The notes under the pieces are model-generated. The model ran no database searches and had not been told where the DNA came from. It worked only from the letters and a program-made list of their open reading frames with translations. 62,186 nucleotides of DNA, from assembly GCA_035541055.1 (NCBI GenBank), contig DATKNZ010000504.1, forward strand, positions 1 through 62,186, in the 5' to 3' direction. This document shows, in pieces, positions 1 through 62,186 of this stretch. Position numbers and translations under genes: made by a program. The number at the start of each line of letters is the position of its first letter. Position 1 is the first letter of the stretch. The stretch comes from Candidatus Acidiferrum sp. (lineage in GTDB: Bacteria; Verrucomicrobiota; Verrucomicrobiia; Limisphaerales; UBA8199).

Positions 1-173
1 TTCTCTAAATCGATCCAGGGTATCTGCATGGTGTGGCGCATCCTGGCAACGAACTGCAGTTCCTCGGGACTGGCAGCTTCCTCGGCAACCTTCAGGGTGT
101 AAATTATCAAACTGCCGAACGCGGAAGTGCTCATGTCGTGCTTCAGTGACTTGTAGACGAGGTAATAGCCCAT
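1..173 (-). CDS. Integron cassette gene, hypothetical (3'-truncated by window edge)
   Basis: ATG 10 nt downstream of the attC R' box; frame MGYYLVYKSLKHDMSTSAFGSLIIYTLKV... stays open to the window edge. Confidence 0.6.
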   Translation of the reverse strand, partial: MGYYLVYKSLKHDMSTSAFGSLIIYTLKVAEEAASPEELQFVARMRHTMQIPWIDLE

Positions 174-182
174 ATAGGTGAA

Positions 183-275
183 TGCTAACGCGGCTGCTCA
201 GTGGTGCGCCGCCCGAGACGCAACGAACGCGAACAGGCGAGTATCGGCGCGTCCACTGGAGCAGCATAGTTATGG
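183..275 (-). other. attC site (integron cassette recombination site)
   Basis: Minus strand: R'' CCATAAC, L'' TGCTCCAG ... L' CTGAGCA, R' GTTAGCA. Arms pair with the typical extrahelical bases (extra C in L'', extra A in TGGACGCGCCG vs CGGCGCACCA). 93 bp, directly after a stop codon. Confidence 0.85.
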
Positions 276-282
276 AAGCCGT

Positions 283-699
283 TCACAATTGCTGCCCGGT
301 GGTCCCGCTGTCTTTGGCCGTGGCAGGCCGAGCATTCGTTGCCGCCAGCATTTGCAACCTCGCTTTCAACTCCGCGAGCTTTTCAGCTAGGTGACTCTGC
401 CTTTCAAGCTTCAGGCAGACCTCCGCGATGTCACGCTGCGCTTCGCGCATTTTCATGCGCTGGCGTAAATCGCCTTCTAACCTTAGAACAGCTACATTTG
501 AACCCATTCCACAGCTCTGGGCCGTCCGCTGGACAGCACTGAGCAGGTGAGATGACTGCTCGACCGCCCTCCGAGCAACTCGCGCCTCCGTTTCGAGTTG
601 TTCGAAGGATTGGGACTGCTCCGACCCTCCATGCCGTACTCGCGACAGGTAACTACCCAGGATGACGAGCGCAAGCACGATCAGCCAGAGCATAAGCAT
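283..699 (-). CDS. Integron cassette gene: membrane-anchored coiled-coil hypothetical protein
   Basis: Part of ORF 283..762; the start probably lies after the GTTATGC crossover (ATG at 726, 699 or 693). N-terminal TM segment LMLWLIVLALVILGSYL. Confidence 0.65.
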   Translation of the reverse strand: MLMLWLIVLALVILGSYLSRVRHGGSEQSQSFEQLETEARVARRAVEQSSHLLSAVQRTAQSCGMGSNVAVLRLEGDLRQRMKMREAQRDIAEVCLKLERQSHLAEKLAELKARLQMLAATNARPATAKDSGTTGQQL

Positions 700-722
700 C
701 GGAAGGCGAGGTAGTCTAAAGT

Positions 723-830
723 GCATAACCTTGACTATACAGTCCACTGGTTCGTATATCACGGACCCCCGCCGGACGCTCCAAGACCTTCATAGCGCGT
801 AGTTTATCCGCCCTGCCGCGAAACTGTCAA
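723..830 (-). promoter_or_regulatory. Pc-like promoter + attI-like site (copy A)
   Basis: TTGACA(830-825)-18 nt-TAAACT(806-801), then TATGAAGGTC, GGGGGTCCG, TATACGAACCAGTGGACTGTATA and GTTATGC(729-723). Homologous to 13147-13252. Confidence 0.7.
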
Positions 831-861
831 CCCCCAAAAGTTAACGTGAACGGAAAGGTAC

Positions 862-880
862 AACGAACCACTGGTTCGTT
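862..880. repeat. Perfect inverted repeat AACGAACCA-C-TGGTTCGTT, related to the pseudo-palindrome in the attI-like module
   Basis: Read directly; CCACTGGTTCGTWTATCACGGA also occurs at 744-765. Confidence 0.7.
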
Positions 881-1101
881 TATCACGGATGCAAATCCGA
901 CACGCAAGCCGCTTAGTCCGAGAGGCTTGCGCGCCTCGCCACCTCTCGATCAACACCGTGAAATCCTATGGCCTATCGGCGATTGGCTATTGGCTATTTC
1001 CCCTCCGTGCCCTTCGTTTCCTTCTGTGTGTCTTCTGTCCCTTTTCCGGGCCGGCCTGCGCTCTCAACCCTCAACCTCCCCTTGCAGACGTCTGCACGCT
1101 C

Positions 1102-1458
1102 TCAACTCTCAACCCTCAACTTCTTCTTCGAGGGGCATTGTTCCGCCGGCAGCGGGCATTGCGGCGGCGGCTGCCCCTGCTGGCACCAGTGGCACAGCTT
1201 CCCCAGCTCCCGCTGATACTGCACCTCCTGCACCCGCAGCTCCGCCTGCTCGCGTTGCAGCGTCGCCTGCGCCACCCGGCTCTTTTCAATCCGGTTCGCC
1301 ACAATGCTCCAGAACATCGCCGCCGAAACCCCGCACCCCAGCACCAGGCCCGTCAGCCGCAGGATCAGCGACAGCCGCTCCTCGAAACTCAGCGCCACCG
1401 CGCCCGGCCCGGCAATCACGCCGATGACCGCCTTCACCATCTCATTCGTCCGCTCCAT
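1102..1458 (-). CDS. Holin-like small membrane protein
   Basis: Two hydrophobic segments, coiled-coil and basic C-terminus; last gene of the virion operon. Confidence 0.45.
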   Translation of the reverse strand: MERTNEMVKAVIGVIAGPGAVALSFEERLSLILRLTGLVLGCGVSAAMFWSIVANRIEKSRVAQATLQREQAELRVQEVQYQRELGKLCHWCQQGQPPPQCPLPAEQCPSKKKLRVES

Positions 1459-1466
1459 GCGTCTCC

Positions 1467-2306
1467 TTATTGGTACCCGGTGTAAACCGTGTAAGTGTGA
1501 ATGCCATATCTCAACCCAAGCTGGTACTCCGCCCATTGGAGGTCGTTCGTGTTCATGGTCCCGCTATACACCAATAACTCACAGAGCCCTCCAGCCATGG
1601 ACGTGTTGGCGCCTAACGCAGCGCCGCAGCCGATAGTCATCCCTCCGATCGACGTGGCGCCCGCCGTTGTGCCGACACCGCACAAGAGGCCATTGGTGCG
1701 GATGAAGGAGGCGGTCCCATTGGCGCAGAAGCTTAGGATCTGCGGCGTATTCAGCGCAAACCCTCCCGGTGGCGAGTAATACGTTCCCCCGGAATAGAGC
1801 CTCAAGGAGCAGGGCGCACCCGCCAGTATTTCGCCATAGACGCGGTTGGCGGGAGTAATCGTGAGCGTGTCATACACCAGGTTGTTGGCGGCGCCTGTGC
1901 CGTTGGTATTCAGGTTGCCGACCATCACGACCGTGATCGGCGTGCTCAGGTTGCTCAGGAACATATTGGTCATGCCTCGCGTAACCCCATCCGCCCTCCA
2001 GTACATGGCCGCGTTGGTCGTAATGAAGTTGTTGGTCCAGTACACCGAAGTCAGTGTCGAAACATTGCTGAGCACTCCGCCGAGATTGCCGGACGCATCG
2101 GCGATCCAGTTCACGCTGGCTCCACTCGCCATGTTCGTTTTGCCCGTCCAGTACCATGCGTAGGCGTTGGTCGGGGACCAATACGGCGCAGTGGGTGCCA
2201 CATACTGGCTCCCCATGAGGGCCGGGTCAGCCATCGTCCAGGCCTGCCCCACGCAACCCAGCGCGGACGCCATCAGAGCCGCGATTATTGCTGAAGCACG
2301 TTGCAT
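1467..2306 (-). CDS. Secreted LamG/concanavalin-like beta-sandwich protein (virion-associated?)
   Basis: Signal-like N-terminus MQRASAIIAALMASALGC; LamG-like C-terminus GGLCELLVYSGTMNTNDLQWAEYQL. Confidence 0.55.
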   Translation of the reverse strand: MQRASAIIAALMASALGCVGQAWTMADPALMGSQYVAPTAPYWSPTNAYAWYWTGKTNMASGASVNWIADASGNLGGVLSNVSTLTSVYWTNNFITTNAAMYWRADGVTRGMTNMFLSNLSTPITVVMVGNLNTNGTGAANNLVYDTLTITPANRVYGEILAGAPCSLRLYSGGTYYSPPGGFALNTPQILSFCANGTASFIRTNGLLCGVGTTAGATSIGGMTIGCGAALGANTSMAGGLCELLVYSGTMNTNDLQWAEYQLGLRYGIHTYTVYTGYQ

Positions 2307-4234
2307 ACGTTTGTCCTCGCATTGGGCCAGACCCAAAAGCTGATGACCGCCTCCTTGCCCGCCGGGATCGAGAGCGTGCTGGCGGACGCCTGGCCAAAGT
2401 AGAATGCCGTTGGCGGGCCAGTCCAATTGATAGCCATGGCGCTTGCGTTACTGACCGTCACCGAGATGACGTGCTGCCTCCCGGACACCAAGCCGCTAAA
2501 TCCGCTCACCGCGAAGGACTGGTTTGTCACAAAGCTCTGGTACAGGGTCGTGGAATCAATCACCTGTCCGTTGTTTGCGTTGGTAACGTGCATGCCGCTG
2601 TTCAGCACGTTGGTCTGTAGCAAACCCCATCCAGGAAGATTGTCGCTCAGCGCCGAAGACGGCACCGAGCCTGCCGTCAGGTTGGCCCCGTTCAGCGCGC
2701 TGGCGCTCGTCAGTGGGGTGAAGTTCAGCGCCCCTATCCCCACGCTCCCCGCCGTCAGGTTGCCCCCATTCAGCGCACTCGAGCCAGTCAGCGGCGTGAA
2801 ATTGAGTGCCGTCATTGGCACTGTGCCCACCGTCAGGTTGGCCCCGTTCAGCAGACTTGAGCCGGTCAGCGGCGCGACCGCCAGCGCCGTCAGCGGCACG
2901 CTCCCGGCCGTCAGGTTCGCCCCATTCAGCGCGCTGGCGCTCGTCAGGCCGCTTGCCGCAGTCAACGGCGTGAAATTGAGTGCCGTTATTGGCACCGTGC
3001 CCGCCTGGAGGTATCCCCCATACAGTGCATCGCCGGGGTGCATCACGCCCGTAATTCCACCCCCATACCCCACGATGCTGCCATCGCCCATAAACCCCGC
3101 CACCAGCGTCCCATCGTCATAGACCGCCAGGGGCATCCCGCTGCTGGCGTCACCCAACCGCAGATCAAGCACCGTGCCCGGAAAGCCGTTATTCGTCAGC
3201 ATCAGGCTCCCCCACAGAGTCCCCCCCGCCGCCGTCACCCTGCCCGCCGCCATCAGGTTGCCCGAAGGGTCCAGCGTGAGTGCGGGGCTGTTCGGGGTGT
3301 TCGCCCAATTCACCTGAATAGCATAGATGTCGTTGATTCCCGGGTGAATGGTCAGCGTATTCGTCCACGGCGCACTCTCCACCGAGCTCGTGATCGTCAT
3401 GTTCCCAACCGCCGGGGCATCCCCGGGATGCAGCACCCCATTCAATTGCGAGCCATCCCCCGTATAGCCTTGCGCGTCGACCCAATCGCTGAACTCGAAC
3501 GTCGGCCCGAAATCCTCGCTGGCGCTGTATTGGATCGAACCATTCCACCTGTCTCCATCCGCATTGGTATAGATCATGAACAAATAGACAGGCGAGCCGT
3601 TGCCCGACTCCAAGGACATGTACGGCGCGAAGTTGGGAATCCAGGGCGCGCCGGTGATCTCCGTGTACGGAATCGCATCCCCGGGATGCAGGACATAGCT
3701 CAAGTCCAGGCCCGAGCCTACAAAATTACCCGCCTGCACCTCGGCCGATCCGAAGCTGAAGCCCGCCGGGTTGATCGTCTGCTGCCAGGTATGCAGCGTC
3801 CCGCCCGGGTCGTGGTAATTCCAGTTCAGGATCGGAAAGCCCGCCGTGGTATAGCTGCCCGTCTGCAGTGTGAGACTGGGTGACCCATTCGTCCACCCGC
3901 CGCCCCCGCCGCCGCCCGAGGGCCACGTCGTCTGCGTCACGCCGCCCAGCGTGAGGCCTCCCGGTGGCGCGAAGGGTACCGTGCTATAGGCGTTCAACCC
4001 GTTCAGGAGCGTGTCCGCGTTCCCGTTCTGCTGCATGAACGCCGGCGTCACAATATCCGCCGGGTGCTTGCCCAACACGGTCTGCCCCAGCGCCGGCAGG
4101 GCGAGCGTTCCCGCCAGCCCCACCAGGAGGGCGAGCGTCCTCGCGAGCCCAACCATGCGGCCTTTTCTTTTGGCCCCCGTGCAGACGTCTGCAAGCAGCG
4201 GCACCGTGAATCCCAGGAGGAAGTTGCGTTTCAT
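2285..4234 (-). CDS. Fibre/adhesin-like protein with ~26-aa repeats
   Basis: Tandem LNGANLTAGSVPxTALNFTPLTxxSA repeats and VLHPGDA repeats; G/T/N-rich; signal-like N-terminus. Confidence 0.65.
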   Translation of the reverse strand: MKRNFLLGFTVPLLADVCTGAKRKGRMVGLARTLALLVGLAGTLALPALGQTVLGKHPADIVTPAFMQQNGNADTLLNGLNAYSTVPFAPPGGLTLGGVTQTTWPSGGGGGGGWTNGSPSLTLQTGSYTTAGFPILNWNYHDPGGTLHTWQQTINPAGFSFGSAEVQAGNFVGSGLDLSYVLHPGDAIPYTEITGAPWIPNFAPYMSLESGNGSPVYLFMIYTNADGDRWNGSIQYSASEDFGPTFEFSDWVDAQGYTGDGSQLNGVLHPGDAPAVGNMTITSSVESAPWTNTLTIHPGINDIYAIQVNWANTPNSPALTLDPSGNLMAAGRVTAAGGTLWGSLMLTNNGFPGTVLDLRLGDASSGMPLAVYDDGTLVAGFMGDGSIVGYGGGITGVMHPGDALYGGYLQAGTVPITALNFTPLTAASGLTSASALNGANLTAGSVPLTALAVAPLTGSSLLNGANLTVGTVPMTALNFTPLTGSSALNGGNLTAGSVGIGALNFTPLTSASALNGANLTAGSVPSSALSDNLPGWGLLQTNVLNSGMHVTNANNGQVIDSTTLYQSFVTNQSFAVSGFSGLVSGRQHVISVTVSNASAMAINWTGPPTAFYFGQASASTLSIPAGKEAVISFWVWPNARTNVCNVLQQ

Positions 4235-4237
4235 AGT

Positions 4238-4389
4238 TGGCTATTGGCTATCGGCTATTGGCTATGGGTTGAGGTTGGCTATCGGCTATCGGCTATTGGC
4301 TATGGGTTGAGGTCGGCTGTTGGCTATTGGCTATTGGCTATTGGCTATGGATTGACGGCAGCGGCGCGTTTCATTGGATGTTGGATGTT
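4238..4389 (+). repeat. Heptamer repeat cluster (GGCTATT/C, then GGATGTT)
   Basis: More than 10 GGCTATY units between two fibre-like genes. Confidence 0.9.
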
Positions 4390-4395
4390 TCCATC

Positions 4396-6468
4396 CTAGC
4401 TGCTCGCGATCAGCCCGTGCCCCGTCCCGGCCCGCAGCGCCGCCAGCAGCAGGTTGAGCTGCGCAATGGCCCCGTGCACCTGGCCGAGGAAATTCGTCAT
4501 ATCGGCGGACGAGGCAAACCCGTAGCCGCTCGCCGTGGGCGTGTAACTCCCCAGGTCCGCCGCGTTCGTGATGGCCGCCTGTTGCGCCCCGACCACCTGC
4601 TGCCCCTGCACCGTCAGCGCGGCCCCGTTGCCGGTCACAAAGCCGCCCTGGGCCGTGAGGGCCTCGCTTCCGCCGTCCACGGACACCATCACCGACCCGT
4701 TGTAGAGCCATTCCAGTTGGCCCGTCGTGCCGTTCACCCGGATGCCCCAGGCCGGTCCCGCGGCCGAATCGAGCTGGATGGCCGGGTCCAGCCCCGCCGC
4801 GAGTTCCAGCGTCGAGTCCACCACCCCGCCCGAGAAGGCGCTGATCGCGTCCAGCTTCGCCTTGTCGCTCGCGCTCATCGCCCCGGCGGCCGTCCCCGTC
4901 GCCAGCGGTAGGGTCAGCGCCCCATCGCTCAGGGCCAGCGGGCAGCCGGAGTCCAGGCTCAGCCCCAGCGCCCCGCTGGTCACCGTCAGCGGCGCGTTCA
5001 CCGAAGTCACCAGCCCCAGGCCGGAAGTGTCCAGCCCCAGCAGGTTGTTGCTGTCCAGCGTCAGCGGCGGCGCCACGTTCGAGATCACGCACATCGCATC
5101 CAGCTTCGCCTTGTCCGTTGGCGCCATGAAACCCCATTGCGCTTGCGTAACTTGCGGTGTGCTCCCGTCTTGCAAAGCGGCCAGCGCCGTCCCCTGCTGC
5201 TCCAGCGTGGCCACCAGTGCCGCCGTCATGTAGCCGTCCTGCGTGTCCGTCGCCGGCGGCATCGAGACGTTCCCGTCCGCGTCCTGATTCAGCGGCGGCA
5301 GGAACGCGAGCGTCGTCAGCTCGTCCAGCTTGATCTTGTCCGCCGCGCTCATGGAACCCGGTTGCGCGTGAGTTGCCGGCCACAGGCTCACCACTCCGCT
5401 CGCCAGTTGTAGCGGGGGCTGAAAGAGCAGCTCGGGCGTCCCCACCAGCATGTCCAACGCCGCTTTGTCCGCCGCCGCCATAAACCCCGGCGTGCTCTCC
5501 GTCGCCACCGAGTGCCCGTGATCGCCCGCCGCGCATTGCCAGGCGCTCGTCCCCAACACCGCGTATAGCCCGCTAGACGACACGCCCAGCGGGGCCTGGC
5601 CCGGTCCCGTCGAAGGGTCGAGCCGCACGCTTGGAGTCAGCGTCCCGTCCGCGTTCGTCCAGCCGATCGTGCTCGAGCTGGCCAGCCACGTGGCCGCCCA
5701 GTCGCTTACCCCCGTGCCGAAGTCGAGCGAGGCCACCGTATGCGTGTGGTTGCCCGGGGCCGCTTGCGTCGCCGACGTGCCGAAATCCACCGCCAGCCCC
5801 GAGGTCGTCAGCAGCAGTCCCCCGTTCGCTTCGATCAGCACTTCCCCCGAAAGCTGTTGGTCCACCAGCGCCAGTTGCAGGCTGGAGCTGGGGCCGAGAG
5901 TCAGCGGGTTATGCAGTTGCGCGTGGGTATGGTCGCCCGTCGCCGCCTGTGTCGAGCCCGTGCCGAAGTCCACCGCCAGCCCCGCCGCACTCACTACCAG
6001 CCCGCCATCAGACTGCACCCGTACTTCGCCCATGATCCCGCTCGCCGGCAGCCATTGCAGCGTGTCGCTGTCGGCCAGCTCGATCATCAGGAGGTTGCCC
6101 AGCGCCGTGCTCAGGTCCACCACATCGGCAGACACGTGCGTATGCCCCGGCATCGAAACCCGGCCCGGGTCCACCGCCAGCCCGTCCGGCGCGCGCATCA
6201 GCCCGCCCGAGGTCGAGAGCTGCACCAGCACCCCGCTGATCCCCTGCCAGTCCAGGTCCCCGCCCAGTGTCGCCAGCCAGTTGCCAATGCTCTCCAGCAC
6301 TGCGGCGGCGAAATCCGTCACGTCGCCCGACTCATGCGTATGGCTCAGGGCTGCCTTGCCCGCCAGCGCCGCCGTCATCTCTTGCAGCCGCGTCAGGTCG
6401 GTCGGGTTGGCCGCCGCCTGCGTGGCGGAAATGCCCCCGTTTACGGTAGTCGTATTGAGCTTGGCCAT
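4396..6468 (-). CDS. Phage tail/head fibre-like protein
   Basis: Repeated xHTH motifs, repeated G(F/S/A)MxxxDKxxLD motifs and PLTVTSGALGL-type beta repeats. Confidence 0.75.
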   Translation of the reverse strand: MAKLNTTTVNGGISATQAAANPTDLTRLQEMTAALAGKAALSHTHESGDVTDFAAAVLESIGNWLATLGGDLDWQGISGVLVQLSTSGGLMRAPDGLAVDPGRVSMPGHTHVSADVVDLSTALGNLLMIELADSDTLQWLPASGIMGEVRVQSDGGLVVSAAGLAVDFGTGSTQAATGDHTHAQLHNPLTLGPSSSLQLALVDQQLSGEVLIEANGGLLLTTSGLAVDFGTSATQAAPGNHTHTVASLDFGTGVSDWAATWLASSSTIGWTNADGTLTPSVRLDPSTGPGQAPLGVSSSGLYAVLGTSAWQCAAGDHGHSVATESTPGFMAAADKAALDMLVGTPELLFQPPLQLASGVVSLWPATHAQPGSMSAADKIKLDELTTLAFLPPLNQDADGNVSMPPATDTQDGYMTAALVATLEQQGTALAALQDGSTPQVTQAQWGFMAPTDKAKLDAMCVISNVAPPLTLDSNNLLGLDTSGLGLVTSVNAPLTVTSGALGLSLDSGCPLALSDGALTLPLATGTAAGAMSASDKAKLDAISAFSGGVVDSTLELAAGLDPAIQLDSAAGPAWGIRVNGTTGQLEWLYNGSVMVSVDGGSEALTAQGGFVTGNGAALTVQGQQVVGAQQAAITNAADLGSYTPTASGYGFASSADMTNFLGQVHGAIAQLNLLLAALRAGTGHGLIASS

Positions 6469-6544
6469 AGGCTATCGGCAATTGGCTATTGGCTATTGGC
6501 TTGCCTTCGTTTCCTTCGTTTCCTTCTGTGAAAATCTGTGAAAA

Positions 6545-7990
6545 TCACAGGCTGGCTTCCGCTTTCGGATCAGGCTTCCCCACCGGCCGCCCCGCCTTCT
6601 CCCGCAAGCCGTCCTGGCCTTGTCGGCCTGGCTGGCTGTTGTGGTTCGGATCGAATCGCGGCAGCAGCTCCTCATCCCGCTTGGGCGAAGCCTCCTCCCG
6701 CTTGCGCTCCGCCTCCTGTGCCGGGTCGAAGTCGGCCACTTCCAGCGCCGAGGTCAGGCTCACCGGCCCCTGTTGCATCAGCGCCTTGGTCATGTCCCAG
6801 GCCAGCCGCACATCGTTGAAACACCGCTCACCCCACTTCACCCGCACCTTGCACGGCAGTTGGAAGCCGCCCGCGTTGAGCACTACCTCCAGGTGCGCCC
6901 CCACCCGGGCGCGGTCGGCCAGCGCGTCCGCCCGCAGGATCGGCAGCAGGAACGGCTGGAGCTGCTTCGTGATGACCATGTAGCCGATGGGTCCGGCCCA
7001 CCACAGGCACCGGCTCACGATGGTGTCCCACTTGCGCGCATCGTAATGGTTCGGGTCAATCCAGATCGTTTCGATCTTGTGATCGAACTGCTTGGTCATT
7101 TCCGCGAAGCCCTGCCTCCCCTTGAAGAACTCCTCAATCCCCTTGGCCCGTTCCTTCTTCCACAGGTACTCGGCCTGCTTCATCGCGTTGCTCGCGCTCC
7201 GCACCTCGAACCCCAGCGAGTGCGCCCGCACCACCAGCCGTCCCGCGTAGGCCAGTTGCGACTCGCCCACCTCCATGCTCTCGCACTGGCTCAGCGTCCG
7301 GTAAATCCGGTACAGCCGGGGCGTGCCGAATCCCGTCCCGCGCCGCCCTCGCGTCAGCACCCGGAAATATTCGTCAAACTCCTCGGAAAGCAGCACCTCC
7401 CGCCGCGTGTAGCGTTGGATCTCCTCCAGCGTCCAGCCGTCTATTGGCTGGCCGTTCTCGTCGAGGAACATCGCCTTGCGGTAGCCCAGGTCCACCTTCA
7501 GCTTCTCCAGCCCCATCGCGTCCGTGTAGCGGCAGGACTCCGGTTGCAGCAGGAACGGCGTCACCTTCTTCTCCTTCCGCCAAAAGCTCACCACGTTGTC
7601 CAGCAGCAGCCATTCCTCCCACACCGACACAACGTAGCGGTAGAGTCCCTCGCGCCGGTCATCGTCCGCGTCGAGCCACTCGGCCAGCTTGTCCTTGGCG
7701 CCCTTGTCGTGGGGCACCAGCCGGAAACCGTAATGGTAGAACGCCAGCTTCAGCTTGTTCACCTGCTCCACCAGCCAGCTCTGCTTGTCCCATTCCCGCG
7801 CCAGCTTGAACGCGGCCTGCAGGTCCACTGGGTGTTCCCGGTCGAAGATCTCCTCCGGCGACAACGTCGCCAGGTTTTGGGCCCCCGTCTCAATGTCCAG
7901 GCTGCACTTCGCCAGCGCCATGTTCTGCTCGGCAAAACGGTGACCGCGCCGGGTTGGCCCCGGCTGCTTTCTCGTTAGGCGTTTGGTCAT
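6545..7990 (-). CDS. Portal-like protein
   Basis: About 480 aa downstream of the terminase; portal-type features (WEEWLLLDNVVSF, GFGTPRL, disordered charged C-terminus). Confidence 0.6.
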   Translation of the reverse strand: MTKRLTRKQPGPTRRGHRFAEQNMALAKCSLDIETGAQNLATLSPEEIFDREHPVDLQAAFKLAREWDKQSWLVEQVNKLKLAFYHYGFRLVPHDKGAKDKLAEWLDADDDRREGLYRYVVSVWEEWLLLDNVVSFWRKEKKVTPFLLQPESCRYTDAMGLEKLKVDLGYRKAMFLDENGQPIDGWTLEEIQRYTRREVLLSEEFDEYFRVLTRGRRGTGFGTPRLYRIYRTLSQCESMEVGESQLAYAGRLVVRAHSLGFEVRSASNAMKQAEYLWKKERAKGIEEFFKGRQGFAEMTKQFDHKIETIWIDPNHYDARKWDTIVSRCLWWAGPIGYMVITKQLQPFLLPILRADALADRARVGAHLEVVLNAGGFQLPCKVRVKWGERCFNDVRLAWDMTKALMQQGPVSLTSALEVADFDPAQEAERKREEASPKRDEELLPRFDPNHNSQPGRQGQDGLREKAGRPVGKPDPKAEASL

Positions 7991-8016
7991 AAAAAAAAGG
8001 ACGCCCTCAGGCGTCC
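7991..8016 (-). terminator. Intrinsic terminator immediately upstream of the portal ATG
   Basis: Minus strand GGACGCC-TGAG-GGCGTCC-T8 followed directly by ATG. Confidence 0.6.
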
Positions 8017-8212
8017 ATCTACTTCCATCACTCATCTTTCGGCGCCGCCGTCAACATCGGAATGCAGATTCTTCAACGCGCAATCACTTGTGCAGGCGTC
8101 TGCACGTTCGACCGCGCCTCGGCTATCGGCTCTTAGCTAGCGGCTATCGGCTATTGGCTATCGGCTATCCCCCCTCAACCCTTCTTCGTTTCCTTCATTT
8201 CCTTCTGTGAAC

Positions 8213-8551
8213 TCAGTGCCGTGCAGGCGTCCGCAGGTCCTTCCGTTGGATGTTGGATGTTACACCCAATCTCACGTTGTGCCGCTGCCTCCCAAACCGC
8301 CGCGCCTCCTCGTGCGTCGCCACAAACACATCAAACCGGTCATCGTAGATGCGGGCCAGCCGGTCGGTCACCACCCGCTCCCCTATCCCTTCGATATACA
8401 CATGCGTCCCCAGCGGTATCCACCGCGGCCCGGCCACCGTCAGCCCCGCCACGGGCTGGTGCCCGTTGGCGGCTGCCCGGTGCGCCTCGCCGCAACACCG
8501 CGCGCAATGGCAGTAAGCGGTGATCGTCGCCGCCGTCAGGAGCCAGCTCAT
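8213..8551 (-). CDS. 3D (Asp-Asp-Asp) domain peptidoglycan lytic enzyme
   Basis: TAYC...VAGPRWIPLGTHVYIEGIG.RVVTDR...FDVF...EARRFGRQ matches the 3D-domain pattern. Confidence 0.8.
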   Translation of the reverse strand: MSWLLTAATITAYCHCARCCGEAHRAAANGHQPVAGLTVAGPRWIPLGTHVYIEGIGERVVTDRLARIYDDRFDVFVATHEEARRFGRQRHNVRLGVTSNIQRKDLRTPARH

Positions 8552-8572
8552 GTCTTCTTCATTCGGTGTGAG

Positions 8573-9433
8573 TCAGTTCCTCCTGCCCCGGCGTGTGTCC
8601 CATCCGCTAAACCCCACCGCGTCCTCGGGCGCGAGCTGCGACCGCCAGGTCCCGCTCTGCAGCCAGAACAGGAACGCCGCGTAGCAATACATCGCCGCCG
8701 ATACAAAGTCCTTTTTGCTCAGGGACGAGAACTGCCGCGCATTCCGTTTGGTAAACGCCCAGGTGCCATCCGGCTTCGTCGCCACGATGATCTTGGTGAG
8801 CTGGCTGGCCAGCGCGTCGAGGTTCTTGAGCGCCCACATCCGTTCTTCCGGCCAGCGTTCCACCTCAGCCCGCTTTTCGACCATCCAGTCGGCCACGCCC
8901 GGGGGCAGCGCCCACAGCCCGTGCTCGATGGCGTTCTTGGCCGTCGAATATAGCGCGTCGTTCAGGTTGTCGTCGCCCGCCAGCTCGGGCCACATGCTCT
9001 CCACTCCCGGGTCGCCGCGCTTGAACATGTGCAGGATGAAATCCGCCCGCGCCACCAGCGTCGGCCCGTCCACCAGGTCGGCAATGGGTGTTGCGTGCGT
9101 CTCGATCCCCTCCAGCAGTTGCTTCGTCGCGATCAGCTCGCGCTTGATCAGCACCCCGCCCCCATTCGGGTCCATGCAGATCCGCGCAAACCGGAACGCC
9201 CGGTGCAGCCCGTGGATGATCCCCGACCATTGCCGCGCCGTCGCCTTCTGCCGCCACGTCAGCCGCCGCCCGTAGATGAAATCGAAGTACCAGTCCTCGG
9301 CGGCCTCGGGCATCCCCTCCGCCGTGCGCGGCGTCGCCACACCGACCACCAGCGCCCCGTCATCGCTCTTGTGCGACTCCGAAGGCGCCGGGTCCACCCC
9401 GAGGAAAAACGCAATCCGCTCCCGATCTAACAT
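8573..9433 (-). CDS. Terminase large subunit, C-terminal RNase H-like nuclease domain (separate ORF)
   Basis: FFLGVDPA, SDDGALVV, ICMDPNGGG and KKDFVSA motifs. Confidence 0.75.
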   Translation of the reverse strand: MLDRERIAFFLGVDPAPSESHKSDDGALVVGVATPRTAEGMPEAAEDWYFDFIYGRRLTWRQKATARQWSGIIHGLHRAFRFARICMDPNGGGVLIKRELIATKQLLEGIETHATPIADLVDGPTLVARADFILHMFKRGDPGVESMWPELAGDDNLNDALYSTAKNAIEHGLWALPPGVADWMVEKRAEVERWPEERMWALKNLDALASQLTKIIVATKPDGTWAFTKRNARQFSSLSKKDFVSAAMYCYAAFLFWLQSGTWRSQLAPEDAVGFSGWDTRRGRRN

Positions 9434-9466
9434 CTTGGCTATTGGCTATCGGCTATCGGCTATTGG

Positions 9467-10507
9467 CTATTGGCGATTGGCTATGCCCTCCTCCCCTTCG
9501 TTCCCTTCGTTCCCTTGGTGTAGAACCTCCTCATACATCCTCGCGCTCAGTACCGGCGTCACATGCCGCTTGCGTCCGATCTCCACCGCCAGGTTCACCG
9601 CCTCCTCCGTAAACCACCCGTCGCCGTCCAGCCCCCAAATCCCCAACCCTTGGCCCAGCCATTCCGTCTTGCTGCACACATTGCGCTTGTTGGCGATTGT
9701 GCCCTCGATGCGAAACTCCTCCCGAAACGTCTTGCCCGTGTGGCACATCAGCCCCGAGTAATCCTTGTAGGAATACGAAATGTTCGCATACGTCGGGTTG
9801 CCCCGGTCGCACTGGCGCTGGTGCCGCTGGTACCGGGCGTAGGACGGATGCCGCCGCGTTTGCGCGTGCGCCGTGAACAGGATGTGGTTGCCCCAAATCG
9901 GGTGGTTCTGGTTCCAGCAGGGACGGCTGGTGCGGTCAATGAGCTGCTTGTTGATGCCATCGCTGCTCGCGTCCACGTGCGTCCATTCCTCCACCACCAG
10001 CACGTTGAGACGGATCGACCCTTGCGTCACCGCGTCCTTCATGAAGGACGGCGCCGGCATCAGCACCTTGCTCCCGTCGCGGAAGAACGCCTTGTAGCAC
10101 CCCGCCCCGTGTGCCGTCCCGTCACCGTCCTTCTGGTCGCCGTCGTCCAGCCGCGGCGGCCCGAGCTGCGCCCGGTAAAGCGGCGCCTGGATCTTCGAGA
10201 AGTATTCCCAAAACGTCAGCTTGCCCTGCTCGAATACCGGGTAATAGATCGCAATCTCCTGGTCGGGAATCAGGATCGCCCGCAGGTTCAGGAAAACCCA
10301 GTCCACGATGGTCTTGCCCGACGAAACCCCCGACGAATCAATCACGTTCTGCACCCACCAGTAGTAGCGGAGCCGCAGCGCCTGGAACGCGTCGAGCCGG
10401 ATGCCGAAGATGATCTCCGCAGCCATCACCGGGTCGCACAGGAAATCCGCCCACATCGTGGGCGTAATCCGCAACGACGGCGGCACCGATGGAACCAGAA
10501 TGTTCAC
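9467..10507 (-). CDS. Terminase large subunit, N-terminal ATPase domain (separate ORF)
   Basis: LDAFQ adenine-binding motif, Walker A SSGVSSGKT, Walker B LVVEE. Confidence 0.8.
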   Translation of the reverse strand: MNILVPSVPPSLRITPTMWADFLCDPVMAAEIIFGIRLDAFQALRLRYYWWVQNVIDSSGVSSGKTIVDWVFLNLRAILIPDQEIAIYYPVFEQGKLTFWEYFSKIQAPLYRAQLGPPRLDDGDQKDGDGTAHGAGCYKAFFRDGSKVLMPAPSFMKDAVTQGSIRLNVLVVEEWTHVDASSDGINKQLIDRTSRPCWNQNHPIWGNHILFTAHAQTRRHPSYARYQRHQRQCDRGNPTYANISYSYKDYSGLMCHTGKTFREEFRIEGTIANKRNVCSKTEWLGQGLGIWGLDGDGWFTEEAVNLAVEIGRKRHVTPVLSARMYEEVLHQGNEGNEGEEGIANRQ

Positions 10508-10886
10508 CTCGGCTATTGGCTATCGGCGATTGGCTATTCCCTGTCCGCCATCGGCCCTCACCTCTCAACCCACCTCGCGCAACACCGACTCCCATGTAAA
10601 CCCCGCTTTCTCCACCCACCCCTTCACGCCGCGCACCGCCGTCACACAAGCTGCCCGCCGCCGCCGGCAATCCCGGAACGCCCCGCGATCAAGCACCCTG
10701 TCTTCGGGAGGGCGAGCGTCCCCGCGAGCCCTGACTTCTCCCCGCTCCGCATTCCGGCCTTCGGCGCCAGCCCAACCAATGCGTCGCCCTTGGCTATCGG
10801 CTATCGGCGATTGGCTATTCCGGTCGGTCCGGTCCAGCCAGACGTTGCGTTTGTTTGTGTTACGGGGCGTATGGGGCTTATCCGTC

Positions 10887-12128
10887 TTATTTCGTCTCTT
10901 GTTGTACATGGTTCTCTTTCGATTGCTCCGGCCCGGCGGGTTTCGTCAGGTCCGGTAATTCTTCGTATTCCCCCTCGGGGCCGTCTGCGTTGAGGTCCGG
11001 CAGTTTCTTCGCCCCATCCGCTTCCCAGGAAGCCTGGTAGGCTTGGGTCCACGCCTCGCGCACATGCCGCAGCCCGGCGTGATGCAGCTCGGGGGCCCAG
11101 CGGAAATCCCACAAGTGCGCCTTGGCCTCCGTTGCAAAAAGCACAAAGCCCGCGCTGTAGTGCGGCACCGGGTTCTGCACGCTCGTGCGGCAGTCAATCA
11201 GCACCTCCGTCAGCGTGAAGATGCCGTCAATCAGCTCCGTCCCGCCCCGCGCCTTGTATTCCTGAATGGCCTTCGTCACGTCCCCCAGCGACCCGCCAAA
11301 ATTGTACTTCCCGGCAATCGCGCCCGCCCACGGGCATAGCTCCTTGATCTGCGCCAGCAGCTTTTGATACCGCTCCGATAGCGCCTGCCTCACCTTCAGG
11401 TTCGTATGCCACTGGCTGTCTCCCGGCTTGCATTTGTCCGGGTCGTTCATCAGCGCGTCGAGCTGGTAAATCCGCAGCTCCGTGATCAGCGTGTCCCGCG
11501 CCAGCACCGCCGCGAACTTCTCGTTCAGCGTCTTGCTGTAGTCCTGCACCCGTTGGCAGAACCACGCCTTCTCCGCCGACGAGCCGAACTTCAGCGCAAA
11601 GCCGTATTTCTCCAGCAGCTCCTCCTCGCTGAACAGCCCCGTCGGCTTCGGCGTGGCCTCCACCGGCGCGGGCGCTTCCTTCGGCCGCAACGCCTGCCAG
11701 GCCCCGCGCACCGCGTTCAATTCATCCCCGAGCTGCTTCCGCGTCAGGCCCAGCGCCTCCTGCAATTCCGGCCGCGTCCAGGGCCGCAAATCATCGAGCG
11801 ACGTCGTGGGCGGCGGCACCAGCGGCTGAATGCCGAACAGCCGCCGTGTCACCAGCCACCCCCGCTCGTTCACGTGCGCCGCCTGCACAAACTCGGCCAG
11901 CTCCTCGGCCTTCACCTCGAACTCGGCCGTCAGCGCATCAAACCGCCCGCAACGCCACGCCTGCCCCTCGTACCGAAATTCCACCAGCGGGTTCACCGCC
12001 GCCGGCGCGGACGGGGGCCCAGCCGGTGCAGACGTCTGCACGCCGCCCTCGCCGAAGACCAGTTGCCCTTCCCCTTGGCTATTGCCTACTGGCGATTGGT
12101 TATTCCCCGTCTTCATGCTCGGTTGCAC
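10887..12128 (-). CDS. Phage hypothetical protein (HTH-like segment; terminase small-subunit position)
   Basis: 413-aa ORF with phage-like codon use; WTRPELQEALGLTRKQL resembles an HTH. Confidence 0.6.
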   Translation of the reverse strand: MQPSMKTGNNQSPVGNSQGEGQLVFGEGGVQTSAPAGPPSAPAAVNPLVEFRYEGQAWRCGRFDALTAEFEVKAEELAEFVQAAHVNERGWLVTRRLFGIQPLVPPPTTSLDDLRPWTRPELQEALGLTRKQLGDELNAVRGAWQALRPKEAPAPVEATPKPTGLFSEEELLEKYGFALKFGSSAEKAWFCQRVQDYSKTLNEKFAAVLARDTLITELRIYQLDALMNDPDKCKPGDSQWHTNLKVRQALSERYQKLLAQIKELCPWAGAIAGKYNFGGSLGDVTKAIQEYKARGGTELIDGIFTLTEVLIDCRTSVQNPVPHYSAGFVLFATEAKAHLWDFRWAPELHHAGLRHVREAWTQAYQASWEADGAKKLPDLNADGPEGEYEELPDLTKPAGPEQSKENHVQQETK

Positions 12129-12205
12129 GGCTCGCGGTCAGGCAGCAGTTGCCCTTCTCCTTGGCTATTGGCGATTGGCTATTCCCTGACTTCATGCTCG
12201 GACCG

Positions 12206-12940
12206 TCAATTCTGCCCCTCCACGATCTGCACGATCTCCCCAAACTGCGGCAGCAGCTTCTCCGTCGTCGTCAGCATCGGGTGATTCCGGCGGCTCGCCA
12301 CGAAGTTGCAAACCCGGTTGATCTCCTCGTCCGTAAAGCGCCGCAGCACCTTGAGCGCGTCCTGCACCAGCCCCTCGCTGTAGCCGTGCGTCGGACGCGC
12401 GTTCTTGAACAGCGCGTTGTCGCACGACACGATCAGCCGCACCACCCTCTGCCGCGTCTCCGGGTCGAGCGGCTCATTGTGCTCGTCCACCATCTTCGAC
12501 TCCGCGATCAGCAGCGCCTGCTGGAACGCCTCACCCGGGGCCTTCCTCTGCCGCAGGCTGTAGGCCCGCATGTCCCCGCCCCGCTGCGCCTGGTTGCGCG
12601 GCATGCAGGCCGCCCCGTGCAGGTTCGCAAACCGCGGACAAACCCAGTCCGTCCCGTCCGCCTTCAGCAGCCGGCTCCGCACGAGCAGCTCCCAGCAATC
12701 GGGAGGGCGAGCGTCTCCGCGGGCCCTGATATTCTCCTGCCCCGGCACATTGATCGCCGCCACAAATGCGGGCCGGTCCTCGTTGCGAATCCTCCCGGGC
12801 GCCAGCCCCTCCTCCGTGAAATACGCCAGCTCGCGCCAGACGACCCACCACAGCCACAAGGCATTCGCCGGCCCCAATTCTCCCTCCAGCACCCGGAAGG
12901 GGGGAAGACTCATCAGGTCAACTGGCAACTGCACGATCAC
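12206..12940 (-). CDS. Phage hypothetical protein
   Basis: 244-aa ORF co-oriented with the operon; carries an in-frame REP-like insertion (RARGDARPP). Confidence 0.6.
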   Translation of the reverse strand: MIVQLPVDLMSLPPFRVLEGELGPANALWLWWVVWRELAYFTEEGLAPGRIRNEDRPAFVAAINVPGQENIRARGDARPPDCWELLVRSRLLKADGTDWVCPRFANLHGAACMPRNQAQRGGDMRAYSLRQRKAPGEAFQQALLIAESKMVDEHNEPLDPETRQRVVRLIVSCDNALFKNARPTHGYSEGLVQDALKVLRRFTDEEINRVCNFVASRRNHPMLTTTEKLLPQFGEIVQIVEGQN

Positions 12941-13077
12941 GGCATGGTGGGAGCGCCCGGGCTGTCCTCTTACGCTCCTTTATCTCCGAAACCGCTCTCG
13001 CCGTCAACAGCTAAATGTTACTTCCTCACCGCGCAATTCACCCGGTGCACGGCCCACTACCGCCAGCGGTTGCGAGA

Positions 13078-13093
13078 TGTTCCACGTGGAACA
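13078..13093. promoter_or_regulatory. parS: Canonical chromosomal-type parS site
   Basis: TGTTCCACGTGGAACA, a perfect 16-bp palindrome matching the widespread bacterial parS consensus; intergenic. Confidence 0.8.
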
Positions 13094-13146
13094 TTCTCGA
13101 CGGTGACCGGGGGCAGGCACCCCCGCCGCGCACGCTACGATGAGGC

Positions 13147-13252
13147 TTGACCTTTTCGCACCAGAGCAGGTAAGCTGCGCCTTATGAAGGTCCTGGCGCA
13201 AGCGGGGGTCCGCGCTATACGAACCAATGGTCTGTATAATCAATAGTTCGGC
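13147..13252 (+). promoter_or_regulatory. Pc-like promoter + attI-like site (copy B)
   Basis: TTGACC-18 nt-TAAGCT, TATGAAGGTC, GGGGGTCCG, TATACGAACCAATGGTCTGTATA, then GTTCGGC (13246-13252) 6 nt before the cassette ATG. Confidence 0.7.
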
Positions 13253-13258
13253 GAAAGC

Positions 13259-13552
13259 ATGAAACTGCCCCACGAAGTGAGCGGAGCACTGAGGACGTTC
13301 TCGTATTTTCTCGCGAGCGGAACGCATTACCTGCTCGAGGGTGTTCCTTACCTGGACCTATACGGGAAAGAGCCAAGCGCCATCGAGCAGACTTATGCGA
13401 TTTTCGCGAACGTCCTTGAGGTGGATGAGAATGGCAAGGTCACGAATCTGAAGCATGCTGAGAAGAGGGCGACCGATTACCTGCGTTCGTATTGCGATCC
13501 TGCTTTTCGCGTTGAGCCGCCGTTCGAAAATTGGGAAGTTGAACTCCATTGA
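13259..13552 (+). CDS. Integron cassette gene, 97-aa hypothetical protein
   Basis: Compact ORF between GTTCGGC and an attC; lower GC; opposite strand to the phage operon. Confidence 0.8.
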   Translation: MKLPHEVSGALRTFSYFLASGTHYLLEGVPYLDLYGKEPSAIEQTYAIFANVLEVDENGKVTNLKHAEKRATDYLRSYCDPAFRVEPPFENWEVELH

Positions 13553-13559
13553 TGAAAGA

Positions 13560-13649
13560 GCCGAACCTGTCGCGTCAGCCAACGCCGGGAGAGCGTCTCG
13601 GTTTAAATTGGACGTCAGTGGCCCGGCGTGGCTGCGCTCATCGTTCGGC
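13560..13649 (+). other. attC site
   Basis: R'' GCCGAAC, L'' GCGTCAGC, CAACGCCGGG...CCCGGCGTG, L' GCTGCGC, R' GTTCGGC; extrahelical T and A; 90 bp. Confidence 0.9.
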
Positions 13650-13664
13650 GACACGTGGCGCAGC

Positions 13665-13958
13665 ATGAGAAACCTCGGATTGACCTTCTTGATCGTCGGC
13701 TTCCTCTGGATCGCTTGGGACTGCGCTGAAGGCTTTGTGGGCTACCAGTACACGCACTGGATCTGGCAAACGCAGCACTTGCCTGCGGGTGAGACCATCA
13801 AACGCACTGACGCCGAGGGGGCCATGCGGGCGTTGAGTCTGAAGTTGAAAAACCGGCACCGAGAGATTCTCGTCCCGGCGCTGGTCATGTTTGTAGGAGG
13901 CTTGATTCTGGGATTCAGCCGGAGCCCGATAGCCGAACGAGCCGCTTCACCCCTATGA
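13665..13958 (+). CDS. Integron cassette gene, two-TM membrane protein
   Basis: MRNLGLTFLIVGFLWIAW...ILVPALVMFVGGLILGF; starts 15 nt after the attC R' box. Confidence 0.75.
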   Translation: MRNLGLTFLIVGFLWIAWDCAEGFVGYQYTHWIWQTQHLPAGETIKRTDAEGAMRALSLKLKNRHREILVPALVMFVGGLILGFSRSPIAERAASPL

Positions 13959-14033
13959 GGGTTGTCAAGAGCGTCGTTCGGTTGGGCAAACCGGAGCCAA
14001 GCGGCGCGGAGCCGCTGGTCGTGGCCGTTAAAC
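13932..14033 (+). other. Degenerate attC-like site
   Basis: R'' GCCGAAC (complementary to the cassette's GTTCGGC) pairs with TCGTTCGGT at 13974-13982; alternative R' GTTAAAC at 14027-14033; L boxes are poor. Confidence 0.4.
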
Positions 14034-14037
14034 CAGC

Positions 14038-14577
14038 ATGAACACAATGGATACTCCTCCGGTTATTGCGCGTTCTGTTCGGTTCTCACTCGATAGGTGG
14101 GATGTTCTGCGTTGCCGGCTTTGGGTGGTGGCGCACAACCGCAAGCTCGTGACCATTCTTCTGCTTGTTTGTATAGCGGTTCCCGCCCTGACTTATCACA
14201 CCCCCGAAGGCGTCCGTTTCCCTTTGGCTTATTGTGTGTTTTACTTTGTGATAACGGCCGCTGTTATGTTGGCTTTGAATGCTGTTTTTCAAGTGGCGTT
14301 CCACACGGTTTGGCTCTTCCTTAACAAGAATCCCGGAGTGGTCGGCGAGCACGAGTTTATTATTCAAGACGACGGGCTGGTGGAGAAGACACCCTTCAAC
14401 GAATCTTTGCATCGTTGGGCGGGCTTTCAGAGAATTGCTTCTTCGCCTAATTATTTGTTTCTCTTCGTGGCAGGCAATATCGTGCACTACATTCCGTTAA
14501 GGATCTTTGCATCCAAAGAAGAGGCTGGCAGCTTTCGGGCGGAACTCCAAAGAAGGGCGGATGCTGTCAGCAAATAG
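14038..14577 (+). CDS. YcxB-like membrane protein (probable cassette gene)
   Basis: Two TMs, then G.HEFII.DDGL...W..FQRI...NYLFLF...HYIPLRIF, typical of the YcxB C-terminal domain. Confidence 0.75.
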   Translation: MNTMDTPPVIARSVRFSLDRWDVLRCRLWVVAHNRKLVTILLLVCIAVPALTYHTPEGVRFPLAYCVFYFVITAAVMLALNAVFQVAFHTVWLFLNKNPGVVGEHEFIIQDDGLVEKTPFNESLHRWAGFQRIASSPNYLFLFVAGNIVHYIPLRIFASKEEAGSFRAELQRRADAVSK

Positions 14578-14670
14578 CGGCGGCCCGCATCTGTTCGCGA
14601 CTCCCGGCGCTTGCGTCCCTGTCGTCGCTTCCGTCCCTTGGCTATCGCCTCCCTGCAGACGTCTGCACGC

Positions 14671-15414
14671 TCAATAGTCGCTATCCCAATCCGGGAACCA
14701 CGGCGGATTGCCCGGGTTGCCCCTATAGATGGTGGTAAACGGCAGCCAGTTCGCCACGTTGTCGGAACCACCGGAGGCGTTCAGTGTGCCGGTGTAGTCT
14801 GCTGGGTCCGTCGCCTCGGGCAAAAACCATCGGCTCACAATCCCATACCGCTCTACCGGCGTCGTCGGCGCCAGAAAGTCCAGGTAGTCCGTCACCCCCG
14901 GCAGCTCGATCTGCTCCGCCTGAGCCCATAGGTCGTAATCATTGCAGGAGCTACAACGCAGCATCAGCCCCTTGGCCGGCCCCCACAGCCGAAACTTCGA
15001 GATCAGCCCCAGTCCGCCGGTAGGCGAGGTCCACTGCCGAAACGAGGCCACCGTAATGCTCGGCGCCAGCTCTGGCAGCACGTACCATCCGTTCGACCCC
15101 GACACTGCCCACCGTTGTCCCAGGTGCCGCCGGATCAGCCCCGTTGACGGCGTGTCGGTCACCATCACCGTCCCCGGCGGCGGACTCCATCCCGTTACGC
15201 TCGTCGGCTGCGCGGGCCGCGGCTGACCGTAAGCCGCGGTATACGAGTAGATCATGTAGTACCCCCGCGTCGGGTTCGGAAACGGAATGTCCTCAATCGA
15301 AACATTCCCCACGATCTGCACGATGGACGGCATCGGCGAAAACGACGCCAGCCCCTTCGTCCCGCTGGTCCCCAACTGGATCACCTGGCTCGGCCCCATC
15401 GTCAGCGCATCCAT
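14671..15414 (-). CDS. Phage structural hypothetical protein
   Basis: 247-aa beta-rich ORF following the large virion protein. Confidence 0.55.
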   Translation of the reverse strand: MDALTMGPSQVIQLGTSGTKGLASFSPMPSIVQIVGNVSIEDIPFPNPTRGYYMIYSYTAAYGQPRPAQPTSVTGWSPPPGTVMVTDTPSTGLIRRHLGQRWAVSGSNGWYVLPELAPSITVASFRQWTSPTGGLGLISKFRLWGPAKGLMLRCSSCNDYDLWAQAEQIELPGVTDYLDFLAPTTPVERYGIVSRWFLPEATDPADYTGTLNASGGSDNVANWLPFTTIYRGNPGNPPWFPDWDSDY

Positions 15415-15439
15415 ATCAGTCTCCTTCGGCTCTCAACCC

Positions 15440-18400
15440 TCAACTCACCTGCGACACCGAGACCTCGCCCCATTCCCGTGCCGTGTTGTCCTCCCGGTAT
15501 TTGATCTCGACGTCCAGGACCTTGCCGTTCGGCCATCCCGTACTGTCCAGTTGCGGCTGGTATTGGTCCGTGTGGTCCGCCGCCTGGACGTAGATCACGT
15601 CGCCCACATTGAACCGCTTGTACATCTTGTGCTGCGCCACCCACTCTATCCCATTCGCGTCCGTCCACCTCGCCGTCCGCGTGTTATCGTCGGTATAGAC
15701 GTAGCTGTATGTGATCCCGTCAATCGTCTCCGCGGCCGGCATCTGCGCCGGGTCGGTCTTGGCGATCCAGAACGGGCTGCCCCACTCGTTGCCCGCGTTA
15801 TACTTGATCACGTAGATCACCCCGGGCGCGTTGATCGGGTAGGGCGGTTGCGCGTTCGGATCGCCCTTGGGATTCTTCACCCCGTTGAACAACTGCTTGA
15901 TCCGGCATTGCATGGTGCCTCCCAGCGTCGTGCCCGCCCCGCCCACCCGCACCTGCACCAAACCGATGCTCGTGCTGGTGATCGGCTCCAGCACGTTGCC
16001 CACGGCTAACTTCGGGTTGCCGGTCAGATACGCCTGCACGCCGGTCGTGTCCGGCGGCAGCCCCACCGGATCATTGGTGCTCACCGGCCCCTTCACCCGC
16101 GCATAGATGACACCGCCGTCTCCCGTTGCGGTCACGTGCAGCGGCCCGTTCACCGGTTGCCCGTCCAGCACCGTCACCCCCACAAACACCGGGTCACTCG
16201 CCACCACCTCGCCCACCGCGCCCAGCGGCGAGAGCACCACCCGCTCGCCCGACTCTTTGAACAGCGGCGTCCCGGCCCGCAGCGTTTGCACCTCGGGCGC
16301 CCCGGCCGCCTTGGCTATCGGCGATTGGCTATTGGCTATGCCGCCAGAACCGGTCTTCATCCCCGCGAGCCCTGTCTCTCTCCTTGGATGTTGGATGTTG
16401 GATGTTGGATGTTGGATGTTTCCCCCTCTCTTCGTTTCCTCCCCCGGGAGGGCGAGCGTCCCCGCGAGCCCTGACTTCTCCGTCTCGGCTATCGGCGATT
16501 GGCTATTGGCTATTCCGCCAGAACTGGTCTTCATCCCCGCGAGCCCCGTCTCTCCCCTTGGATGTTGGATGTTGGATGTTGGATGTTGGATGTTCCCCGT
16601 TCTCTTCGCCTCCAGCATGTCCGGGTCCACGTAGGCCGTCGCCGGCATCGCGTCCAGCCCGAATGCCATCGCAAACGCTTCCAGCAGCGTCCGCGCCATC
16701 TTCGGATTCTGCCGCAAGCTCGCTCCCACGAGCCGCAACTGCCTCGCTTCCTCGCGCAGCTCGCGCTGTCCCGGCAGCAAATTGATCAACTGCGCCCGGC
16801 GGTCAAAGTCCCGCTCGGGCGGCACGTGCAGCACCAGGCCCCCGCCAAAACCCGGCGAAACATTCCGGTCGCGCTCGGCCGAATAATCCACCTCCTCGGT
16901 CGCCCCGTCAGGCCCGTAGCGCACCGTCACCCCCCCGATCACCTCCGAAAGCTGCGTCCCGTCAATGCCCTGGATCGTGTGCCCGCCCTGCGCGTAAGTG
17001 AACTGCTGGTTCAACAGGCTCTCCGCGATCCCCAGCGCCTTCTCATTCGCCGTTAGCCCGTCCGCAAAGGGCAGCTCCTCGACGGAGGAGCCGTCCGCTT
17101 CCACCACAAAATGCCCGTTCAGCCCCTGCACGTTCACGACATCATCCTTGGTGCCCACGCCCGCGATGTAGCTGTATGGTTCGCCCGCGAAGATCAAAGC
17201 TGCCCGCACCCGTGGCGTGTTGAACTTCGGCGTCGCGCTCATCACCGGGTAATCGCTCAGGTCCGCGCTCTGCTTGATGAGGTCCGCCGAGTTGATGACC
17301 GGCGCGTCGAACAGGATGAACTTCACCCCCTCGCCGCTGTCGTCCACTTGGAACGTGCAGCGCTGCCATGTGTTCTGCCCGGCTATCCACTGGTTGAGCT
17401 GGAAATGCTCGGGCCGCAGCGTCTTATAGCCGTCCTGCCCCACTTGGTAGCCCTGGCAGATCGCATAGCCGTTGCTCGCCGAAATCACATCCTGCTCCCA
17501 GGTCATTTGCCCGGTCACCGGGTCATGCGTCACCTCCACCAACCCCTGCTCCACCAGCTCCAGCGCCCACAAGTTCAGGTTCTGCCTGTACGCATTGTAG
17601 AGCATGAACGAGCGCGGAGGACGGAAGGCGCGAAACACCACCATCGCGATATACAGCGCCGCCGGCATTTGCAGCCGCGAGCGTCCGCCCAGCTTGCGAA
17701 AATCTCGGAAGTCCGCCCCATCCGCCGAGGCCCGCGCATCGCGTAGCGCCGCGTATGCCCCCACCGTGATCGTGCGCGATCGAGCTTGCGCCAGGTAGCG
17801 TCCGATCAGGTTCCCTTCATCTCCCGGAATGGCGTTGTAGCGTGTCCCGGCGTCAATCCCCGCGCACGGCGTGTCCAGCGCCTCGTTGTCGAAAATGTCC
17901 GCCGCCAGCGCGTCGAGGTTCCAGAACGCCTGCCACGCCGGAAGCCAGTCCGCCTCCAGCTCCAGGTTCATCACCTGGTACAGGTCGCGCTCGCCCAGCA
18001 GCCGGATGCGGCTCGGGTTGCCGCTCAGCGTGCTGCCGGTGCGCCGGTTGTCTGAATCGGGCGGAGCCGTGGGGGTCGCGCCCGCTCCGCGCACGCACCA
18101 AACCAGATTATACCGCCCGCCCATCAGCGTGAACTGGCAGCCCAGCGCCTCGCTCAGCTCCACCAGGCACGCCCCCAGCTTCTTCCCGCTCAGGCAATCG
18201 AAGTCATAAACCGGTTGCTCCAGTGCCGGATGATAGACCCGCGTCCAGGGCGACTCGCACGTCGGCGAGCCAAACAGCGCGTCCATGATCTCGATGGCCG
18301 TCAGCGGCCCGTCCGTGTAGGTCTTGCTCTGCGAGTTGAAGTCCTTCGGGTAAATGTGCCAGTAGTGCCGCTTCCAGACAAAGTTGCCCGTCCCATCGTC

Positions 18401-18769
18401 CACCAACCGCGACTCACGCTTGTTGAACGCGCAATACATCACGTCCCACTGCAGCAGCTCCCGGCTGTCCACAAACTCCTGCATCACCGAAATCCCGTCG
18501 CTGCCCAGCACCGGCGCCACCTGCTTGCAGATCCCGTAGAACGTGTGCCGCACCTCGCCCGAAGCCGTGTGGATCATCTCGATGGTCAGCGCCGCCAGCG
18601 GTTGCAGGTCGGGCGTCGCGCCGGTCACCCATTCGATCAGCGCCGTCGCGGGCTGCAAGCCCCAGCTCCATCGGCAGACGCATGAGGCGGCCGCGTATTC
18701 CATGCTGGGTTGATCGCCGCTCCCTCGCTCCGCCCCGGCTACCGTCACTCGCACCGTGTAATCGTTCAT
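15440..18769 (-). CDS. Large virion (tail tip/baseplate-like) protein with in-frame repeat insert
   Basis: About 1110-aa beta-rich ORF; residues encoded by ~16300-16600 are repeat-derived. Confidence 0.6.
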   Translation of the reverse strand: MNDYTVRVTVAGAERGSGDQPSMEYAAASCVCRWSWGLQPATALIEWVTGATPDLQPLAALTIEMIHTASGEVRHTFYGICKQVAPVLGSDGISVMQEFVDSRELLQWDVMYCAFNKRESRLVDDGTGNFVWKRHYWHIYPKDFNSQSKTYTDGPLTAIEIMDALFGSPTCESPWTRVYHPALEQPVYDFDCLSGKKLGACLVELSEALGCQFTLMGGRYNLVWCVRGAGATPTAPPDSDNRRTGSTLSGNPSRIRLLGERDLYQVMNLELEADWLPAWQAFWNLDALAADIFDNEALDTPCAGIDAGTRYNAIPGDEGNLIGRYLAQARSRTITVGAYAALRDARASADGADFRDFRKLGGRSRLQMPAALYIAMVVFRAFRPPRSFMLYNAYRQNLNLWALELVEQGLVEVTHDPVTGQMTWEQDVISASNGYAICQGYQVGQDGYKTLRPEHFQLNQWIAGQNTWQRCTFQVDDSGEGVKFILFDAPVINSADLIKQSADLSDYPVMSATPKFNTPRVRAALIFAGEPYSYIAGVGTKDDVVNVQGLNGHFVVEADGSSVEELPFADGLTANEKALGIAESLLNQQFTYAQGGHTIQGIDGTQLSEVIGGVTVRYGPDGATEEVDYSAERDRNVSPGFGGGLVLHVPPERDFDRRAQLINLLPGQRELREEARQLRLVGASLRQNPKMARTLLEAFAMAFGLDAMPATAYVDPDMLEAKRTGNIQHPTSNIQHPRGETGLAGMKTSSGGIANSQSPIAETEKSGLAGTLALPGEETKRGGNIQHPTSNIQHPRRETGLAGMKTGSGGIANSQSPIAKAAGAPEVQTLRAGTPLFKESGERVVLSPLGAVGEVVASDPVFVGVTVLDGQPVNGPLHVTATGDGGVIYARVKGPVSTNDPVGLPPDTTGVQAYLTGNPKLAVGNVLEPITSTSIGLVQVRVGGAGTTLGGTMQCRIKQLFNGVKNPKGDPNAQPPYPINAPGVIYVIKYNAGNEWGSPFWIAKTDPAQMPAAETIDGITYSYVYTDDNTRTARWTDANGIEWVAQHKMYKRFNVGDVIYVQAADHTDQYQPQLDSTGWPNGKVLDVEIKYREDNTAREWGEVSVSQVS
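16313..16598 (+). repeat. ~112-bp direct repeat (16313-16424 / 16487-16598) built from GGCTATY, REP-like and GGATGTT units
   Basis: Offset 174 bp (58 codons); encodes NIQHPTSNIQHP...IANSQSPIA twice. Confidence 0.9.
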
Positions 18770-19270
18770 AAAAGAAAGGTCGGCGAGCTGGTAACAAAGC
18801 AGATGCACAATCGGGGCGAACACGCCCCATGAAGGCCAACACGCCTTCCTGCTCGGCCAGGATCTCCACAGGCCCCGGCTGCCGACCGCCAGGCGTCCGC
18901 GTGTGCAGACGTCTGTAAAAGTTCGTAAGAGGAGTTCATCCCGCGTTCACCTCGGCTTGGCTATCGGCGATTGGCTATTGGCTATGCCGCTCACCGGTGT
19001 CCCCATAAAGTGTGGGTTGCCCAATATGCTCGGCCGCCCGATGCCTTTGCCCCGCCATTCCCACATGTGCTCATGCAGGTTGACGACCGTCGCGGCGTCG
19101 GGCTGGGACTGTTGTCCGTTGCACACCAAACGCACTCCGCCGCGCGCCGCCAGTCCCAATTGTCGGGTGTGCAGCGGGCTTGCCGGGACGAATCTCCCGC
19201 CCGCCTTGGCTATTGGCGATTGGCGATTGGCTATGCCCGTGCAGACGTCTGCAAGTTCAACTCTCAACTC

Positions 19271-21706
19271 TCAACCTTCCTTGGGCTGGCGCTCCAGCAG
19301 CTCGATCAGGCTGTAGAGCGGCCCTTTGCGCGGGTCGGCCCACTCGTGCAGCCCCGTCTTCCAATTGCCGTCCTCCCGGCGCAGGCTGGCATCGAAGTCC
19401 TCGTCGGAGACCTCCAGCCGCCCCATCTCGTGCCGGTCCACGTCAATGCACCACGCCACCTCCTGCCCGCCGCTCTGGAACCGGACCTGGTGCGCGCTGC
19501 GCTTCCCGGGCGGTGGCACGAACCACGGCCGCCCCTTCATTTGCTCCTGCAAGTCCTTGCGCGACAGGTTCTCCGTGATCCCCAGCCGTCGCCTGTAAGC
19601 CATCACCACCTCCACCGATCCCTGCGCCTGGATGTAGAGCAACTTGCTGCGCCACGCGCAGAAGGCCGACTCCTGCCCCTTCTGCCGCTGATGCTCGCTA
19701 ACCGGCGGGCTTTTCAGATCCTCCGGTTTGTCCACCACCTTGAAGTACTCCTTCAGGCGGGAGATCGTGTCGCCGAAGCCCTCCTGCTTCACCGCGTTGA
19801 GCAGGTGCTCGAAATAGAGCGTCACGTAAAGCTGGTCGCGCACGTCTGCTTGCGCCCCCTCGACGTGACCCCGCACCGACTCCTTGAACTGCGCGAACTG
19901 TTCCGCCCCATGCGTTTCCAGCATCGAGGCCAGCGCCACAAATGCACTGTAGGCCGCGCCGTGCACGATCCGGCTCCGGTCATCGCAATTCGCCAGCTTT
20001 GGGTCTTTCGTCCAGAAGCCGATCTGGCCCATCACCAGCCGCGCAAATTCCTCCCGGTTCGCCAGGATGAACCGCCCCATCTTGTAGAGTTCCCGGTCCG
20101 CGAAAGTTTCCACCTCCCGGTAGCGGTCGTCGTTGAAGTTCAGCCGGTTGGCCGCCGCCACATGCACATGCACATAGCGGCTGCGCAACTGCGCGTCCGT
20201 CGAAGTGGCCACCCCCGAGATCATCAGCGGCGTGCGCACTTCCCGCGGCTGGTCGCCAAACGTGCGCTTGGGCGCGCCGCCGCGCTCGTAGGCCGCCTTG
20301 GCAATGTCCGTGACCCATACCTCCGCCCGCGCCTGGAATTCGTCCAGCCACAGCGGCAGGTCCCCATACTGCTGCATCGCCCCGCGCAACGCCGCGGCCG
20401 TCGCGCCCGGGATCGGCACGCCCTGCTTCACCAGAAAACCGTGAATCCGCACCAGCCAGCGGTTGATCGAGGTCTTGCCCTGCCCCGGTTCGCCCGACGT
20501 CCACAACCCCGGCACCCCCGTGTACCGGTCGAAGATTTCCCGCGCCACAAAGAAGGCCAGCACCGCGCCCAACGCCAGCCAGCCCGCATAACCCCCCACC
20601 GCGTCGTGAATGTCCTGCGCGAACTTCGCGAAGATCTCCTTGGCCGTATCGCGGCTCACTTCCACCACCGGGTGCATCAGCGGCCCGGGCACTCCCGGCC
20701 GAGGCCCCATCCGAAAGAACTCTCCCTCCTGGTCCTTGTCGCCCGGCAGGTAGCCTTTGCCGTTGTGCCAGTAGATCCCGTTCTTATCCTGGTAGAGCGC
20801 CTTGCCGTTCAGCAGCGCCCCATCCGCGTAAAACCAGATGCCCGAGGGATAATGCTGGCCTCGCAGCGGCACCTCGTAAACCGTCCTGTCGTTCACCGCC
20901 TGCCCAATGTCCATCCCCAGCCGGTTCAACTCCCGCTCGCCCGCCTCCCAGTTGGCGCAGTTCGAATTGTTGTTGAGCCAGATCCGCATCGCCTTGGGCG
21001 TGGCCAACTCCTCCGCGGGCCAGTGTAGCAATTCGGTGACCTCGCCATGCACGTTGCGTATCCGCACGATCCGCTCGCGGGTGCCATTCACCCGCACCAA
21101 CACATACAGCGGCTCCACCACGAAATCCGTAATCGGTTCCGGCGTGCCCTTGAGCACCACCTCGCACGCCCGCCACAGTTCCACGTCATCTGCCGCCGAC
21201 GCCTCCTTCTGCGCTTTCTCCCACTCCGGCCGCTTCCCTTCCGGCAGCGGCCGGAAATTGTAATAACGCCCGGTCAACTCGCGGTACCGGCCCGACAGCA
21301 TCCGCAAGCGGCCCCGCGCCGTCAGCGGCAGGCGCGAGGAGCCGTTGCTCCCCAGCTTGCTGGCCAGCCGCCCCAATCGCATCGCAATGCGCGCTTCGTC
21401 AGCGCCGCCGCTCGGCAGCCGGGGCACATAGAGCATCTGCTTGAGGCGCCGCGCAAACATCGCCTCCACTTCCCGCGGCTGCCGCCCCGACCGCGCCCAG
21501 TCGCTCGACGGCATGGCCGCGTGGATCACCTCCTCAAACTGCTTCTGGATCTCGCCCTTGATCTTGTTCCAGCCTTCCCGGTCGCGGACGACCCGCTCGG
21601 CCCACTCCGCATCGCTCAACTCGGTCGGGTTCGTCGGGTTGACTCTGGGAAATTTCGCGTTGGCCGCCTTGAGCTTCTCGGGGTCCGGCCCCCAGCTCAT
21701 GCTCAT
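19271..21706 (-). CDS. Phage replicative helicase-like P-loop ATPase (primase-associated, DUF927/Cch-like)
   Basis: Walker A GEPGQGKT, Walker B LWLDE, arginine finger LRSR; ATGA overlap with the primase gene. Confidence 0.75.
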   Translation of the reverse strand: MSMSWGPDPEKLKAANAKFPRVNPTNPTELSDAEWAERVVRDREGWNKIKGEIQKQFEEVIHAAMPSSDWARSGRQPREVEAMFARRLKQMLYVPRLPSGGADEARIAMRLGRLASKLGSNGSSRLPLTARGRLRMLSGRYRELTGRYYNFRPLPEGKRPEWEKAQKEASAADDVELWRACEVVLKGTPEPITDFVVEPLYVLVRVNGTRERIVRIRNVHGEVTELLHWPAEELATPKAMRIWLNNNSNCANWEAGERELNRLGMDIGQAVNDRTVYEVPLRGQHYPSGIWFYADGALLNGKALYQDKNGIYWHNGKGYLPGDKDQEGEFFRMGPRPGVPGPLMHPVVEVSRDTAKEIFAKFAQDIHDAVGGYAGWLALGAVLAFFVAREIFDRYTGVPGLWTSGEPGQGKTSINRWLVRIHGFLVKQGVPIPGATAAALRGAMQQYGDLPLWLDEFQARAEVWVTDIAKAAYERGGAPKRTFGDQPREVRTPLMISGVATSTDAQLRSRYVHVHVAAANRLNFNDDRYREVETFADRELYKMGRFILANREEFARLVMGQIGFWTKDPKLANCDDRSRIVHGAAYSAFVALASMLETHGAEQFAQFKESVRGHVEGAQADVRDQLYVTLYFEHLLNAVKQEGFGDTISRLKEYFKVVDKPEDLKSPPVSEHQRQKGQESAFCAWRSKLLYIQAQGSVEVVMAYRRRLGITENLSRKDLQEQMKGRPWFVPPPGKRSAHQVRFQSGGQEVAWCIDVDRHEMGRLEVSDEDFDASLRREDGNWKTGLHEWADPRKGPLYSLIELLERQPKEG

Positions 21707-23412
21707 ACGCGTGCCAATTTCTCAACCAGCAGTGCCAGCGACCCGTCCCAATCCGCCTTGCCGTTGCCATCGCGCCAGCCGTCCGGCAAAAAGCCCACCC
21801 GCGCCGGAAAACCCTCCACCGCCAGCCGTTGCTCCAGGTATCGCGCCCATAGCTCGGTGTCGTGCCGCTTCCACCATTCTGCCTTGTAGCCCGGCCGCCC
21901 CTCCGTCCCCTTGTCCTCGTTGTCGAACACCACGGCCACCGGGCGCCCCGGCGGCAACTGCTCGAGCAGCCAGTCCGCGATCTGCGGCCAGAGCAGCTTG
22001 CTCATCGAGATCCCGGGCAGCGCCGACGCCATCGCCCGCGGCAAAGCCTGCCACAGCGCCATCCCCTTGAATTCTCCCTCGGTAATCACCGCGTAGGCGA
22101 TCTCCTCCCGCTCCAGCCGCGACCCCAGACGGCGCGGCACATATAGCCGTGGGGCCTGGCCTGCCTGCGTCCATTTGTGCGTCCGCAGGTCCATCACCTG
22201 ACCCTCCCGGTTCAGGTAAGGAATCAGGATCGGGTGCGTCCAGTCAAACTCCACCACCTCCTCTCCCCGCTCGTTCTTCCGCTTGCCGGCCGGGCCGAGC
22301 CCGCAGTAAAAACGGTTCGGCCTCGGCTCGTCGCTCGCGTGGCCGCCCCGCACCCACAAATGCGACTCCAATAGCGCGTTCATCGGAAACAGGTCGGCCA
22401 TCGCCAGCAGCAGCTTCTCATTGCTGCGCAGCGAGGAGCGCAGCCCCAGCTCCGCCGCCGCTTCCGGCAGTATGCCCCGCTTCCGCCACAGCCGGTCGCA
22501 GTCCGCCGCCGCCAGCGACAGCCCCTCGTAAAACCACCGGATCGCCGTCACCGTCATCGGCACTTTTTCCCCGTCCTGCGCCTTCTCCTCCTCTGCAGAC
22601 GTCTGCACGGCGTCTAACTCGGCTATCGGCGCGTTGGCTATCGGCGATTGGCTATTGGCTATGCCTCCCGTTGGATGTTGGATGTTCCCATCCATCTCCG
22701 CCGATGCCGCCGCGTCCTGGGCCTTTGGCTCGGCGCTGGTCGGCATCGGCGTCCCCGCGGCCTCAGCCGCCGGGAAAAGGGTCGCTTCGCCCGAGGGTGG
22801 CGTGGGCACGCCAGCAGGGGCGGCGGGCGAAGCGATGACCCCGTCCGCAACAGGCGGGGGGTCGGGAACTGCCGCCCCACCATCGGACCCGGCGGGAGCA
22901 GCCTGAGCTCTCAAAGAGCCGTCACCCGTTTGATCAGCGGGTGTCGGCCCGGGGCCGGGTTCAGACGGCGGCGCTGGGGGGCTGGAGTCAATCTCCGGGC
23001 CTTCCCGCGCCTCGGGCGGCAAATCTTGGGGTAAATCGTCCTCCTCCTCGGGCAGGTACTCGCTCCGCTTGGTCGAGCCGCGGCGCGCCGGCGCTTCCCA
23101 TATCACGCCCGCCTCCTTCAACCAGACCTTGAACGCCTCACGCCGGCTCAGGTTCAACTCGTAAGCCAGGAACCCCACCTCGTCCCACGCCTGTTTCGCC
23201 CCCGCCGTGCCGGATGGGCAGCTCGTATGGTGGCATTTGAACCATTGCCGCCCCCCTTTCTCCCGCAGGGCCGCGCCGTCCTTCGAGCAATACGGGCACT
23301 TGGGGAACTTCTTCCAGTTCCCGTTGGCGGGACCGCGCCCTCGCTGCTCCATCAACACCTGGAGCGGCAGCTTCTGGCGCGCCTGGGCTGCCTTGCCGGC
23401 CGGGTCGCTCAT
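21703..23412 (-). CDS. DNA primase (N-terminal Zn finger + TOPRIM/DUF3854-like)
   Basis: CPYC...KCHHTSC zinc finger; ITEGEFKG, ALPGI, VVFDNED and KADWD TOPRIM motifs. Confidence 0.8.
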   Translation of the reverse strand: MSDPAGKAAQARQKLPLQVLMEQRGRGPANGNWKKFPKCPYCSKDGAALREKGGRQWFKCHHTSCPSGTAGAKQAWDEVGFLAYELNLSRREAFKVWLKEAGVIWEAPARRGSTKRSEYLPEEEDDLPQDLPPEAREGPEIDSSPPAPPSEPGPGPTPADQTGDGSLRAQAAPAGSDGGAAVPDPPPVADGVIASPAAPAGVPTPPSGEATLFPAAEAAGTPMPTSAEPKAQDAAASAEMDGNIQHPTGGIANSQSPIANAPIAELDAVQTSAEEEKAQDGEKVPMTVTAIRWFYEGLSLAAADCDRLWRKRGILPEAAAELGLRSSLRSNEKLLLAMADLFPMNALLESHLWVRGGHASDEPRPNRFYCGLGPAGKRKNERGEEVVEFDWTHPILIPYLNREGQVMDLRTHKWTQAGQAPRLYVPRRLGSRLEREEIAYAVITEGEFKGMALWQALPRAMASALPGISMSKLLWPQIADWLLEQLPPGRPVAVVFDNEDKGTEGRPGYKAEWWKRHDTELWARYLEQRLAVEGFPARVGFLPDGWRDGNGKADWDGSLALLVEKLARV

Positions 23413-23607
23413 GTTTCGCTGGTGCGCAACGCTGGTTGCGAGCGGGTTGTCGCGTGCACATGCGACAACTACATGACTTTCGCTTTCGCTGGCAATAACA
23501 AAATGAAAAATTCTGCAAAAACCCTTTGCCAGCCTCGGCTTCCAGGTGTATAAACCTTGGCAAATGAGCAACTAACAACGCTCAGTGGATAAGAAGCACC
23601 CAACGCT

Positions 23608-24009
23608 ATGCAAAACATGCACAACTTCTCGCGGACGCTGGCGGAATACTTCGCCGGCAACCCCGAGCTGCAACAAAACGAGTTCGCCGACAAGGCCCGC
23701 ATCCAGCGGTCCAAGGTCTGCCGCCTGCTGCAGAACAAGATCAGTTGCGACCGCGAGTCCCTCGACCACATTCTCGGCGCTGTCCCCGACCCCAAGGCCC
23801 GGCAAAAGCTGGTCAAGGCCTTCATTGAGGACATGTGCTCCCCTGGCGCCCTGCTCCACCTCAAGTCCAACCCCCACGGCCTGTGGGACGGCTTCGATTT
23901 CTCGCCGCTGAGCCCCAAAGGCGCCGCCGCGCTCAAGAAGATCCTCACCGGCCCCGGCGCCAGGAGCTTCGAGAAGATCATCATCGCCATGTCGGAGGCG
24001 CTGCCCTAG
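23608..24009 (+). CDS. XRE-family HTH regulator (repressor candidate)
   Basis: LQQNEFADKARIQRSKVCRLLQNK HTH; divergent from the primase operon. Confidence 0.7.
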   Translation: MQNMHNFSRTLAEYFAGNPELQQNEFADKARIQRSKVCRLLQNKISCDRESLDHILGAVPDPKARQKLVKAFIEDMCSPGALLHLKSNPHGLWDGFDFSPLSPKGAAALKKILTGPGARSFEKIIIAMSEALP

Positions 24010-24082
24010 CCCCACACCCCCGCCCTGCGATCTCCAGGCGGTTCTGGCGGCCAACTCGCTGGAGCCGCCTGTTCTGTGTACC

Positions 24083-24445
24083 GTGTATGGGCATTAATTG
24101 CCGTGTATCACGGCTAATACCCGGCGCAAACCTCGCAAGGCCAGTCGCTTACGCCGCGAAATCGCCGCCCGTGTACGCGTGTATGCCAAAAACGCACCTC
24201 TATAGGTTTTAGGGTAAGACTTTCCCGGGTATCTCGATCTAGCCACCCTGTACGGAACGCGACAACTCCGCGCGCGCGCACGCGAGAGGGTATGTATTCC
24301 CATACACAGATACACAGAAGGGTTGGACGCACTATCTATCTATCTATCTATTCTCTTAAGTACAAGATAGATAGATAGATAGATAGAGAGGGCAGGCTGT
24401 GTATGGCCTGTGTATGGCCCGTGTATGCCTGTGTATCGCATACAC
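24083..24445. repeat. GTGTAT iteron array flanking a 20-bp (CTAT)5/(ATAG)5 inverted repeat; candidate origin or genome terminus
   Basis: GTGTAT/ATACAC at 24083, 24103, 24179, 24302, 24310, 24399, 24410, 24421, 24431 and 24440; IR arms at 24332-24351 and 24367-24386. Confidence 0.75.
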
Positions 24446-24799
24446 GGCCCCGTGCCCCCGCCTTTCGCCGCCCCCGATCCACCCCGGCTGCCCAGGAGGA
24501 GCTGGCCAGCGGGCCTCCGAGCGTGGACCCGTTCACCACCTCACCCCCTCTCGATTATTCCGGCAATTTTTTTCACAAAATTCATGCCCCCAAGGGAGCT
24601 TATGCCGTCATCTGCGGTTGCCCTGATTTCCCTAAGCTTTCCCTGCGCTTGCCCCGGACCATGAAACCGCAAACAAGCGCGCCTTTGCCCCCTGTGCAAT
24701 CGGTAGGGCAAACCGGATTATAGGCGCGCAATCGGGGCAACGTTGACGCTGGCAACATGCCAGCAACGGGCGAATGCCAAGCCCCGGGCGCAATTAAGT

Positions 24800-25732
24800 A
24801 TGACGACACAAGCAAGCACAAAAGCAGGGCGCAAGCCGACAAGCAAGCGCAGAGCACAGGCAAGGGCAATCTTCACGCCAGCCCGGCATGTTTTGGTTGC
24901 CCTTGACGACACATTGCCAGCCTTTCAAGTGGAACATGATTCCAGCCCGGGGCAAGGGGCAGGACAAGTCAATGTTTCCATTGACGCACTAGACAATGTC
25001 CCATTGAGGGATGCACTAGTCACAGGCTACATTCCGGCGGGGCCACTGCTCCAAGCCGCGCAAGCGCAACTAGACTTGGCAAGGGCAAAGCGGCAAGCCA
25101 AAAGGCTAGTGGCCAGCATGACGCGCAACGGGGCGCAAGTGGGCAATGCTGTCGAACCGGACGCGATAGGCGACGCGTGCAACGCCCTGCAAACATGGCG
25201 CAATCTGATTGGCCCGAAGCAACTCGAAAGCCCCGGGCTGATTAGCTGGCGTGCATGTGTCGAAAGCGTTGCCAAGCGTGACCTATACGGCGAGTCAATA
25301 TCATTATGGGAAGCCCCTTGGAGTCACCTTGACGCGCAAGGCTACTGCGATTCCGGCGCATGGGATAGCCTGACAGGTTCAGCCCTGCCCTTGCCACAAC
25401 TCACGGGCGATGCATCCCGGGCTGACAGGGCAAGCCGCTTGCTCTATGAGCGTGCACGGGCCAAAAGGCCAGCCCTTTTGGCAAGGCGAATCGACGCGCT
25501 AAAGCAAGGCCAAAATGGGCGCAGATTGGAAGCCATAGACAGGCTGCACCGGGCGTGCATTTTGATGCTTCACGGCCAAAGCCTTGACGGGGCTGCGCAA
25601 GCCGTAGGTTACCACGCATCGGGGCAAGGGCGTCATGCGGTCAAGGCTGGCGACGTACTGCTAAAGGCTGCGCGGCGCATCGGCTTACGCGTCGCGTTCA
25701 CGCAACGGGATATAGACAGGCTGGCCAGCTAA
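24800..25732 (+). CDS. Phage protein with sigma-factor-like / C-terminal HTH features
   Basis: DAIGDACNAL (region-2-like) and LMLHGQSLDGAAQAVGY (region-4 HTH-like); atypical codon use. Confidence 0.5.
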   Translation: MTTQASTKAGRKPTSKRRAQARAIFTPARHVLVALDDTLPAFQVEHDSSPGQGAGQVNVSIDALDNVPLRDALVTGYIPAGPLLQAAQAQLDLARAKRQAKRLVASMTRNGAQVGNAVEPDAIGDACNALQTWRNLIGPKQLESPGLISWRACVESVAKRDLYGESISLWEAPWSHLDAQGYCDSGAWDSLTGSALPLPQLTGDASRADRASRLLYERARAKRPALLARRIDALKQGQNGRRLEAIDRLHRACILMLHGQSLDGAAQAVGYHASGQGRHAVKAGDVLLKAARRIGLRVAFTQRDIDRLAS

Positions 25733-25851
25733 TCAGACGCCACGCAACGCCAGCCCCGCAGGGCCATTGCAAGCCCTGCGGGGCTTTGCTTTGCCCCGGG
25801 CAGGGCAAGGAGCCGGGCCAGCCGGGCAGGGCCAGCCGGGCCAGCCCTGCC

Positions 25852-26125
25852 CCCATTGGTTAGGCGTTCGCTCTTTAGTGTGGGGCTGCCCCTTGCGGGG
25901 CTGCCCTGCCCGGCTGGCCCTGCGGGGCTGGCAAGGGCTGGCCCTGCGGGGCTTGCCCGGGGCTGCCCTTGCCGGGCTGCCCTGCCCGCCAGCGCCAGGT
26001 GCTACGTCCTTTTTGGGCGTGGCACCTGGCCTGTGCAGGCGTCTGCAAGGCGGAACGGGTGATCCAGGTTTTCCGCCGGGGTAAACGCCCATTGGTTAGG
26101 CGTTTGCTCTGTAGTGTGGGGCTGC
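25852..26125 (+). repeat. 38-bp direct repeat (25852-25889 / 26088-26125), promoter-like
   Basis: CCCATTGGTTAGGCGTTYGCTCTKTAGTGTGGGGCTGC with 2 mismatches; contains a TAGTGT -10-like hexamer. Confidence 0.8.
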
Positions 26126-26424
26126 GATGCCCCGGGGCAGAGCGTAAGGCTCAGCCGAAGTTGAAACGGTGAAATACCGTTTCCCTCGGCTCAGCCTTGC
26201 GCTCCGATTCGGAATGATCCGCTGAATGCGGTTCGGAAAACGGCCATCGTTTGGCCGCTCCGGCCGCCAGCGCCGCTCCGAATCGGAGCAAGGGAGTTCA
26301 GTTTCGTGGTTGTTTCCCACGTAAACGCTTTCCTCGCGAGCGCGGCTTGTTGCTGCGGCGCGGGGAAACCGGGCGCTAACACTAAAGACCGCTGCCCGGT
26401 TTAACGCGAACCAAAGGAAACACT

Positions 26425-27381
26425 ATGGCAACCAAAGCCAATAAGGGCGCGAAAGCGCCGACCACTCCGATCCCTTCTCCAACGCCGGCCACGGAAAAGC
26501 CGAAGGCCGAAACGCCCAAGGTGGAAACGCCCAAGGCGGAGGCGAAGGGTGAGAAACTGACGTACGCGGCACTCGTCGCGATGAAGATCGCCGACCTGTG
26601 CGTCCACCTGAAACACATCGTGAAGGTGGACACGGCCCTGGCGAAAGCCAAGGAAACGTTCGAGGGCTCACTCCAGTTCAGCGCCAAGGTCGTGGCCGCT
26701 TTGCGGCGGACCTACACCGAAAGGCTGAACGCGCGGGACATCCCGCCGGATACCAAATTCCCGGAGTACTTCGAGCAGAACGCGGGGGGCAAGCTCCCCG
26801 GTCGCGTCCAAGCACTGGCCAGCCTGTTCAACATGCTGTGCGAAACGCTCGGCGCGGACGGCAAACCGCTGCTCTCCGAGGAATGCTTCGACAACGCCGC
26901 TGTGGATTGGTTGGAGAAATCCAACGCCATCATCAAAACGGCGCAAGAAGCCTGCAAAAAGAACGGGACCGACTGGAAAACCTGCCAGGACGTTACCGAT
27001 GTGCTCGGCGCGTTGTCCAAACCGGGCGACGCTCTGAAAGCCATCAAGTCCGTTCGCGGACGCCAGAAGGGCGAAAAGCCGAAAACCGCCGACAGCGAAA
27101 CGGCTGTTCAGCCCCTCACCATCGGAACCGCGCTCGCCTTTCTCAAGAGCGCGATCAAGAACGGCGCCAACATGGTCGCCGCCGGGCAGAAGGACGCAGT
27201 GTTCGACCTCTTTGTGGAAACGTTGACGCTGCACACCCAATGGGAGCATTCCGGCATCCCTACGGAAACGCTCAACCAGTGGGCCGAGCAGATGGCGCGC
27301 AACGCTGCGCGTGGCCTCGCGCCCCACATCGAAACGCCCGCCCCCGCGGAAACGCCCGCCCCCGCCGCACTCGCGGCCTAG
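26425..27381 (+). CDS. Early phage protein, K/A/P-rich termini, hypothetical
   Basis: AAGGA RBS, 318 aa, followed by a strong terminator. Confidence 0.8.
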   Translation: MATKANKGAKAPTTPIPSPTPATEKPKAETPKVETPKAEAKGEKLTYAALVAMKIADLCVHLKHIVKVDTALAKAKETFEGSLQFSAKVVAALRRTYTERLNARDIPPDTKFPEYFEQNAGGKLPGRVQALASLFNMLCETLGADGKPLLSEECFDNAAVDWLEKSNAIIKTAQEACKKNGTDWKTCQDVTDVLGALSKPGDALKAIKSVRGRQKGEKPKTADSETAVQPLTIGTALAFLKSAIKNGANMVAAGQKDAVFDLFVETLTLHTQWEHSGIPTETLNQWAEQMARNAARGLAPHIETPAPAETPAPAALAA

Positions 27382-27395
27382 TCCGAGAAGCCCCC

Positions 27396-27431
27396 GAGGG
27401 CCGAACCGAAAGGTTCGGCCCTCTTTTTTTT
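27396..27431 (+). terminator. Rho-independent terminator
   Basis: GAGGGCCGAACC-GAAA-GGTTCGGCCCTC-T8. Confidence 0.9.
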
Positions 27432-27940
27432 GGCCTCCAGGGCGAACGGTGTTTCCTGAAAACGGGCCACGGCGGTCGCGGCTCTCGCGCCGCCGTGGCC
27501 TGAACCGGCCTGAAACGTTTTCGCCCGGTTTCCGGAGGACCCGCAGAAACGGTTTCCGCCCGGTTCCGGAGGACCCATTCAAGCGAACAGCGTGCAGACG
27601 TCTGCACCCCTCGAATTCACTCGCCGGTAAACGCCGGCGCGTGACTTCGAGGCCGCCCCATAGCCCGGCCTACGGGCTAAACGGGTGCCGGCGCCGCGCT
27701 CCCGTCACTCCGATTCGGAGTGAAAGCGCCCCGCTGAATCAATTTCGAGGTTGCCCAAACTCCCCGCCACCAGCCGCGACCGTGCGGCGCGGGGCAGTGC
27801 TGGTAGGCCGGACACCCGGCCCCTGGCAGTCGCCGGCACGGTCGCCGGTTCTCCTGGGCAACCGGGCCAGTCCAGCCATCGCGAGCTGGTGCCGCCCACC
27901 TCGGGACGGGCCTGCCCTTGCTGGCCTGTCCCGCCCCTTT

Positions 27941-28132
27941 ATGACCACCAACCAAATCAGAACGGCGCAACGCTGCGCCAGTAATTGGAACCAGGCCGAG
28001 CAATGGAAACGCTCGCAGCAGCCCGACCGCTCACGGCGCGATCCGCGCCCCTTCAATACGGTCGAGCAGTTGCTGGCCGACAGAATGCCCACCGCCCGCG
28101 TCCGGGTCATGGGCCTGCCGGTTAGCGCCTGA
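27941..28132 (+). CDS. Small phage hypothetical protein
   Basis: MTTNQIRTAQ... after a CCCCTTT leader shared with the gene at 28408. Confidence 0.5.
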   Translation: MTTNQIRTAQRCASNWNQAEQWKRSQQPDRSRRDPRPFNTVEQLLADRMPTARVRVMGLPVSA

Positions 28133-28407
28133 CCATCCCTCACCCACGCCTCGACCCTCGGGGCGTGGGCCAATTTCTCGCTCTGCGCGTCATACGCATA
28201 AGAGCCAACACCGCGCCATGCGCCCCGGGGGCCTGGTGCGGAACCGCGGCCCAATCGCGAGCCGAGTTCTCAACTCATCGCCCACAGGCCACAGGCGTCC
28301 CTGCACGTGGACAAACAGCCGCTGGGGTGGCACCCCAGGCCCACAACCATACCCTGCCCTGAAGGCCAACCGGACTCACAGTGCTCGCAGCAGAGCGAGA
28401 CCCCTTT

Positions 28408-28599
28408 ATGCACCAACGACACCGTCTCAACCTCGTCGAAATGGCCCACTCCGGCTTCTACTTTTGCGAGACCTGCGAGCGGGTCACTGAACCAGCCAAC
28501 CAGGGCGAACCACACCAACGCTGCGGCCATCGGGACTGCCGAAGCCACCGCGTAGTGTGGCGGCCTCCCGTCCTCACCGAAACTGCAACAACGCCATGA
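28408..28599 (+). CDS. Small Zn-ribbon protein
   Basis: FCETC...RCGHRDC. Confidence 0.55.
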   Translation: MHQRHRLNLVEMAHSGFYFCETCERVTEPANQGEPHQRCGHRDCRSHRVVWRPPVLTETATTP

Positions 28600-28868
28600 A
28601 CAACTGTCCCCATTGCCTGGGCGCGGGCTGCGTCCATTGCCGCGAAGCGGCACAGGACGCCCGCCGCCGCGTCGAACGCTCCGTCCTCACGGACGCCGAC
28701 CGCCGGGTCCTTGCACTCATCCCGCGCCGCGGCCTGCGCTTCGACGTGCCCGGCGAGCCGCCGCCTCCGCGCAAGCACACCTTTGGCCTGCCCGTCCTGC
28801 CGTTCTCGGCTCTCAAGATCCTGGGGCAAGGTCCGGCTGGCGTCACCATCCGCCGCCCCACTCGTTAA
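28596..28868 (+). CDS. Small Cys-rich phage protein
   Basis: CPHCLGAGCVHC; ATGA overlap with the previous gene. Confidence 0.55.
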   Translation: MNNCPHCLGAGCVHCREAAQDARRRVERSVLTDADRRVLALIPRRGLRFDVPGEPPPPRKHTFGLPVLPFSALKILGQGPAGVTIRRPTR

Positions 28869-28883
28869 AACCGTGCAAATCTG

Positions 28884-29297
28884 ATGAAACGCTTTGGCAG
28901 GTTCTGGCGGCGCTGGTATCGTCGCCTCATGCGCCGAACACCGCAGGACCAGCCCGAGCAGCCTGAGCGCCAGCTAACGCCGGAGGAGTGCGAACGCCTC
29001 TCCGCCGCCACCCAGGACCTGGCCTACCCCCTTTCCGTGACCGACGCCGAGCAGGTCGAGGAGGAGGTCCACGGCAAGCCCCTCAAATATGGCAGTGTCG
29101 GCGCCGCTGCCGACGCCATGCGCCGCCGCCTGCGCGAACTGCGCGAGCAAAAAGCCCAGCTCCTCAACACCTTGGACGATTGTTCCTCCTCCCTGGCTCG
29201 CGACCTGGAGCAGCAGCTCGCCGAGCTGAACCAAAGCATCGCTGACACCCAGCAGCGCCTCGACGCCTACGGCTTCCAAGGCGACAAAGAGAACTGA
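28884..29297 (+). CDS. Coiled-coil hypothetical protein
   Basis: Heptad-rich C-terminal half. Confidence 0.6.
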   Translation: MKRFGRFWRRWYRRLMRRTPQDQPEQPERQLTPEECERLSAATQDLAYPLSVTDAEQVEEEVHGKPLKYGSVGAAADAMRRRLRELREQKAQLLNTLDDCSSSLARDLEQQLAELNQSIADTQQRLDAYGFQGDKEN

Positions 29298-29444
29298 TTC
29301 CCTGATCAGCGTGCAGGCGTCTGCACGCCTTCAATAGCCGCCCCGACCCAAGGCTACGCCCAGCGCCTCCATCCCCCGATGGGGGCGCTGGCGCGTACGG
29401 GTGTCCCACCCCCTTCCCGCAAACGCAAACAACACAAACCCATT

Positions 29445-30023
29445 ATGGATCAAACCACCCTGAACCCCATCCTGGCCCCGATGCCAGGCGCGGCCCCGCC
29501 GCCGCCTGTCGCGCCCAAACCGCCCAAGCGCCGCTCGCGAACCTTCAACCCCAAGGAATTCAAAGTCGTCGCCCTGCGCGAATGCCCCACAGCGGAGGAG
29601 CTGCGGATCATTGACACCCCGGACGCCGCCGCCCGCTACTGGCGGGATACCGTCGTCACCCATCCCTACTTCAACCCGGACGTCGAGTGCTTTGTCTGCC
29701 TCATGCTCAACACCCGCCGCCGCATCATCGGGCATCACCTGGTATCCACCGGCACGCTCGATACCATCCTCGTGCATCCCCGCGAAGTATTCCGTCCGGC
29801 CATTATCGCCGGCTGCGCCGCCCTCATACTGATGCACAATCACCCGAGCAGCGACCCCACGCCATCCGAAGCGGACATCAAGGTCACCCGCGATCTCATC
29901 CGCGCCGGCCAGCTCATCAAAATCGAGGTCCTGGATCACGTCATCATGGGCTACCCGCCGCTCCCCGACCGCATCAAGGATCACGTCAGCCTGCGCGAGC
30001 TGGGCTATTGGACTGGCTTCTGA
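29445..30023 (+). CDS. radC: RadC-like JAB-domain protein
   Basis: HPREVF, HNHPSSDPTPSEAD, LDHVI. Confidence 0.92.
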   Translation: MDQTTLNPILAPMPGAAPPPPVAPKPPKRRSRTFNPKEFKVVALRECPTAEELRIIDTPDAAARYWRDTVVTHPYFNPDVECFVCLMLNTRRRIIGHHLVSTGTLDTILVHPREVFRPAIIAGCAALILMHNHPSSDPTPSEADIKVTRDLIRAGQLIKIEVLDHVIMGYPPLPDRIKDHVSLRELGYWTGF

Positions 30024-30094
30024 ATTTCCCCCGGCGTGAGTGCGCCAGGGCACGGAGACACACAGACCAACAACAACAAACAACACAGACAGAT

Positions 30095-30277
30095 ATGCAA
30101 GTAACCATCAAAAACGGCATCATGAACATCGCCATCCCCGTCAGCGAGACGCCCGCGCCGTCCAAGACCGGGAAGACCCTAGTGGTTGCCACCACCCACG
30201 GCAACGTGGTCACCAGTGCCACCATCAATGGCAAGCCCGTGACCATCGGTCTCAACGCCTACATCCGCAGCAACTAG
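30095..30277 (+). CDS. Small conserved phage protein
   Basis: PSKTGKTLVVATTHGN...IGLNAY; CA-rich leader. Confidence 0.7.
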   Translation: MQVTIKNGIMNIAIPVSETPAPSKTGKTLVVATTHGNVVTSATINGKPVTIGLNAYIRSN

Positions 30278-30334
30278 GCGCCAGCCCACCATCGCCAGCG
30301 GGCGGCCGCCCCGCCCTCTGGCAACCCCTTTCCA

Positions 30335-30670
30335 ATGACCCGACCACGCCAACGCGCCATCACTGCCATCCCTGACACCACGTTCGAGGCCCTGCGCCCG
30401 GGCCGTGGCCCAGAGGTCCGCGCCGAATTCATCGCGTTCTGGCAGGCACGCCCCCAGTTCAAGACCTGCCGCCGGGCGCTGGCCGCGTTCAAAGCCAACG
30501 AGAAGATCTTCCGCGCCGCCCTGGCCGCCGAGTTCGGTCCCCCCGTTCATTTCGTCCCCGACGTCACGCCGCTGCCCCTCCCCGACCGCCCCATGCAGAC
30601 GCCTGCACCGCCGCCCCTCTGGCTGCAGCAAGCACGTCAGCGCATTGCCGCCCAATTCAGCCGCCCATGA
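30335..30670 (+). CDS. Hypothetical protein
   Basis: Co-oriented ORF, ATGA-coupled to the next gene. Confidence 0.5.
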   Translation: MTRPRQRAITAIPDTTFEALRPGRGPEVRAEFIAFWQARPQFKTCRRALAAFKANEKIFRAALAAEFGPPVHFVPDVTPLPLPDRPMQTPAPPPLWLQQARQRIAAQFSRP

Positions 30671-31221
30671 AACACCGCATCTTGCTCGAACAACTCGGCG
30701 AGAACTCCACCACCAGCCCCGACCCGGTCGCCGCCGTCGTCTCGGTGGATGGGGACATGGCCACGGTCGTCCGCCACGGCAAACAGCGCACCGTCAGCCT
30801 CAAGGAGCAGAAGACCTGCTGCTTTAGCTTCGATAACGACATGCTGGTGCCCGTCACCCGCTACACCCTGGGCGAGGTGGACCTTCCCGACTGGATGACC
30901 TGCGATGAATACCTGAGCCGCCAGACCGACTGGAAATGGTACTTGGGCTTTGGCGGCAAGCCCGGGTGGCCCCGCCAGTGGTTCTCCCGGCTGAGCGGGC
31001 TGGGGGAAGCCCCGCGCTTCGCCGCCATCAAATTGCTGAACGTCCGCAACTTCCGCAGCCCCTTCCGCATGTCGCTCCGCAGCCAGCTCGAAGCCTGGCT
31101 CAATGACCCGCAGCCCCGATACGCCAGCCCCTTTTCCCGCAAGCAATGGGATGCCGTGCTGGACGTCCACACCCACCGCGCCGCTATCAATACCTCCAAG
31201 GCCCTCTATTGGCGCCACTGA
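30667..31221 (+). CDS. Hypothetical protein
   Basis: 184-aa ORF with phage codon bias. Confidence 0.65.
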   Translation: MKHRILLEQLGENSTTSPDPVAAVVSVDGDMATVVRHGKQRTVSLKEQKTCCFSFDNDMLVPVTRYTLGEVDLPDWMTCDEYLSRQTDWKWYLGFGGKPGWPRQWFSRLSGLGEAPRFAAIKLLNVRNFRSPFRMSLRSQLEAWLNDPQPRYASPFSRKQWDAVLDVHTHRAAINTSKALYWRH

Positions 31222-31336
31222 CCCATGGCCCGCCGCATCCCCTATCGCAGCCGCGCCATGTATGACGTCATTGGCTGGCTCATCCTGGGCGGGATGCTCC
31301 TCGCCTTGACCCTGGTGATTTATGCCTAATTGTCTG

Positions 31337-31365
31337 TTGCACATTGTGCAAGTATGCCGTATAAG
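31337..31365 (+). promoter_or_regulatory. Sigma70-like promoter with overlapping operator palindrome
   Basis: TTGCAC-17 nt-TATAAG; palindrome TTGCACA-T-TGTGCAA (31337-31351) covers the -35 box. Confidence 0.55.
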
Positions 31366-31379
31366 GCGTGCCGATTGAT

Positions 31380-31568
31380 ATGAACACGACACCCCACCTC
31401 AATCAAAGCAAAGTCCGTCAGACCGCCCTTGAAATCGCCGAAATGACCCGGGCACAGCGCTTCACCCGCGTCGGCAAGAGCTTCCTTGAGCGCATCGAGG
31501 CCAAGACTCGCGCCGCCATCGCCGAAGAAGTCCGCATCCACCCGTCGAAAGGAAAAACCCTTCTATGA
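31380..31568 (+). CDS. Small basic histone-fold-like protein
   Basis: LNQSKVR...RVGKSFLERIEAKTRAAI...HPSKGKTL parallels prokaryotic histone folds (SKVK, RV-S, KT-V/L); 62 aa. Confidence 0.6.
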   Translation: MNTTPHLNQSKVRQTALEIAEMTRAQRFTRVGKSFLERIEAKTRAAIAEEVRIHPSKGKTLL

Positions 31569-31918
31569 CCAAAACCCAAGAACGCAGAGCCGTCCGCAAG
31601 GTCAACGCCGCCGCCCGCGCCTTGATCCTTGCGGAGTCCGAACTGATGGAGACCCCGCTCCGCCGCTCGGCAGAGATCCCCGCCCATTGCCTTGGTCCCG
31701 TCCTCGATGCCGCGCATAGCGCCGTCGAGTGGGCTACGACGCCGGTAGCGACTCCCGCCGAGCTGCTGGCCAGCGCCGCCGTCAAACTCTACCGCAAACC
31801 CAGCGACCTGTCTCCCCTTGCTGTCATCACGCTGGAGGAGAAGGACGCCTTGGACGACCTGGCCGCAGGAGGCACCGCCGCCCTCAGTGATCCGTCCCGA
31901 TCCGACCGATCCGTCTGA
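31565..31918 (+). CDS. Hypothetical protein
   Basis: ATGA-coupled to the histone-like gene. Confidence 0.55.
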   Translation: MTKTQERRAVRKVNAAARALILAESELMETPLRRSAEIPAHCLGPVLDAAHSAVEWATTPVATPAELLASAAVKLYRKPSDLSPLAVITLEEKDALDDLAAGGTAALSDPSRSDRSV

Positions 31919-31962
31919 TGTCCGTAAAACCGACACACAAACAACAACACAACACAATCCGT

Positions 31963-33729
31963 ATGCAGAAAACCACCAAAGCCAAGCAAACCAAGCGCCC
32001 CACCCTGCATCCCGGCGAGGCCATAGTCCGTCTGGCCCTCGGGCTGCTGCTCCCCTCACCCACCAACCGGCCAAACCGTTCCGGCATGGACCCCAAGTCC
32101 ATCGCCGAGTTGGCCGAGTCCATGCGCGTGCCGGGCATCATCGAGCCGCTCATCGTCCGCCCTCACCCCACGGAGAAGGGCAAGTACGAGATCATCTGCG
32201 GCGAGCGCCGCGCGCTGGCCGCGCAGAGCATCAAGCTCGAAGTCGCCCCCTGCATCATCCGGCAACTGGACGATGCCACGGCCCATAAGGTCCAGATCAT
32301 CGAAAACCTCCAACGCGAAGGATTGCACCCCGTCGAGGAAGCCCAGGGGTACGCTGACCTGCTGGAGCAGAAAGGCCCGGACGGCAAGCCCATCAACACC
32401 ATGCAGTCGATTGCCAAGGACATTGGCAAGTCCGTGGCCTTCGTCTATGGCCGCCTCAAACTGCTGGAGATGCCCAAGGTTGCGCTCGACGCCAGCCTCA
32501 ATGGCAAGTGCAGCGCCAGCATCGCCCTGCTCCTCGCCCGCATCCCCGATGCGAAGCTGGCCTACAAAGCTACCATCGAGGTGCTCGCCCCCGGCGCGAC
32601 CGGCGACGACAAGCAGCGCGAGCAGCAGGCGCTCGACAAGGAGGTCGAGCCCATGTCCTACCGCCGCGCCAAGGAGCACATCCAGGCCACCTACATGAAG
32701 CGGCTGCGCGGGGCCAAGTTCGATCAGGAGGACGCCGAGCTGGTGCCCATCCAGAACGTGAATGGCGAGCGCCGCGCCGGCGGCAAGTGCAGTGATTGCC
32801 CCTGGCGCACCGGCAACCTCACCCTGCTCCTGCCCGGCGAGCAGAAGGAGACGCTGCGGAGCGATTTCGCCCCCATCGCTACAGACGTCTGCACAAACCC
32901 GGCTTGCTTCAAGCTCAAGACCGACGCCGCCTGGAAGCGCGACCAAGCCAAGGCCAAGGCGCAGGGCCACACCCTGCTGCGCGATGGCAAGGCCGCCCAG
33001 ATCTTCGGCGGCAATGGCCACGTCGAGAGCAGCGAATACGTGGACGTCCGTGGCATCTTCCCCGGCGAGAAGAAGAAGACCTGGGAGGATGTGCTGGGCG
33101 ACAAGCTGCCCGACAACCTCACGCAGGCCCGGGACGGCAAGCGCAAGGTCCACTTCCTGATTGACCGCGAGGCCGCCGCCGAAGCCGCCAAGGCCGTCGG
33201 CCGCACCCTGCCCAAGACCTTCCTCCGCACCGCCGAGAACCCAGCCGACCGCCAGAAAGCTTACCAGCAGGAGCAGCAGGAGAAGGCCTCCCGTCGCGCC
33301 GCGATGGCCCCGGTCGGCTCCCATCTGTTCGCCATGCTGCTCGCCAAAGCGGCCGAAGTGGAACCCGCCGCCAACTGGTGGCGCTGGCTTGTCCGCAGCG
33401 CCGTGGACGGCCAGGAGCATTACTGGGTCGAGTACCTTGGCCTCAAGTCCAACAAGGCGTTGGAGGAGTGGATCGAGAAATCCAAGCCCGAGCAACTCCG
33501 TGGCGTGCTGGTCGCCTCCGTGGCCATCAGCAACCGGGGCTATGACGGCGACTTCGTCACCTACGATGGTGACCTGGTCGGCGGCCTGGTGGACGCCTGC
33601 GAATTCTACGGGCTCAACGTGAAGAAGATCACCGAGGACAAGCTCGCCGAGGCCAAGGCCAAGGCCGATTTGTCCGCCAAATCCGATCCGCTCGGTGCCA
33701 GGCCTGCTGCTGCAACCCCGGCCAAGTAA
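31963..33729 (+). CDS. parB: ParB/RepB/Spo0J-family protein, long form with Cys cluster
   Basis: ICGERRALA, IENLQREGLHPVEEA, HTH (IAKDIGKSVAFVYGRLKL), CSDCPWRT...CTNPACF. Confidence 0.9.
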   Translation: MQKTTKAKQTKRPTLHPGEAIVRLALGLLLPSPTNRPNRSGMDPKSIAELAESMRVPGIIEPLIVRPHPTEKGKYEIICGERRALAAQSIKLEVAPCIIRQLDDATAHKVQIIENLQREGLHPVEEAQGYADLLEQKGPDGKPINTMQSIAKDIGKSVAFVYGRLKLLEMPKVALDASLNGKCSASIALLLARIPDAKLAYKATIEVLAPGATGDDKQREQQALDKEVEPMSYRRAKEHIQATYMKRLRGAKFDQEDAELVPIQNVNGERRAGGKCSDCPWRTGNLTLLLPGEQKETLRSDFAPIATDVCTNPACFKLKTDAAWKRDQAKAKAQGHTLLRDGKAAQIFGGNGHVESSEYVDVRGIFPGEKKKTWEDVLGDKLPDNLTQARDGKRKVHFLIDREAAAEAAKAVGRTLPKTFLRTAENPADRQKAYQQEQQEKASRRAAMAPVGSHLFAMLLAKAAEVEPAANWWRWLVRSAVDGQEHYWVEYLGLKSNKALEEWIEKSKPEQLRGVLVASVAISNRGYDGDFVTYDGDLVGGLVDACEFYGLNVKKITEDKLAEAKAKADLSAKSDPLGARPAAATPAK

Positions 33730-33781
33730 GAGGACTCCGAACCAGGGCGCTCAGCGCTAACTCGTGTCTGAGCGCCCCCTT

Positions 33782-34873
33782 CTACTGCTTGAAGCGTTCC
33801 TTAAGTTTCCTTGGGCTGTCGAAAGACCAACCCTGGTAGTACCTTGGATTCTCGTCAGCATAGACCAGTCGTCCCGCTGTGGTTTCCAGGGCAAGCCATT
33901 TGCCTGGCGACGCTTCCGCGAGCACCCAAGCATGATCGGCGGCCTGCAAGGAAGTTGGGTCGCGGTCAACATTCCCAACCTGGATTTTTGCCGCAATCCC
34001 CCTCGTCTTAACCATGTTCCAAACATCGCAGGCCATGTCTTCGCAGACGAACATATCCTCCTTCGAGTAGGTATGGCTCCTTTGATAATCGGATAGAATT
34101 TGGGCTAGGATGGCGGTTCTGTCCCCCGCTTGTTCCGCAGCCAACCGGGGTTCAGCTTGCTGAATGGCACGAGCTTCTGCGGCTCTTCGCGTCTCGTTGG
34201 CCCGGTACTCGGCTGCCGCTCGCGTCTGAGCTGCCTCATACTCCGACGCCTTCAGCGGGTCATAGCCATACTGCTGCCGGATGGAATCGGGCAAAGCCTT
34301 GAATTTCACCTTTCGGAGTTCCGTTCCGCCTTTGCATTCAACCAATAGCCCGTCAGGATAGACCTTGCTCACCCGCTCTCCTGGTCCAAGGAATCGAGTT
34401 TGCTCGACTCGGGCTTCGCGAGGGTATTCAACTGCCTGGGGCGCAAGGGGTGCCGCTGTGTTCTGCTCTGATCTCCCCGCCAGCTCATAAGGTTGTAAAG
34501 CGCGGGTATTAGCCGACTGCTGGGCGTCTCCCGGTGTCGGCATGTTTAGCTCCGGCTGTTGGCCGTCAGCTATGGCCTTACCCCACGACGTTGCCCTTAC
34601 TGGCCAGCTTCCATATCGCCAGATGCAGGCTGTGCCAAGTCCCACGGCAACAATGAGCATACCCACTACCCCGATTGCCGCTTTTGGGGCTTTCGATTTA
34701 AGGATTGGTGCAGGCTGGTGCGGGGGTCGGCATTGAGTCGCTGGTGCTCCATCAGCGTGTTGACCAACCCACGCCTTGAGCCTACCCACGTCAGGTTGCC
34801 TGCCGCCTTTGGTCCTCACCGCCCTTTTCGAATTCCGACGCGCGAAGGGTTCGTCACCTTGAAATGGGTTCAT
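33782..34873 (-). CDS. Membrane-anchored protein with transglutaminase/papain-like C-terminal domain
   Basis: One TM segment; FVCEDMA...HAWV...ALET Cys-His-Glu pattern. Confidence 0.55.
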   Translation of the reverse strand: MNPFQGDEPFARRNSKRAVRTKGGRQPDVGRLKAWVGQHADGAPATQCRPPHQPAPILKSKAPKAAIGVVGMLIVAVGLGTACIWRYGSWPVRATSWGKAIADGQQPELNMPTPGDAQQSANTRALQPYELAGRSEQNTAAPLAPQAVEYPREARVEQTRFLGPGERVSKVYPDGLLVECKGGTELRKVKFKALPDSIRQQYGYDPLKASEYEAAQTRAAAEYRANETRRAAEARAIQQAEPRLAAEQAGDRTAILAQILSDYQRSHTYSKEDMFVCEDMACDVWNMVKTRGIAAKIQVGNVDRDPTSLQAADHAWVLAEASPGKWLALETTAGRLVYADENPRYYQGWSFDSPRKLKERFKQ

Positions 34874-35079
34874 CTTTTGCAGTGCGCGGCACGCACCTCG
34901 TCACCGGCATAGGGCGTGCCAGTCTCGCGCCCCAAGGCACAAAACCTGTCTAAAAATGCTGACAGGTAAGCCCAGTCAGCGTTCTGTCCAATTCATGGAC
35001 ACCTTTCCCCACTGCCTGTCCAAGTAACCGGACCGTTGGCATCTCGAACTTCTCTCAAACCGTAAATCGTAACTAAATT

Positions 35080-35883
35080 ATGGACCTCGCCACCATCTAT
35101 CGCCGCGTCTCCACCGACCACCAGGACAACTCGATGGAGTTGCAGGAGCACCTCAACGCTGAATACTGCCAACGCCTCGGCCTGGTGCTGGACGAACAAA
35201 CCACCTTTGAAGACCCGGACGTCTCCGGCTCCATCTGGTTCGCAGAGCGGGACGGTGGCAGCGCCCTGCTAGCCCGACTCGAGCAGGGCGGCATCAAGCA
35301 CCTCGTCACCGCCAAGCAGGACCGCCTGGGTCGGGACACCCTCGACGCCATCGCCACCATTCGCAAAGTATGGGAGCTGGGCATCACCCCGCACTTCCCC
35401 GCCGAAGGCGGCGCCTTCCCGCGCACGCCGCAGAACGAGCTGCTCTTTGAGATCAAGGCCAGCGTCGCCCAGTATGAGCGCAACCTCATCCGTGACCGCA
35501 CCCGCGCCGTCCTGCGCCACAAGTTCAGCCAGTTCCAGCTCACCGGCCACGTCCCGTTCGGCTACGATTGCCTCTACACCTTTGCCGACGGCCAGACGTT
35601 GCTTAGCGTCCGTGCGCTGTCCGCCGCCGAATTGCCCGCCAAGCCCGACCGGAAAGACCTCGTGGACAACCTCGACGAACAGCAGGCCATTCACCAGATG
35701 CGCGCCTGGCGCGACTCGGGCTGGAAGCTGGAGCAGATCGCCGGCGAGCTGAACCGCTGCGGCATCCCCACCAAGCAAGGCTGCCGCTGGCAGGCCGGCA
35801 ACGTCGCCAGCGTTCTCGCCTCCCGCCACACCGCCCGCATCCTACAGACGCCTGCAGGCGCGTCGCAGGCGGAAGCGGCCTAG
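35080..35883 (+). CDS. Serine recombinase (resolvase domain + recombinase domain)
   Basis: IYRRVSTDHQ, DRLGR, YERNLIRDRT, VPFGY, IAGELN. Confidence 0.92.
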   Translation: MDLATIYRRVSTDHQDNSMELQEHLNAEYCQRLGLVLDEQTTFEDPDVSGSIWFAERDGGSALLARLEQGGIKHLVTAKQDRLGRDTLDAIATIRKVWELGITPHFPAEGGAFPRTPQNELLFEIKASVAQYERNLIRDRTRAVLRHKFSQFQLTGHVPFGYDCLYTFADGQTLLSVRALSAAELPAKPDRKDLVDNLDEQQAIHQMRAWRDSGWKLEQIAGELNRCGIPTKQGCRWQAGNVASVLASRHTARILQTPAGASQAEAA

Positions 35884-36021
35884 GCTGTCACCTCAGTGCA
35901 GGTGGAAGCATGGGCGAAGGCGCGGGAGGAAAAGCCGGAATTGCCGGATTTGTGGAAGGAGCCCTGACGTCGCTCGGGCTCTCCTGGGGCACAGCCCCCC
36001 GCGCGTGCGATACTTGGAACT

Positions 36022-36726
36022 TCAGCAGCTTTGGTTTTGGCACCGGTGCAGCAGTTGTGCGAGGTGCGAGCTCACGCCGACCGCGAACTGTTCGAAGAAG
36101 CGGCGCTGGCCCTTGATTTGTGAGCTACTGAGGTTCGGGGACGCGTCCTCGTGGAGAATGTTGTTCCTCATCGCTGTCACTGAGTTAAAGATGCCTCGAA
36201 AATCGATCATCGCCTCAACGGGAGCATCTGAGGACAGGGTTTCAACTCGCTCAGCCAGCTGCACGACATCAAAAATATCCGGAATTCCAAGCTTCTCGAA
36301 CAATTTGATTAATTCCCCCTCGCCGTGTCGGCCAAAGGCAAGCTTCGCGTGTAGGGCCAGATCATCAAACCTCTCCGTAGTGGCCCATAATGTGCCAAGC
36401 CGCCGAAACAGCTGAGCAGCTTCTTCTTGATTCCCGGGTTGGCGCAAGCGCTCCAGTTGTGACAAGGCGCCGAACGTATGTTGCAGTCGAAGCCCTGTTG
36501 GAATCCGATCGCAGGGTAACCGGCATTCGTTGAGCTTAAAAACGAACTCCTCTACGATTGATTCCGCAAAGGACTCGAATTTTCCGGCGATGAGGAGGAG
36601 GGCAGCTTTGTTAAAGGTCGAAGATTTCTGACGATCAGAGCTTGCCGCGTCCGCGGCTTCGCAAAGGATGTCCACCTCTGCCAAGCTGTCCGTAAAACCT
36701 GCCAGGGCTTCAAAATGTCCCGTCAT
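36022..36726 (-). CDS. HEPN-domain protein (RiboL-PSP/MAE_28990-like)
   Basis: KFESFAE helix and RNNILH (RxxxxH) motif. Confidence 0.8.
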   Translation of the reverse strand: MTGHFEALAGFTDSLAEVDILCEAADAASSDRQKSSTFNKAALLLIAGKFESFAESIVEEFVFKLNECRLPCDRIPTGLRLQHTFGALSQLERLRQPGNQEEAAQLFRRLGTLWATTERFDDLALHAKLAFGRHGEGELIKLFEKLGIPDIFDVVQLAERVETLSSDAPVEAMIDFRGIFNSVTAMRNNILHEDASPNLSSSQIKGQRRFFEQFAVGVSSHLAQLLHRCQNQSC

Positions 36727-37841
36727 TGCAGCAGCTTGGTCAGCTCACGACACCAGGTTCTCAACCTATATTCGAGCTGCTTTTTGTCAGAAGTCGAAAT
36801 GGTAATTGCTGAATTAAAATTAGCGTCTTGGGTTGGGAGCGTCTGCAGGAGCGTTTTGATTCCTTCCTTCTTCTGTTCGAGAACGGCCTGGTCAAAACTC
36901 TCAAAGCTTATCATTACGACGTCCATTATGGCCCTGTTGGGACGGTTGTCGAACGAGCCTTCCGTATTGACTTTCCTGAAGGCGTTCGGGCCAAAAACAC
37001 TGTAGACCTTATCAATAGTCTTTGTGAATTTGTCCCGATAGCGGGTGATGGTCTCTTCGCCCACGTTCTTCCGCGCATCCGCGAAGGTGTTCAGTGTTCC
37101 CTTCATCTTCCCGGTATACTGTTTAACCTCTCCGGTGGTGGGGTCGAACCCCTCGGACAGCGCCAGATATCGCAGGATTAGCTCCTCATCATCCATCCTC
37201 TTGTGGGGTTTTGTCAGCCCCAGGATCTCCAAAAACCTCTTGTTGAGTTTGAGCTCTTTCAGGAGCTTGTTGAGGCTGCCGCGGAACAGGCAGTTTCTAA
37301 GTTCCTGTTCCTTCAATTTGATGGCCCCTCGATTCAGCCGCATAAAAATGTCGTATTTGATCTCGGGGTGCGATTCCTTGAATATGAGGACGATGCGCAG
37401 TATGCCATTCCGCAAAATGCGAGCTGCTTTGGGGTTCAGCGTAGCGTATTTGGACCGATTGAGCTCTGTCAGCACTTCCAAACCCCTGAGCGCGAATTCA
37501 TTGGTAAAGAAGCGTCGGAGCGAATACAGCCGCTGGAGTCCGTCCACGACGTTCCACGTACTGTCGTCGTCCTCGGCAACGTAGACCACCGGAATCGGGA
37601 CATTGAGTAGGATAGATTCGATGAGCAGGGAGGCCTTTTTATTGTCCCAGACGTAATTCCGTTGGTATTCGGGATCGAGTTTGATCTCACCTGTATCGAC
37701 CATTGTAACGACGTCCCCGATGCTCTTATCATAGGCCTGCGTGCGCAGATAGCGCTGCTCCTTCGGGATGTCGTCTGAAATCGTCTCGGCTTCTGTGTCT
37801 TGGCTGTCGGCGAACGTGATATCTGGATCTTCTTTCGGCAT
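36723..37841 (-). CDS. DUF262 (GmrSD-type ParB/Srx fold) protein
   Basis: PEYQRNYVW, LIESILLNVPIP, VVDGLQRL, IFMRLNRG. Confidence 0.92.
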   Translation of the reverse strand: MPKEDPDITFADSQDTEAETISDDIPKEQRYLRTQAYDKSIGDVVTMVDTGEIKLDPEYQRNYVWDNKKASLLIESILLNVPIPVVYVAEDDDSTWNVVDGLQRLYSLRRFFTNEFALRGLEVLTELNRSKYATLNPKAARILRNGILRIVLIFKESHPEIKYDIFMRLNRGAIKLKEQELRNCLFRGSLNKLLKELKLNKRFLEILGLTKPHKRMDDEELILRYLALSEGFDPTTGEVKQYTGKMKGTLNTFADARKNVGEETITRYRDKFTKTIDKVYSVFGPNAFRKVNTEGSFDNRPNRAIMDVVMISFESFDQAVLEQKKEGIKTLLQTLPTQDANFNSAITISTSDKKQLEYRLRTWCRELTKLLQ

Positions 37842-38061
37842 GCGTAAGGTTTACTGGAAGTAGGCGAACATTGGAAGTAAATCTTGACGCCGCTGCTGTA
37901 AAATCATTGGTATCCGCCTCGGCTATTGGCCATTGGCTATCGGCTATTTCAGTTACATCCCCCTTTAATCCCTAGCCGTCGCTTGTAATCCCTCGGGCCG
38001 GGAGCAATCCCGCCCCGCTCCCTTTCGTCCCTCAACCTTCAACTTTCAACCCTCAACACCC

Positions 38062-38694
38062 ATGTACATCAGCCCCTACATCGGCCGAACCGGCATCGTT
38101 GATGCCATCATCCGAACCCAAGTCATCCCTCGCCTGCCCGATCCCGCCCTCGATCCGCTGGAACGAAAGCTCCTGTTTTCCGGTCCACCCGGCCTTGCCA
38201 AGACGGAGTTGGCGATGCAACTCGCCCTCGCCATTACCGGGCACCCCTTGAACGTCGAGTTCAAGATGGGCACGCAGATCAGCGTCGAGGTCGTCCGCGA
38301 CTGGCTACGCTCCGCTCCGTACCGCCCGCTTTGGGGCCAGTTCACCGTGAAGGTCATTGACGAGGTCAACACCATCCCGCCCACCGCCGTCACCGAGCTG
38401 CGCCAGTTCCTCGACTTCCTCCAGCCCTGGACCGTTGTCATCGCCACCACGAACTTGGAACCCTGCAAGCTGGCCGAACCGCTGCAAACCCGGTTCACCA
38501 TCTACAAGTTCGACCGCGTCCCGGCCAGGCTCGTGGCCGCCCACCTGATCGAGAAGTTCCCCGAGGTGCCGCCGGACCAGCTTGCGCAGATCGCCAACAA
38601 AACCGCCGGTGACGTGCGTGCCGCCAAGGCCGACGCCGCCCAGCAGCGCAACGTCCTGCGCTTCGTCGAGCTGCAGCAGCAGGAAGCCGCGTAA
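38062..38694 (+). CDS. Clamp-loader/RarA-like AAA+ ATPase
   Basis: FSGPPGLAKT, VIDEV, IATTN, LQTRF, GDVRAA. Confidence 0.8.
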   Translation: MYISPYIGRTGIVDAIIRTQVIPRLPDPALDPLERKLLFSGPPGLAKTELAMQLALAITGHPLNVEFKMGTQISVEVVRDWLRSAPYRPLWGQFTVKVIDEVNTIPPTAVTELRQFLDFLQPWTVVIATTNLEPCKLAEPLQTRFTIYKFDRVPARLVAAHLIEKFPEVPPDQLAQIANKTAGDVRAAKADAAQQRNVLRFVELQQQEAA

Positions 38695-38713
38695 TCCTCC
38701 CTTCCCGCGACCC

Positions 38714-39568
38714 TCAACCCTCCAACCCATGATCCCGCCGATCTTCTCCCTGTAACTCACCGAGGTGTTGCTTGAACGCCTCTTCATCCTTCTTCACCTT
38801 AATCCACAGGTTTTCCGCAGCGTGTTGCGAGATCTCCGGCTCCTTGAAGTGGCTAACCAATAAGTCCGTCTGGCGTTTCGCATCCCCTTCGGTGCGCTCG
38901 AAGAGCCACTGGAACCCACAGCAATACACGGGGTCAAAGCGCATTGGCTCGCAGCGCTCTCTCTCCTTGAGAATGGAAACCCCCGTGGCAAACCATACTC
39001 GTCTCAACACATGCTGCATCGGCCCAAGCACGAAATCGACGTCAATTAGGCCCGCCGCGCCGAGCCAACCCACGCGGTCAAAGAAAGACATCAGTTGCCG
39101 AATCTGACCGTTATCGTCGATGCCCTTGAGGCTCCCGTTCTGCAAGCCCGGGTAGCGCTTCCGTAGAAAATCCTCGTAAAAGTAACGCCGCAGCCTGGCC
39201 ATCTCGTCGCCCCACCATTCCTTGAAAATGGCGTCGGTGGCGTCCTTCAAATTCTTGCGTTTTTCCTCTTCCGCCTCTGTGTGAGCGTGTGCCAGGTGAA
39301 AGACGGCAATGATTCCTTCGATGGCGATAACAAACACGAGCAGTAACTCCCCGATGGCGGTATAGTCTGGCGCGGGCTGGCTGGGCTTGGGGTGCATGGC
39401 CCCTACTAAGAAGTAAATCGAAGCCGCTGCCGGTAGCAGCAGTAACAGAAACGCAATACAAACAACCGATACGAATTTGCCTTTTGCGCGCCTGCAGGTA
39501 CTTAGCGCTGCGCGGGTGAGGAGCGCTGCGCGGCTGAGGGAGACTTGGTTTTGGGGCTGACAAACCAT
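38714..39568 (-). CDS. Membrane protein, DUF4760-like
   Basis: Two TMs, then MSFFDRVGWLGAAGLIDVDF; start uncertain. Confidence 0.55.
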   Translation of the reverse strand: MVCQPQNQVSLSRAALLTRAALSTCRRAKGKFVSVVCIAFLLLLLPAAASIYFLVGAMHPKPSQPAPDYTAIGELLLVFVIAIEGIIAVFHLAHAHTEAEEEKRKNLKDATDAIFKEWWGDEMARLRRYFYEDFLRKRYPGLQNGSLKGIDDNGQIRQLMSFFDRVGWLGAAGLIDVDFVLGPMQHVLRRVWFATGVSILKERERCEPMRFDPVYCCGFQWLFERTEGDAKRQTDLLVSHFKEPEISQHAAENLWIKVKKDEEAFKQHLGELQGEDRRDHGLEG

Positions 39569-39901
39569 GGCGCGACCTTATCAAGGGGGCGCCGCGGGCG
39601 TCAACCTGTAAACCGCCCAGGCAGCAGCCCGCCAAGCGCCGCCGCCACACTCAACCCTCAACCCTCAAGCCGGTGTGCAGACGTCTGCACCGATCCGATT
39701 TGTCTGATTCGTCCGATTTCTGTATGAGCAAACACAAAGCCCCCCAATTCGAACTCCCTCACGCCGAGCAAGTCTTCAACCTCCAATCCGAAACCACGGT
39801 GGCCGGCACTCGCCTCCAACTTGAGCAGCGCGACCTCCCGGCGGGGGTCGCGGGAACCGACGCCCGGCAATCGCTACTGCCGCTTCCCGCCACCAACCGC
39901 T

Positions 39902-42900
39902 TTACAACTCAAACGCGCCTTTGAAGACCGTCACCGGCTGGTCCATCCAGAATCGTTTGTAGTTGCCCTCGGGGCAGACATTGCGGTCTTTGGTGTAGAG
40001 GAAGAGCCTGACGGTGACTTTGACTCCCTCGTGGTCGAACCGCAGGATTTTTCCTGTGGCGTCCTCGAAGAGGCGGCGGTAGCCGTCGATCTTGCGCTCC
40101 CAGTCGACTTGCTCCATGCCCTTCGGGTCCAGGAACAGGATGGTGTAGGTGTCACCTTTCTGGCCCCAGAAAATGAAGTCGGGGATGAACCGAGCGATGC
40201 GGTTTTGTTTCGGGTCGTAGTAGGGGATGAATGGCGTGTCGAGATACTGGTCGAGCTTGCTGAACGTCCACCAGTCCAGTCCGCGGAGCACACATTCGGG
40301 TTTCCTGGTGTAGTCGCGGAGGGCGTTGAGGAAGCGCACCTCGCTGTCGGTGTCGATGATGTGGCGGATGTAATCGAGGCGCTTGCCTTTGGAATAGACG
40401 GCGGGCAGATAGTAGTGGTTGGCGAGGTACTCGAGGTTGAGTTCGTCGTTGTAGGTCTGGCGCCCGGTGAGCCCGCGATCTTCCATGAGGCGGGCGGCTT
40501 CCGTGAAGTCAAACTCCCCCTGGTTGTAACGGTCCTCGATGGCTTCTCGCTCCTTGATGCCCTCTGGTGTCTGGGAGAAAAGCACCCGGTCAACACGGCG
40601 CTGGATTTCCTCCGCGTGGGGTTTATCCACGGACATGCGCTGGAAGTGGACGATGTCCTTGCCCTGCTCGAGCGCGCGGATTCGGTCAAGCTCTTTGGCC
40701 CGGAGCCCGAAGTAGTCCATGACCCTGCCGACCATGACATCGAGGTTGCGATAGCTGCGGGCGCTGTGTTTGGCGTAGTAGGTGTCGGATTGAATGAGGC
40801 TGTCGCGGAAGTGCTGAACCTTGCGGGGCAGCGAGCCGTGCGCAAGGAGTAGGACTCGGTCGTCCACAACGGCGTTGCCGTAGCAGTCCAAAAGAGAGAA
40901 GTCGTCTTCCCCGATCTCAAATTTGGAGGGCGCCCGCTCTTCGATCAGGGGGAGGCCGTGGTCCCGATACTGCGGAACCAGAAGCAGCCGCCTGGTGGCG
41001 TCGGGGTTGAGGTCCAGTTTCAGGAAATCCTGAATGGCGGGCTTCTCCTTCTTCAACTCCTCAAGGACTACCTGGAGGGCCTCGCGGTTCGTGCCTAAAA
41101 CGTACAGGGTTTCGGGAGCGACGGCCAGGGGACGGAGCCTACGGAAAAGGTTCTTGTCGTCGAATGCGTCAATAAGTTCTTCAAAGCGCCGCCGCTCGCG
41201 GTTCCATGATTGCACGCGGACCCCGCGGCCAACGGATTGAAGGATGAATTTCTTGGCGTCCTCGCCGGTGCCGATGTTGACAAAATTGATGACGTTGGGG
41301 CGGTTGGAGTCCCAGCCTTCGTAAAAGGTGCGGGAGCCCATCAGGATGTTGATGGAAGATTCCGGGTTGTTCAGGGCGGTGAAGAAGCTCTCGCTTTCAA
41401 GGGTTTCCTGGTAATCGAAGCCGGTCAACTGACTGCGGAGCCAGTCGGTAATGTCGCCAATCTTGATGAGGGCGAACGGCCGGGGAGAGGTCTTCATCTT
41501 GAAGGCGATTTCCTGGTGGTTGCCGGGCCGGACCAGGACTTCGATGTCGCCGCCGCCTTCAGACTCGAAATTGTACACCTCGCGCCACACGTCGCGCACG
41601 GAAAGGGCGTCAATGTCCGCTTTGGCGATGGCGACTTTGCGGTTGATCTCGTAGAGGAAGGGCGGTTCGTCTTTCAGTTCCTCCCAAAGCTCGGCCTTGG
41701 CTTCATTCCAGATTTTGAGCGGCACCTCTCCGCGGCCGATGGCGAGGACCTGCTGGAAGTAGAGCTTCAGGTCCGCGTCCTCCGTGTTCACGGAATTGAC
41801 CAGGGTCAGCAACATGGGGTGGTGGTAGAGGTCGGGCACCGCGGCGGCAGTCCGCAATTCCCGCACCTTCCGCGCGGTGTAGGCGAGGAGCAACATGCTT
41901 TTGGCGACAACCTTGCGTTTCTCGTCGTCTGAGTAGTCGCCGGTGCCGCCCCGTTTTTTGAATGCCGCCAACTCCTGTCGCAGGACGGCGATGTGCTTGC
42001 CGTAGCCGCGCTCGATGAACTCGGAGAGGTTGAAATTGTGGACCGTGGTCGCCAGGTCGAGGGTATCGGTGAAGGTGGCGGAGAAATTGAAGAGGAAACC
42101 AGCTCGGCTGAGAATGGTGTAGATGTGCTTGCGCTTGGAGTCCTCGGCCACGCCCTTGTGGGCCTCGTCCAGCAGTACATACCACCGCCCTTCGTTGTCG
42201 TAGTTGCGGAAATCCACGATGCGCTCCTTGTGCTCATCACTGACATTGTCAGAGCGGTAATAGAAGACGCGGAGCGTGGTGTCCCTGCCCAGCAGGCCGC
42301 CGGGCGTTTCGCGTTTGGCCTCGGGATACTCGCGCAGCTCGCGCAACTCGATATGTGCCGGTGCGTCCGGGGCGTGGTTGTATTCGGCAATGGTCCTTTG
42401 GAACTGCTCGATCAGGTCCTCTCGGTGGGTGAGCATCAAGACGTCGCAGACGGGAATCTCGGCGCGCCGCATGAGCAGGTGAAGGATTTCGAGGAGCTTG
42501 ACCAGGACGATGGTCTTGCCGCTGCCCGTCGCCATCCAGAAGCCCATGCGGTTGCAGAGGTCGGCGAAGTCAATGACCGGCGCATCTTCATCCAGTGGAA
42601 AGTACTCGGTAACAAGCGAGCGGAGAGCGAGTTTGGTCCGGGCCAGGGACAGATCCAGGGATTGGCGCTCCCGGGGGGAGAGGAGCATGCCGTCCTGGTA
42701 CCACTCGACCATTTTCGCCTTGCGGACCTTGTCCGCGCCGGCGTCCTGGCCGGTGGCGAAGTCATCGAACTCCTCGTAGTATTTGAAGAGGACGGCCAGG
42801 GCGAGTTTGAGGGCCTGCTGCTGATAATCCCAGAGGTCCTTGGCCGGGGAGAAGCGGGCAAGGTCGAACGTGTTCCAGTTGGCTGGAAGCGTCTCGTAAA

Positions 42901-42940
42901 CGACCCTGGTGGCCAAGTGTTCGAGTGATTTCAGCGGCAT
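39902..42940 (-). CDS. res: Type III restriction endonuclease Res subunit
   Basis: MATGSGKT, LDEAHK, FSATF, EGWD, QSVGRGVR, C-terminal FIPDF..LDPKG nuclease. Confidence 0.92.
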   Translation of the reverse strand: MPLKSLEHLATRVVYETLPANWNTFDLARFSPAKDLWDYQQQALKLALAVLFKYYEEFDDFATGQDAGADKVRKAKMVEWYQDGMLLSPRERQSLDLSLARTKLALRSLVTEYFPLDEDAPVIDFADLCNRMGFWMATGSGKTIVLVKLLEILHLLMRRAEIPVCDVLMLTHREDLIEQFQRTIAEYNHAPDAPAHIELRELREYPEAKRETPGGLLGRDTTLRVFYYRSDNVSDEHKERIVDFRNYDNEGRWYVLLDEAHKGVAEDSKRKHIYTILSRAGFLFNFSATFTDTLDLATTVHNFNLSEFIERGYGKHIAVLRQELAAFKKRGGTGDYSDDEKRKVVAKSMLLLAYTARKVRELRTAAAVPDLYHHPMLLTLVNSVNTEDADLKLYFQQVLAIGRGEVPLKIWNEAKAELWEELKDEPPFLYEINRKVAIAKADIDALSVRDVWREVYNFESEGGGDIEVLVRPGNHQEIAFKMKTSPRPFALIKIGDITDWLRSQLTGFDYQETLESESFFTALNNPESSINILMGSRTFYEGWDSNRPNVINFVNIGTGEDAKKFILQSVGRGVRVQSWNRERRRFEELIDAFDDKNLFRRLRPLAVAPETLYVLGTNREALQVVLEELKKEKPAIQDFLKLDLNPDATRRLLLVPQYRDHGLPLIEERAPSKFEIGEDDFSLLDCYGNAVVDDRVLLLAHGSLPRKVQHFRDSLIQSDTYYAKHSARSYRNLDVMVGRVMDYFGLRAKELDRIRALEQGKDIVHFQRMSVDKPHAEEIQRRVDRVLFSQTPEGIKEREAIEDRYNQGEFDFTEAARLMEDRGLTGRQTYNDELNLEYLANHYYLPAVYSKGKRLDYIRHIIDTDSEVRFLNALRDYTRKPECVLRGLDWWTFSKLDQYLDTPFIPYYDPKQNRIARFIPDFIFWGQKGDTYTILFLDPKGMEQVDWERKIDGYRRLFEDATGKILRFDHEGVKVTVRLFLYTKDRNVCPEGNYKRFWMDQPVTVFKGAFEL

Positions 42941-42947
42941 AACGGCG

Positions 42948-45626
42948 TCACACTATAGGGCCCCAGAAAATGAGCGGCTTGATCAGACGCCAGTCCGGCC
43001 TCTTCAGGCTCTGCTTGCTACCATCGGCAAACTCGACTTCGTCTTCGGTGATGCGTTTGATCCATTTGCCGGTGACGCAGGACAGTGTTTCCGCCAGGTC
43101 AATGTCTGGATAAAGGCGGTCGAGGTGGATGTTGACTTCGTCCTTTTTGTAATCGAGTTCGATGGCCTTGGCCATCTTCAGGTCACGGAAGAAAACGTAC
43201 TGGCTGTAGGGGTCGGTTTTCGTGTTGCGGAATAGGTCTTCGTCTTCGGCATAGCAGGCGCTCGCCAGTGTCTCGGGATACTGCTCTAAGCGGTAGCACT
43301 TCAGGAAATGGCTGCACCCTTTGCCACCAGCTGCCTTCCCGGACTTCCACTTCTCGCAGAACATAACCTTTTTCACTCGGGGTACAATGACAGAGTCAAA
43401 GTACGCAGCCATTTCCACGAGAAGGTACCGTCTTCGGATAGCATCATTGCGGTTCAGGTTCAAAACTGCATGGGCCGTTGTTCCTGAGCCTCCGAAAAAG
43501 TCCACGCAAAGGCCACCATCGAGGAGCCCACTGACTTTTAGGCAATCCTCAACGAGGTGTACTGATTTTGGTGACGTGAACAAATTGGACTCTCCCAGAA
43601 TCTCCGTGAGCAGGTTGGTTCCATAATCTGTCGCGGAGTACTCCTTCTTGTCCCACCATGTAAGGGGTAGCATGCCTTCACGGTTCATCCTGGATTTCAT
43701 GTAAATCCCCATGTTTCCCGTCCGGTCTGGGCGCGCCTCGAAATCCGACAGCTGCTTGATTAGGCTCTTGTGTCCCCACTTCCACCGTTTCTCGTGTCCA
43801 TCCTCGTTGATGGGGAAAACCACGACTTCCGCAGGGGTTGGCTCCTCGAGAATCTTCCATTCCTCTATTGATTGGATCCACTCCATTTTGGGCACGCGGA
43901 TTTCGCGCTCAGGCGAGACATAAATCGGGTAATAGAGCCTACGGCGTGCCTTCCTGTTTGCGGCGGCCCCTCCATGCTTGCGGAAGTTCACCCATTCAAA
44001 TGCGCTTTCCGCGTCTGATTCTTTGTACCGGGCTATTTGTTTTTCGGTCCTCGCGAGCCGGCCAATAGCTGCGGCCTCTGAACTTCCCGCGAAGACCGCG
44101 TAATCATGGGCAATGGAGAACCCCTTAACTGTGGAACGCCCCGAAGGATTGCTTCGGACAGCGACGGTTCCCAACATTGCTTCGCCGCCTCCGAAGATTT
44201 CTGCCATTAGCTCGCGGAGGCGGTGGTACTCTGAGTCATCTATCGCAACGCAGGCCACCCCCCAGCCGGCAAGGAGATCGCGAGCGAGCCGAAGCCTGTT
44301 TTCGATGAGCGTGAGCCACGAGGAGTGCTTGTACTGATTAATGTAGTCAATTTCCGAGCCCTTCGTATTGTAGGGCGGGTCGATATAAATCGCCTGAGCT
44401 CTCTCGCAGAACTTCCGCGAGATTGTCATGAGTGCTTGGTAGTTCTCGCTGTTGATCAGACGGCCATCTAATTCTTCATCAAGATTGTCAAAAAGTCCAA
44501 GCAGCCGCAGTTCCAGCGACCTGAAATGACGGGTGTCGAGTGGGAGACATGTCCAGGCGCTGGCGACCTTTCGTTCCTTGCCGCGCCCGGCCATGATGTC
44601 CTTGGGATCGAAGTCGGCCTTGACGATGCCAAGGTCGCGCCATTCTTTGACCTGATCTTTGATGCCCTGGTGTTTGAGAATGTCGGCGATCAGTTTGAGG
44701 CCGGCGGGCTTGGCCGCGAGGCGCTCCAGGGTGATGACGTAGAAGGAGCCGCGGACAAATTTTGGTTTGTTCCAGATGCGGACCAGCTCGTTCTCGAACT
44801 GGCCGATGAAATCGACGAGCTTGAAGGCGATTTCCTTCAGGACCTGAAGCTGGTGAATGCGGGGGGCCGACCAAGTGGTGGTGTCCTTGAACACGTACTG
44901 GTACATCCAGAGATCAAACTGCTGGCGGAGGAAAGCCCCGGCATCCTTGTTAATGAAGTAGTCCACCTCGCTCTGGCGGGCGAAAACCTTGAGGGCCTTG
45001 TCGAGGATGGGCTCCTTTAGCGGCTGGTCGGCCTTTTTCAGGGCCTTGAGGATGTCGTCAATCTTGGTGATTCGGCCGCGTTCGGAATAGGTGACCAGGA
45101 GTCGGATGGCGCCGTTAGGCTCGACCTTGTCGAGGGTGAAAACGAGTTCGCGCTTTTCGTTGGCCTTCTTGTGTTCGAGGCCGGCGCAATCGAAAAAGAA
45201 GGTGTGGCCGTCCACGTCAACCTTGAGATCGCGGAAGAGGCGGTCGGTTTTGACGTAGTAGAGCATGTGGGTTTTCCAGAAGAGGACAACGTCCTGCTCG
45301 TCGGTATAGACCTTTTCGTACACGCTCATGTGCTGGGGCGTATAGGCGAAGCAAATGGAGCCGGAACGGCTGAAGTAGCGGCTGAAGAAGGAGTAGAGCT
45401 TGTCGAACAGCTCCTCGCGGAACTCGGGAAAATCCTTCAGGGCGTTGGCGATGTCCTGCATGAGCGCCGGCTCGACCACTTTCTGGAAATAGGCGGCCTT
45501 GATGCGCATGAGATTGATGAAGCCGGATTGGCCGTCCACCTTGACCCCGATAAAGATGTCGCGCATGGCATCGAGGAAGCGGCGCTCCTTGGGGCCGGGT
45601 TTGACGGTAGCGGATGTGGCGGTCAT
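42948..45626 (-). CDS. mod: Type III R-M DNA methyltransferase Mod (long N-terminal extension)
   Basis: IYIDPPYN and DFFGGSGTT; adjacent to res. Confidence 0.92.
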   Translation of the reverse strand: MTATSATVKPGPKERRFLDAMRDIFIGVKVDGQSGFINLMRIKAAYFQKVVEPALMQDIANALKDFPEFREELFDKLYSFFSRYFSRSGSICFAYTPQHMSVYEKVYTDEQDVVLFWKTHMLYYVKTDRLFRDLKVDVDGHTFFFDCAGLEHKKANEKRELVFTLDKVEPNGAIRLLVTYSERGRITKIDDILKALKKADQPLKEPILDKALKVFARQSEVDYFINKDAGAFLRQQFDLWMYQYVFKDTTTWSAPRIHQLQVLKEIAFKLVDFIGQFENELVRIWNKPKFVRGSFYVITLERLAAKPAGLKLIADILKHQGIKDQVKEWRDLGIVKADFDPKDIMAGRGKERKVASAWTCLPLDTRHFRSLELRLLGLFDNLDEELDGRLINSENYQALMTISRKFCERAQAIYIDPPYNTKGSEIDYINQYKHSSWLTLIENRLRLARDLLAGWGVACVAIDDSEYHRLRELMAEIFGGGEAMLGTVAVRSNPSGRSTVKGFSIAHDYAVFAGSSEAAAIGRLARTEKQIARYKESDAESAFEWVNFRKHGGAAANRKARRRLYYPIYVSPEREIRVPKMEWIQSIEEWKILEEPTPAEVVVFPINEDGHEKRWKWGHKSLIKQLSDFEARPDRTGNMGIYMKSRMNREGMLPLTWWDKKEYSATDYGTNLLTEILGESNLFTSPKSVHLVEDCLKVSGLLDGGLCVDFFGGSGTTAHAVLNLNRNDAIRRRYLLVEMAAYFDSVIVPRVKKVMFCEKWKSGKAAGGKGCSHFLKCYRLEQYPETLASACYAEDEDLFRNTKTDPYSQYVFFRDLKMAKAIELDYKKDEVNIHLDRLYPDIDLAETLSCVTGKWIKRITEDEVEFADGSKQSLKRPDWRLIKPLIFWGPIV

Positions 45627-45874
45627 TTCTTTGGTTCGCGGGGGGCTTTATACGGGGTGGGTTCCTCGGCGGCAAACATGGTTTGTTCTGATTGGCGGGC
45701 ACTGCGGGGCATGCCTGGCAGGCGCGGTTGGCCCCGCTCGTCCATGTATTCCTGGGCATGCTTGATGAACCAGTCCTTGAGCGACAGCCCCTCCGCCGCC
45801 AGTGCGGAGTGAAGATCGCGCTTAAGGCCTGGATCCACTTCGATAACGATTCTGCCAGATGGACCTCGTGCCAT
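45623..45874 (-). CDS. Ribbon-helix-helix regulator heading the R-M operon
   Basis: RIVIEVDPGLKRDLHSALAAEGLSLKDWF; ATGA overlap with mod. Confidence 0.7.
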   Translation of the reverse strand: MARGPSGRIVIEVDPGLKRDLHSALAAEGLSLKDWFIKHAQEYMDERGQPRLPGMPRSARQSEQTMFAAEEPTPYKAPREPKK

Positions 45875-45929
45875 ACGGTGGTGTTATGTCACATAAGGCA
45901 CATGACATGCAAGCCTTTCTTTTAACCAA

Positions 45930-46703
45930 ATGCAAACACGACACGACCCCCTGAGTACCGTCGCCACCGCGACGGCCGAACCCACCACCAAACCCCTGCA
46001 GACGTCTGTAGGCCCGACCGGCTCGGTCCCCGCAGCGCCTCGCAAGGGCCTAAAAAAGGTCTCCCTTGGCGGCATCGCCAAGAAGGAGAGTGACACCAGC
46101 AACAAATACCCCGTGTTCCCCGACGAGACTGGGGCCGCAGGCGAGCTGGCCGCCCGCATCGCCGAACGCCAGGAGCAGTTCGACGCCCTCAAGTCAAATT
46201 TGGAAACAGACAAGGCCGAACTCGCCCGCGTCCACATCCGCCCCTGGTATCTGCGCCATTTCCATCGCAAGACCGACGTCCCCAGCTCGGTCCTCGTCAA
46301 CTGGGCCTCTCAACCCTCAACCCCCAACGCTCAACCCTCCCGCGGCACCGTCCGCGTCACCGTGAAGGAGCAATACTACAGCTTCCCCAGCGAAGACGCC
46401 TTCCTGCCGGTTCTCGGCGAGGACTTGGTTGCCAGGTACTTCCGCCAGGCGTTCGAGCTCAAGATCAAAGGCGATAAGCTCCCGAGCGACAAAGCCGGCG
46501 AGTTGGTCGAGAGGGTGCAGGCCCTGTTCGCCGAATACGGCTGCACCGACGCCCTCGAAGCCAAGGAATGCGTCGTCCCGGTGGACAACTTCAAGGCCCT
46601 CCGGTTTGCCGAGATGGACCTGGAGCATTCGCTCGCCTTGGAAACCGTGGGCGACAAGGGCCTCACCGAATGCTCCGTCAGCACCAAGGGCGTCCGCAAA
46701 TAG
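45930..46703 (+). CDS. Phage hypothetical protein
   Basis: 257-aa ORF with in-frame palindrome and TCAACCC inserts. Confidence 0.7.
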   Translation: MQTRHDPLSTVATATAEPTTKPLQTSVGPTGSVPAAPRKGLKKVSLGGIAKKESDTSNKYPVFPDETGAAGELAARIAERQEQFDALKSNLETDKAELARVHIRPWYLRHFHRKTDVPSSVLVNWASQPSTPNAQPSRGTVRVTVKEQYYSFPSEDAFLPVLGEDLVARYFRQAFELKIKGDKLPSDKAGELVERVQALFAEYGCTDALEAKECVVPVDNFKALRFAEMDLEHSLALETVGDKGLTECSVSTKGVRK

Positions 46704-46834
46704 CTGAGCGCGCCTGCTGCCTGGTGCCGGTAGCACGTTCTACCGGCACCAGTTTCCCGGGCGAGAAAGCGTGACGGGTCCCCATCAGGCCAGCACTACC
46801 GTGCTGTGGTGGCGTACCGCCAACTCAAATCCGA

Positions 46835-47263
46835 ATGAACACATCTCCAGATTCCCCACCCGACTGGCAGGCCAAGGAGGCTTGCGAAGCCCGACACCAC
46901 ACCTGCGGGCCGGGCGGGCCATACCCCCTGACCAGGGGCGAGCGCTTGGAATGGGACTACACCCCCGACGACCGCCCCAGCGTTCGCCAAACCAACGAAG
47001 AAATCGAAAGAGAATACACCATGGGCCAAATGAAGAACTACCTCCTGCGCGTCCTCGAGAACTGCTCCGACGAACAGTTCGGCCAGGACGCGGTCGAATG
47101 GGCCATCACCTCCGGCTACATCCACCTCACCTACGATCTGGACACCGACCTGCGCCAGATCATGGGTGAGCCCGGCAAGCCCGAGACCGGCGAATACGAC
47201 GCCATCTGCGAAGCATACCGGCGCACGCTCGCTGACGGCGAGGCGTCGCGTCTTGCTGCCTAG
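46835..47263 (+). CDS. Acidic hypothetical protein
   Basis: 142-aa ORF. Confidence 0.55.
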   Translation: MNTSPDSPPDWQAKEACEARHHTCGPGGPYPLTRGERLEWDYTPDDRPSVRQTNEEIEREYTMGQMKNYLLRVLENCSDEQFGQDAVEWAITSGYIHLTYDLDTDLRQIMGEPGKPETGEYDAICEAYRRTLADGEASRLAA

Positions 47264-47426
47264 ACCTGCACGTGCACGTGCCTGCACGGCCGTCGGGAGG
47301 GCGAGCGTCCCCGCGAGCCCTGTCTGGTCTGCACGCTCCGGCTTCGGCCATCGGCGATTGCCTACTGACCGAGTGCTCGGTCAGCACCAAGGGCACCCGA
47401 AGGTAGGGAAGTGCGTCTCGCCTGCC

Positions 47427-48596
47427 CTACAAAGAGCTAACACGATAAAACCGGGCCGGATAGTTGCTCCAATTCGGATCGCTGAAGTAGTTCGTGCCGT
47501 TGTTGAGAGCGTTGGTGCTCACGGCAGACCAGGAGGAATCCGCAACATTGGCGGTGGCCTCTACGACTATGGAAGTGTTGGTGGCCCAGGATACGAGGAA
47601 ACTAAATCCGCTTGTTTGCACACCAAAGCTGGGCTCGATATAGAGGATAACGGGATATGGGAGAACCCATGGTGCGGTGGGGCGACTTCCGAAAACCGAT
47701 GTCCATCCGACCGTGCCCGGCAAGTAAAACACGGTCGCACTGCTCCCTAGAAATAATGTAGAATTTGTGCTAGGGCTGTTGCCCATGAAATACGCGCTCG
47801 TCAACCGAGTGCAGCCACCGAATGCGGCACCACCTATATAAGTAACGCCGTTTGGGAACGTGATATTGGTCAGGCCGGTGCACGCGTTGAAGGCCTCACC
47901 GCCAATGCTGGTGAGCGCGCCGCTAAGCGAGACGCGGCTGAGGTTCGTGCAACCTTGAAATACATCGTTACCAATGCTGCCAACGCCGTGGGGAATGCTG
48001 ATGCTCGCCAACTGTGAACACAACTGAAACGTGTAATCCGGGAGACTTGTAAGCCCGTTGCCGAGCGTGACGCTGCTTAGGCCGACGCAGGAATAGCATA
48101 AGCCCTTTCCCAGGACACTGACGCTGTCAGGTATGGTGAGGGTCTTCAAAGCGACACAGTTTTCGAAGGCGTCTCCTCCAATGCTCGTAACGCTGCCTGG
48201 GATGCTGATGCTCACCAAGTTGCTGTAACGGAAGGCGTTCACGGCGATGTTTGTGACGCTGTTGGGGATATTGAGGTTTGTGATGCTGCTGTAATTAAAC
48301 GCTCCCGCTCCAATAGCGACGACTGGCATGCCATTCGTTACAGCAGGAACAGCCACGTTCATGGCCGATCCCGTATATCCCGTAATCGTGATCGCGCCGT
48401 TATTGGTCGTGAAGGTGAACTGGGCTTTAGCCGGCAGCGGCAGCATCCATACCACCAGCAGCATTAACAAATGTACGCAAGCCCGGGGTCGAGCCCATCG
48501 CGGGTGTGACCGCAGGTGCACTTCGTGCTCTAAACGAACAGATTGACTACGCTCCATGGCCTGAGCATCCATCGCACGCCTGCGGTCGACTGTCAA
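47427..48596 (-). CDS. BspA-type leucine-rich repeat surface protein (start probably ~48465)
   Basis: IPNSVTSIGxxAFxxCxxL repeats; signal peptide ...LPAKAQ. Confidence 0.9.
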   Translation of the reverse strand: MTVDRRRAMDAQAMERSQSVRLEHEVHLRSHPRWARPRACVHLLMLLVVWMLPLPAKAQFTFTTNNGAITITGYTGSAMNVAVPAVTNGMPVVAIGAGAFNYSSITNLNIPNSVTNIAVNAFRYSNLVSISIPGSVTSIGGDAFENCVALKTLTIPDSVSVLGKGLCYSCVGLSSVTLGNGLTSLPDYTFQLCSQLASISIPHGVGSIGNDVFQGCTNLSRVSLSGALTSIGGEAFNACTGLTNITFPNGVTYIGGAAFGGCTRLTSAYFMGNSPSTNSTLFLGSSATVFYLPGTVGWTSVFGSRPTAPWVLPYPVILYIEPSFGVQTSGFSFLVSWATNTSIVVEATANVADSSWSAVSTNALNNGTNYFSDPNWSNYPARFYRVSSL

Positions 48597-48705
48597 ACGG
48601 GGGTGGCAAAGCCGTGGATCTACACGCCTGGGCTATCGGCGATTGCCTTTCGGCTATCTCGACCCTCAACCCTCAACTCTCAACCCGCCTGTTGGCGCCT
48701 GCCCA

Positions 48706-49314
48706 ATGAACCCCATCACCTATCCTGCCCGCCCGCTACCAGGCGGCCGCTTCGGTCTGCTCGCAAAGCCGCGCGTTCACCTCTGGAGCGCCAAGCTCAA
48801 CGGCTGGCGCACCCTCGTCCACGTCCCCACCGGCACCATGTGGAACCGGCACGGCGAGGAACTGACCATCTCCAGCGAATTCACCGACGCGCTTGAGAAC
48901 CTGAGCCGCAGCCGCTTCACCTGGCTGGACTGCGAAGCCTTGGAACGCCGGCACACCATCGGCCGGGGCAGCCTCATCGTCCTCGATCAGGTCGTGCCCG
49001 GGCTGGCGGCCCACGTGCGTTACCACGAGCTGCTGGTCGATGCCACGCGCCTCGGCTGGCCGGTCCTGCGGCACGGCCAGAAGCCCGAAGCCAACGGCGT
49101 TTACCTCCTGCACCAGGCCGCCCTGAGCGAAGCCTCGCCCAGCGGCAAAGCCGCCCTGTCCGTCATGTGGGCGGAGATGCAGCGCCTCAATCAAGAATGG
49201 AGAGCGGAGTTCTACGAGGGCCTGGTCGCCAAGCGTGAGGACTCACCGTATCCGATCCAGTTGCGCGACCCCGACAGCCATTGCCCCTACTGGGTGAAGC
49301 ACCGCTGGTGGTGA
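48706..49314 (+). CDS. ATP-dependent ligase-like nucleotidyltransferase domain (no OB domain)
   Basis: Motif I AKLNGWR, LDCE, EGLVAKREDSPY, WVK; 202 aa. Confidence 0.75.
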   Translation: MNPITYPARPLPGGRFGLLAKPRVHLWSAKLNGWRTLVHVPTGTMWNRHGEELTISSEFTDALENLSRSRFTWLDCEALERRHTIGRGSLIVLDQVVPGLAAHVRYHELLVDATRLGWPVLRHGQKPEANGVYLLHQAALSEASPSGKAALSVMWAEMQRLNQEWRAEFYEGLVAKREDSPYPIQLRDPDSHCPYWVKHRWW

Positions 49315-49467
49315 ACGTGCAAGAGTTTGTGCAACACCCCCCTATTTCTGGGGCCTTTTTGCAACCCCTTGAGAATGAGAGTCAAAATGCGGTTTTGCCC
49401 TTTATTTACGGGCATGAAGTAACTGTTGTGAATTGGGAAGATACCGCCCTGAAATACCCCTCTTTCG

Positions 49468-49508
49468 GATTTTGAGTCTAGCGCGTCTGCCAATTCCGCC
49501 ACATCGGC
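49468..49508 (-). tRNA. tRNA-Leu(CAA) 5' half only (attachment-site remnant)
   Basis: GCCGATGTGGCGGAATTGGCAGACGCGCTAGACTCAAAATC, then non-tRNA sequence; no 3' anticodon stem, T-arm or acceptor strand. Confidence 0.85.
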
Positions 49509-49672
49509 ATCCCGTTGCTCCCGAGGCCTCCCGCCTGCAGTCGCATGTCAGGAACGCGAAGTACTATGCCCGAATACCGACCGGGGGCAAGGTCATTCCG
49601 GAGGTCATTGAAGCCGCAGCCTGGAGCACCCAGGACTTGCCCCAAATGCGGAGCGGGATTATGTAAGGAGCC

Positions 49673-50875
49673 ATGTTCACCATAACCGCCAACACCACTC
49701 TCCCCTGTACCGTCACAGGCTCATGGCCGCGTCCGCGCTGGTTCGATGACAGCATGTGGGGCCGGCCCCTGGACACCTGCATGATGGATGTGCGTTTTCG
49801 CGAGAAGTTCCAGGATGCGCTGGCGACCGTGCTGAGCGACCAGGAACGGGCCGGGCTGGACATCCTCACGCACGGGGACCTGCACTGCGACGACGACATG
49901 GCGGGCCGCTCGTGGCATCACTACCCGCTGCAGCGCTGGGCGGGGCTCTCCGGCGACTTCCTGCAATCCGAGCGCACGCGCTCGCCGTGGCTGCGCTACC
50001 CGCCAGGCACGCTGCTCAACGAGATCTATACCGGCTGGCGCTGGCCACGCGTGGTAGACAAAATCGAGCACCGCCCGCTGGACTACGCCAAGATCTGGCG
50101 CCTGGCCCAGAGCAAGACTTCGCGGCCTGTGCGCTTTGGGACGTGCTGCTCACAAGTGATGGGGCTGTTCCTCGACCTGCATACGCCGGAATACAAGGAC
50201 CACCAGGAGGTGGTGTGGGACATGGCGGTCGCGATGAACAAGGAACTGCTGGCCTTGCGCGACGCCGGCTGCAAGTGCATCCAGATCGAGGAACCCACGC
50301 TGCATTTCTGGGCCAACACGTACGGCCGCAAGCACGCCAACGTGCAGTTCATGCTCAAAGCCTTTAATCGCGAGGTTCAGGGCCTGGACGACGTCGAGAT
50401 CTGGATTCACACCTGCTGGGGTAATCCGAACATGCAGCGCGTGATCGAGAACGACAGCTACCGCGAATCCTTCGAACTCTACTTGAACGAATGCCGGGGC
50501 GACGTGTGGACGGTGGAGATGAAGGACCGGAACCTGCGCGAGATCGAGCTGTTCGCGCCGTTCAAGGGCAAGCTGAAGAAGAAGGTCTGCGTGGGCGTCG
50601 TCAGCCACCGCACGCTACAGGTGGAACAGCCCGAAGCGGTGGCAGGCACTATCCGTGAGGCGTTGAAGCACGTCGCCCCCGAGCAACTGATCATCTCGAG
50701 CGACTGCGGCTTTGGCCGGCAGGGGTGCAACCGCGAGATTGCTTTCTTCAAGAGCACCGCCATCGCGCAAGGGACGAATATCGTGCGGCGCGAGCTGGGC
50801 TTGCGGGAAACGCGCGTGCGGGCGGCTGACCCGACCTTGCAGACGGACATCGTCCCCAAGACGCCGGACCGCTGA
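49673..50875 (+). CDS. Cobalamin-independent methionine synthase II family protein
   Basis: TGSWPRP, QIEEP, HTCWGN, SDCG. Confidence 0.9.
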   Translation: MFTITANTTLPCTVTGSWPRPRWFDDSMWGRPLDTCMMDVRFREKFQDALATVLSDQERAGLDILTHGDLHCDDDMAGRSWHHYPLQRWAGLSGDFLQSERTRSPWLRYPPGTLLNEIYTGWRWPRVVDKIEHRPLDYAKIWRLAQSKTSRPVRFGTCCSQVMGLFLDLHTPEYKDHQEVVWDMAVAMNKELLALRDAGCKCIQIEEPTLHFWANTYGRKHANVQFMLKAFNREVQGLDDVEIWIHTCWGNPNMQRVIENDSYRESFELYLNECRGDVWTVEMKDRNLREIELFAPFKGKLKKKVCVGVVSHRTLQVEQPEAVAGTIREALKHVAPEQLIISSDCGFGRQGCNREIAFFKSTAIAQGTNIVRRELGLRETRVRAADPTLQTDIVPKTPDR

Positions 50876-50968
50876 AGGAAATAAAGTCTGGAGTCTCGAG
50901 TCTAAAGTCTTGCGTCATCAGATTGTGTCGCCTGGAGACGTCAGACTTTAGACCTCAGGCTTAAGACA

Positions 50969-53509
50969 CTAACTTGCCGCGCCTTCATGTCTGAGCACGT
51001 TGATGCCGCCGCTCATGGTATCCAGCTTCAGCAGCGGGCCGCCGCCGTTAATCGTTCCACGAAAGGTGCCAGGCTTAACGCGTCCGTGCATTTCCAATGG
51101 CAGATCGGTGTTTACGCTGCCGCTCATGGTGTGGGCTTCCAACCTCAGAGCGGACCCGGCAGGCAGTCGGGCAGTGATGCCGCCGCTCATGCTGTGCAAC
51201 TCGGAATCCGCCTGGGGAGCCTTTGCGAAATCAGCCGACACAGAGCCGCTGGCTGTGCTCGCTTGCACACACGGCCCGGCAAAAGCCTCGACGTGGATGC
51301 CGCCGCTCAGAGTGTGCAACACCAAAGCGTCCGTGCACTTGGCGGCGTGAATGCCGCCGCTGAGGCTGTCCCCCACGACTTTGCCCGCGATATCATCGAA
51401 CTCCAGCCCGCCGCTGAGCGTGTTCACGGTCACACTCCCTTGCACCTGGGCCACTTTGACGTGCCCGCTGGCATCCTTTAGATGCAGCTCAAAACGGCGA
51501 GGGACAGTAATCTCATAGCTGGCCTCCAGCTCAGGCTGCGACCAACGCCATACCAAAAAATGACGGAGCCGCCTGGGGTCCCGCGCATTGATGGAGAGCA
51601 CGCTCCCATCCTGCCTGAGCACCAGGTTCTCGTCAGCGAGCACCGCGTCGGCCACGGCCGTTGTGGCGCGCCTGACGTTGCGGTTGACGCGTACTTGCAC
51701 CGTGTCCTGATCCCCGCCAACGAGGCGGACGCCGCCCCGGTCCACGTCGATCCACAGCTTGCCGGTGCTCCCGACGGCGAAGGTCTTGTCCAGGCTTGCC
51801 GCACTGCCGGCGTTAACAGTGCGGCGAGCCACCACTGCGGCTTCCGGCGAGGTTCCGGGCGACGGAGCCTCGGCAGTCAAGCCGTTCCCTGTCCCGCCGG
51901 CGGGCTCAGCCGTGTCCTGCGGTGCGATATAGGAGTTGGTCCCCGAACCGGCGCGGGTTCCTTCCAGGGCCAAGAGCGGCGCGCAAGAGAAGAAGAGCAG
52001 GACGCCACCGCCGAGCAGCACCATCAGCGCGCCCGCGACCGGCCACACCCACGTCCGCCCGCCCGGACGGCCCGGTGCCGGAGCGGCGGCAATCACAGTC
52101 TTACCCGGTTGGCCCGAAGCCGGCGGGCTCGCTGGCGAGCTCACCATGCCGCCGCGCGGGTGCAGCCAGTGGGTAATCCTTCTCCCTTGCCCGTCAGTAA
52201 ATCCCCGACACACGATCACGATCCAATCCACCGTCGCCCATATCGCGGAGCCGATGATCAGGAACGCGAGCAACAGTCCCAATGCGACCAGCCCAGCCGG
52301 CTCAGCACTGCCATTCGCCAATATGACGATGCTGACAATCAGTGGAATGCAAGCCAGCAGCGCGCCCAGTTGCAGGAATGCAGTGCGGGTTTTCCCAGCA
52401 TAGAACCGGTGCATTCCGAACACGCCGAAGAAGAACGCCAGCAGGAACGCCGGCAGGATGATCTTGTCACTGGTCGGCTGCGCGGGCGCGGCCGGCGCCG
52501 TCATCGGCGGAGGCGGAACTGGCGTTGCAGCGATGCTCTCCACACGCGTTTTCACATCGCTTGCCTGTTGGTAGCGGCGCTCCGGCTCTTTCTCCAGCGT
52601 GCGCAGGACAACCTCGTCCAAGCGCACGTCCACATGCACTTTCTGCGAAGGCGGCTGGAACTTGCCCACCGGCAGCTCGCCGGTGAGCATTTCGTAGAAG
52701 ACCACGCCCAGCGAGTAGATGTCCGCCCGGTGGTCCACTTCCTGCGGATGCTCGATCTGCTCCGGCGCCATGTAATGCGGTGTGCCCATCACGTCCTTGG
52801 CGCCCGTCAGTCGCAAACCTTCCGGCTCCAGCCCCAGGATCTTGGCCAGCCCAAAATCAGTGATCTTCACCCGGCCCTTGGTGTCGAGCATCACGTTCTC
52901 CGGCTTGATGTCGCGGTGAACGATGCCCTCGTCATGCGCGAACTGGAGCGCATCGCAGATTTGGGGAATGATCTTCAATGCCTCACGTGCCGAGAGCTTG
53001 CCCGCCTGCTCCAACTGCCGCAGGTTGAGCCCCTCGACGTATTCCATGACGAAATAGTGCAGGACCGCGGGCGGAGCCCCAGCAGTCGGCGGTGTTGTGG
53101 CCGGCGCCGACACCTGGCCGAACTCGTGGACCGCCACGATGTTGGGATGGTTTAGCCGAGCGAGAGCCCGCGCCTCGCGGGTGAAACGGTCCGCGAAGCC
53201 CGGATCACCACTCGTCTCCGGCGGCAGGATCTTCAGCGCCACCAGCCGGTCCAGGGAGCGCTGCCGGGCCTTATACACGGCGCCCATGCCGCCCTGGCCA
53301 AGCAACTCCAGGATTTCGAACTGGGGAAACAACCCTGCCATGACCTCCACGGTAGGGGGCACGAAGCTAGTGACACGAGTTGGCTGACCGGGCCCCGGGG
53401 CGACGCCGGTGCCGAAACCGGCTTTCATCAGGCACTCCGGACACAACCCCTTGGGCGCGCCGGCCGGCAACGCTTTATGACATGAAGGGCAAAGGTTCTC
53501 GTTTTCCAT
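50969..53509 (-). CDS. Ser/Thr protein kinase with TM2 and DUF4097-like domains
   Basis: LGQGGMGAVY, HRDIKPEN, DFGLAK, GTPHYMAPE; FFFGVFGMHRFY (TM2); TLSGGI repeats. Confidence 0.93.
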   Translation of the reverse strand: MENENLCPSCHKALPAGAPKGLCPECLMKAGFGTGVAPGPGQPTRVTSFVPPTVEVMAGLFPQFEILELLGQGGMGAVYKARQRSLDRLVALKILPPETSGDPGFADRFTREARALARLNHPNIVAVHEFGQVSAPATTPPTAGAPPAVLHYFVMEYVEGLNLRQLEQAGKLSAREALKIIPQICDALQFAHDEGIVHRDIKPENVMLDTKGRVKITDFGLAKILGLEPEGLRLTGAKDVMGTPHYMAPEQIEHPQEVDHRADIYSLGVVFYEMLTGELPVGKFQPPSQKVHVDVRLDEVVLRTLEKEPERRYQQASDVKTRVESIAATPVPPPPMTAPAAPAQPTSDKIILPAFLLAFFFGVFGMHRFYAGKTRTAFLQLGALLACIPLIVSIVILANGSAEPAGLVALGLLLAFLIIGSAIWATVDWIVIVCRGFTDGQGRRITHWLHPRGGMVSSPASPPASGQPGKTVIAAAPAPGRPGGRTWVWPVAGALMVLLGGGVLLFFSCAPLLALEGTRAGSGTNSYIAPQDTAEPAGGTGNGLTAEAPSPGTSPEAAVVARRTVNAGSAASLDKTFAVGSTGKLWIDVDRGGVRLVGGDQDTVQVRVNRNVRRATTAVADAVLADENLVLRQDGSVLSINARDPRRLRHFLVWRWSQPELEASYEITVPRRFELHLKDASGHVKVAQVQGSVTVNTLSGGLEFDDIAGKVVGDSLSGGIHAAKCTDALVLHTLSGGIHVEAFAGPCVQASTASGSVSADFAKAPQADSELHSMSGGITARLPAGSALRLEAHTMSGSVNTDLPLEMHGRVKPGTFRGTINGGGPLLKLDTMSGGINVLRHEGAAS

Positions 53510-53559
53510 ATCTTATTCCAGTCATCTGTTAAGCGGCACCCGGCGGAGGTTACACCAGG

Positions 53560-53671
53560 TGTAGTGGAGCGAGCCTCCGGCTTGCTCCCGTCCCAGCAAC
53601 CTTCCAGATTACCACCGCGGCAAGCTGGAAGGTTGCCGGGACAACCGCAAGCCGGAGGCTTGCGCTACTAC
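53560..53671. repeat. REP-like inverted pair
   Basis: GTAGTGGAGCGAGCCTCCGGCTTG ... CAAGCCGGAGGCTTGCGCTACTAC. Confidence 0.7.
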
Positions 53672-54429
53672 CGTGCGCAGCGTGCCAGCACGTTAAACAA
53701 ATGGTGCATCTCCGCATCTACTTCCCCGGGCGCCGCGACCGTGTTGGCGATCTCCGCGCGGAGGAGCTCCCGATAGCGCTGGCGCAGACGATGCACCGCC
53801 ACCTTTACCGCTCCTTCCTCCAGGCCCAATTTGGCACCCAGCTCCACGTAAGGCTGGGCCGCACGGTCGCCGACCAGGCACGGCTTGAGGATGGCAAACA
53901 CCTCGGCCTGGCCCCGGGCCGCGAACTCCGCTTCCAGCCGCCCGACCACCTCCTCCAGCAGCGTCAGCGCCCAGCGGTATTCGAAGGCTTGCTCGGGCGT
54001 GCGCGTGTCCGCCGGCTCGACGCCGTAGCGAGTCTCCGCCGTGTCGAGCTGGATGGGCACGTTGCGCTGGCCGCCGCCGCGTTTAAGGGCGCGCGCCTTA
54101 TCCCATTCGTTAGCCAGAAAGCGCTCCATCGCCGTCAGCAGGAAAGTGCGGAACCGCCCCTTGGCCTGCTCGGCGCGGGCCAGCCACTGCCGTTCAAGCA
54201 CCCGGGCAAAAAACTCCTGCGTCAGGTCCTGCGCGTCTTCCACGGAGTAGCCGCGCCGGCGCACGTAAGCGTAAAGGGGAAACCAGTAAGCCCGGCACAG
54301 CGTTTCCAGAGCCTCGGCTGACGTCGGCGACTGGTCATCGCTGGCGGCCACCACCACCGACCAACGCGTGGCCATGAACAAAGGCCGCGCCTCCCCCGGG
54401 ACAGGTTCCGTCGGTGAATTGTGCGCCAT
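53668..54429 (-). CDS. ECF sigma factor (kinase-associated type)
   Basis: TRWSVV, YWFPLYAYVRRRG, DAQDLTQEFF, VKVAVHRLRQRY; upstream of the kinase. Confidence 0.93.
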   Translation of the reverse strand: MAHNSPTEPVPGEARPLFMATRWSVVVAASDDQSPTSAEALETLCRAYWFPLYAYVRRRGYSVEDAQDLTQEFFARVLERQWLARAEQAKGRFRTFLLTAMERFLANEWDKARALKRGGGQRNVPIQLDTAETRYGVEPADTRTPEQAFEYRWALTLLEEVVGRLEAEFAARGQAEVFAILKPCLVGDRAAQPYVELGAKLGLEEGAVKVAVHRLRQRYRELLRAEIANTVAAPGEVDAEMHHLFNVLARCAR

Positions 54430-54656
54430 CGGAGTCCAGCTTAAGCAAAGGCACCCCTCCGTTACAGGCAAATGTAAGCTGCGCCGAATAGCGCCGTGTC
54501 TTGACCCCGCGACTGGCCCCCGCCCCATCCGGCGGCGATAGGGCCGAGTGAGCAACGCCAGGGCTTGGCACCCAGTCCGCCCCGCCGTCACCACCCGCCC
54601 CCCGTGAAGCAACGTTCCCTACCCTGTATGGGGCCTATCCAAGCCACTTCTGGCTG

Positions 54657-54769
54657 ATATCGCACTGTGTACAAGGGGTGCACACCGGATGCACACCGGA
54701 TGCACATGGGGCTACCTCGTGTGCATCCGGTGAGCATCCGGTGTGCACCCCTTGTACATGGCGCGATAT
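54657..54769. repeat. Long intergenic inverted repeat with internal 11-bp units
   Basis: About 39-bp arms, TGTACAAGGGGTGCACACCGGATGCACACCGGATGCACA and its near-reverse-complement. Confidence 0.85.
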
Positions 54770-55107
54770 GAGCCTGTTTTCCCTGCTTAGGGGGCTGGCG
54801 TCTAGGGAGGACTCGAGGGGATTCCAGTGCCGAAGTGTCCAGTTTTTAGACATGGAGCAGTTTCAGGGTACCGTGGCTCTGCGGGCTGGTTGGGGATCGC
54901 CGATAGCCGCTCGCCAAAGCGATGGCGCGGCTTTCCTTGTCCCCAGCAGGAGGTGCTGTCGAGGCGGTGCCGCTTACGGCGCGACCCTCGCGCGGGGTAA
55001 GGCGGCGGGCTGACTCGTCGAGCGGCTAGAGTAGCTGCGGGGCTGCTGGCGGGAGTAGGCCAAATCCCCATTGGGCGCAAGGGCGCGCGCCCCTAGCTTT
55101 GGGAATC

Positions 55108-55665
55108 ATGAAGACAAGGCATGTATCGAGCCGGGCGACGGGCGGGGGCACACACAGCACGAGGACCATCCGCCAACGCGAGCAGGATATAAACAAGGAA
55201 GTCATTGATTGGCTGCGCGACGCCTACGCGCTGGAGCGGGGGCTGGAGGGCGCGCTGAAGAAGCACGCGGATAACGACGACCTGAGTCCCGAAGTGCGGA
55301 GACGCGCGGCGGCTCATTTGAAGGAGACGCAGCGGCACGCCAAGGAGGTGCAGGCCGCGCTCAAATCGCTGGGCTCCGACGTTTCAAGCTTGAAGACGGG
55401 CCTGGGGAAGATCGCGCTGGCCGCCAAGGGCCTGGGCACGGCCTTTGCCGGAGACGAGCGGATCAAGGACTTGCTGGACGCGTATTCCATGGAGCACTTC
55501 GAGATTGCCTGCTACACAGCCCTGGCGGCCGCCTCGGAGAAGGCAAACCTGCCCCAGGTGACCCAGATGTGCCGTCGCATCCTCGAGGACGAGGAGCGAA
55601 TGGCCGAGGCGCTGATTGATGCGATCCCGACGGAGGTCACCAGCTTCATACTGGTAGAGGCGTAG
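55108..55665 (+). CDS. Ferritin-like DUF892 (YciE/YciF) protein
   Basis: WLRDAYALE, HLKETQRH, EHFEIACYTAL, ILEDEERMA. Confidence 0.9.
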   Translation: MKTRHVSSRATGGGTHSTRTIRQREQDINKEVIDWLRDAYALERGLEGALKKHADNDDLSPEVRRRAAAHLKETQRHAKEVQAALKSLGSDVSSLKTGLGKIALAAKGLGTAFAGDERIKDLLDAYSMEHFEIACYTALAAASEKANLPQVTQMCRRILEDEERMAEALIDAIPTEVTSFILVEA

Positions 55666-55729
55666 GACGGGCGAGCCGATAAGAGCGGTTGGCTCTCGGA
55701 AGCTCTCAGTGGAATCCGGCGGCCAAGCC

Positions 55730-55983
55730 CGAGGGCCGAAATCCGAAGGCCGAAAGAAGGCCGAAGCCCGAAGCCCGAAGGCGATTGGCGCGGAAGGCTG
55801 GGGTCTCTAAACGCAGCGACTCAGAGAACTCAGAGCTACGGAGAGAAGGAGAACCCTTTGCTCGCATCTTCTCTGCGCACCTCTGCAGTCTCTGCGCCTC
55901 TGCGTTGAAAGAGGGGCTAGCCGGCGGCTTCGGATTTCGGATTTCGGCCTTCTTTCGGCCTTCGGATTTCGGGTTTCGGATTT
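55730..55983. repeat. Host heptamer inverted-repeat element (CCGAAAT / TTCGGAT)
   Basis: CCGAA-rich left arm and TTCGG-rich right arm; similar element at 61060-61205. Confidence 0.8.
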
Positions 55984-56029
55984 GAGCCACCACGCACCTG
56001 TCCACCGGCAACATCGAGAGAGCTGGCGA

Positions 56030-59000
56030 TCAGGCGATTCGAACCACCAAGCTCTGTCCGGCCGGGATCAGCGCAGGCTGCTGAAGCAGAATTGCGACCA
56101 AGCCCTGGGTGTACTCATACGAGCACGGCACAGCCTTCCCAGCGCACTGCACTTCCAACTGCCGGGGCACCGTAACACCTTGCAGCGCGAGCTTTGAAAT
56201 CGCGAGGCTGCCTTCGCATACGCTGATTTCGTTCTGCTGTCCCCCGCCCTGCCGGCTCTGGCTGGCGCTGCCCCAGGCCGCCGGGGCACTGAAGAAGCAC
56301 TTGAACCGCTCGGGGGTGTGGCGCGGCACGAATCTCAGCGCCTGGCGCGGGCCGTCATAGTCCCACCCGGCCAGCGCGGGCAAAAGCGAGCCGGAGGACA
56401 TGGCGCGTGCGTAATGGCCGCCGCACTCGATCTCGTTCCATGGGTTGCGCTGGATGGGCGGGCGCGGGATGCCGTCGTAGCGGTCGCGCGCGGCCTTGAT
56501 GATGGCGAAGCCTTCCTCGATCAAGCCCTCGTAGATCATGTGCGCGGCGACCTGGTATTCGATGCCGGTCCATACCTCATCGGAGTAGAGCATGACCTGG
56601 CGCGGCCGACCGCCCTTGGGCCAGGTGCAAACGATCAGGCCCTTGTCTTTGGCGCCGGCAAAGGCCCGCGGCGCATGCGGCCAGCCGGTGAGGTCCGACT
56701 TGAAGTTGTATTTGAAGATCGAGCGCAGGGACGAGGCCACCATCTCCTGCGGCAGGATGTAGCCCAGGCCAAGCTGGTGCGCCCACCATTGGCCGATAAG
56801 CTGGTCCGCCATGCAGCCCGGGCCGACCTCGCCCTGGCGCTTCTCGTAGTCGGGCAGGTGCTGCTGGAAGTATTCCTGGTTCCAGCATAGCTCGATGAGC
56901 TTCGCCTGGCCTTTCTGAAAGATCGCGTGAAAGCGCTCGGCGGTTGCCGTGTCCCCCTGGCGGCGCGCCCATTCCTCACCGGCGCGCAAGGCGGCGAGAT
57001 AGTAGCCGCTGATGAACGTGGTAACGCCGTGGAGCGCCTCATCGTAGGTGTTCCACTGATCGTCCTGCAGGATGCCGGCGGGCTCGCTGTGGTTGGTTCT
57101 TGCGTCACGGCCGATGAGGTAATCCACGGCGCGGTGCACATACGGCCAGTATTGCTGGAAGAAGGGCTCGTCCGGCTGGTTCAAGGCTTCGCGGTAAGCC
57201 TTGAGGATGCAGCTTGCGTGGCCGTCGGCGAAGGGGTGTTCGCCGGTGGGGTGCGGCGGCGAAGGCACTTGGGTGCGGTTATTGATCCCGCCGTCCTTGT
57301 CCTGCTGGTGCATGAAATCAATCCGGCGCATCTCGCGTTCGAGGTCCGGGAAGAACCGGGCCAGGGTTTGCTCGTAGCCCCAGACGTGCGTGCAAGTTGG
57401 ATCGCAGCAGCCGTTGGAGCCTTCCCAGCCATAGGCGTCGCCGTTGGCGATGCGGAAGACGACGCCGATATGGCGCGCGATGGCGGCATTGGCGCTGACG
57501 CAGTCCAGCAGCCACCAGGGCAGAGTGGAGTCGTAGAATGTGCGGCGGAACTGCTCGGTGCGATCGCGGAGGTGGGCGAAGTCCGGCGCGGCCTCGCGCA
57601 AGACGGCGCGGGCGTCAGGCCAGCGTGTGGCGTAATGGCAGCCCATCCAGGTGTGGTGGGCGTTATACTTGTTGGGATAATGCCACGTGAGGAGGAACGG
57701 GACCTCGACCGTGCCGGCCGGCGGGACAGTTACCGAGGTGGCGACGGCGCCATAGACGGTCCGACCGAGCGGTGTTGGGACGGTGGCCTGGGCATTTTCG
57801 GGAGGAGTGAAGCCGCCCTTCGCGCTGAACGTCGTCCATGCCTGGTCGCGATGTTCGCAGGCCGGAAGCACCGTGGTCTTGCCGGCAAGTGCTGCAAGGG
57901 CCAGGGTGCCGAAGCCGGGGGCCTTAGGATGCTGCAGCCCGCCGGAGCCGGCGTAGTTCGCGCCGACCAGCCCGCAGACGAACGCGTAGGCAAGCTGGCG
58001 GTGCGCGCTCAGGGCGGCATTCGCAGGCTCAAGGACTGCGCCGTCGGCTACCACGACCCGGCCCTTGCCGACCTGGCGTGTGAGCAGGGTGCGGCCCTCG
58101 GGACTGGTGATCTGGGTTGCCCCAGGCTGCAGGACCAGGTTTTCATACGTCACTCGCTGGGCGGGTGACTGCGTTGGAGCGCGGACATTCCTGTCCGCCT
58201 CTCCCTCGGCGGCGGAGTTGCGGACAGGAATGTCCGCGTTCCGATGCGCCGGATGGACCGCGCTGAATCGCGCCGGCAGCAGCTCTTCCAGCAGGGCCAT
58301 CACGGCGCGGTTGCCCGGCATATCCGAGAACTCGATCTGGTCCACGTTGATATGGCCCCAGCCGCCTTTGGCCTCGTCCACGATCTCAAGGTGAGCGGTT
58401 TGCCCCTCGAACTGGGCCACATCCCAGCACACCGGTTCGAGGCGCTCGTTGTCTTTGCCCGAGGCAGCGCGCGCGACCTTGCCATTGACCAGCAGTCGGA
58501 TTTGCGTCCCCTGATGGTGCCCGCCGCCGACGAGGAAGCGCATGAAGCGGCGCCCGATCGTAAAGTCCTTGCTGATGAGCCGGCCGGTAGTGTCATCACC
58601 CCCGAGGTAGGTGTTCACCAGGCCCTGGCCGACGAAGCCGGAGACGGGCTGTTGGTTGGGAAGCGTCCCGTGGGCCGGCTGCTTGCCGAAGGCTTGCCCT
58701 TCCACTTTCCATTGTTCGTAGCCATGCTCGAAGTCTTCAAAGAGCACATCCGGGCGGGGGTTGGCCTCGGCGACCGGTTTGCCGCCGGTCCAGGCGGCGT
58801 AGGCTTCCAACAACGGCATGGTCCGGCCGGAGAACAGCAACGTGGCGCCTGCCTGCACCGCATCGCGGGCGGCCCGCAAGAATGGCTCCGCGAGCGTGGC
58901 GGGAGGCTCCTCAATCCAGAGGATGGCAGGCGCAGAATCCGGAGGCTGAGTGGGGGGCAAGGCCGCGCCATCGAGGATGCGCAGGCGGAGGTTTTCCGGG

Positions 59001-59809
59001 CGGTCAGCCGGAGGATCATTCAGCGCCTTCAAGTTGGCGGCAGTAAATAGGGTCACGGCCTGGTCGAGCGTCGGCTCGCCCGCGGCTTGGGCGCGCATGT
59101 AGAGCCCGGTCGCTCCTTGCTCGTTGAGCACTTCGTTGATGTTACCGCCAAAGGCGGGACCTGCTGCGCTGTTGTTGTCACCCGCTGCGTCATACCCGAG
59201 GGGATTCTGCATCAGCGCCGCGAGCGAGACGGTCTGCGGCTGCGCGCTGGGATTCTCGATGCGGAAGGCGAAAGCGGCTACCGGTAGCGAGGAGAAGGCG
59301 GAGTCCAGGGGCGCGAAGGGGCTGAACGCGCTGAGTTCGAGATTCACCGGCAGGTGGGGGTCGCGGTAGCGCAGGACGGCGACCGGGTATTCGCCGCTCA
59401 TTTCGATTTGCTTTACGCGCGGCCAGTCGGGTCCGCCGGCAGTCTGGAGCAGCCTGCTGACGGCCCCGGCCCGGGCCAGGAAATAGAACGGCAGGTGCCC
59501 GTCGCGCAGCGTGTTAAAGAGCTGCCAGGTGGTGAACTGGCCGTCGGCGCCGATTTCGAAGTTGCCGGTGCCGATGCCGCCCAGGTGCATGCGGGCGTCG
59601 GTGTGCTTGTCCGAAAGGTAGAGCCGTGGCTTCGCAGTGGCGAAGAGGGACTTGCGCCATTGTTGCATTTCGTCAGCCGGCAGTTCGAAGGCGCCCCAAG
59701 CGGGAGTCGCCAGGAGCGTGGCCGCCGTGCCCGCGCCTACCAGGCCGATGAATTCACGCCGGCTGAGGCTCTGCGGCCCGCAGTTCCCGGAACAGTTGCA
59801 TTTGCGCAT
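56030..59809 (-). CDS. GH116-family glycoside hydrolase with Tat signal
   Basis: SRREFIG Tat motif; LGGIGTG, WNTYD, SDEVWTGIEY, ECGGHYARAMSS. Confidence 0.88.
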   Translation of the reverse strand: MRKCNCSGNCGPQSLSRREFIGLVGAGTAATLLATPAWGAFELPADEMQQWRKSLFATAKPRLYLSDKHTDARMHLGGIGTGNFEIGADGQFTTWQLFNTLRDGHLPFYFLARAGAVSRLLQTAGGPDWPRVKQIEMSGEYPVAVLRYRDPHLPVNLELSAFSPFAPLDSAFSSLPVAAFAFRIENPSAQPQTVSLAALMQNPLGYDAAGDNNSAAGPAFGGNINEVLNEQGATGLYMRAQAAGEPTLDQAVTLFTAANLKALNDPPADRPENLRLRILDGAALPPTQPPDSAPAILWIEEPPATLAEPFLRAARDAVQAGATLLFSGRTMPLLEAYAAWTGGKPVAEANPRPDVLFEDFEHGYEQWKVEGQAFGKQPAHGTLPNQQPVSGFVGQGLVNTYLGGDDTTGRLISKDFTIGRRFMRFLVGGGHHQGTQIRLLVNGKVARAASGKDNERLEPVCWDVAQFEGQTAHLEIVDEAKGGWGHINVDQIEFSDMPGNRAVMALLEELLPARFSAVHPAHRNADIPVRNSAAEGEADRNVRAPTQSPAQRVTYENLVLQPGATQITSPEGRTLLTRQVGKGRVVVADGAVLEPANAALSAHRQLAYAFVCGLVGANYAGSGGLQHPKAPGFGTLALAALAGKTTVLPACEHRDQAWTTFSAKGGFTPPENAQATVPTPLGRTVYGAVATSVTVPPAGTVEVPFLLTWHYPNKYNAHHTWMGCHYATRWPDARAVLREAAPDFAHLRDRTEQFRRTFYDSTLPWWLLDCVSANAAIARHIGVVFRIANGDAYGWEGSNGCCDPTCTHVWGYEQTLARFFPDLEREMRRIDFMHQQDKDGGINNRTQVPSPPHPTGEHPFADGHASCILKAYREALNQPDEPFFQQYWPYVHRAVDYLIGRDARTNHSEPAGILQDDQWNTYDEALHGVTTFISGYYLAALRAGEEWARRQGDTATAERFHAIFQKGQAKLIELCWNQEYFQQHLPDYEKRQGEVGPGCMADQLIGQWWAHQLGLGYILPQEMVASSLRSIFKYNFKSDLTGWPHAPRAFAGAKDKGLIVCTWPKGGRPRQVMLYSDEVWTGIEYQVAAHMIYEGLIEEGFAIIKAARDRYDGIPRPPIQRNPWNEIECGGHYARAMSSGSLLPALAGWDYDGPRQALRFVPRHTPERFKCFFSAPAAWGSASQSRQGGGQQNEISVCEGSLAISKLALQGVTVPRQLEVQCAGKAVPCSYEYTQGLVAILLQQPALIPAGQSLVVRIA

Positions 59810-59918
59810 GGTTCGGTCCGTTTTAACCGCAGATAGACACAGATGGATACCGATGAGCCGCCCCAGAAAGTGCCGACGTCAACCGGTTGCATCTGTGTTG
59901 GTCTGTGTTCATCTGTCG

Positions 59919-60947
59919 TTAACGGAGGCTGCGGCGATACCAGTCCATAACCAGGTCAAGACCCGCTTCGACGGTGTAGCCAGGCTCGAAGCCAAGGAGG
60001 CGCCGGGCTTTGGAGATGTCCGCCAGCGAGTGCCGCACATCGCCGGCGCGGAAGTCGCGATACACAGGTTTTTGCTCCGGCAGCGCGGGGTCCTTCGCCC
60101 GGAGCGCTTTCTGAATGTCATGGAACAGCTCATTGAGCGTGGTGCGTTTGCCGAGGGCGACGTTATAGACTTGGTTTACCGCGCCGGGGTTGTCGGTCGT
60201 CGCGGCCAGCAGGTTGGCCTGCACGACATCCGAGACGAAGGAGAAGTCGCGGCTGGTCTCGCCATCGCCATTCACTTGCACGGGTTGGCTCTTCAGCAGC
60301 GCGGTAATCCATTTCGGGATGACCGCGGCGTAGGCGCCCTCGGGGTCCTGGCGGGGACCGAAGACGTTGAAGTATCTCAGGCCGATGGAGGGCAGGCCGT
60401 AGCACGTGGCGAACGTCTGCGCATAAACCTCGTTGATGGCCTTGGTGGCGGCGTAGGGCGAAAGCGGCTTGCCGACCCTCGCCTCGACTTTCGGCAACTC
60501 CGGATCGTCGCCATACACTGCGCTGCTCGAGGCATACATGAAACGCCGCACCTTTCCGTCCCGCGCCGCGATGAGCATGTTCAGAAAGCCGGTGACGTTG
60601 CTCTCGTGCGACCGCACAGGGTGGGCTAGCGAGAGCGGCACGGACCCGGCGGCTGCCTGGTGCAGCACGTAATCCATGCCCGTGCAGGCGGCCCGGCAAG
60701 CCGCCGGGTCCCCGATGTCCCCTTGCTGAAATCGGAACCGGACCCACTGCGCCGGGCTGACCAGCGTTTTGACCTGCTCCAGGTTTTCCTGCTTGCCGGT
60801 GGAGAAGTTGTCCAGTCCGACCACATGCTGTTCCAGTTTAAGCAGGGCCTCCAGCAGGTTGGAGCCGATAAACCCAGCCACGCCTGTTACAAGCCAGCGC
60901 CGGGGCGCCCGCCTTAGCTCTGCTTGCAGTTGATTGTAGGAACCCAT
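59919..60947 (-). CDS. NAD-dependent UDP-sugar 4-epimerase (WbpP/TviC-like)
   Basis: [33 protein letters not shown]. Confidence 0.93.
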
Positions 60948-61304
60948 GTCGCGGTTTGGCACGTCCGGGCGGAACATGCCTGAGTGCGCCGCGACGCAAA
61001 AGGAGTTTTTGGCAGGCGCCAGGGTGTTGGCACCGCTGATTCAGGAACGGTGCGGCGAAAATCCGAAATCCCAAGCCCGAAATCCGAAACAAATACAAAG
61101 GCTCAAACGAGCAATGACCGAGACTGACGGCCAGCGTGGGTTTTGAGCATTTGGGATTGGAGCATTGGGATTTGTTTCGGGTTTCGAGCTTCGGATTTCG
61201 GGTTTCTGCGGCTGAGGGCGGTGGTACTGTCGAGATGCGCCCGAATTGCTGGGCCGCCCCTCTGGATCATTGCCCTAGCGGCTGGGTTCGGTTAGGCTGC
61301 GGGC

Positions 61305-61718
61305 ATGAGTGCGTTCCCCGTCGGCCCCGAGAAGGAATCCGAGCTCACCCAGCGCATGGCCGCGCTGGGCCTGAGCGAGGCGGATATTCAAGAGACGTTC
61401 GTCCACTCCGGCGGCCACGGCGGCCAGAACGTCAACAAGACCTCGACGTGCGTCATGCTGCTGCATCGGCCGACCGGCTTGCAGGTCAAATGCCAGGCCA
61501 CGCGTCAGCAGGGACTGAACCGCTTCCTGGCACGCCGTCTCCTGCTGGACAAAATCGAGGAGCGGCGCACCGGGCGCATCGCGGCCGAGCGTGCGCGCAT
61601 GGAGAAGATCCGCCGCCAGAAGCGCCGCCGCAGTCGCCGCGCCAAGCAGCGCATGCTGGCCGACAAGGCGCATCACGCGGCCAAGAAGCAAGGCCGCCGG
61701 GCGTTCGCGGGCGAATAG
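61305..61718 (+). CDS. ArfB-like peptidyl-tRNA hydrolase (RF-1 domain)
   Basis: SGGHGGQNVNK (GGQ motif) and basic C-terminal tail. Confidence 0.9.
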   Translation: MSAFPVGPEKESELTQRMAALGLSEADIQETFVHSGGHGGQNVNKTSTCVMLLHRPTGLQVKCQATRQQGLNRFLARRLLLDKIEERRTGRIAAERARMEKIRRQKRRRSRRAKQRMLADKAHHAAKKQGRRAFAGE

Positions 61719-61969
61719 ATGATGGAAGGGACGGCGGGAAGGGGTAAGTGGGGCGTCAGGAGCGGGGGAGGCATCCACGCGCGTCCTTAGCAGAAATATT
61801 AAATACTTTAGCGCTAGCAGCGTCTAAGGGCGCAGGAACAGAATCGGTCTGTGCCCCTGCTGGCAAGCTTTGCGTGGGTTGGGTGTTTACACACCGGAGT
61901 ATTGGCAACACCCAAGTAGGCTTTACAGGTCGCATGGGCAGCGGTTAACCTTGGTTTGCCTCGATAGTA

Positions 61970-62186
61970 ATGAAGAAGTTCATCTTTCTGATAGTCCTGG
62001 CAGGACTGTGTGCGGGCGGTTACTACGGGTGGGGTCGCTGGCGCAAGGCCAGCGAGGCTGCCGCCGTGCCGTCCCGGCCAACTACCGCCATCGCGGAACT
62101 GCGCGACATCAACTTCGCCGTCAATGCCGCAGGCGAGATCGCCCCGGCGGAACAAGTCTCGGTCCGCCCCGAGATCAACGGCAAGG
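61970..62186 (+). CDS. Efflux membrane-fusion (MFP) subunit, partial
   Basis: MKKFIFLIVLAGLCAGGYYGW...VNAAGEIAPAEQVSVRPEINGK. Confidence 0.8.
   Translation, partial: MKKFIFLIVLAGLCAGGYYGWGRWRKASEAAAVPSRPTTAIAELRDINFAVNAAGEIAPAEQVSVRPEINGK

Follow-up and report, generated by a model that had tools for sequence, protein, structure and literature searches.

Results

Candidate docking modules head two cassette arrays in a prophage

We found that a prophage of a wetland bacterium, lying in the window (the whole 62,186-nt stretch of DNA analyzed here), carries two homologous modules, each made up of a predicted promoter, a short leader ORF and a putative integron attI site (hereafter pads), and that each heads its own array of cassettes. 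Our main reading, to which we give a probability of about 0.55, is that the pads are integrase-less docking sites that are loaded in trans and serve as moron slots. Its basis, as read from the sequence, is homology of the pads to an intI-linked attI, an intI stub, apparent insertion of attC-bounded cassettes at G|TT, cargo specific to each pad, and a prophage bounded by att sites.

Pad A (731–836, minus strand) and pad B (13141–13243, plus strand) share 76% identity over 106 bp (E 4.5e-15 in a search of the 6.8-Mb genome), bearing out the ~107-bp homology described in an earlier note on this DNA. The promoter boxes given there were likewise recovered (TTGACA at 830–825, 18 nt and TAAACT at 806–801 in A; TTGACC at 13147–13152, 18 nt and TAAGCT at 13171–13176 in B), as was the end of the homology at GTT, with its G at 729 in A and 13246 in B. 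The two modules comprise:

716..793, minus: leader ORF of pad A, 25 codons, spanning attI and entering the start of the first cassette (open frame)
723..762, minus: putative attI of pad A, crossover G|TT with the G at 729 (homology to the attI of genome G758; chain rule 3/4)
801..830, minus: predicted cassette promoter of pad A, TTGACA / 18 nt / TAAACT (sequence, consensus)
13147..13176, plus: predicted cassette promoter of pad B, TTGACC / 18 nt / TAAGCT (alignment with pad A)
13184..13246, plus: leader ORF of pad B, 20 codons, its stop TAG overlapping the crossover (TAG|TT) (sequence)
13210..13252, plus: putative attI of pad B, the G of GTT at 13246 (homology to the G758 attI; chain rule 4/4)

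The predicted promoter of pad A is the top promoter-like site in 1–15000 (10 of 12 matches), in a region where the number of such sites equals chance (3 versus 3.0). That of pad B falls under the threshold of the promoter scan and runs antisense to the flanking phage genes. The leader ORF of pad A starts 7 nt past the −10 box, and the leaders of A and B differ by a 3-nt indel. An Rfam scan of 1–15000 returned no family.

Each pad is followed by a distinct set of cassette features:

1..182, minus: beginning of cassette A2, truncated where the contig ends (sequence)
183..275, minus: attC of cassette A1 (39.3 bits; bottom-strand fold alone weak, z −1.3)
283..726, minus: cassette A1 gene, 147 aa (no Pfam, NCBIfam or PADLOC match)
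13259..13552, plus: cassette B1 gene, DUF7677 (PF24725, E 5e-42)
13560..13649, plus: attC of cassette B1 (67.1 bits; bottom-strand fold z −5.1)
13665..14033, plus: cassette B2, a 97-aa gene (13665–13958) with a damaged attC (sequence)
14038..14577, plus: third gene of array B, YcxB-like (PF14317, E 1e-10)

A covariance model derived from 17 attC sites that lie on other contigs scored both attC sites that the earlier note had proposed, at 183–275 (39.3 bits, E 4e-7) and 13560–13649 (scored as 13559–13649; 67.1 bits, E 4e-14), and gave no further match in the window at E<=1. Simple hairpin searches produced much noise, one of them overlooking the attC of A1. We also reproduced the mirroring of the GTT 7-mer by the R'' box (exact for B, one mismatch for A). 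The claim that the genes of each array end in attC stood for the first cassettes, A1 and B1, and failed for the later genes of array B. In B2, R'' at 13932 mirrors the upstream 7-mer and a GTT lies at 14027, this damaged site being unscored by the model, and neither the model nor a fold scan gave an attC after the third gene. Array B thus has three genes and one scoring attC, while array A leaves the contig end; a contig from run X2 (358–777) crosses the A1–pad A junction and shows no difference.

Across 14 sites, 51 of 56 positions match the chain rule (11 sites exactly), against a shuffled mean of 29.4, and 0 of 200,000 shuffles reached 51. This test omitted pad C220b (no GTT), C171 and C647 of genome G755 (first attC not parsed) and the other modules of the host assembly G000 except C497, and kept C471b of G755 despite its 1/4. 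Together with the G758 homology, it suggests that the cassettes were inserted at G|TT of an attI, and by our own covariance model they are attC-bounded. Only one of 19 cassette proteins matched in PADLOC (PD-T7-4, E 1e-83; 18 without a match), the cut cassette A2 being left out of the library scan, and no cassette is common to the phage arrays and the rest of G000.

An intI remnant adjoins pad A

Two features upstream of pad A tie it to an integron:

854..888, minus: degenerate first attI-like site with a 19-bp palindrome (862–880), directly behind the intI start codon (alignment with G758)
889..972, plus: 5' stub of intI, 28 codons, divergent from pad A (protein comparison)

The stub is identical to the full-length IntI P0177 at 21 of 28 residues and to a stub in genome G564 at 64% (E 1.8e-5), and it is the joint-best of 2478 window fragments with the IntI N-terminal profile, although its E-value there is only 0.24. 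The IntI of G758, from the clade of P0177, passes TIGR02249 (268 versus a cut-off of 265), and the attI at the start codon of that intact intI appears to be the same attI as in the pads: in 0 of 5000 shuffles did an alignment as good arise for the attI of pad A, that of pad B or the site at 854–888. This clade was reached only via the stub query, eight of whose nine matches are themselves stubs; next to the 30 intI loci that we looked at initially, the pad profile had no significant match.

The earlier note had stated that no IntI gene lies near the modules or elsewhere in the window. No intact intI exists there or in the whole of G000, where nothing exceeds the TIGR02249 cut-off, and no pad has an intact intI beside its attI as a complete integron would; what the statement missed is the stub at pad A. 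Because of this stub, the pads are best described, at the level of sequence, as remnants of complete integrons and not phage inventions. A decayed stub also lies at pad C220a, and no remnant scored at pads B, C220b, C398 and C136. The end points of the stubs at A and C220a differ by no more than ~4 codons, yet their arrays have no cassette in common. At the chromosomal modules C497, C72 and C423 the intI deletion end points differ (profile positions 75, 58 and 47), so copying before intI loss does occur in this host. A second attI-like site upstream of the promoter is present in A, C220a, C220b, C398 and G564; with the predicted promoter between two attI-like sites and outside intI, expression would survive an intI deletion.

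The pads lie in a temperate prophage

The region between the pads is phage, as marked by the terminase, and both pads fall within an att-bounded prophage, where the earlier note had placed them:

8573..10507, minus: large terminase in two ORFs, the ATPase (9467–10507) and the likely nuclease half (8573–9433)
49468..49508, minus: prophage attachment site, a 41-bp copy (40/41) of the 5' end of tRNA-Leu(CAA)

The terminase model (AF2 pLDDT 88) matches the T4 gp17 ATPase in Foldseek (E 8e-9), and 12 of 21 full-length homologues match PHROG 2. Major capsid and portal candidates, assigned by position only, had no PHROG or Pfam match, and a single-sequence fold of the capsid candidate reached pLDDT 33. 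The complete copy of tRNA-Leu(CAA) lies on contig C220 (44225–44311), adjoining an integrase, and with a terminase, a tape measure, an integrase and an att duplication this is a temperate tailed phage.

The window and C220 probably form one ~94-kb prophage with four pads. This join is well supported by the tRNA-Leu att split across the two contigs, by one palindrome with 19 of its 23 genome sites on them, and by window genes followed by C220 genes on a single contig in 6 of 11 relatives and in G755. The contig ends share no exact overlap, and the run contigs examined did not join them; zero depth at C220:1–602 is not evidence, since 58–72% of each run was read. The split att and the gene order in relatives rule out that pad A belongs to a host integron lying outside the phage. 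Array A likely continues at C220:1–2200, where three scoring attC lie, and would then have four. With four scoring attC at C220a and two at C220b these arrays count as CALINs, and array B, with one, would count as a single site.

Pad copies in the host genome and in related prophages

The earlier note had counted two pads, which is correct for the window; the genome holds six copies, four on the window and C220 and two on the host chromosome (51–90% pairwise identity). The −35 box and an open leader frame are retained in all six, and GCG replaces GTT in C220b. At least eight further promoter-attI modules lie on the chromosome, where the same module heads arrays. Given these and the two chromosomal family copies, the pads are not phage-specific, contrary to the suggestion that they are kept as a phage feature. 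By location, 4 of the 14 modules occupy the 1.4% of the genome that is prophage (nominal P 3e-5, for copies that are non-independent), and most modules, 10 of the 14 of G000 and 5 of the 8 of G755, lie off phage-homologous DNA, which marks them as a trait of the host. Homology between A and C220a extends over 241 bp, past the upstream site into the intI stub. Support in the pad tree (35–80) does not settle the phage-to-chromosome direction. In runs X1 and X2 the cassette at C220:604 is preceded by a different attC than in the MAG, a discrepancy that may reflect either the assemblies or the presence of a second array.

The related prophage of G755 has three pads (3 of 8 in that genome) of an attI family unrelated to A and B, one in the gene slot of pad B and one in the terminase–portal slot, which holds other inserts in G622 and G722. 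A comparison of related prophages for different cassettes in the same slot found the pad B slot filled by an unrelated attI family with other cassettes. Where the last cassette of the G755 phage array begins, 132 bp up to the contig end agree at 99% with the first cassette at a chromosomal pad. Among the eight G755 pads, two have lost 1 nt from the leader. Three fully covered related prophages (G570, G710 and G477) have no attC above 18 bits and no pads; intI is intact in the genome of G570 and frameshifted in that of G710.

BLAST with the pads gave 0 matches in 40 close relatives, and among 400 order-level genomes only G564 was genuine, 25 others being short, weak and without a pad by profile check. 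One of these weakly matching loci, L160, carries a scoring attC. A pad pattern search returned 0, 1 and 0 matches in viral contigs and 8 in GTDB contigs; none of these nine came with an attC or with more of a pad than the pattern itself, and they were taken as chance. Two metagenome matches are the C136 and C398 loci of the same organism and so are not independent. Related phages were found neither in IMG/VR by TerL protein or first alignment, one distant match (24% identity) being without attC, nor in 400 phylum-wide genomes; a portal-like fragment in G062 was rejected as not syntenic.

Discussion

Phage morons are accessory genes that occupy variable slots amid the core genes and bring their own promoter. 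The pads resemble them in all these respects, the promoter being predicted, and differ in that attC sites bound their cargo, which site-specific recombination would be able to exchange. In the mechanism we propose, an integron attI with its predicted promoter lost its integrase gene, four variable slots in a single ~94-kb temperate phage likely received copies of the docking module, and an IntI from elsewhere likely inserted different cassettes at the pads. The predicted promoter would express them as phage cargo, and the leaderless leader ORF of 20–39 codons would bring ribosomes to the first cassette, as ORF-11 does in class 1. We infer that loading came after and not before intI loss, and that the phage may benefit. 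Stubs that stop at nearly the same point in A and C220a, while the cargo differs, support loading after loss, the alternative attC junction in X1 and X2 supports turnover, and the near-identical G755 phage and chromosomal cassette starts support exchange. Against these stand signs of decay (one good attC for three genes in array B, GCG in C220b, leader deletions in G755) and the absence of pads from G570, G710 and G477 despite the intact intI of G570. The earlier note had a host IntI act in trans; the assemblies of G000 (92% complete) and G755 (87%) both lack an intact intI that could play this part. Pads without integrase, their differing cassettes and the unrelated pads of G755 suggest that these phages likely acquire accessory genes through an outside integrase.

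A substantial minority chance goes to a history without phage selection, in which whole integrons multiplied in the host and some inserted into prophage slots that tolerate them; these took up cassettes by means of their own intI, which was lost later, leaving the arrays fixed. At least ten chromosomal modules with missing or broken intI and differing end points would fit this, as would the predominance of stubs among the stub-query matches, the lack of intact intI in either host, the decayed attCs and mutated crossover, the pad-free relatives and, in the available part of that study, intI loss with stable arrays in Xanthomonas (10.1101/2025.06.18.660453). It accounts less well for the concentration of modules on the prophage and on G755 prophage contigs, the matching stub ends with different cargo, the −35 box and leader frame kept in six of six copies despite their divergence, and the alternative junction seen in two runs. 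An unlikely possibility is that the module itself is mobile, with IntI recombining the upstream attI-like site with a downstream attC, excising promoter, attI and cassettes as a circle and putting it back at secondary sites; the scatter of copies would follow from this. The five upstream sites would permit this, and IntI is reported to put attC circles into genomic attG sites (in the part of 10.1101/2022.09.11.507474 available); the A–C220a homology, however, passes that site, so its GTT is not the boundary, and the phage arrays share no cassettes with the rest of G000. That the cassettes sit at ordinary genomic GTT downstream of a repeated phage promoter, with no true attI, is highly improbable: documented attG insertion and the single scoring attC per window locus are in its favor, but it is largely refuted by the homology to an intI-linked attI and the stub at pad A, and the same module heads chromosomal arrays.

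As far as the available text of that source goes (10.1101/2022.09.11.507474), SALINs likewise hold IntI-dependent cassettes away from intI, but at generic genome sites, whereas insertion here is at an apparent attI homologue; the pads do not fit a definition of cassettes at neither attI nor attC. CALINs, in the available part of Cury et al. 2016 (PMC4889954), are attC arrays that lack an intI in their vicinity, its loss being among the origins listed and an intI pseudogene lying near 15 of 279; they are defined by attC alone, with attI and Pc searched only for classes 1–3, unlike the present case, where the attI, a predicted promoter and the intI origin were traced. The earlier note knew of no duplicated attI pads in a phage, but an attI-bearing CALIN in Shewanella prophage M16-3 has been published (Qi 2023, PMC9892861), as have 17 phage CALINs among 10,705 phage genomes (PMC9892861). 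M16-3 also has two homologous attI in one prophage, one heading an array without intI; it retains an intact intI and was called cryptic, whereas our prophage has no intact intI, likely four pads, and a predicted promoter and leader ORF outside intI, in an arrangement that recurs in a related prophage with an unrelated attI family. The class 1 Pc, in the available portion of PMC8876359, has a 17-nt spacer and lies inside intI1, 223–252 bp from the crossover, with ORF-11 and ORF-17 in attI1, of which ORF-11 has a Shine–Dalgarno sequence. The pads share same-letter sigma-70 boxes and a short ORF that crosses the crossover, with a stop possibly from the first cassette, but have a spacer of 18, lie ~100 bp from the crossover and outside intI, and have an ORF 7 nt past the −10 box that is predicted to be leaderless. 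They are thus not a class 1 5' region, and we rejected descent from class 1 Pc, since the likeness to the Pc variants cited in the earlier note is that of the sigma-70 consensus only.

Hosts of this kind often retain promoter and attI in their integrase-less arrays (at least 14 modules in one genome), which attC-based tools miss. The analysis yields attI sequences for integrons outside classes 1–3, and whether CALINs are dead or reloadable becomes directly testable through the retained promoter and attI. If the pads work, the phage could sample the host cassette pool at several sites at once without encoding an integrase, with promoters of its own to express the cargo, which it could bring into new hosts. 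This would provide a concrete path for the traffic of cassettes, anti-phage genes included, and would explain how morons turn over. More tentatively, and with less than an even chance in our estimation, a phage family probably of Verrucomicrobiota may have domesticated promoter-attI modules from different IntI clades at least twice independently, dropping the integrase, multiplying the modules into moron slots and reloading them with any host IntI. If this is true, the prophage would be a multi-site, self-expressing shuttle of cassettes between hosts, with both defence and accessory cargo.

Paired promoter-attI modules and the footprint of cassette insertion

The assembly to which the window belongs, as the entire contig C504, comprises 6.8 Mb in 534 contigs at 92% completeness (genome G000), and the sequencing runs containing this contig are wetland metagenomes. 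Source labels on homologues (Limisphaerales, Chthoniobacterales) point to a probable host within Verrucomicrobiota. Two promoter-attI modules without an intact integron integrase gene (intI), referred to as pads A and B, are 76% identical across 106 bp (E 4.5e-15), and this likeness breaks off at the GTT, as the earlier note had claimed for a ~107-bp homology. Both attC sites proposed there were recovered by a covariance model trained on 17 attC sites, all from outside the window, and no other site scored when the whole window was scanned.

Pads and associated features on the window and on contig C220 of the same genome
Window 183-275, attC site, 39.3 bits
Window 731-836, minus strand, pad A; G of GTT at 729
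Window 889-972, divergent from pad A, 28 encoded residues of IntI-like sequence
Window 9467-10507, large-terminase ATPase
Window 13141-13243, plus strand, pad B; G of GTT at 13246
Window 13559-13649, attC site, 67.1 bits
Window 49468-49508, duplicate of a tRNA-Leu 5' end
C220 6400-6527, pad within the prophage, by profile search
C220 36408-36536, pad within the prophage, by profile search

The mirroring of the R'' box after GTT, also claimed at the cassette junctions of the window, holds over a set of 14 sites. When the four bases that follow each GTT are compared with R'' of the first cassette, 51 of 56 positions agree and 11 sites are exact; 0 of 200,000 shuffles equalled this. This test left out one C220 pad (C220b, which has no GTT), the modules on C171 and C647 of the relative G755, and the G000 modules of other sequence families except that on C497. 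Mirroring of this kind is what attI x attC insertion, an established mechanism, leaves behind (PMC4889954).

The pad is laid out as a divergent intI start, a degenerate attI-like palindrome, a -35 box, 18 nt, a -10 box, 7 nt, and a leader ORF that runs across the site, followed by attI and G|TT. The leader frame is open in all six pad copies of the genome (20-39 codons), with a sole internal indel of 3 nt between A and B; it resembles ORF-11 of class 1 integrons (PMC8876359), and relatives show a comparable ORF, by eye, in several attI regions linked to intI. The suggested likeness to class 1 Pc extends to the letters of the promoter boxes but not to their spacer and position.

Extent of the prophage

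The location of the pads in a prophage, as previously claimed, was borne out by phage genes on both the window and C220. The terminase was recognized by its predicted fold (pLDDT 88; structure match to T4 gp17, E 8e-9), and the 41-bp tRNA-Leu duplicate has its full tRNA on C220 beside a tyrosine integrase, where a tape-measure protein is encoded too. In G000, 19 of 23 sites of a 10-bp palindrome, CAGACGTCTG, fall on these two contigs. Terminase homologues occur in 11 of 400 order-level genomes, and six of the 11 carry, on a single contig, counterparts of window genes with counterparts of C220 genes after them; the order is the same in G755. Window position 1 cuts the cassette array behind pad A, and C220 starts with an array tail of matching direction. 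Because of the split tRNA-Leu and integrase, the shared palindrome, the gene order in relatives and the matching array direction, the window, read from 49508 to 1, and C220 (1-44265) very probably form one ~94-kb prophage broken within array A; comparison of their contig ends gave no sequence overlap that would prove the join. The terminase also lies on a 125,035-base contig in another assembly.

Several other features of this region were observed. The palindrome occurs in the window at 1085, 4182, 12029, 14656, 18906, 19242, 22596, 27595, 32882, 39678 and 45999 and at eight sites on C220, several of its prophage sites being near cassette-array ends; it is possibly an operator or a phage-specific repeat. 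Two separate ORFs make up the large terminase (8573-10507) in this prophage and in many homologues; in other homologues it is fused (about 570-600 aa). A conserved phage gene of 1127 aa (15440-18823) contains an in-frame stretch of host heptamer repeats with a 129-bp duplication (16306-16608), and tblastn matches to relatives end or break at this stretch; REP-like hairpins made of ATCCAAC heptamer repeats are abundant on many G000 contigs. At 24743-35883, a serine recombinase, a RadC-like gene and their neighbours, possibly a nested or companion element, recur at about 70-78% nucleotide identity on C484, C241 and C59; they also lie next to the related prophages of G570 and G477. At the prophage end, 36022-45626 holds a defence-like block of HEPN (RiboL-PSP), GmrSD-N/NsnA-like, DUF4760 and a type III restriction-modification pair.

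Pad copies, cassette cargo and integron remains

The arrangement is real, lies within the prophage and is larger in extent than the earlier note had it. A pad profile found six copies in G000, namely A, B, the two on C220 and two chromosomal copies (C398, C136); both original pads are in the prophage, and the family is not exclusive to it. Pairwise identity is 51-90%, the array differs behind every pad, and none of the cassettes in the four phage arrays was found again in G000. The ~22 bases that open the first C398 cassette recur at the start of inserts following attI in two other genomes, and one of these inserts leads into an integrase-like gene (loci L023 about 4340-4363, L052 and L063).

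A PD-T7-4 match was found in one of 19 phage cassette proteins scanned (E 1e-83), and Pfam matches of cassette proteins were DUF7677, YcxB, DUF6678, DUF2947, WapI-like, HEAT and DUF4145. A possible sign of cassette turnover comes from sequencing runs X1 and X2. In both, the attC tail ahead of the cassette at C220:604 differs from that of the MAG and is absent from G000; this may also be an assembly difference, and X1 may be the source sample.

The reported absence of IntI stands for intact genes, none of which was found in the assembly, but a stub of 28 residues diverges from pad A. This fragment is joint-best in the window with the IntI N-terminal profile, weakly by itself (E 0.24), and matches full-length IntI of the G758 clade at 21 of 28 residues. 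The same pad family (74% over 97 bp, E 2e-9) occurs in G564 together with a clearer stub; as a query against 401 genomes, this stub found nine places in eight genomes (including G000 and G564), eight stubs and one intact gene. The intact 325-aa IntI, in G758, scores above the TIGR02249 cut-off, and the attI at its start codon can be aligned to pad B and to each of the two sites of pad A, 0 of 5000 shuffles being as good in every case. Since eight of nine matches to the N-terminus (L184-L192) are short stubs, mostly with cassettes or attC nearby, intI loss with the 5' end retained is common in this order.

Elsewhere in G000, intI is broken at C497 and C206 and reduced to stubs at C72 and C423, and at least eight more promoter-attI modules of other sequence families occur (C497, C72, C423, C206, C525, C266, C254, C396). 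The prophage, 1.4% of the genome, holds 4 of 14 modules (nominal P 3e-5, for copies that are not independent).

Related prophages

attC sites were sought in 38 stretches, 687,625 bases in total, that surround the terminase of the 11 genomes or a match in G062; the prophages of G570, G710 and G477 were covered fully, the others in part. In G755, a member of another family, two places on contig C163 hold arrays, both headed by a second, unrelated promoter-leader-attI module. These two copies are 81% identical with exact R'' mirroring, and one occupies the slot of pad B in reversed orientation. A third copy (C684) adjoins a homologue of the prophage methyltransferase, and five more lie elsewhere in G755, one beside a truncated intI; no intact intI was found in that genome. 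As a further possible sign of turnover, the first cassette behind a chromosomal pad and one cassette start in a phage array of G755 share 99% identity across 132 bp. In G722 a single attC scored and no pad was seen by eye, and the three fully covered prophages gave no attC (best 17.5 bits, E 0.38). The slots themselves vary across the phage family, with 5.8-8 kb inserts between conserved genes in G570, G710, G622 and G722.

In the G755 locus L110, at least four attC sites are interrupted, by eye, at one and the same point by an element of ~130 bp (6260-6385, 13160-13285, 14300-14430, 15355-15475); it has terminal inverted repeats and is likely an attC-targeting MITE. Tandem pads 1 kb apart (2735-2809 and 3707-3782) lie in one chromosomal array of G755 (L194, C471), and chromosomal attC clusters of G710 (C1, 133239-136188 and 961050-961645) are distant from its frameshifted intI.

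Origin and loading of the pads

Among 10,705 phage genomes, Qi et al. (2023) reported three complete integrons, one In0 and 17 CALINs, and prophage M16-3 has one integron and one CALIN with an attI in each (PMC9892861). In a literature search that was thin on subscription papers, we found no report of a phage that lacks intact intI and has multiple copies of attI and promoter, of such copies recurring across a phage family, or of this element itself. The pads are made of known parts.

The pads may instead have multiplied as whole integrons and then decayed, which we consider a real possibility, though short of even odds: intI deletion ends differ among chromosomal copies, arrays contain decayed attC sites, and the IntI enzyme is missing. 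We place slightly better than even odds (about 55%) on the pads being integrase-less docking sites, loaded in trans, in moron slots of the phage. The nature of the sites, the cassette insertions and their place in the prophage are established by the data above; the course of events that follows is an inference. An integron of the G758 clade, with its promoter outside intI, would have lost intI, and the remaining promoter-attI module would have been copied to several moron slots, where IntI acting in trans would insert different cassettes. Once inserted, the cassettes would be expressed by way of the predicted promoter and leader ORF, and this may benefit the phage.

Follow-up and report, generated by a model that had tools for sequence, protein, structure and literature searches.

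A dispersed palindrome across a prophage

The window (the whole 62,186-nucleotide stretch that was analysed, contig C504) contains 17 copies of a symmetric palindrome of 14–16 bp, the full 16-mer form of which is GTGCAGACGTCTGCAC. Eight copies are exact, seven have one mismatch and two have two, all at the starts listed in a first-pass annotation of this DNA, against a chance expectation of 0.17 copies on average and 2 at most (100 shuffles). As that annotation had described, copies are both intergenic (9 of the 17, by re-called genes) and in frame (the remaining 8). Among the intergenic copies, exact 14-mers lie at 1083..1096 and 27593..27606, 4 bp beyond the stop of an open reading frame (ORF) at 14671–15414(−) (14654..14667), 18 bp beyond the stop of a primase-like gene at 19271–21706(−) (19240..19253) and between a DUF4760 gene and the type III Res gene of the cargo (39676..39689, counted as intergenic because it overlaps nothing but one weak ORF). 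Copies with one mismatch occupy 8091..8104, 18904..18917, 26034..26047 (intergenic by the re-called genes) and 29312..29325, the last being 15 bp beyond a stop and ahead of a RadC-like gene. Several intergenic copies thus sit 4–18 bp 3′ of stop codons, and a few lie within 120 bp of a dispersed repeat of ~240 bp.

The in-frame copies are read in two frames. One exact copy encodes ADVCT near the start of the ORF at 2285–4234(−) (4180..4193), and two encode VQTSA (12027..12040 in the ORF at 10887–12128(−), and 22594..22607 in that at 21703–23571(−)). Single-mismatch copies encode MQTPA (30594..30607; ORF 30335–30670(+)) and LQTSV (45997..46010; ORF 45930–46703(+)), and the two-mismatch copies fall in the last codons of a 3D-domain gene at 8213–8551(−) (8222..8235) and, as LQTPA, near the end of a serine recombinase gene at 35080–35883(+) (35843..35856). 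The eighth, at 32880..32893, is the copy that had been placed inside parB; it has one mismatch and is spelled by the codons GCT ACA GAC GTC TGC ACA (A-T-D-V-C-T). The sequences flanking the copies are mutually unrelated. The cargo ORFs (type III restriction–modification, GmrSD/HEPN, BspA, DUF7677 and YcxB) are free of sites, as first described, and the largest gap between window sites (6.3 kb) spans the restriction–modification genes; the 12.7-kb host flank is likewise free, with no copy at two or fewer mismatches to the right of 46010. A three-mismatch word occurs at 55874.

The prophage end is marked by a 41-bp att repeat (49468..49508, minus strand) that adjoins a tyrosine integrase and matches the 5′ part of an intact tRNA-Leu(CAA) on contig C220 (44225–44311). 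Because of this repeat and the tRNA-Leu, C220, which holds 16 further sites, appears to be the other half of the same prophage; read mapping showed neither the C220–C504 join nor an excision joint. The combined prophage has 33 sites in 93.8 kb, recurring about every 2.8 kb and spaced more evenly than random placement (coefficient of variation of gaps 0.50 versus 0.96; none of 20,000 simulations was as low). The remaining 6.71 Mb of the genome has 2 exact, 0 one-mismatch and 11 two-mismatch copies, so that the genome-wide count proposed at first pass gives, at one mismatch or fewer, 28 sites in the 94-kb element versus 2 elsewhere, and both of these exact outside copies adjoin a broken parB remnant. 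In 300 same-order genomes, matches to a degenerate form of the palindrome numbered at most two per genome. A sister element (C484) has neither parB nor a site at two or fewer mismatches; in its SNF2 gene, which still encodes ADVC, the palindrome is disrupted by three synonymous substitutions. The parS of the host itself reads TGTTCCACGTGGAACA, and one perfect site of that host type also lies on the prophage.

An orphan ParB as the candidate binder

The candidate binder is a long orphan ParB of 603 amino acids (588 from the second Met; 31918..33729, plus strand), encoded in an early operon beside RadC-like, recombinase, AAA and ligase-like genes and composed of a ParB_N CTPase fold, a helix–turn–helix (HTH), a Cys4 motif and a C-terminal part. 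An N-terminal CTPase fold followed by an HTH places it in the ParB/RepB/Spo0J family, with matches above cut-off to Pfam ParB_N (PF02195, 72.6 bits) and HTH_ParB (PF17762, 29.1 bits) and to TIGR00180 (117 bits; cut-off 58). It falls below the cut-offs for Noc (TIGR04285, 119.8 versus 315 bits) and for the PRTRC-system ParB (TIGR03734, 89.1 versus 278.6 bits, in the N-terminal part only). The predicted structure (pLDDT 89) resembles Noc, ParB, Spo0J and KorB in Foldseek and VIA-align comparisons (for example, Spo0J 1vz0 by VIA-align, Z 15.3, rmsd 2.3 over 166 residues; KorB 8qa9 by Foldseek, E = 3 × 10−10). Nucleotide-binding motifs (GxxR and ENxxR) are kept, G95, R98, E129, N130 and R133 being invariant in 65 of 65 relatives, as are all four cysteines of the Cys4 motif (C291, C294, C325 and C330); position 100, the last Arg of GERRxRA, is Leu in the window protein and Arg in 59 of the 65. 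Nucleotide specificity is not reliably predictable from ParB sequence, according to excerpted text of PMC12704722. In a cursory comparison of the part beyond residue ~245, no clear fold match was found, and likewise the C-terminal half, where the monomer model predicts a long helix at 427–465, yielded no enzyme domain. Among 105 homologues, 15 have an H-NS domain and 3 an FtsK-gamma domain.

The reported lack of a ParA held up: PF13614 matches occur on five other contigs and on neither C504 nor C220, the two contigs being separated by an unsequenced gap. The host has a ParA-like gene. No ParA was found in any of five related phages tested, and none of the 65 family members has, within the N-terminal 120 residues of its open frame, the ParA-binding motif (L/F/I)G(K/R)G(L/F/I), as defined in the excerpted text of PMC12704722. 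Two other proteins had been named as possible binders, and both are disfavoured: the histone-like protein (26425–27381) has a 67% ortholog in C484, where no site at two or fewer mismatches occurs, and the XRE-like protein, whose gene has its nearest sites ~1.0 kb upstream and ~2.0 kb downstream, has no tblastn match in 67 related phage records.

Palindrome and parB travel together among phages

The same 16-mer is dispersed in many ~40-kb phages, among them the cultured VarioGold, which has six sites (5756, 15561, 21002, 29452, 31899 and 37753), one at the start of its ssb gene. Hosts named for related phages are Variovorax and Acidovorax, and the hosts of site-bearing phages appear to belong to different phyla, the present host being probably one of the Verrucomicrobiota. 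The palindrome had been called element-specific; within this genome it is indeed nearly confined to the element, but it is common to many unrelated phages. Keyword and exact 16-mer literature searches, with supplements and most subscription papers outside their scope, returned no description of it, and the main text of the VarioGold paper has no occurrence of ‘palindrom’, ‘operator’ or ‘inverted repeat’.

When 80 element proteins were compared by tblastn with 67 phage records (most picked via ParB, five via the palindrome), ParB matched 64 and the next-best protein 2; in six-frame tblastx, each parB bin had matches in 50–64 records and each of the next bins in at most 19. The association holds from motif to gene: of 41 IMG/VR records selected for an exact 14-mer, 30 encode a ParB of this family (25 of 36 once five in-gene matches are removed), whereas 17 records selected with a reversed control palindrome gave one weak N-terminal match (P = 1.5 × 10−5), and across all IMG/VR the control gave 29 single matches and the real palindrome at least 135. 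It also holds from gene to motif: the 1.15 Mb surrounding 80 family genes contain 45 external matches to the palindrome and 1 to the control. Around 160 other ParB loci (2.0 Mb) there were two; these loci served as a negative control only and came from metagenome and GTDB scans with a close alignment, in which ordinary ParBs dominate and no close relatives of the element were obtained. Among 40 phages picked by primase, the 29 with parB average 3.8 sites and the 11 without average 1.8 (P = 0.002); a terminase-picked control set yielded too few long records, and an IMG/VR scan with the single ParB protein gave no matches.

There are exceptions in both directions. Sites occur without a detectable ParB in G473 (5), G495 (4), G486 (3), G503 (3), G528 (4) and G512 (3); the left arm of G473 is complete, parB apparently having been lost relative to an 80–90% relative, G503 is 95% complete and several of the other such records are truncated. 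Conversely, six records (G307, G311, G315, G323, G488 and G028) have a ParB with the ordinary helix and no external site; G028 is the single one of 400 same-order genomes with the C-terminal part of the ParB family, on an 8.6-kb contig without sites.

The copy inside parB

The in-gene site leads into the third Cys of the Cys4 motif, at a position conserved across the family, and is spelled by the conserved codons [S/G/R]-A-D-V-C-T. Across 77 non-redundant parB genes, its Ala is GCA in 38 of 48 cases (background 13%) and its first residue is AGT in 30 of 42 Ser (background 7%), GGT in 9 of 13 Gly and CGT in 5 of 6 Arg; 24 other conserved Ala columns favour GCC/GCG or show no such bias. This codon usage indicates that the in-gene copy is maintained by selection at the DNA level. 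The copy is within two mismatches in just 42 of 79 parB genes and has been lost in 7 whose records hold at least three external sites. For a site within its own gene there is precedent in Bacillus, where spo0J contains a parS.

Site variants follow the ParB recognition helix

Co-variation of site and HTH, a check suggested with the original reading, points to ParB, as the site variant tracks both one ParB residue and the ParB tree. By alignment, that residue is the equivalent of Caulobacter ParB 200, adjoining the specificity residue 201, a position known to contact DNA (PMC7383237). All 25 records with GTGCAGAC halves have Ala there, and all 10 ParB-bearing records with GTGCACAC halves have F, Y or N; the F-bearing exceptions are one G-type record and one tie. 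With the recognition helix and in-gene codons masked, the ParB tree needs two variant changes, compared with five on the primase tree and seven on the terminase tree. The ParB tree implies roughly a single origin of the G/C variant, and independent-pair tests (3–5 pairs concordant, 0 opposite) were not significant. Neither was an a-priori split by HTH type (39/51 versus 16/28, P = 0.12); a cleaner split, made post hoc, gave 1/11 versus 54/68, with 7 of those 11 sharing one helix type.

When palindromes were sought de novo in 14 records having 0–1 sites, G327 and G344, both with altered recognition helices, proved to carry other dispersed palindromes, each present three times, including once within parB. 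Palindromes found in G346 and G303 were rejected as alternative sites, being clustered like repressor operators, and a pooled search of five records with one altered helix type gave no convincing alternative. We also considered Val at the 173-equivalent as the cause of the element's relaxed outer base, an idea dropped because G301, with Glu there, still retains G.

Proposed mechanism and alternatives

These comparisons support the original reading of the palindromes as cognate sites for the element's ParB. We consider it likely that they are loading sites for the prophage's own ParA-less ParB (31918–33729), a clamp that would coat the phage genome, because unrelated phages with the palindrome share only a ParB-type gene carrying its own copy. 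As in the wider family, a ParB dimer would sit on each palindrome via its HTH, and nucleotide (CTP)-gated closure of the clamp at the site would be followed by outward sliding, so that ParB loaded at evenly spaced sites would coat the whole genome. The 2.8-kb spacing would give near-continuous cover if the published reach of KorB applies, which loads at the OB operators of RK2, slides and acts up to 1.5 kb away (PMC11790492). The in-gene copy would guarantee that parB travels with one cognate site, and more sites would then accumulate in each newly entered phage.

The purpose of such coating is the least certain part of the explanation. Given binding, the most likely function, at a little under an even chance, is long-range control of transcription early in phage growth, through KorB-like repression or through VirB/BisD-like activation or counter-silencing; it is favoured because parB lies in an early operon, no ParA was found and 15 of the 105 homologues have an H-NS domain. 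We give a minority chance, worth taking seriously, to ParB instead marking, compacting or shielding phage DNA (so that it is recognised as self or kept safe from host defence or nucleoid proteins) with no direct role in transcription. The even, promoter-independent spacing, the many in-frame copies, the RadC-like, recombinase, AAA and ligase-like neighbours of parB and the H-NS and FtsK-gamma domains of homologues would all fit such a role, but the cursory comparison of the C-terminal half detected no enzyme domain, and the studied orphan ParBs with dispersed sites, KorB and BisD, regulate transcription (PMC11790492 and PMC12409273, excerpted text). Partitioning has the weakest support among the three functions originally suggested (partitioning, compaction and global repression). 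We think it unlikely that ParB borrows the host ParA or SMC for true segregation of phage DNA that is excised or replicating: no ParA was found on the two contigs of the element or in the five phages, the 65 family members lack the ParA-binding motif in their N-terminal 120 residues, the phages integrate and the sites are evenly spread rather than clustered like a centromere. In favour of segregation, Spo0J, Noc and Caulobacter ParB have the folds most similar to this ParB, a ParA-like gene is present in the host and the prophage carries a perfect host-type parS.

Readings in which ParB does not bind the sites fare less well. Another binder, such as a stoperator-like phage repressor, a small early-operon protein or a host protein, with parB merely carrying one target, would explain why sites persist without ParB in several phages (G473, G495 and G503) and could use the intergenic copies just past stops as roadblock sites, and very small or diverged ORFs could have escaped the 80-protein gene calls. 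We nevertheless think it improbable, as no second protein is widely shared (next best 2 of 67 by tblastn; next tblastx bins at most 19), the hosts are apparently of different phyla, the host chromosome is free of the palindrome and the site variant follows the ParB tree. That the repeats are by-products, either of the coding of a common peptide or of a mobile repeat, has a negligible chance and is largely refuted: the palindrome does encode A-D-V-C-T of a conserved Cys motif and a few intergenic copies do lie near the ~240-bp repeat, but rare synonymous codons are retained, flanks are unrelated, 9 of the 17 window copies are intergenic, the in-frame copies use two frames and the reversed control is far rarer in IMG/VR (29 single matches versus at least 135).

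Relation to known systems

Phage-encoded ParB-family proteins that bind phage DNA include N15 SopB, with its dispersed sopC sites, and P1 ParB; both phages are maintained as plasmids, with a ParA partner of their own. The phages described here, by contrast, integrate by tyrosine integrases, and a ParA was found in none of them. Chromosomal ParB–parS and Noc–NBS are the closest solved structures and share a 16-bp palindrome with an ACGT centre, but the site sequence differs from theirs (including the host parS) and neither ParA nor a ParA-binding motif was found.

KorB–OB shares a ParB-family CTPase fold with an HTH and dispersed palindromic sites outside a centromere (PMC11790492, excerpted text); the evidence here that such palindromes are read by a ParB-type HTH is co-variation. 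KorB belongs to a plasmid, with a ParA-type partner and the co-repressor KorA, whereas here a prophage is integrated at tRNA-Leu with no ParA found and no known KorA-like partner, the site sequence is different, the 33 copies are evenly spaced and about half in frame, and the proteins, of 600–950 amino acids, have a Cys4 motif and one site fixed in its codons. BisD–bisS of ICEclc likewise involves an orphan ParB-like protein that has an extra domain and belongs to an integrated mobile element, and sites inside genes (inrR and ssb), as with the VarioGold site at ssb; BisD is a CTP clamp that slides ~50 kb and has two 23-bp sites separated by 2 kb (PMC12409273, excerpted text). The phages here differ in having 5–33 evenly spread sites of 14–16 bp and no known BisC-like partner. 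Mycobacteriophage stoperators are also one short word in many copies over a temperate phage genome, but are asymmetric, oriented and bound by the immunity repressor (PMC9283540, excerpted text), whereas the present sites are palindromic and track ParB, and the XRE-like protein has no match in the 67 records.

Of 80,326 surveyed ParB homologues, ~1% are prophage-encoded, and orphan ParBs are common and mostly uncharacterised (PMC12704722, excerpted text). Our results give a large phage ParB family a probable DNA target and a predicted residue-to-base switch. Tentatively, and with somewhat less than even confidence, we suggest a widespread one-gene module of integrating phages, crossing phyla, in which a ParA-less ParB clamp with its own loading site in its Cys4 codons seeds evenly spaced copies in any phage that it enters and coats the phage genome early to control expression, possibly countering H-NS-type silencing by the host, and whose natural variants amount to a residue-to-base code and possibly orthogonal pairs. 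Function is directly testable in VarioGold, a cultured temperate phage with a culturable host. If correct, this explanation would extend gene control by CTP clamps from plasmids and integrative elements to integrating phages, and would provide compact protein–site pairs for DNA labelling.

Results

All 17 starts given by the first-pass annotation for the 14-mer TGCAGACGTCTGCA in the window proved correct (8 exact, 7 with one mismatch and 2 with two mismatches), against a mean of 0.17 in shuffled sequence. Its further claims on their placement also held: none of the 17 falls in the 12.7-kb host flank or in the cargo genes, including the defence ORFs at 36022-37841 and 39902-45626 (-), where HEPN (RiboL-PSP) is paired with GmrSD_N and a type III restriction-modification pair is encoded, and copies are both in frame (8 by gene calls) and intergenic (9), several of the latter lying 4-18 bp downstream of a stop codon. 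The contig comes from a 6.8-Mb wetland metagenome draft genome, whose gene content suggests a Verrucomicrobiota host. Another contig of this genome, C220, holds 16 further copies within its first 42.4 kb. It also encodes a tape-measure protein and a tyrosine integrase and carries a complete tRNA-Leu(CAA) gene, whose initial 41 bp recur at window 49468-49508, oriented as attL and attR would be. Because of this repeat and the phage genes and sites of C220, we treated C220 (reversed) and window positions 1-49508 as a single putative prophage of ~94 kb, a join not shown in sequencing reads. Its 33 sites (14 exact, 14 one-mismatch and 5 two-mismatch; mean gap 2.8 kb) are more evenly spaced than random (CV 0.50 versus 0.96; 0 of 20,000 simulations as low). 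Counting inside versus outside, as the annotation had proposed, showed the motif to be confined: in the remaining 6.71 Mb, 2 words match exactly, none has one mismatch and 11 have two, and a degenerate version of the motif gave no genome with more than two matches among 300 of the same order. Both exact outside copies are on contig C241, next to a disrupted relic of the prophage's parB gene on a fragment of a related element (C241:9752-11713, L564), where the gene's start runs directly into a site, as if its middle had been deleted.

The prophage has other features of interest. Two adjacent ORFs at 8573-10507 (-), read by eye, look like a split terminase large subunit, one ORF giving the ATPase part (Walker-A-like SSGVSSGKT) and the other the nuclease part; neither matched Pfam, PHROG or NCBIfam. 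Next to the att site, an ORF of 223 aa (48643-49314 (+)) weakly matches ATP-dependent DNA ligases and has orthologues on contigs C484 and C241. The BspA leucine-rich-repeat gene is apparently polymorphic, with near-zero cover in run X1 and an X1 contig that joins window 47322 to 48631, skipping it. At window 13078-13093 the prophage carries a perfect parS of the host's chromosomal type, TGTTCCACGTGGAACA; elsewhere in the assembly only two perfect copies occur, both inside one gidA/mnmG-like gene of contig C2, and none was found within one mismatch in 67 related phage records. The prophage may also recruit host ParB. Finally, a dispersed repeat of 100-240 bp (window 726-966 and 13141-13243; C220 6279-6518 and 36422-36601; contig C398 4366-4510) adjoins cargo arrays (DUF7677 and YcxB genes) with inverted repeats between the genes, which we take to resemble integron attC sites; three of its four prophage copies have a palindrome site no more than 120 bp away.

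The parB ORF (31918-33729 (+)) encodes a ParB_N domain and an HTH in profile searches, and its confident model (pLDDT 89) is closest to Spo0J, Noc, Caulobacter ParB and KorB; four Cys are invariant and the C-terminal half has no assigned fold. The protein scores under the family cut-offs of Noc and PRTRC ParB and, by the tests run, belongs to none of ParABS, Noc, PRTRC or KorB, although its manner of action may, by analogy, be like that of KorB-OB. As in the first-pass annotation, no ParA was found on either prophage contig; none was found in 5 related phages, and 65 ParB family members had no ParA-binding motif. Extra domains among 105 homologues included H-NS (15) and FtsK-gamma (3). In the cultured temperate phages VarioGold (6 sites) and Aval (5), parB lies within a leftward operon between repressor and integrase, a position that, by comparison with lambdoid phages, suggests expression early in lytic growth.

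A copy within two mismatches occurs inside 42 of 79 parB genes, where the 16-mer, read as codons (NGT GCA GAC GTC TGC ACN), encodes a conserved (S/G/R)-A-D-V-C-T ahead of the third Cys. Among 77 non-redundant genes, codon choice there was skewed: Ala was GCA in 38/48 (13% background, P = 1e-24), Ser was AGT in 30/42 (7% background), Gly was GGT in 9/13 and Arg was CGT in 5/6. Selection acts on the DNA word in parB, beyond the peptide alone.

The same word recurs with parB in unrelated phages. An exact IMG/VR scan matched at least 135 stretches, multi-copy records among them, versus 29 matches, every one single, for a reversed control palindrome. Five multi-copy records (6-8 sites each) all encode the long ParB; among the matches listed, so do 30 of 41 further distinct palindrome-picked records of at least 18 kb (25/36 once 5 with a match in or at parB are removed), versus 1 weak ParB match among 17 reversed-control records. 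Of the prophage proteins, only ParB is widely common to related phages, occurring in 64 of 67 records; the runner-up occurs in 2. Around 80 family genes (1.15 Mb) there were 45 external palindrome matches versus 1 control match, and around 160 other ParB loci (2.0 Mb) there were 2; searching 50 of the 80 family-gene records whole gave a match in 35. Forty phages picked by primase averaged 3.8 sites with parB (n = 29) versus 1.8 without (n = 11). Across 31 records with at least 5 sites, spacing (median 6.7 kb) was, for the set as a whole, more regular than expected by chance (combined P = 8e-7), with sites under 200 bp apart merged, which favours evenness; P values in these phage comparisons are overstated because related phages are not independent. 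Searches of the main text of mainly open-access papers yielded no description of this palindrome/ParB phage system.

Discussion

We consider ParB the probable binder of the palindromes. Two observations count against this: six records without detected ParB (G473, G495, G486, G503, G528 and G512) still carry 3-5 sites, and external sites are absent from six others whose ParB has an ordinary helix. In G473, a recent parB loss that the sites outlasted is plausible because the left arm is complete and parB is apparently missing relative to a close relative. Site decay following parB loss would fit a related element in the same assembly (G000:C484:334-24186; L562, L563), albeit as a single event: it has orthologues of 10 prophage proteins (48-83% identity), the histone-like protein among them, and neither parB nor any site within two mismatches. 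The palindrome is missing there at five orthologous in-frame positions; one of these, in SNF2, still encodes ADVC, with three synonymous changes that break the palindrome. One 3-mismatch word is left (C484:13979; 0.08 expected).

Co-variation of motif and ParB HTH, suggested earlier as a check, was observed across the 43 records that had ParB plus three or more external sites. In these, the sixth site base is predicted by the ParB residue that corresponds to position 200 of the Caulobacter protein: Ala went with G in 25/25 records; F, Y or N with C in 10, G in 1 and a tie in 1; and P, H, S, E or R with G in 6. The pairing is spatially plausible, since excerpts of PMC7383237 place the specificity residue 201 of ParB/Noc structures close to site position 6. 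On ParB trees with the recognition helix left out, 2 changes account for the site variant, versus 5 on a primase and 7 on a terminase tree, the latter two trees also including 2 parB-less records. A first split of the family by HTH type against site presence was not significant (a better-separating split was post hoc), nor were independent-pair tests of the residue/base variant, with too few pairs.

If ParB is the binder, it would load at each palindrome, close upon CTP and slide along DNA, by analogy with KorB and BisD (PMC11790492, PMC12409273). The purpose would then be, at close to even chances, transcriptional control or counter-silencing; protection or compaction of phage DNA seems rather unlikely, and segregation via host factors unlikelier still. 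Beyond this one site, relatives G327 (L509, L510) and G344 (L504, L505), with altered recognition helices, carry different dispersed palindromes, CCACGGAATTCCGTGG-type and GTGGTCACGTGACCAC, candidates for orthogonal protein-site pairs.
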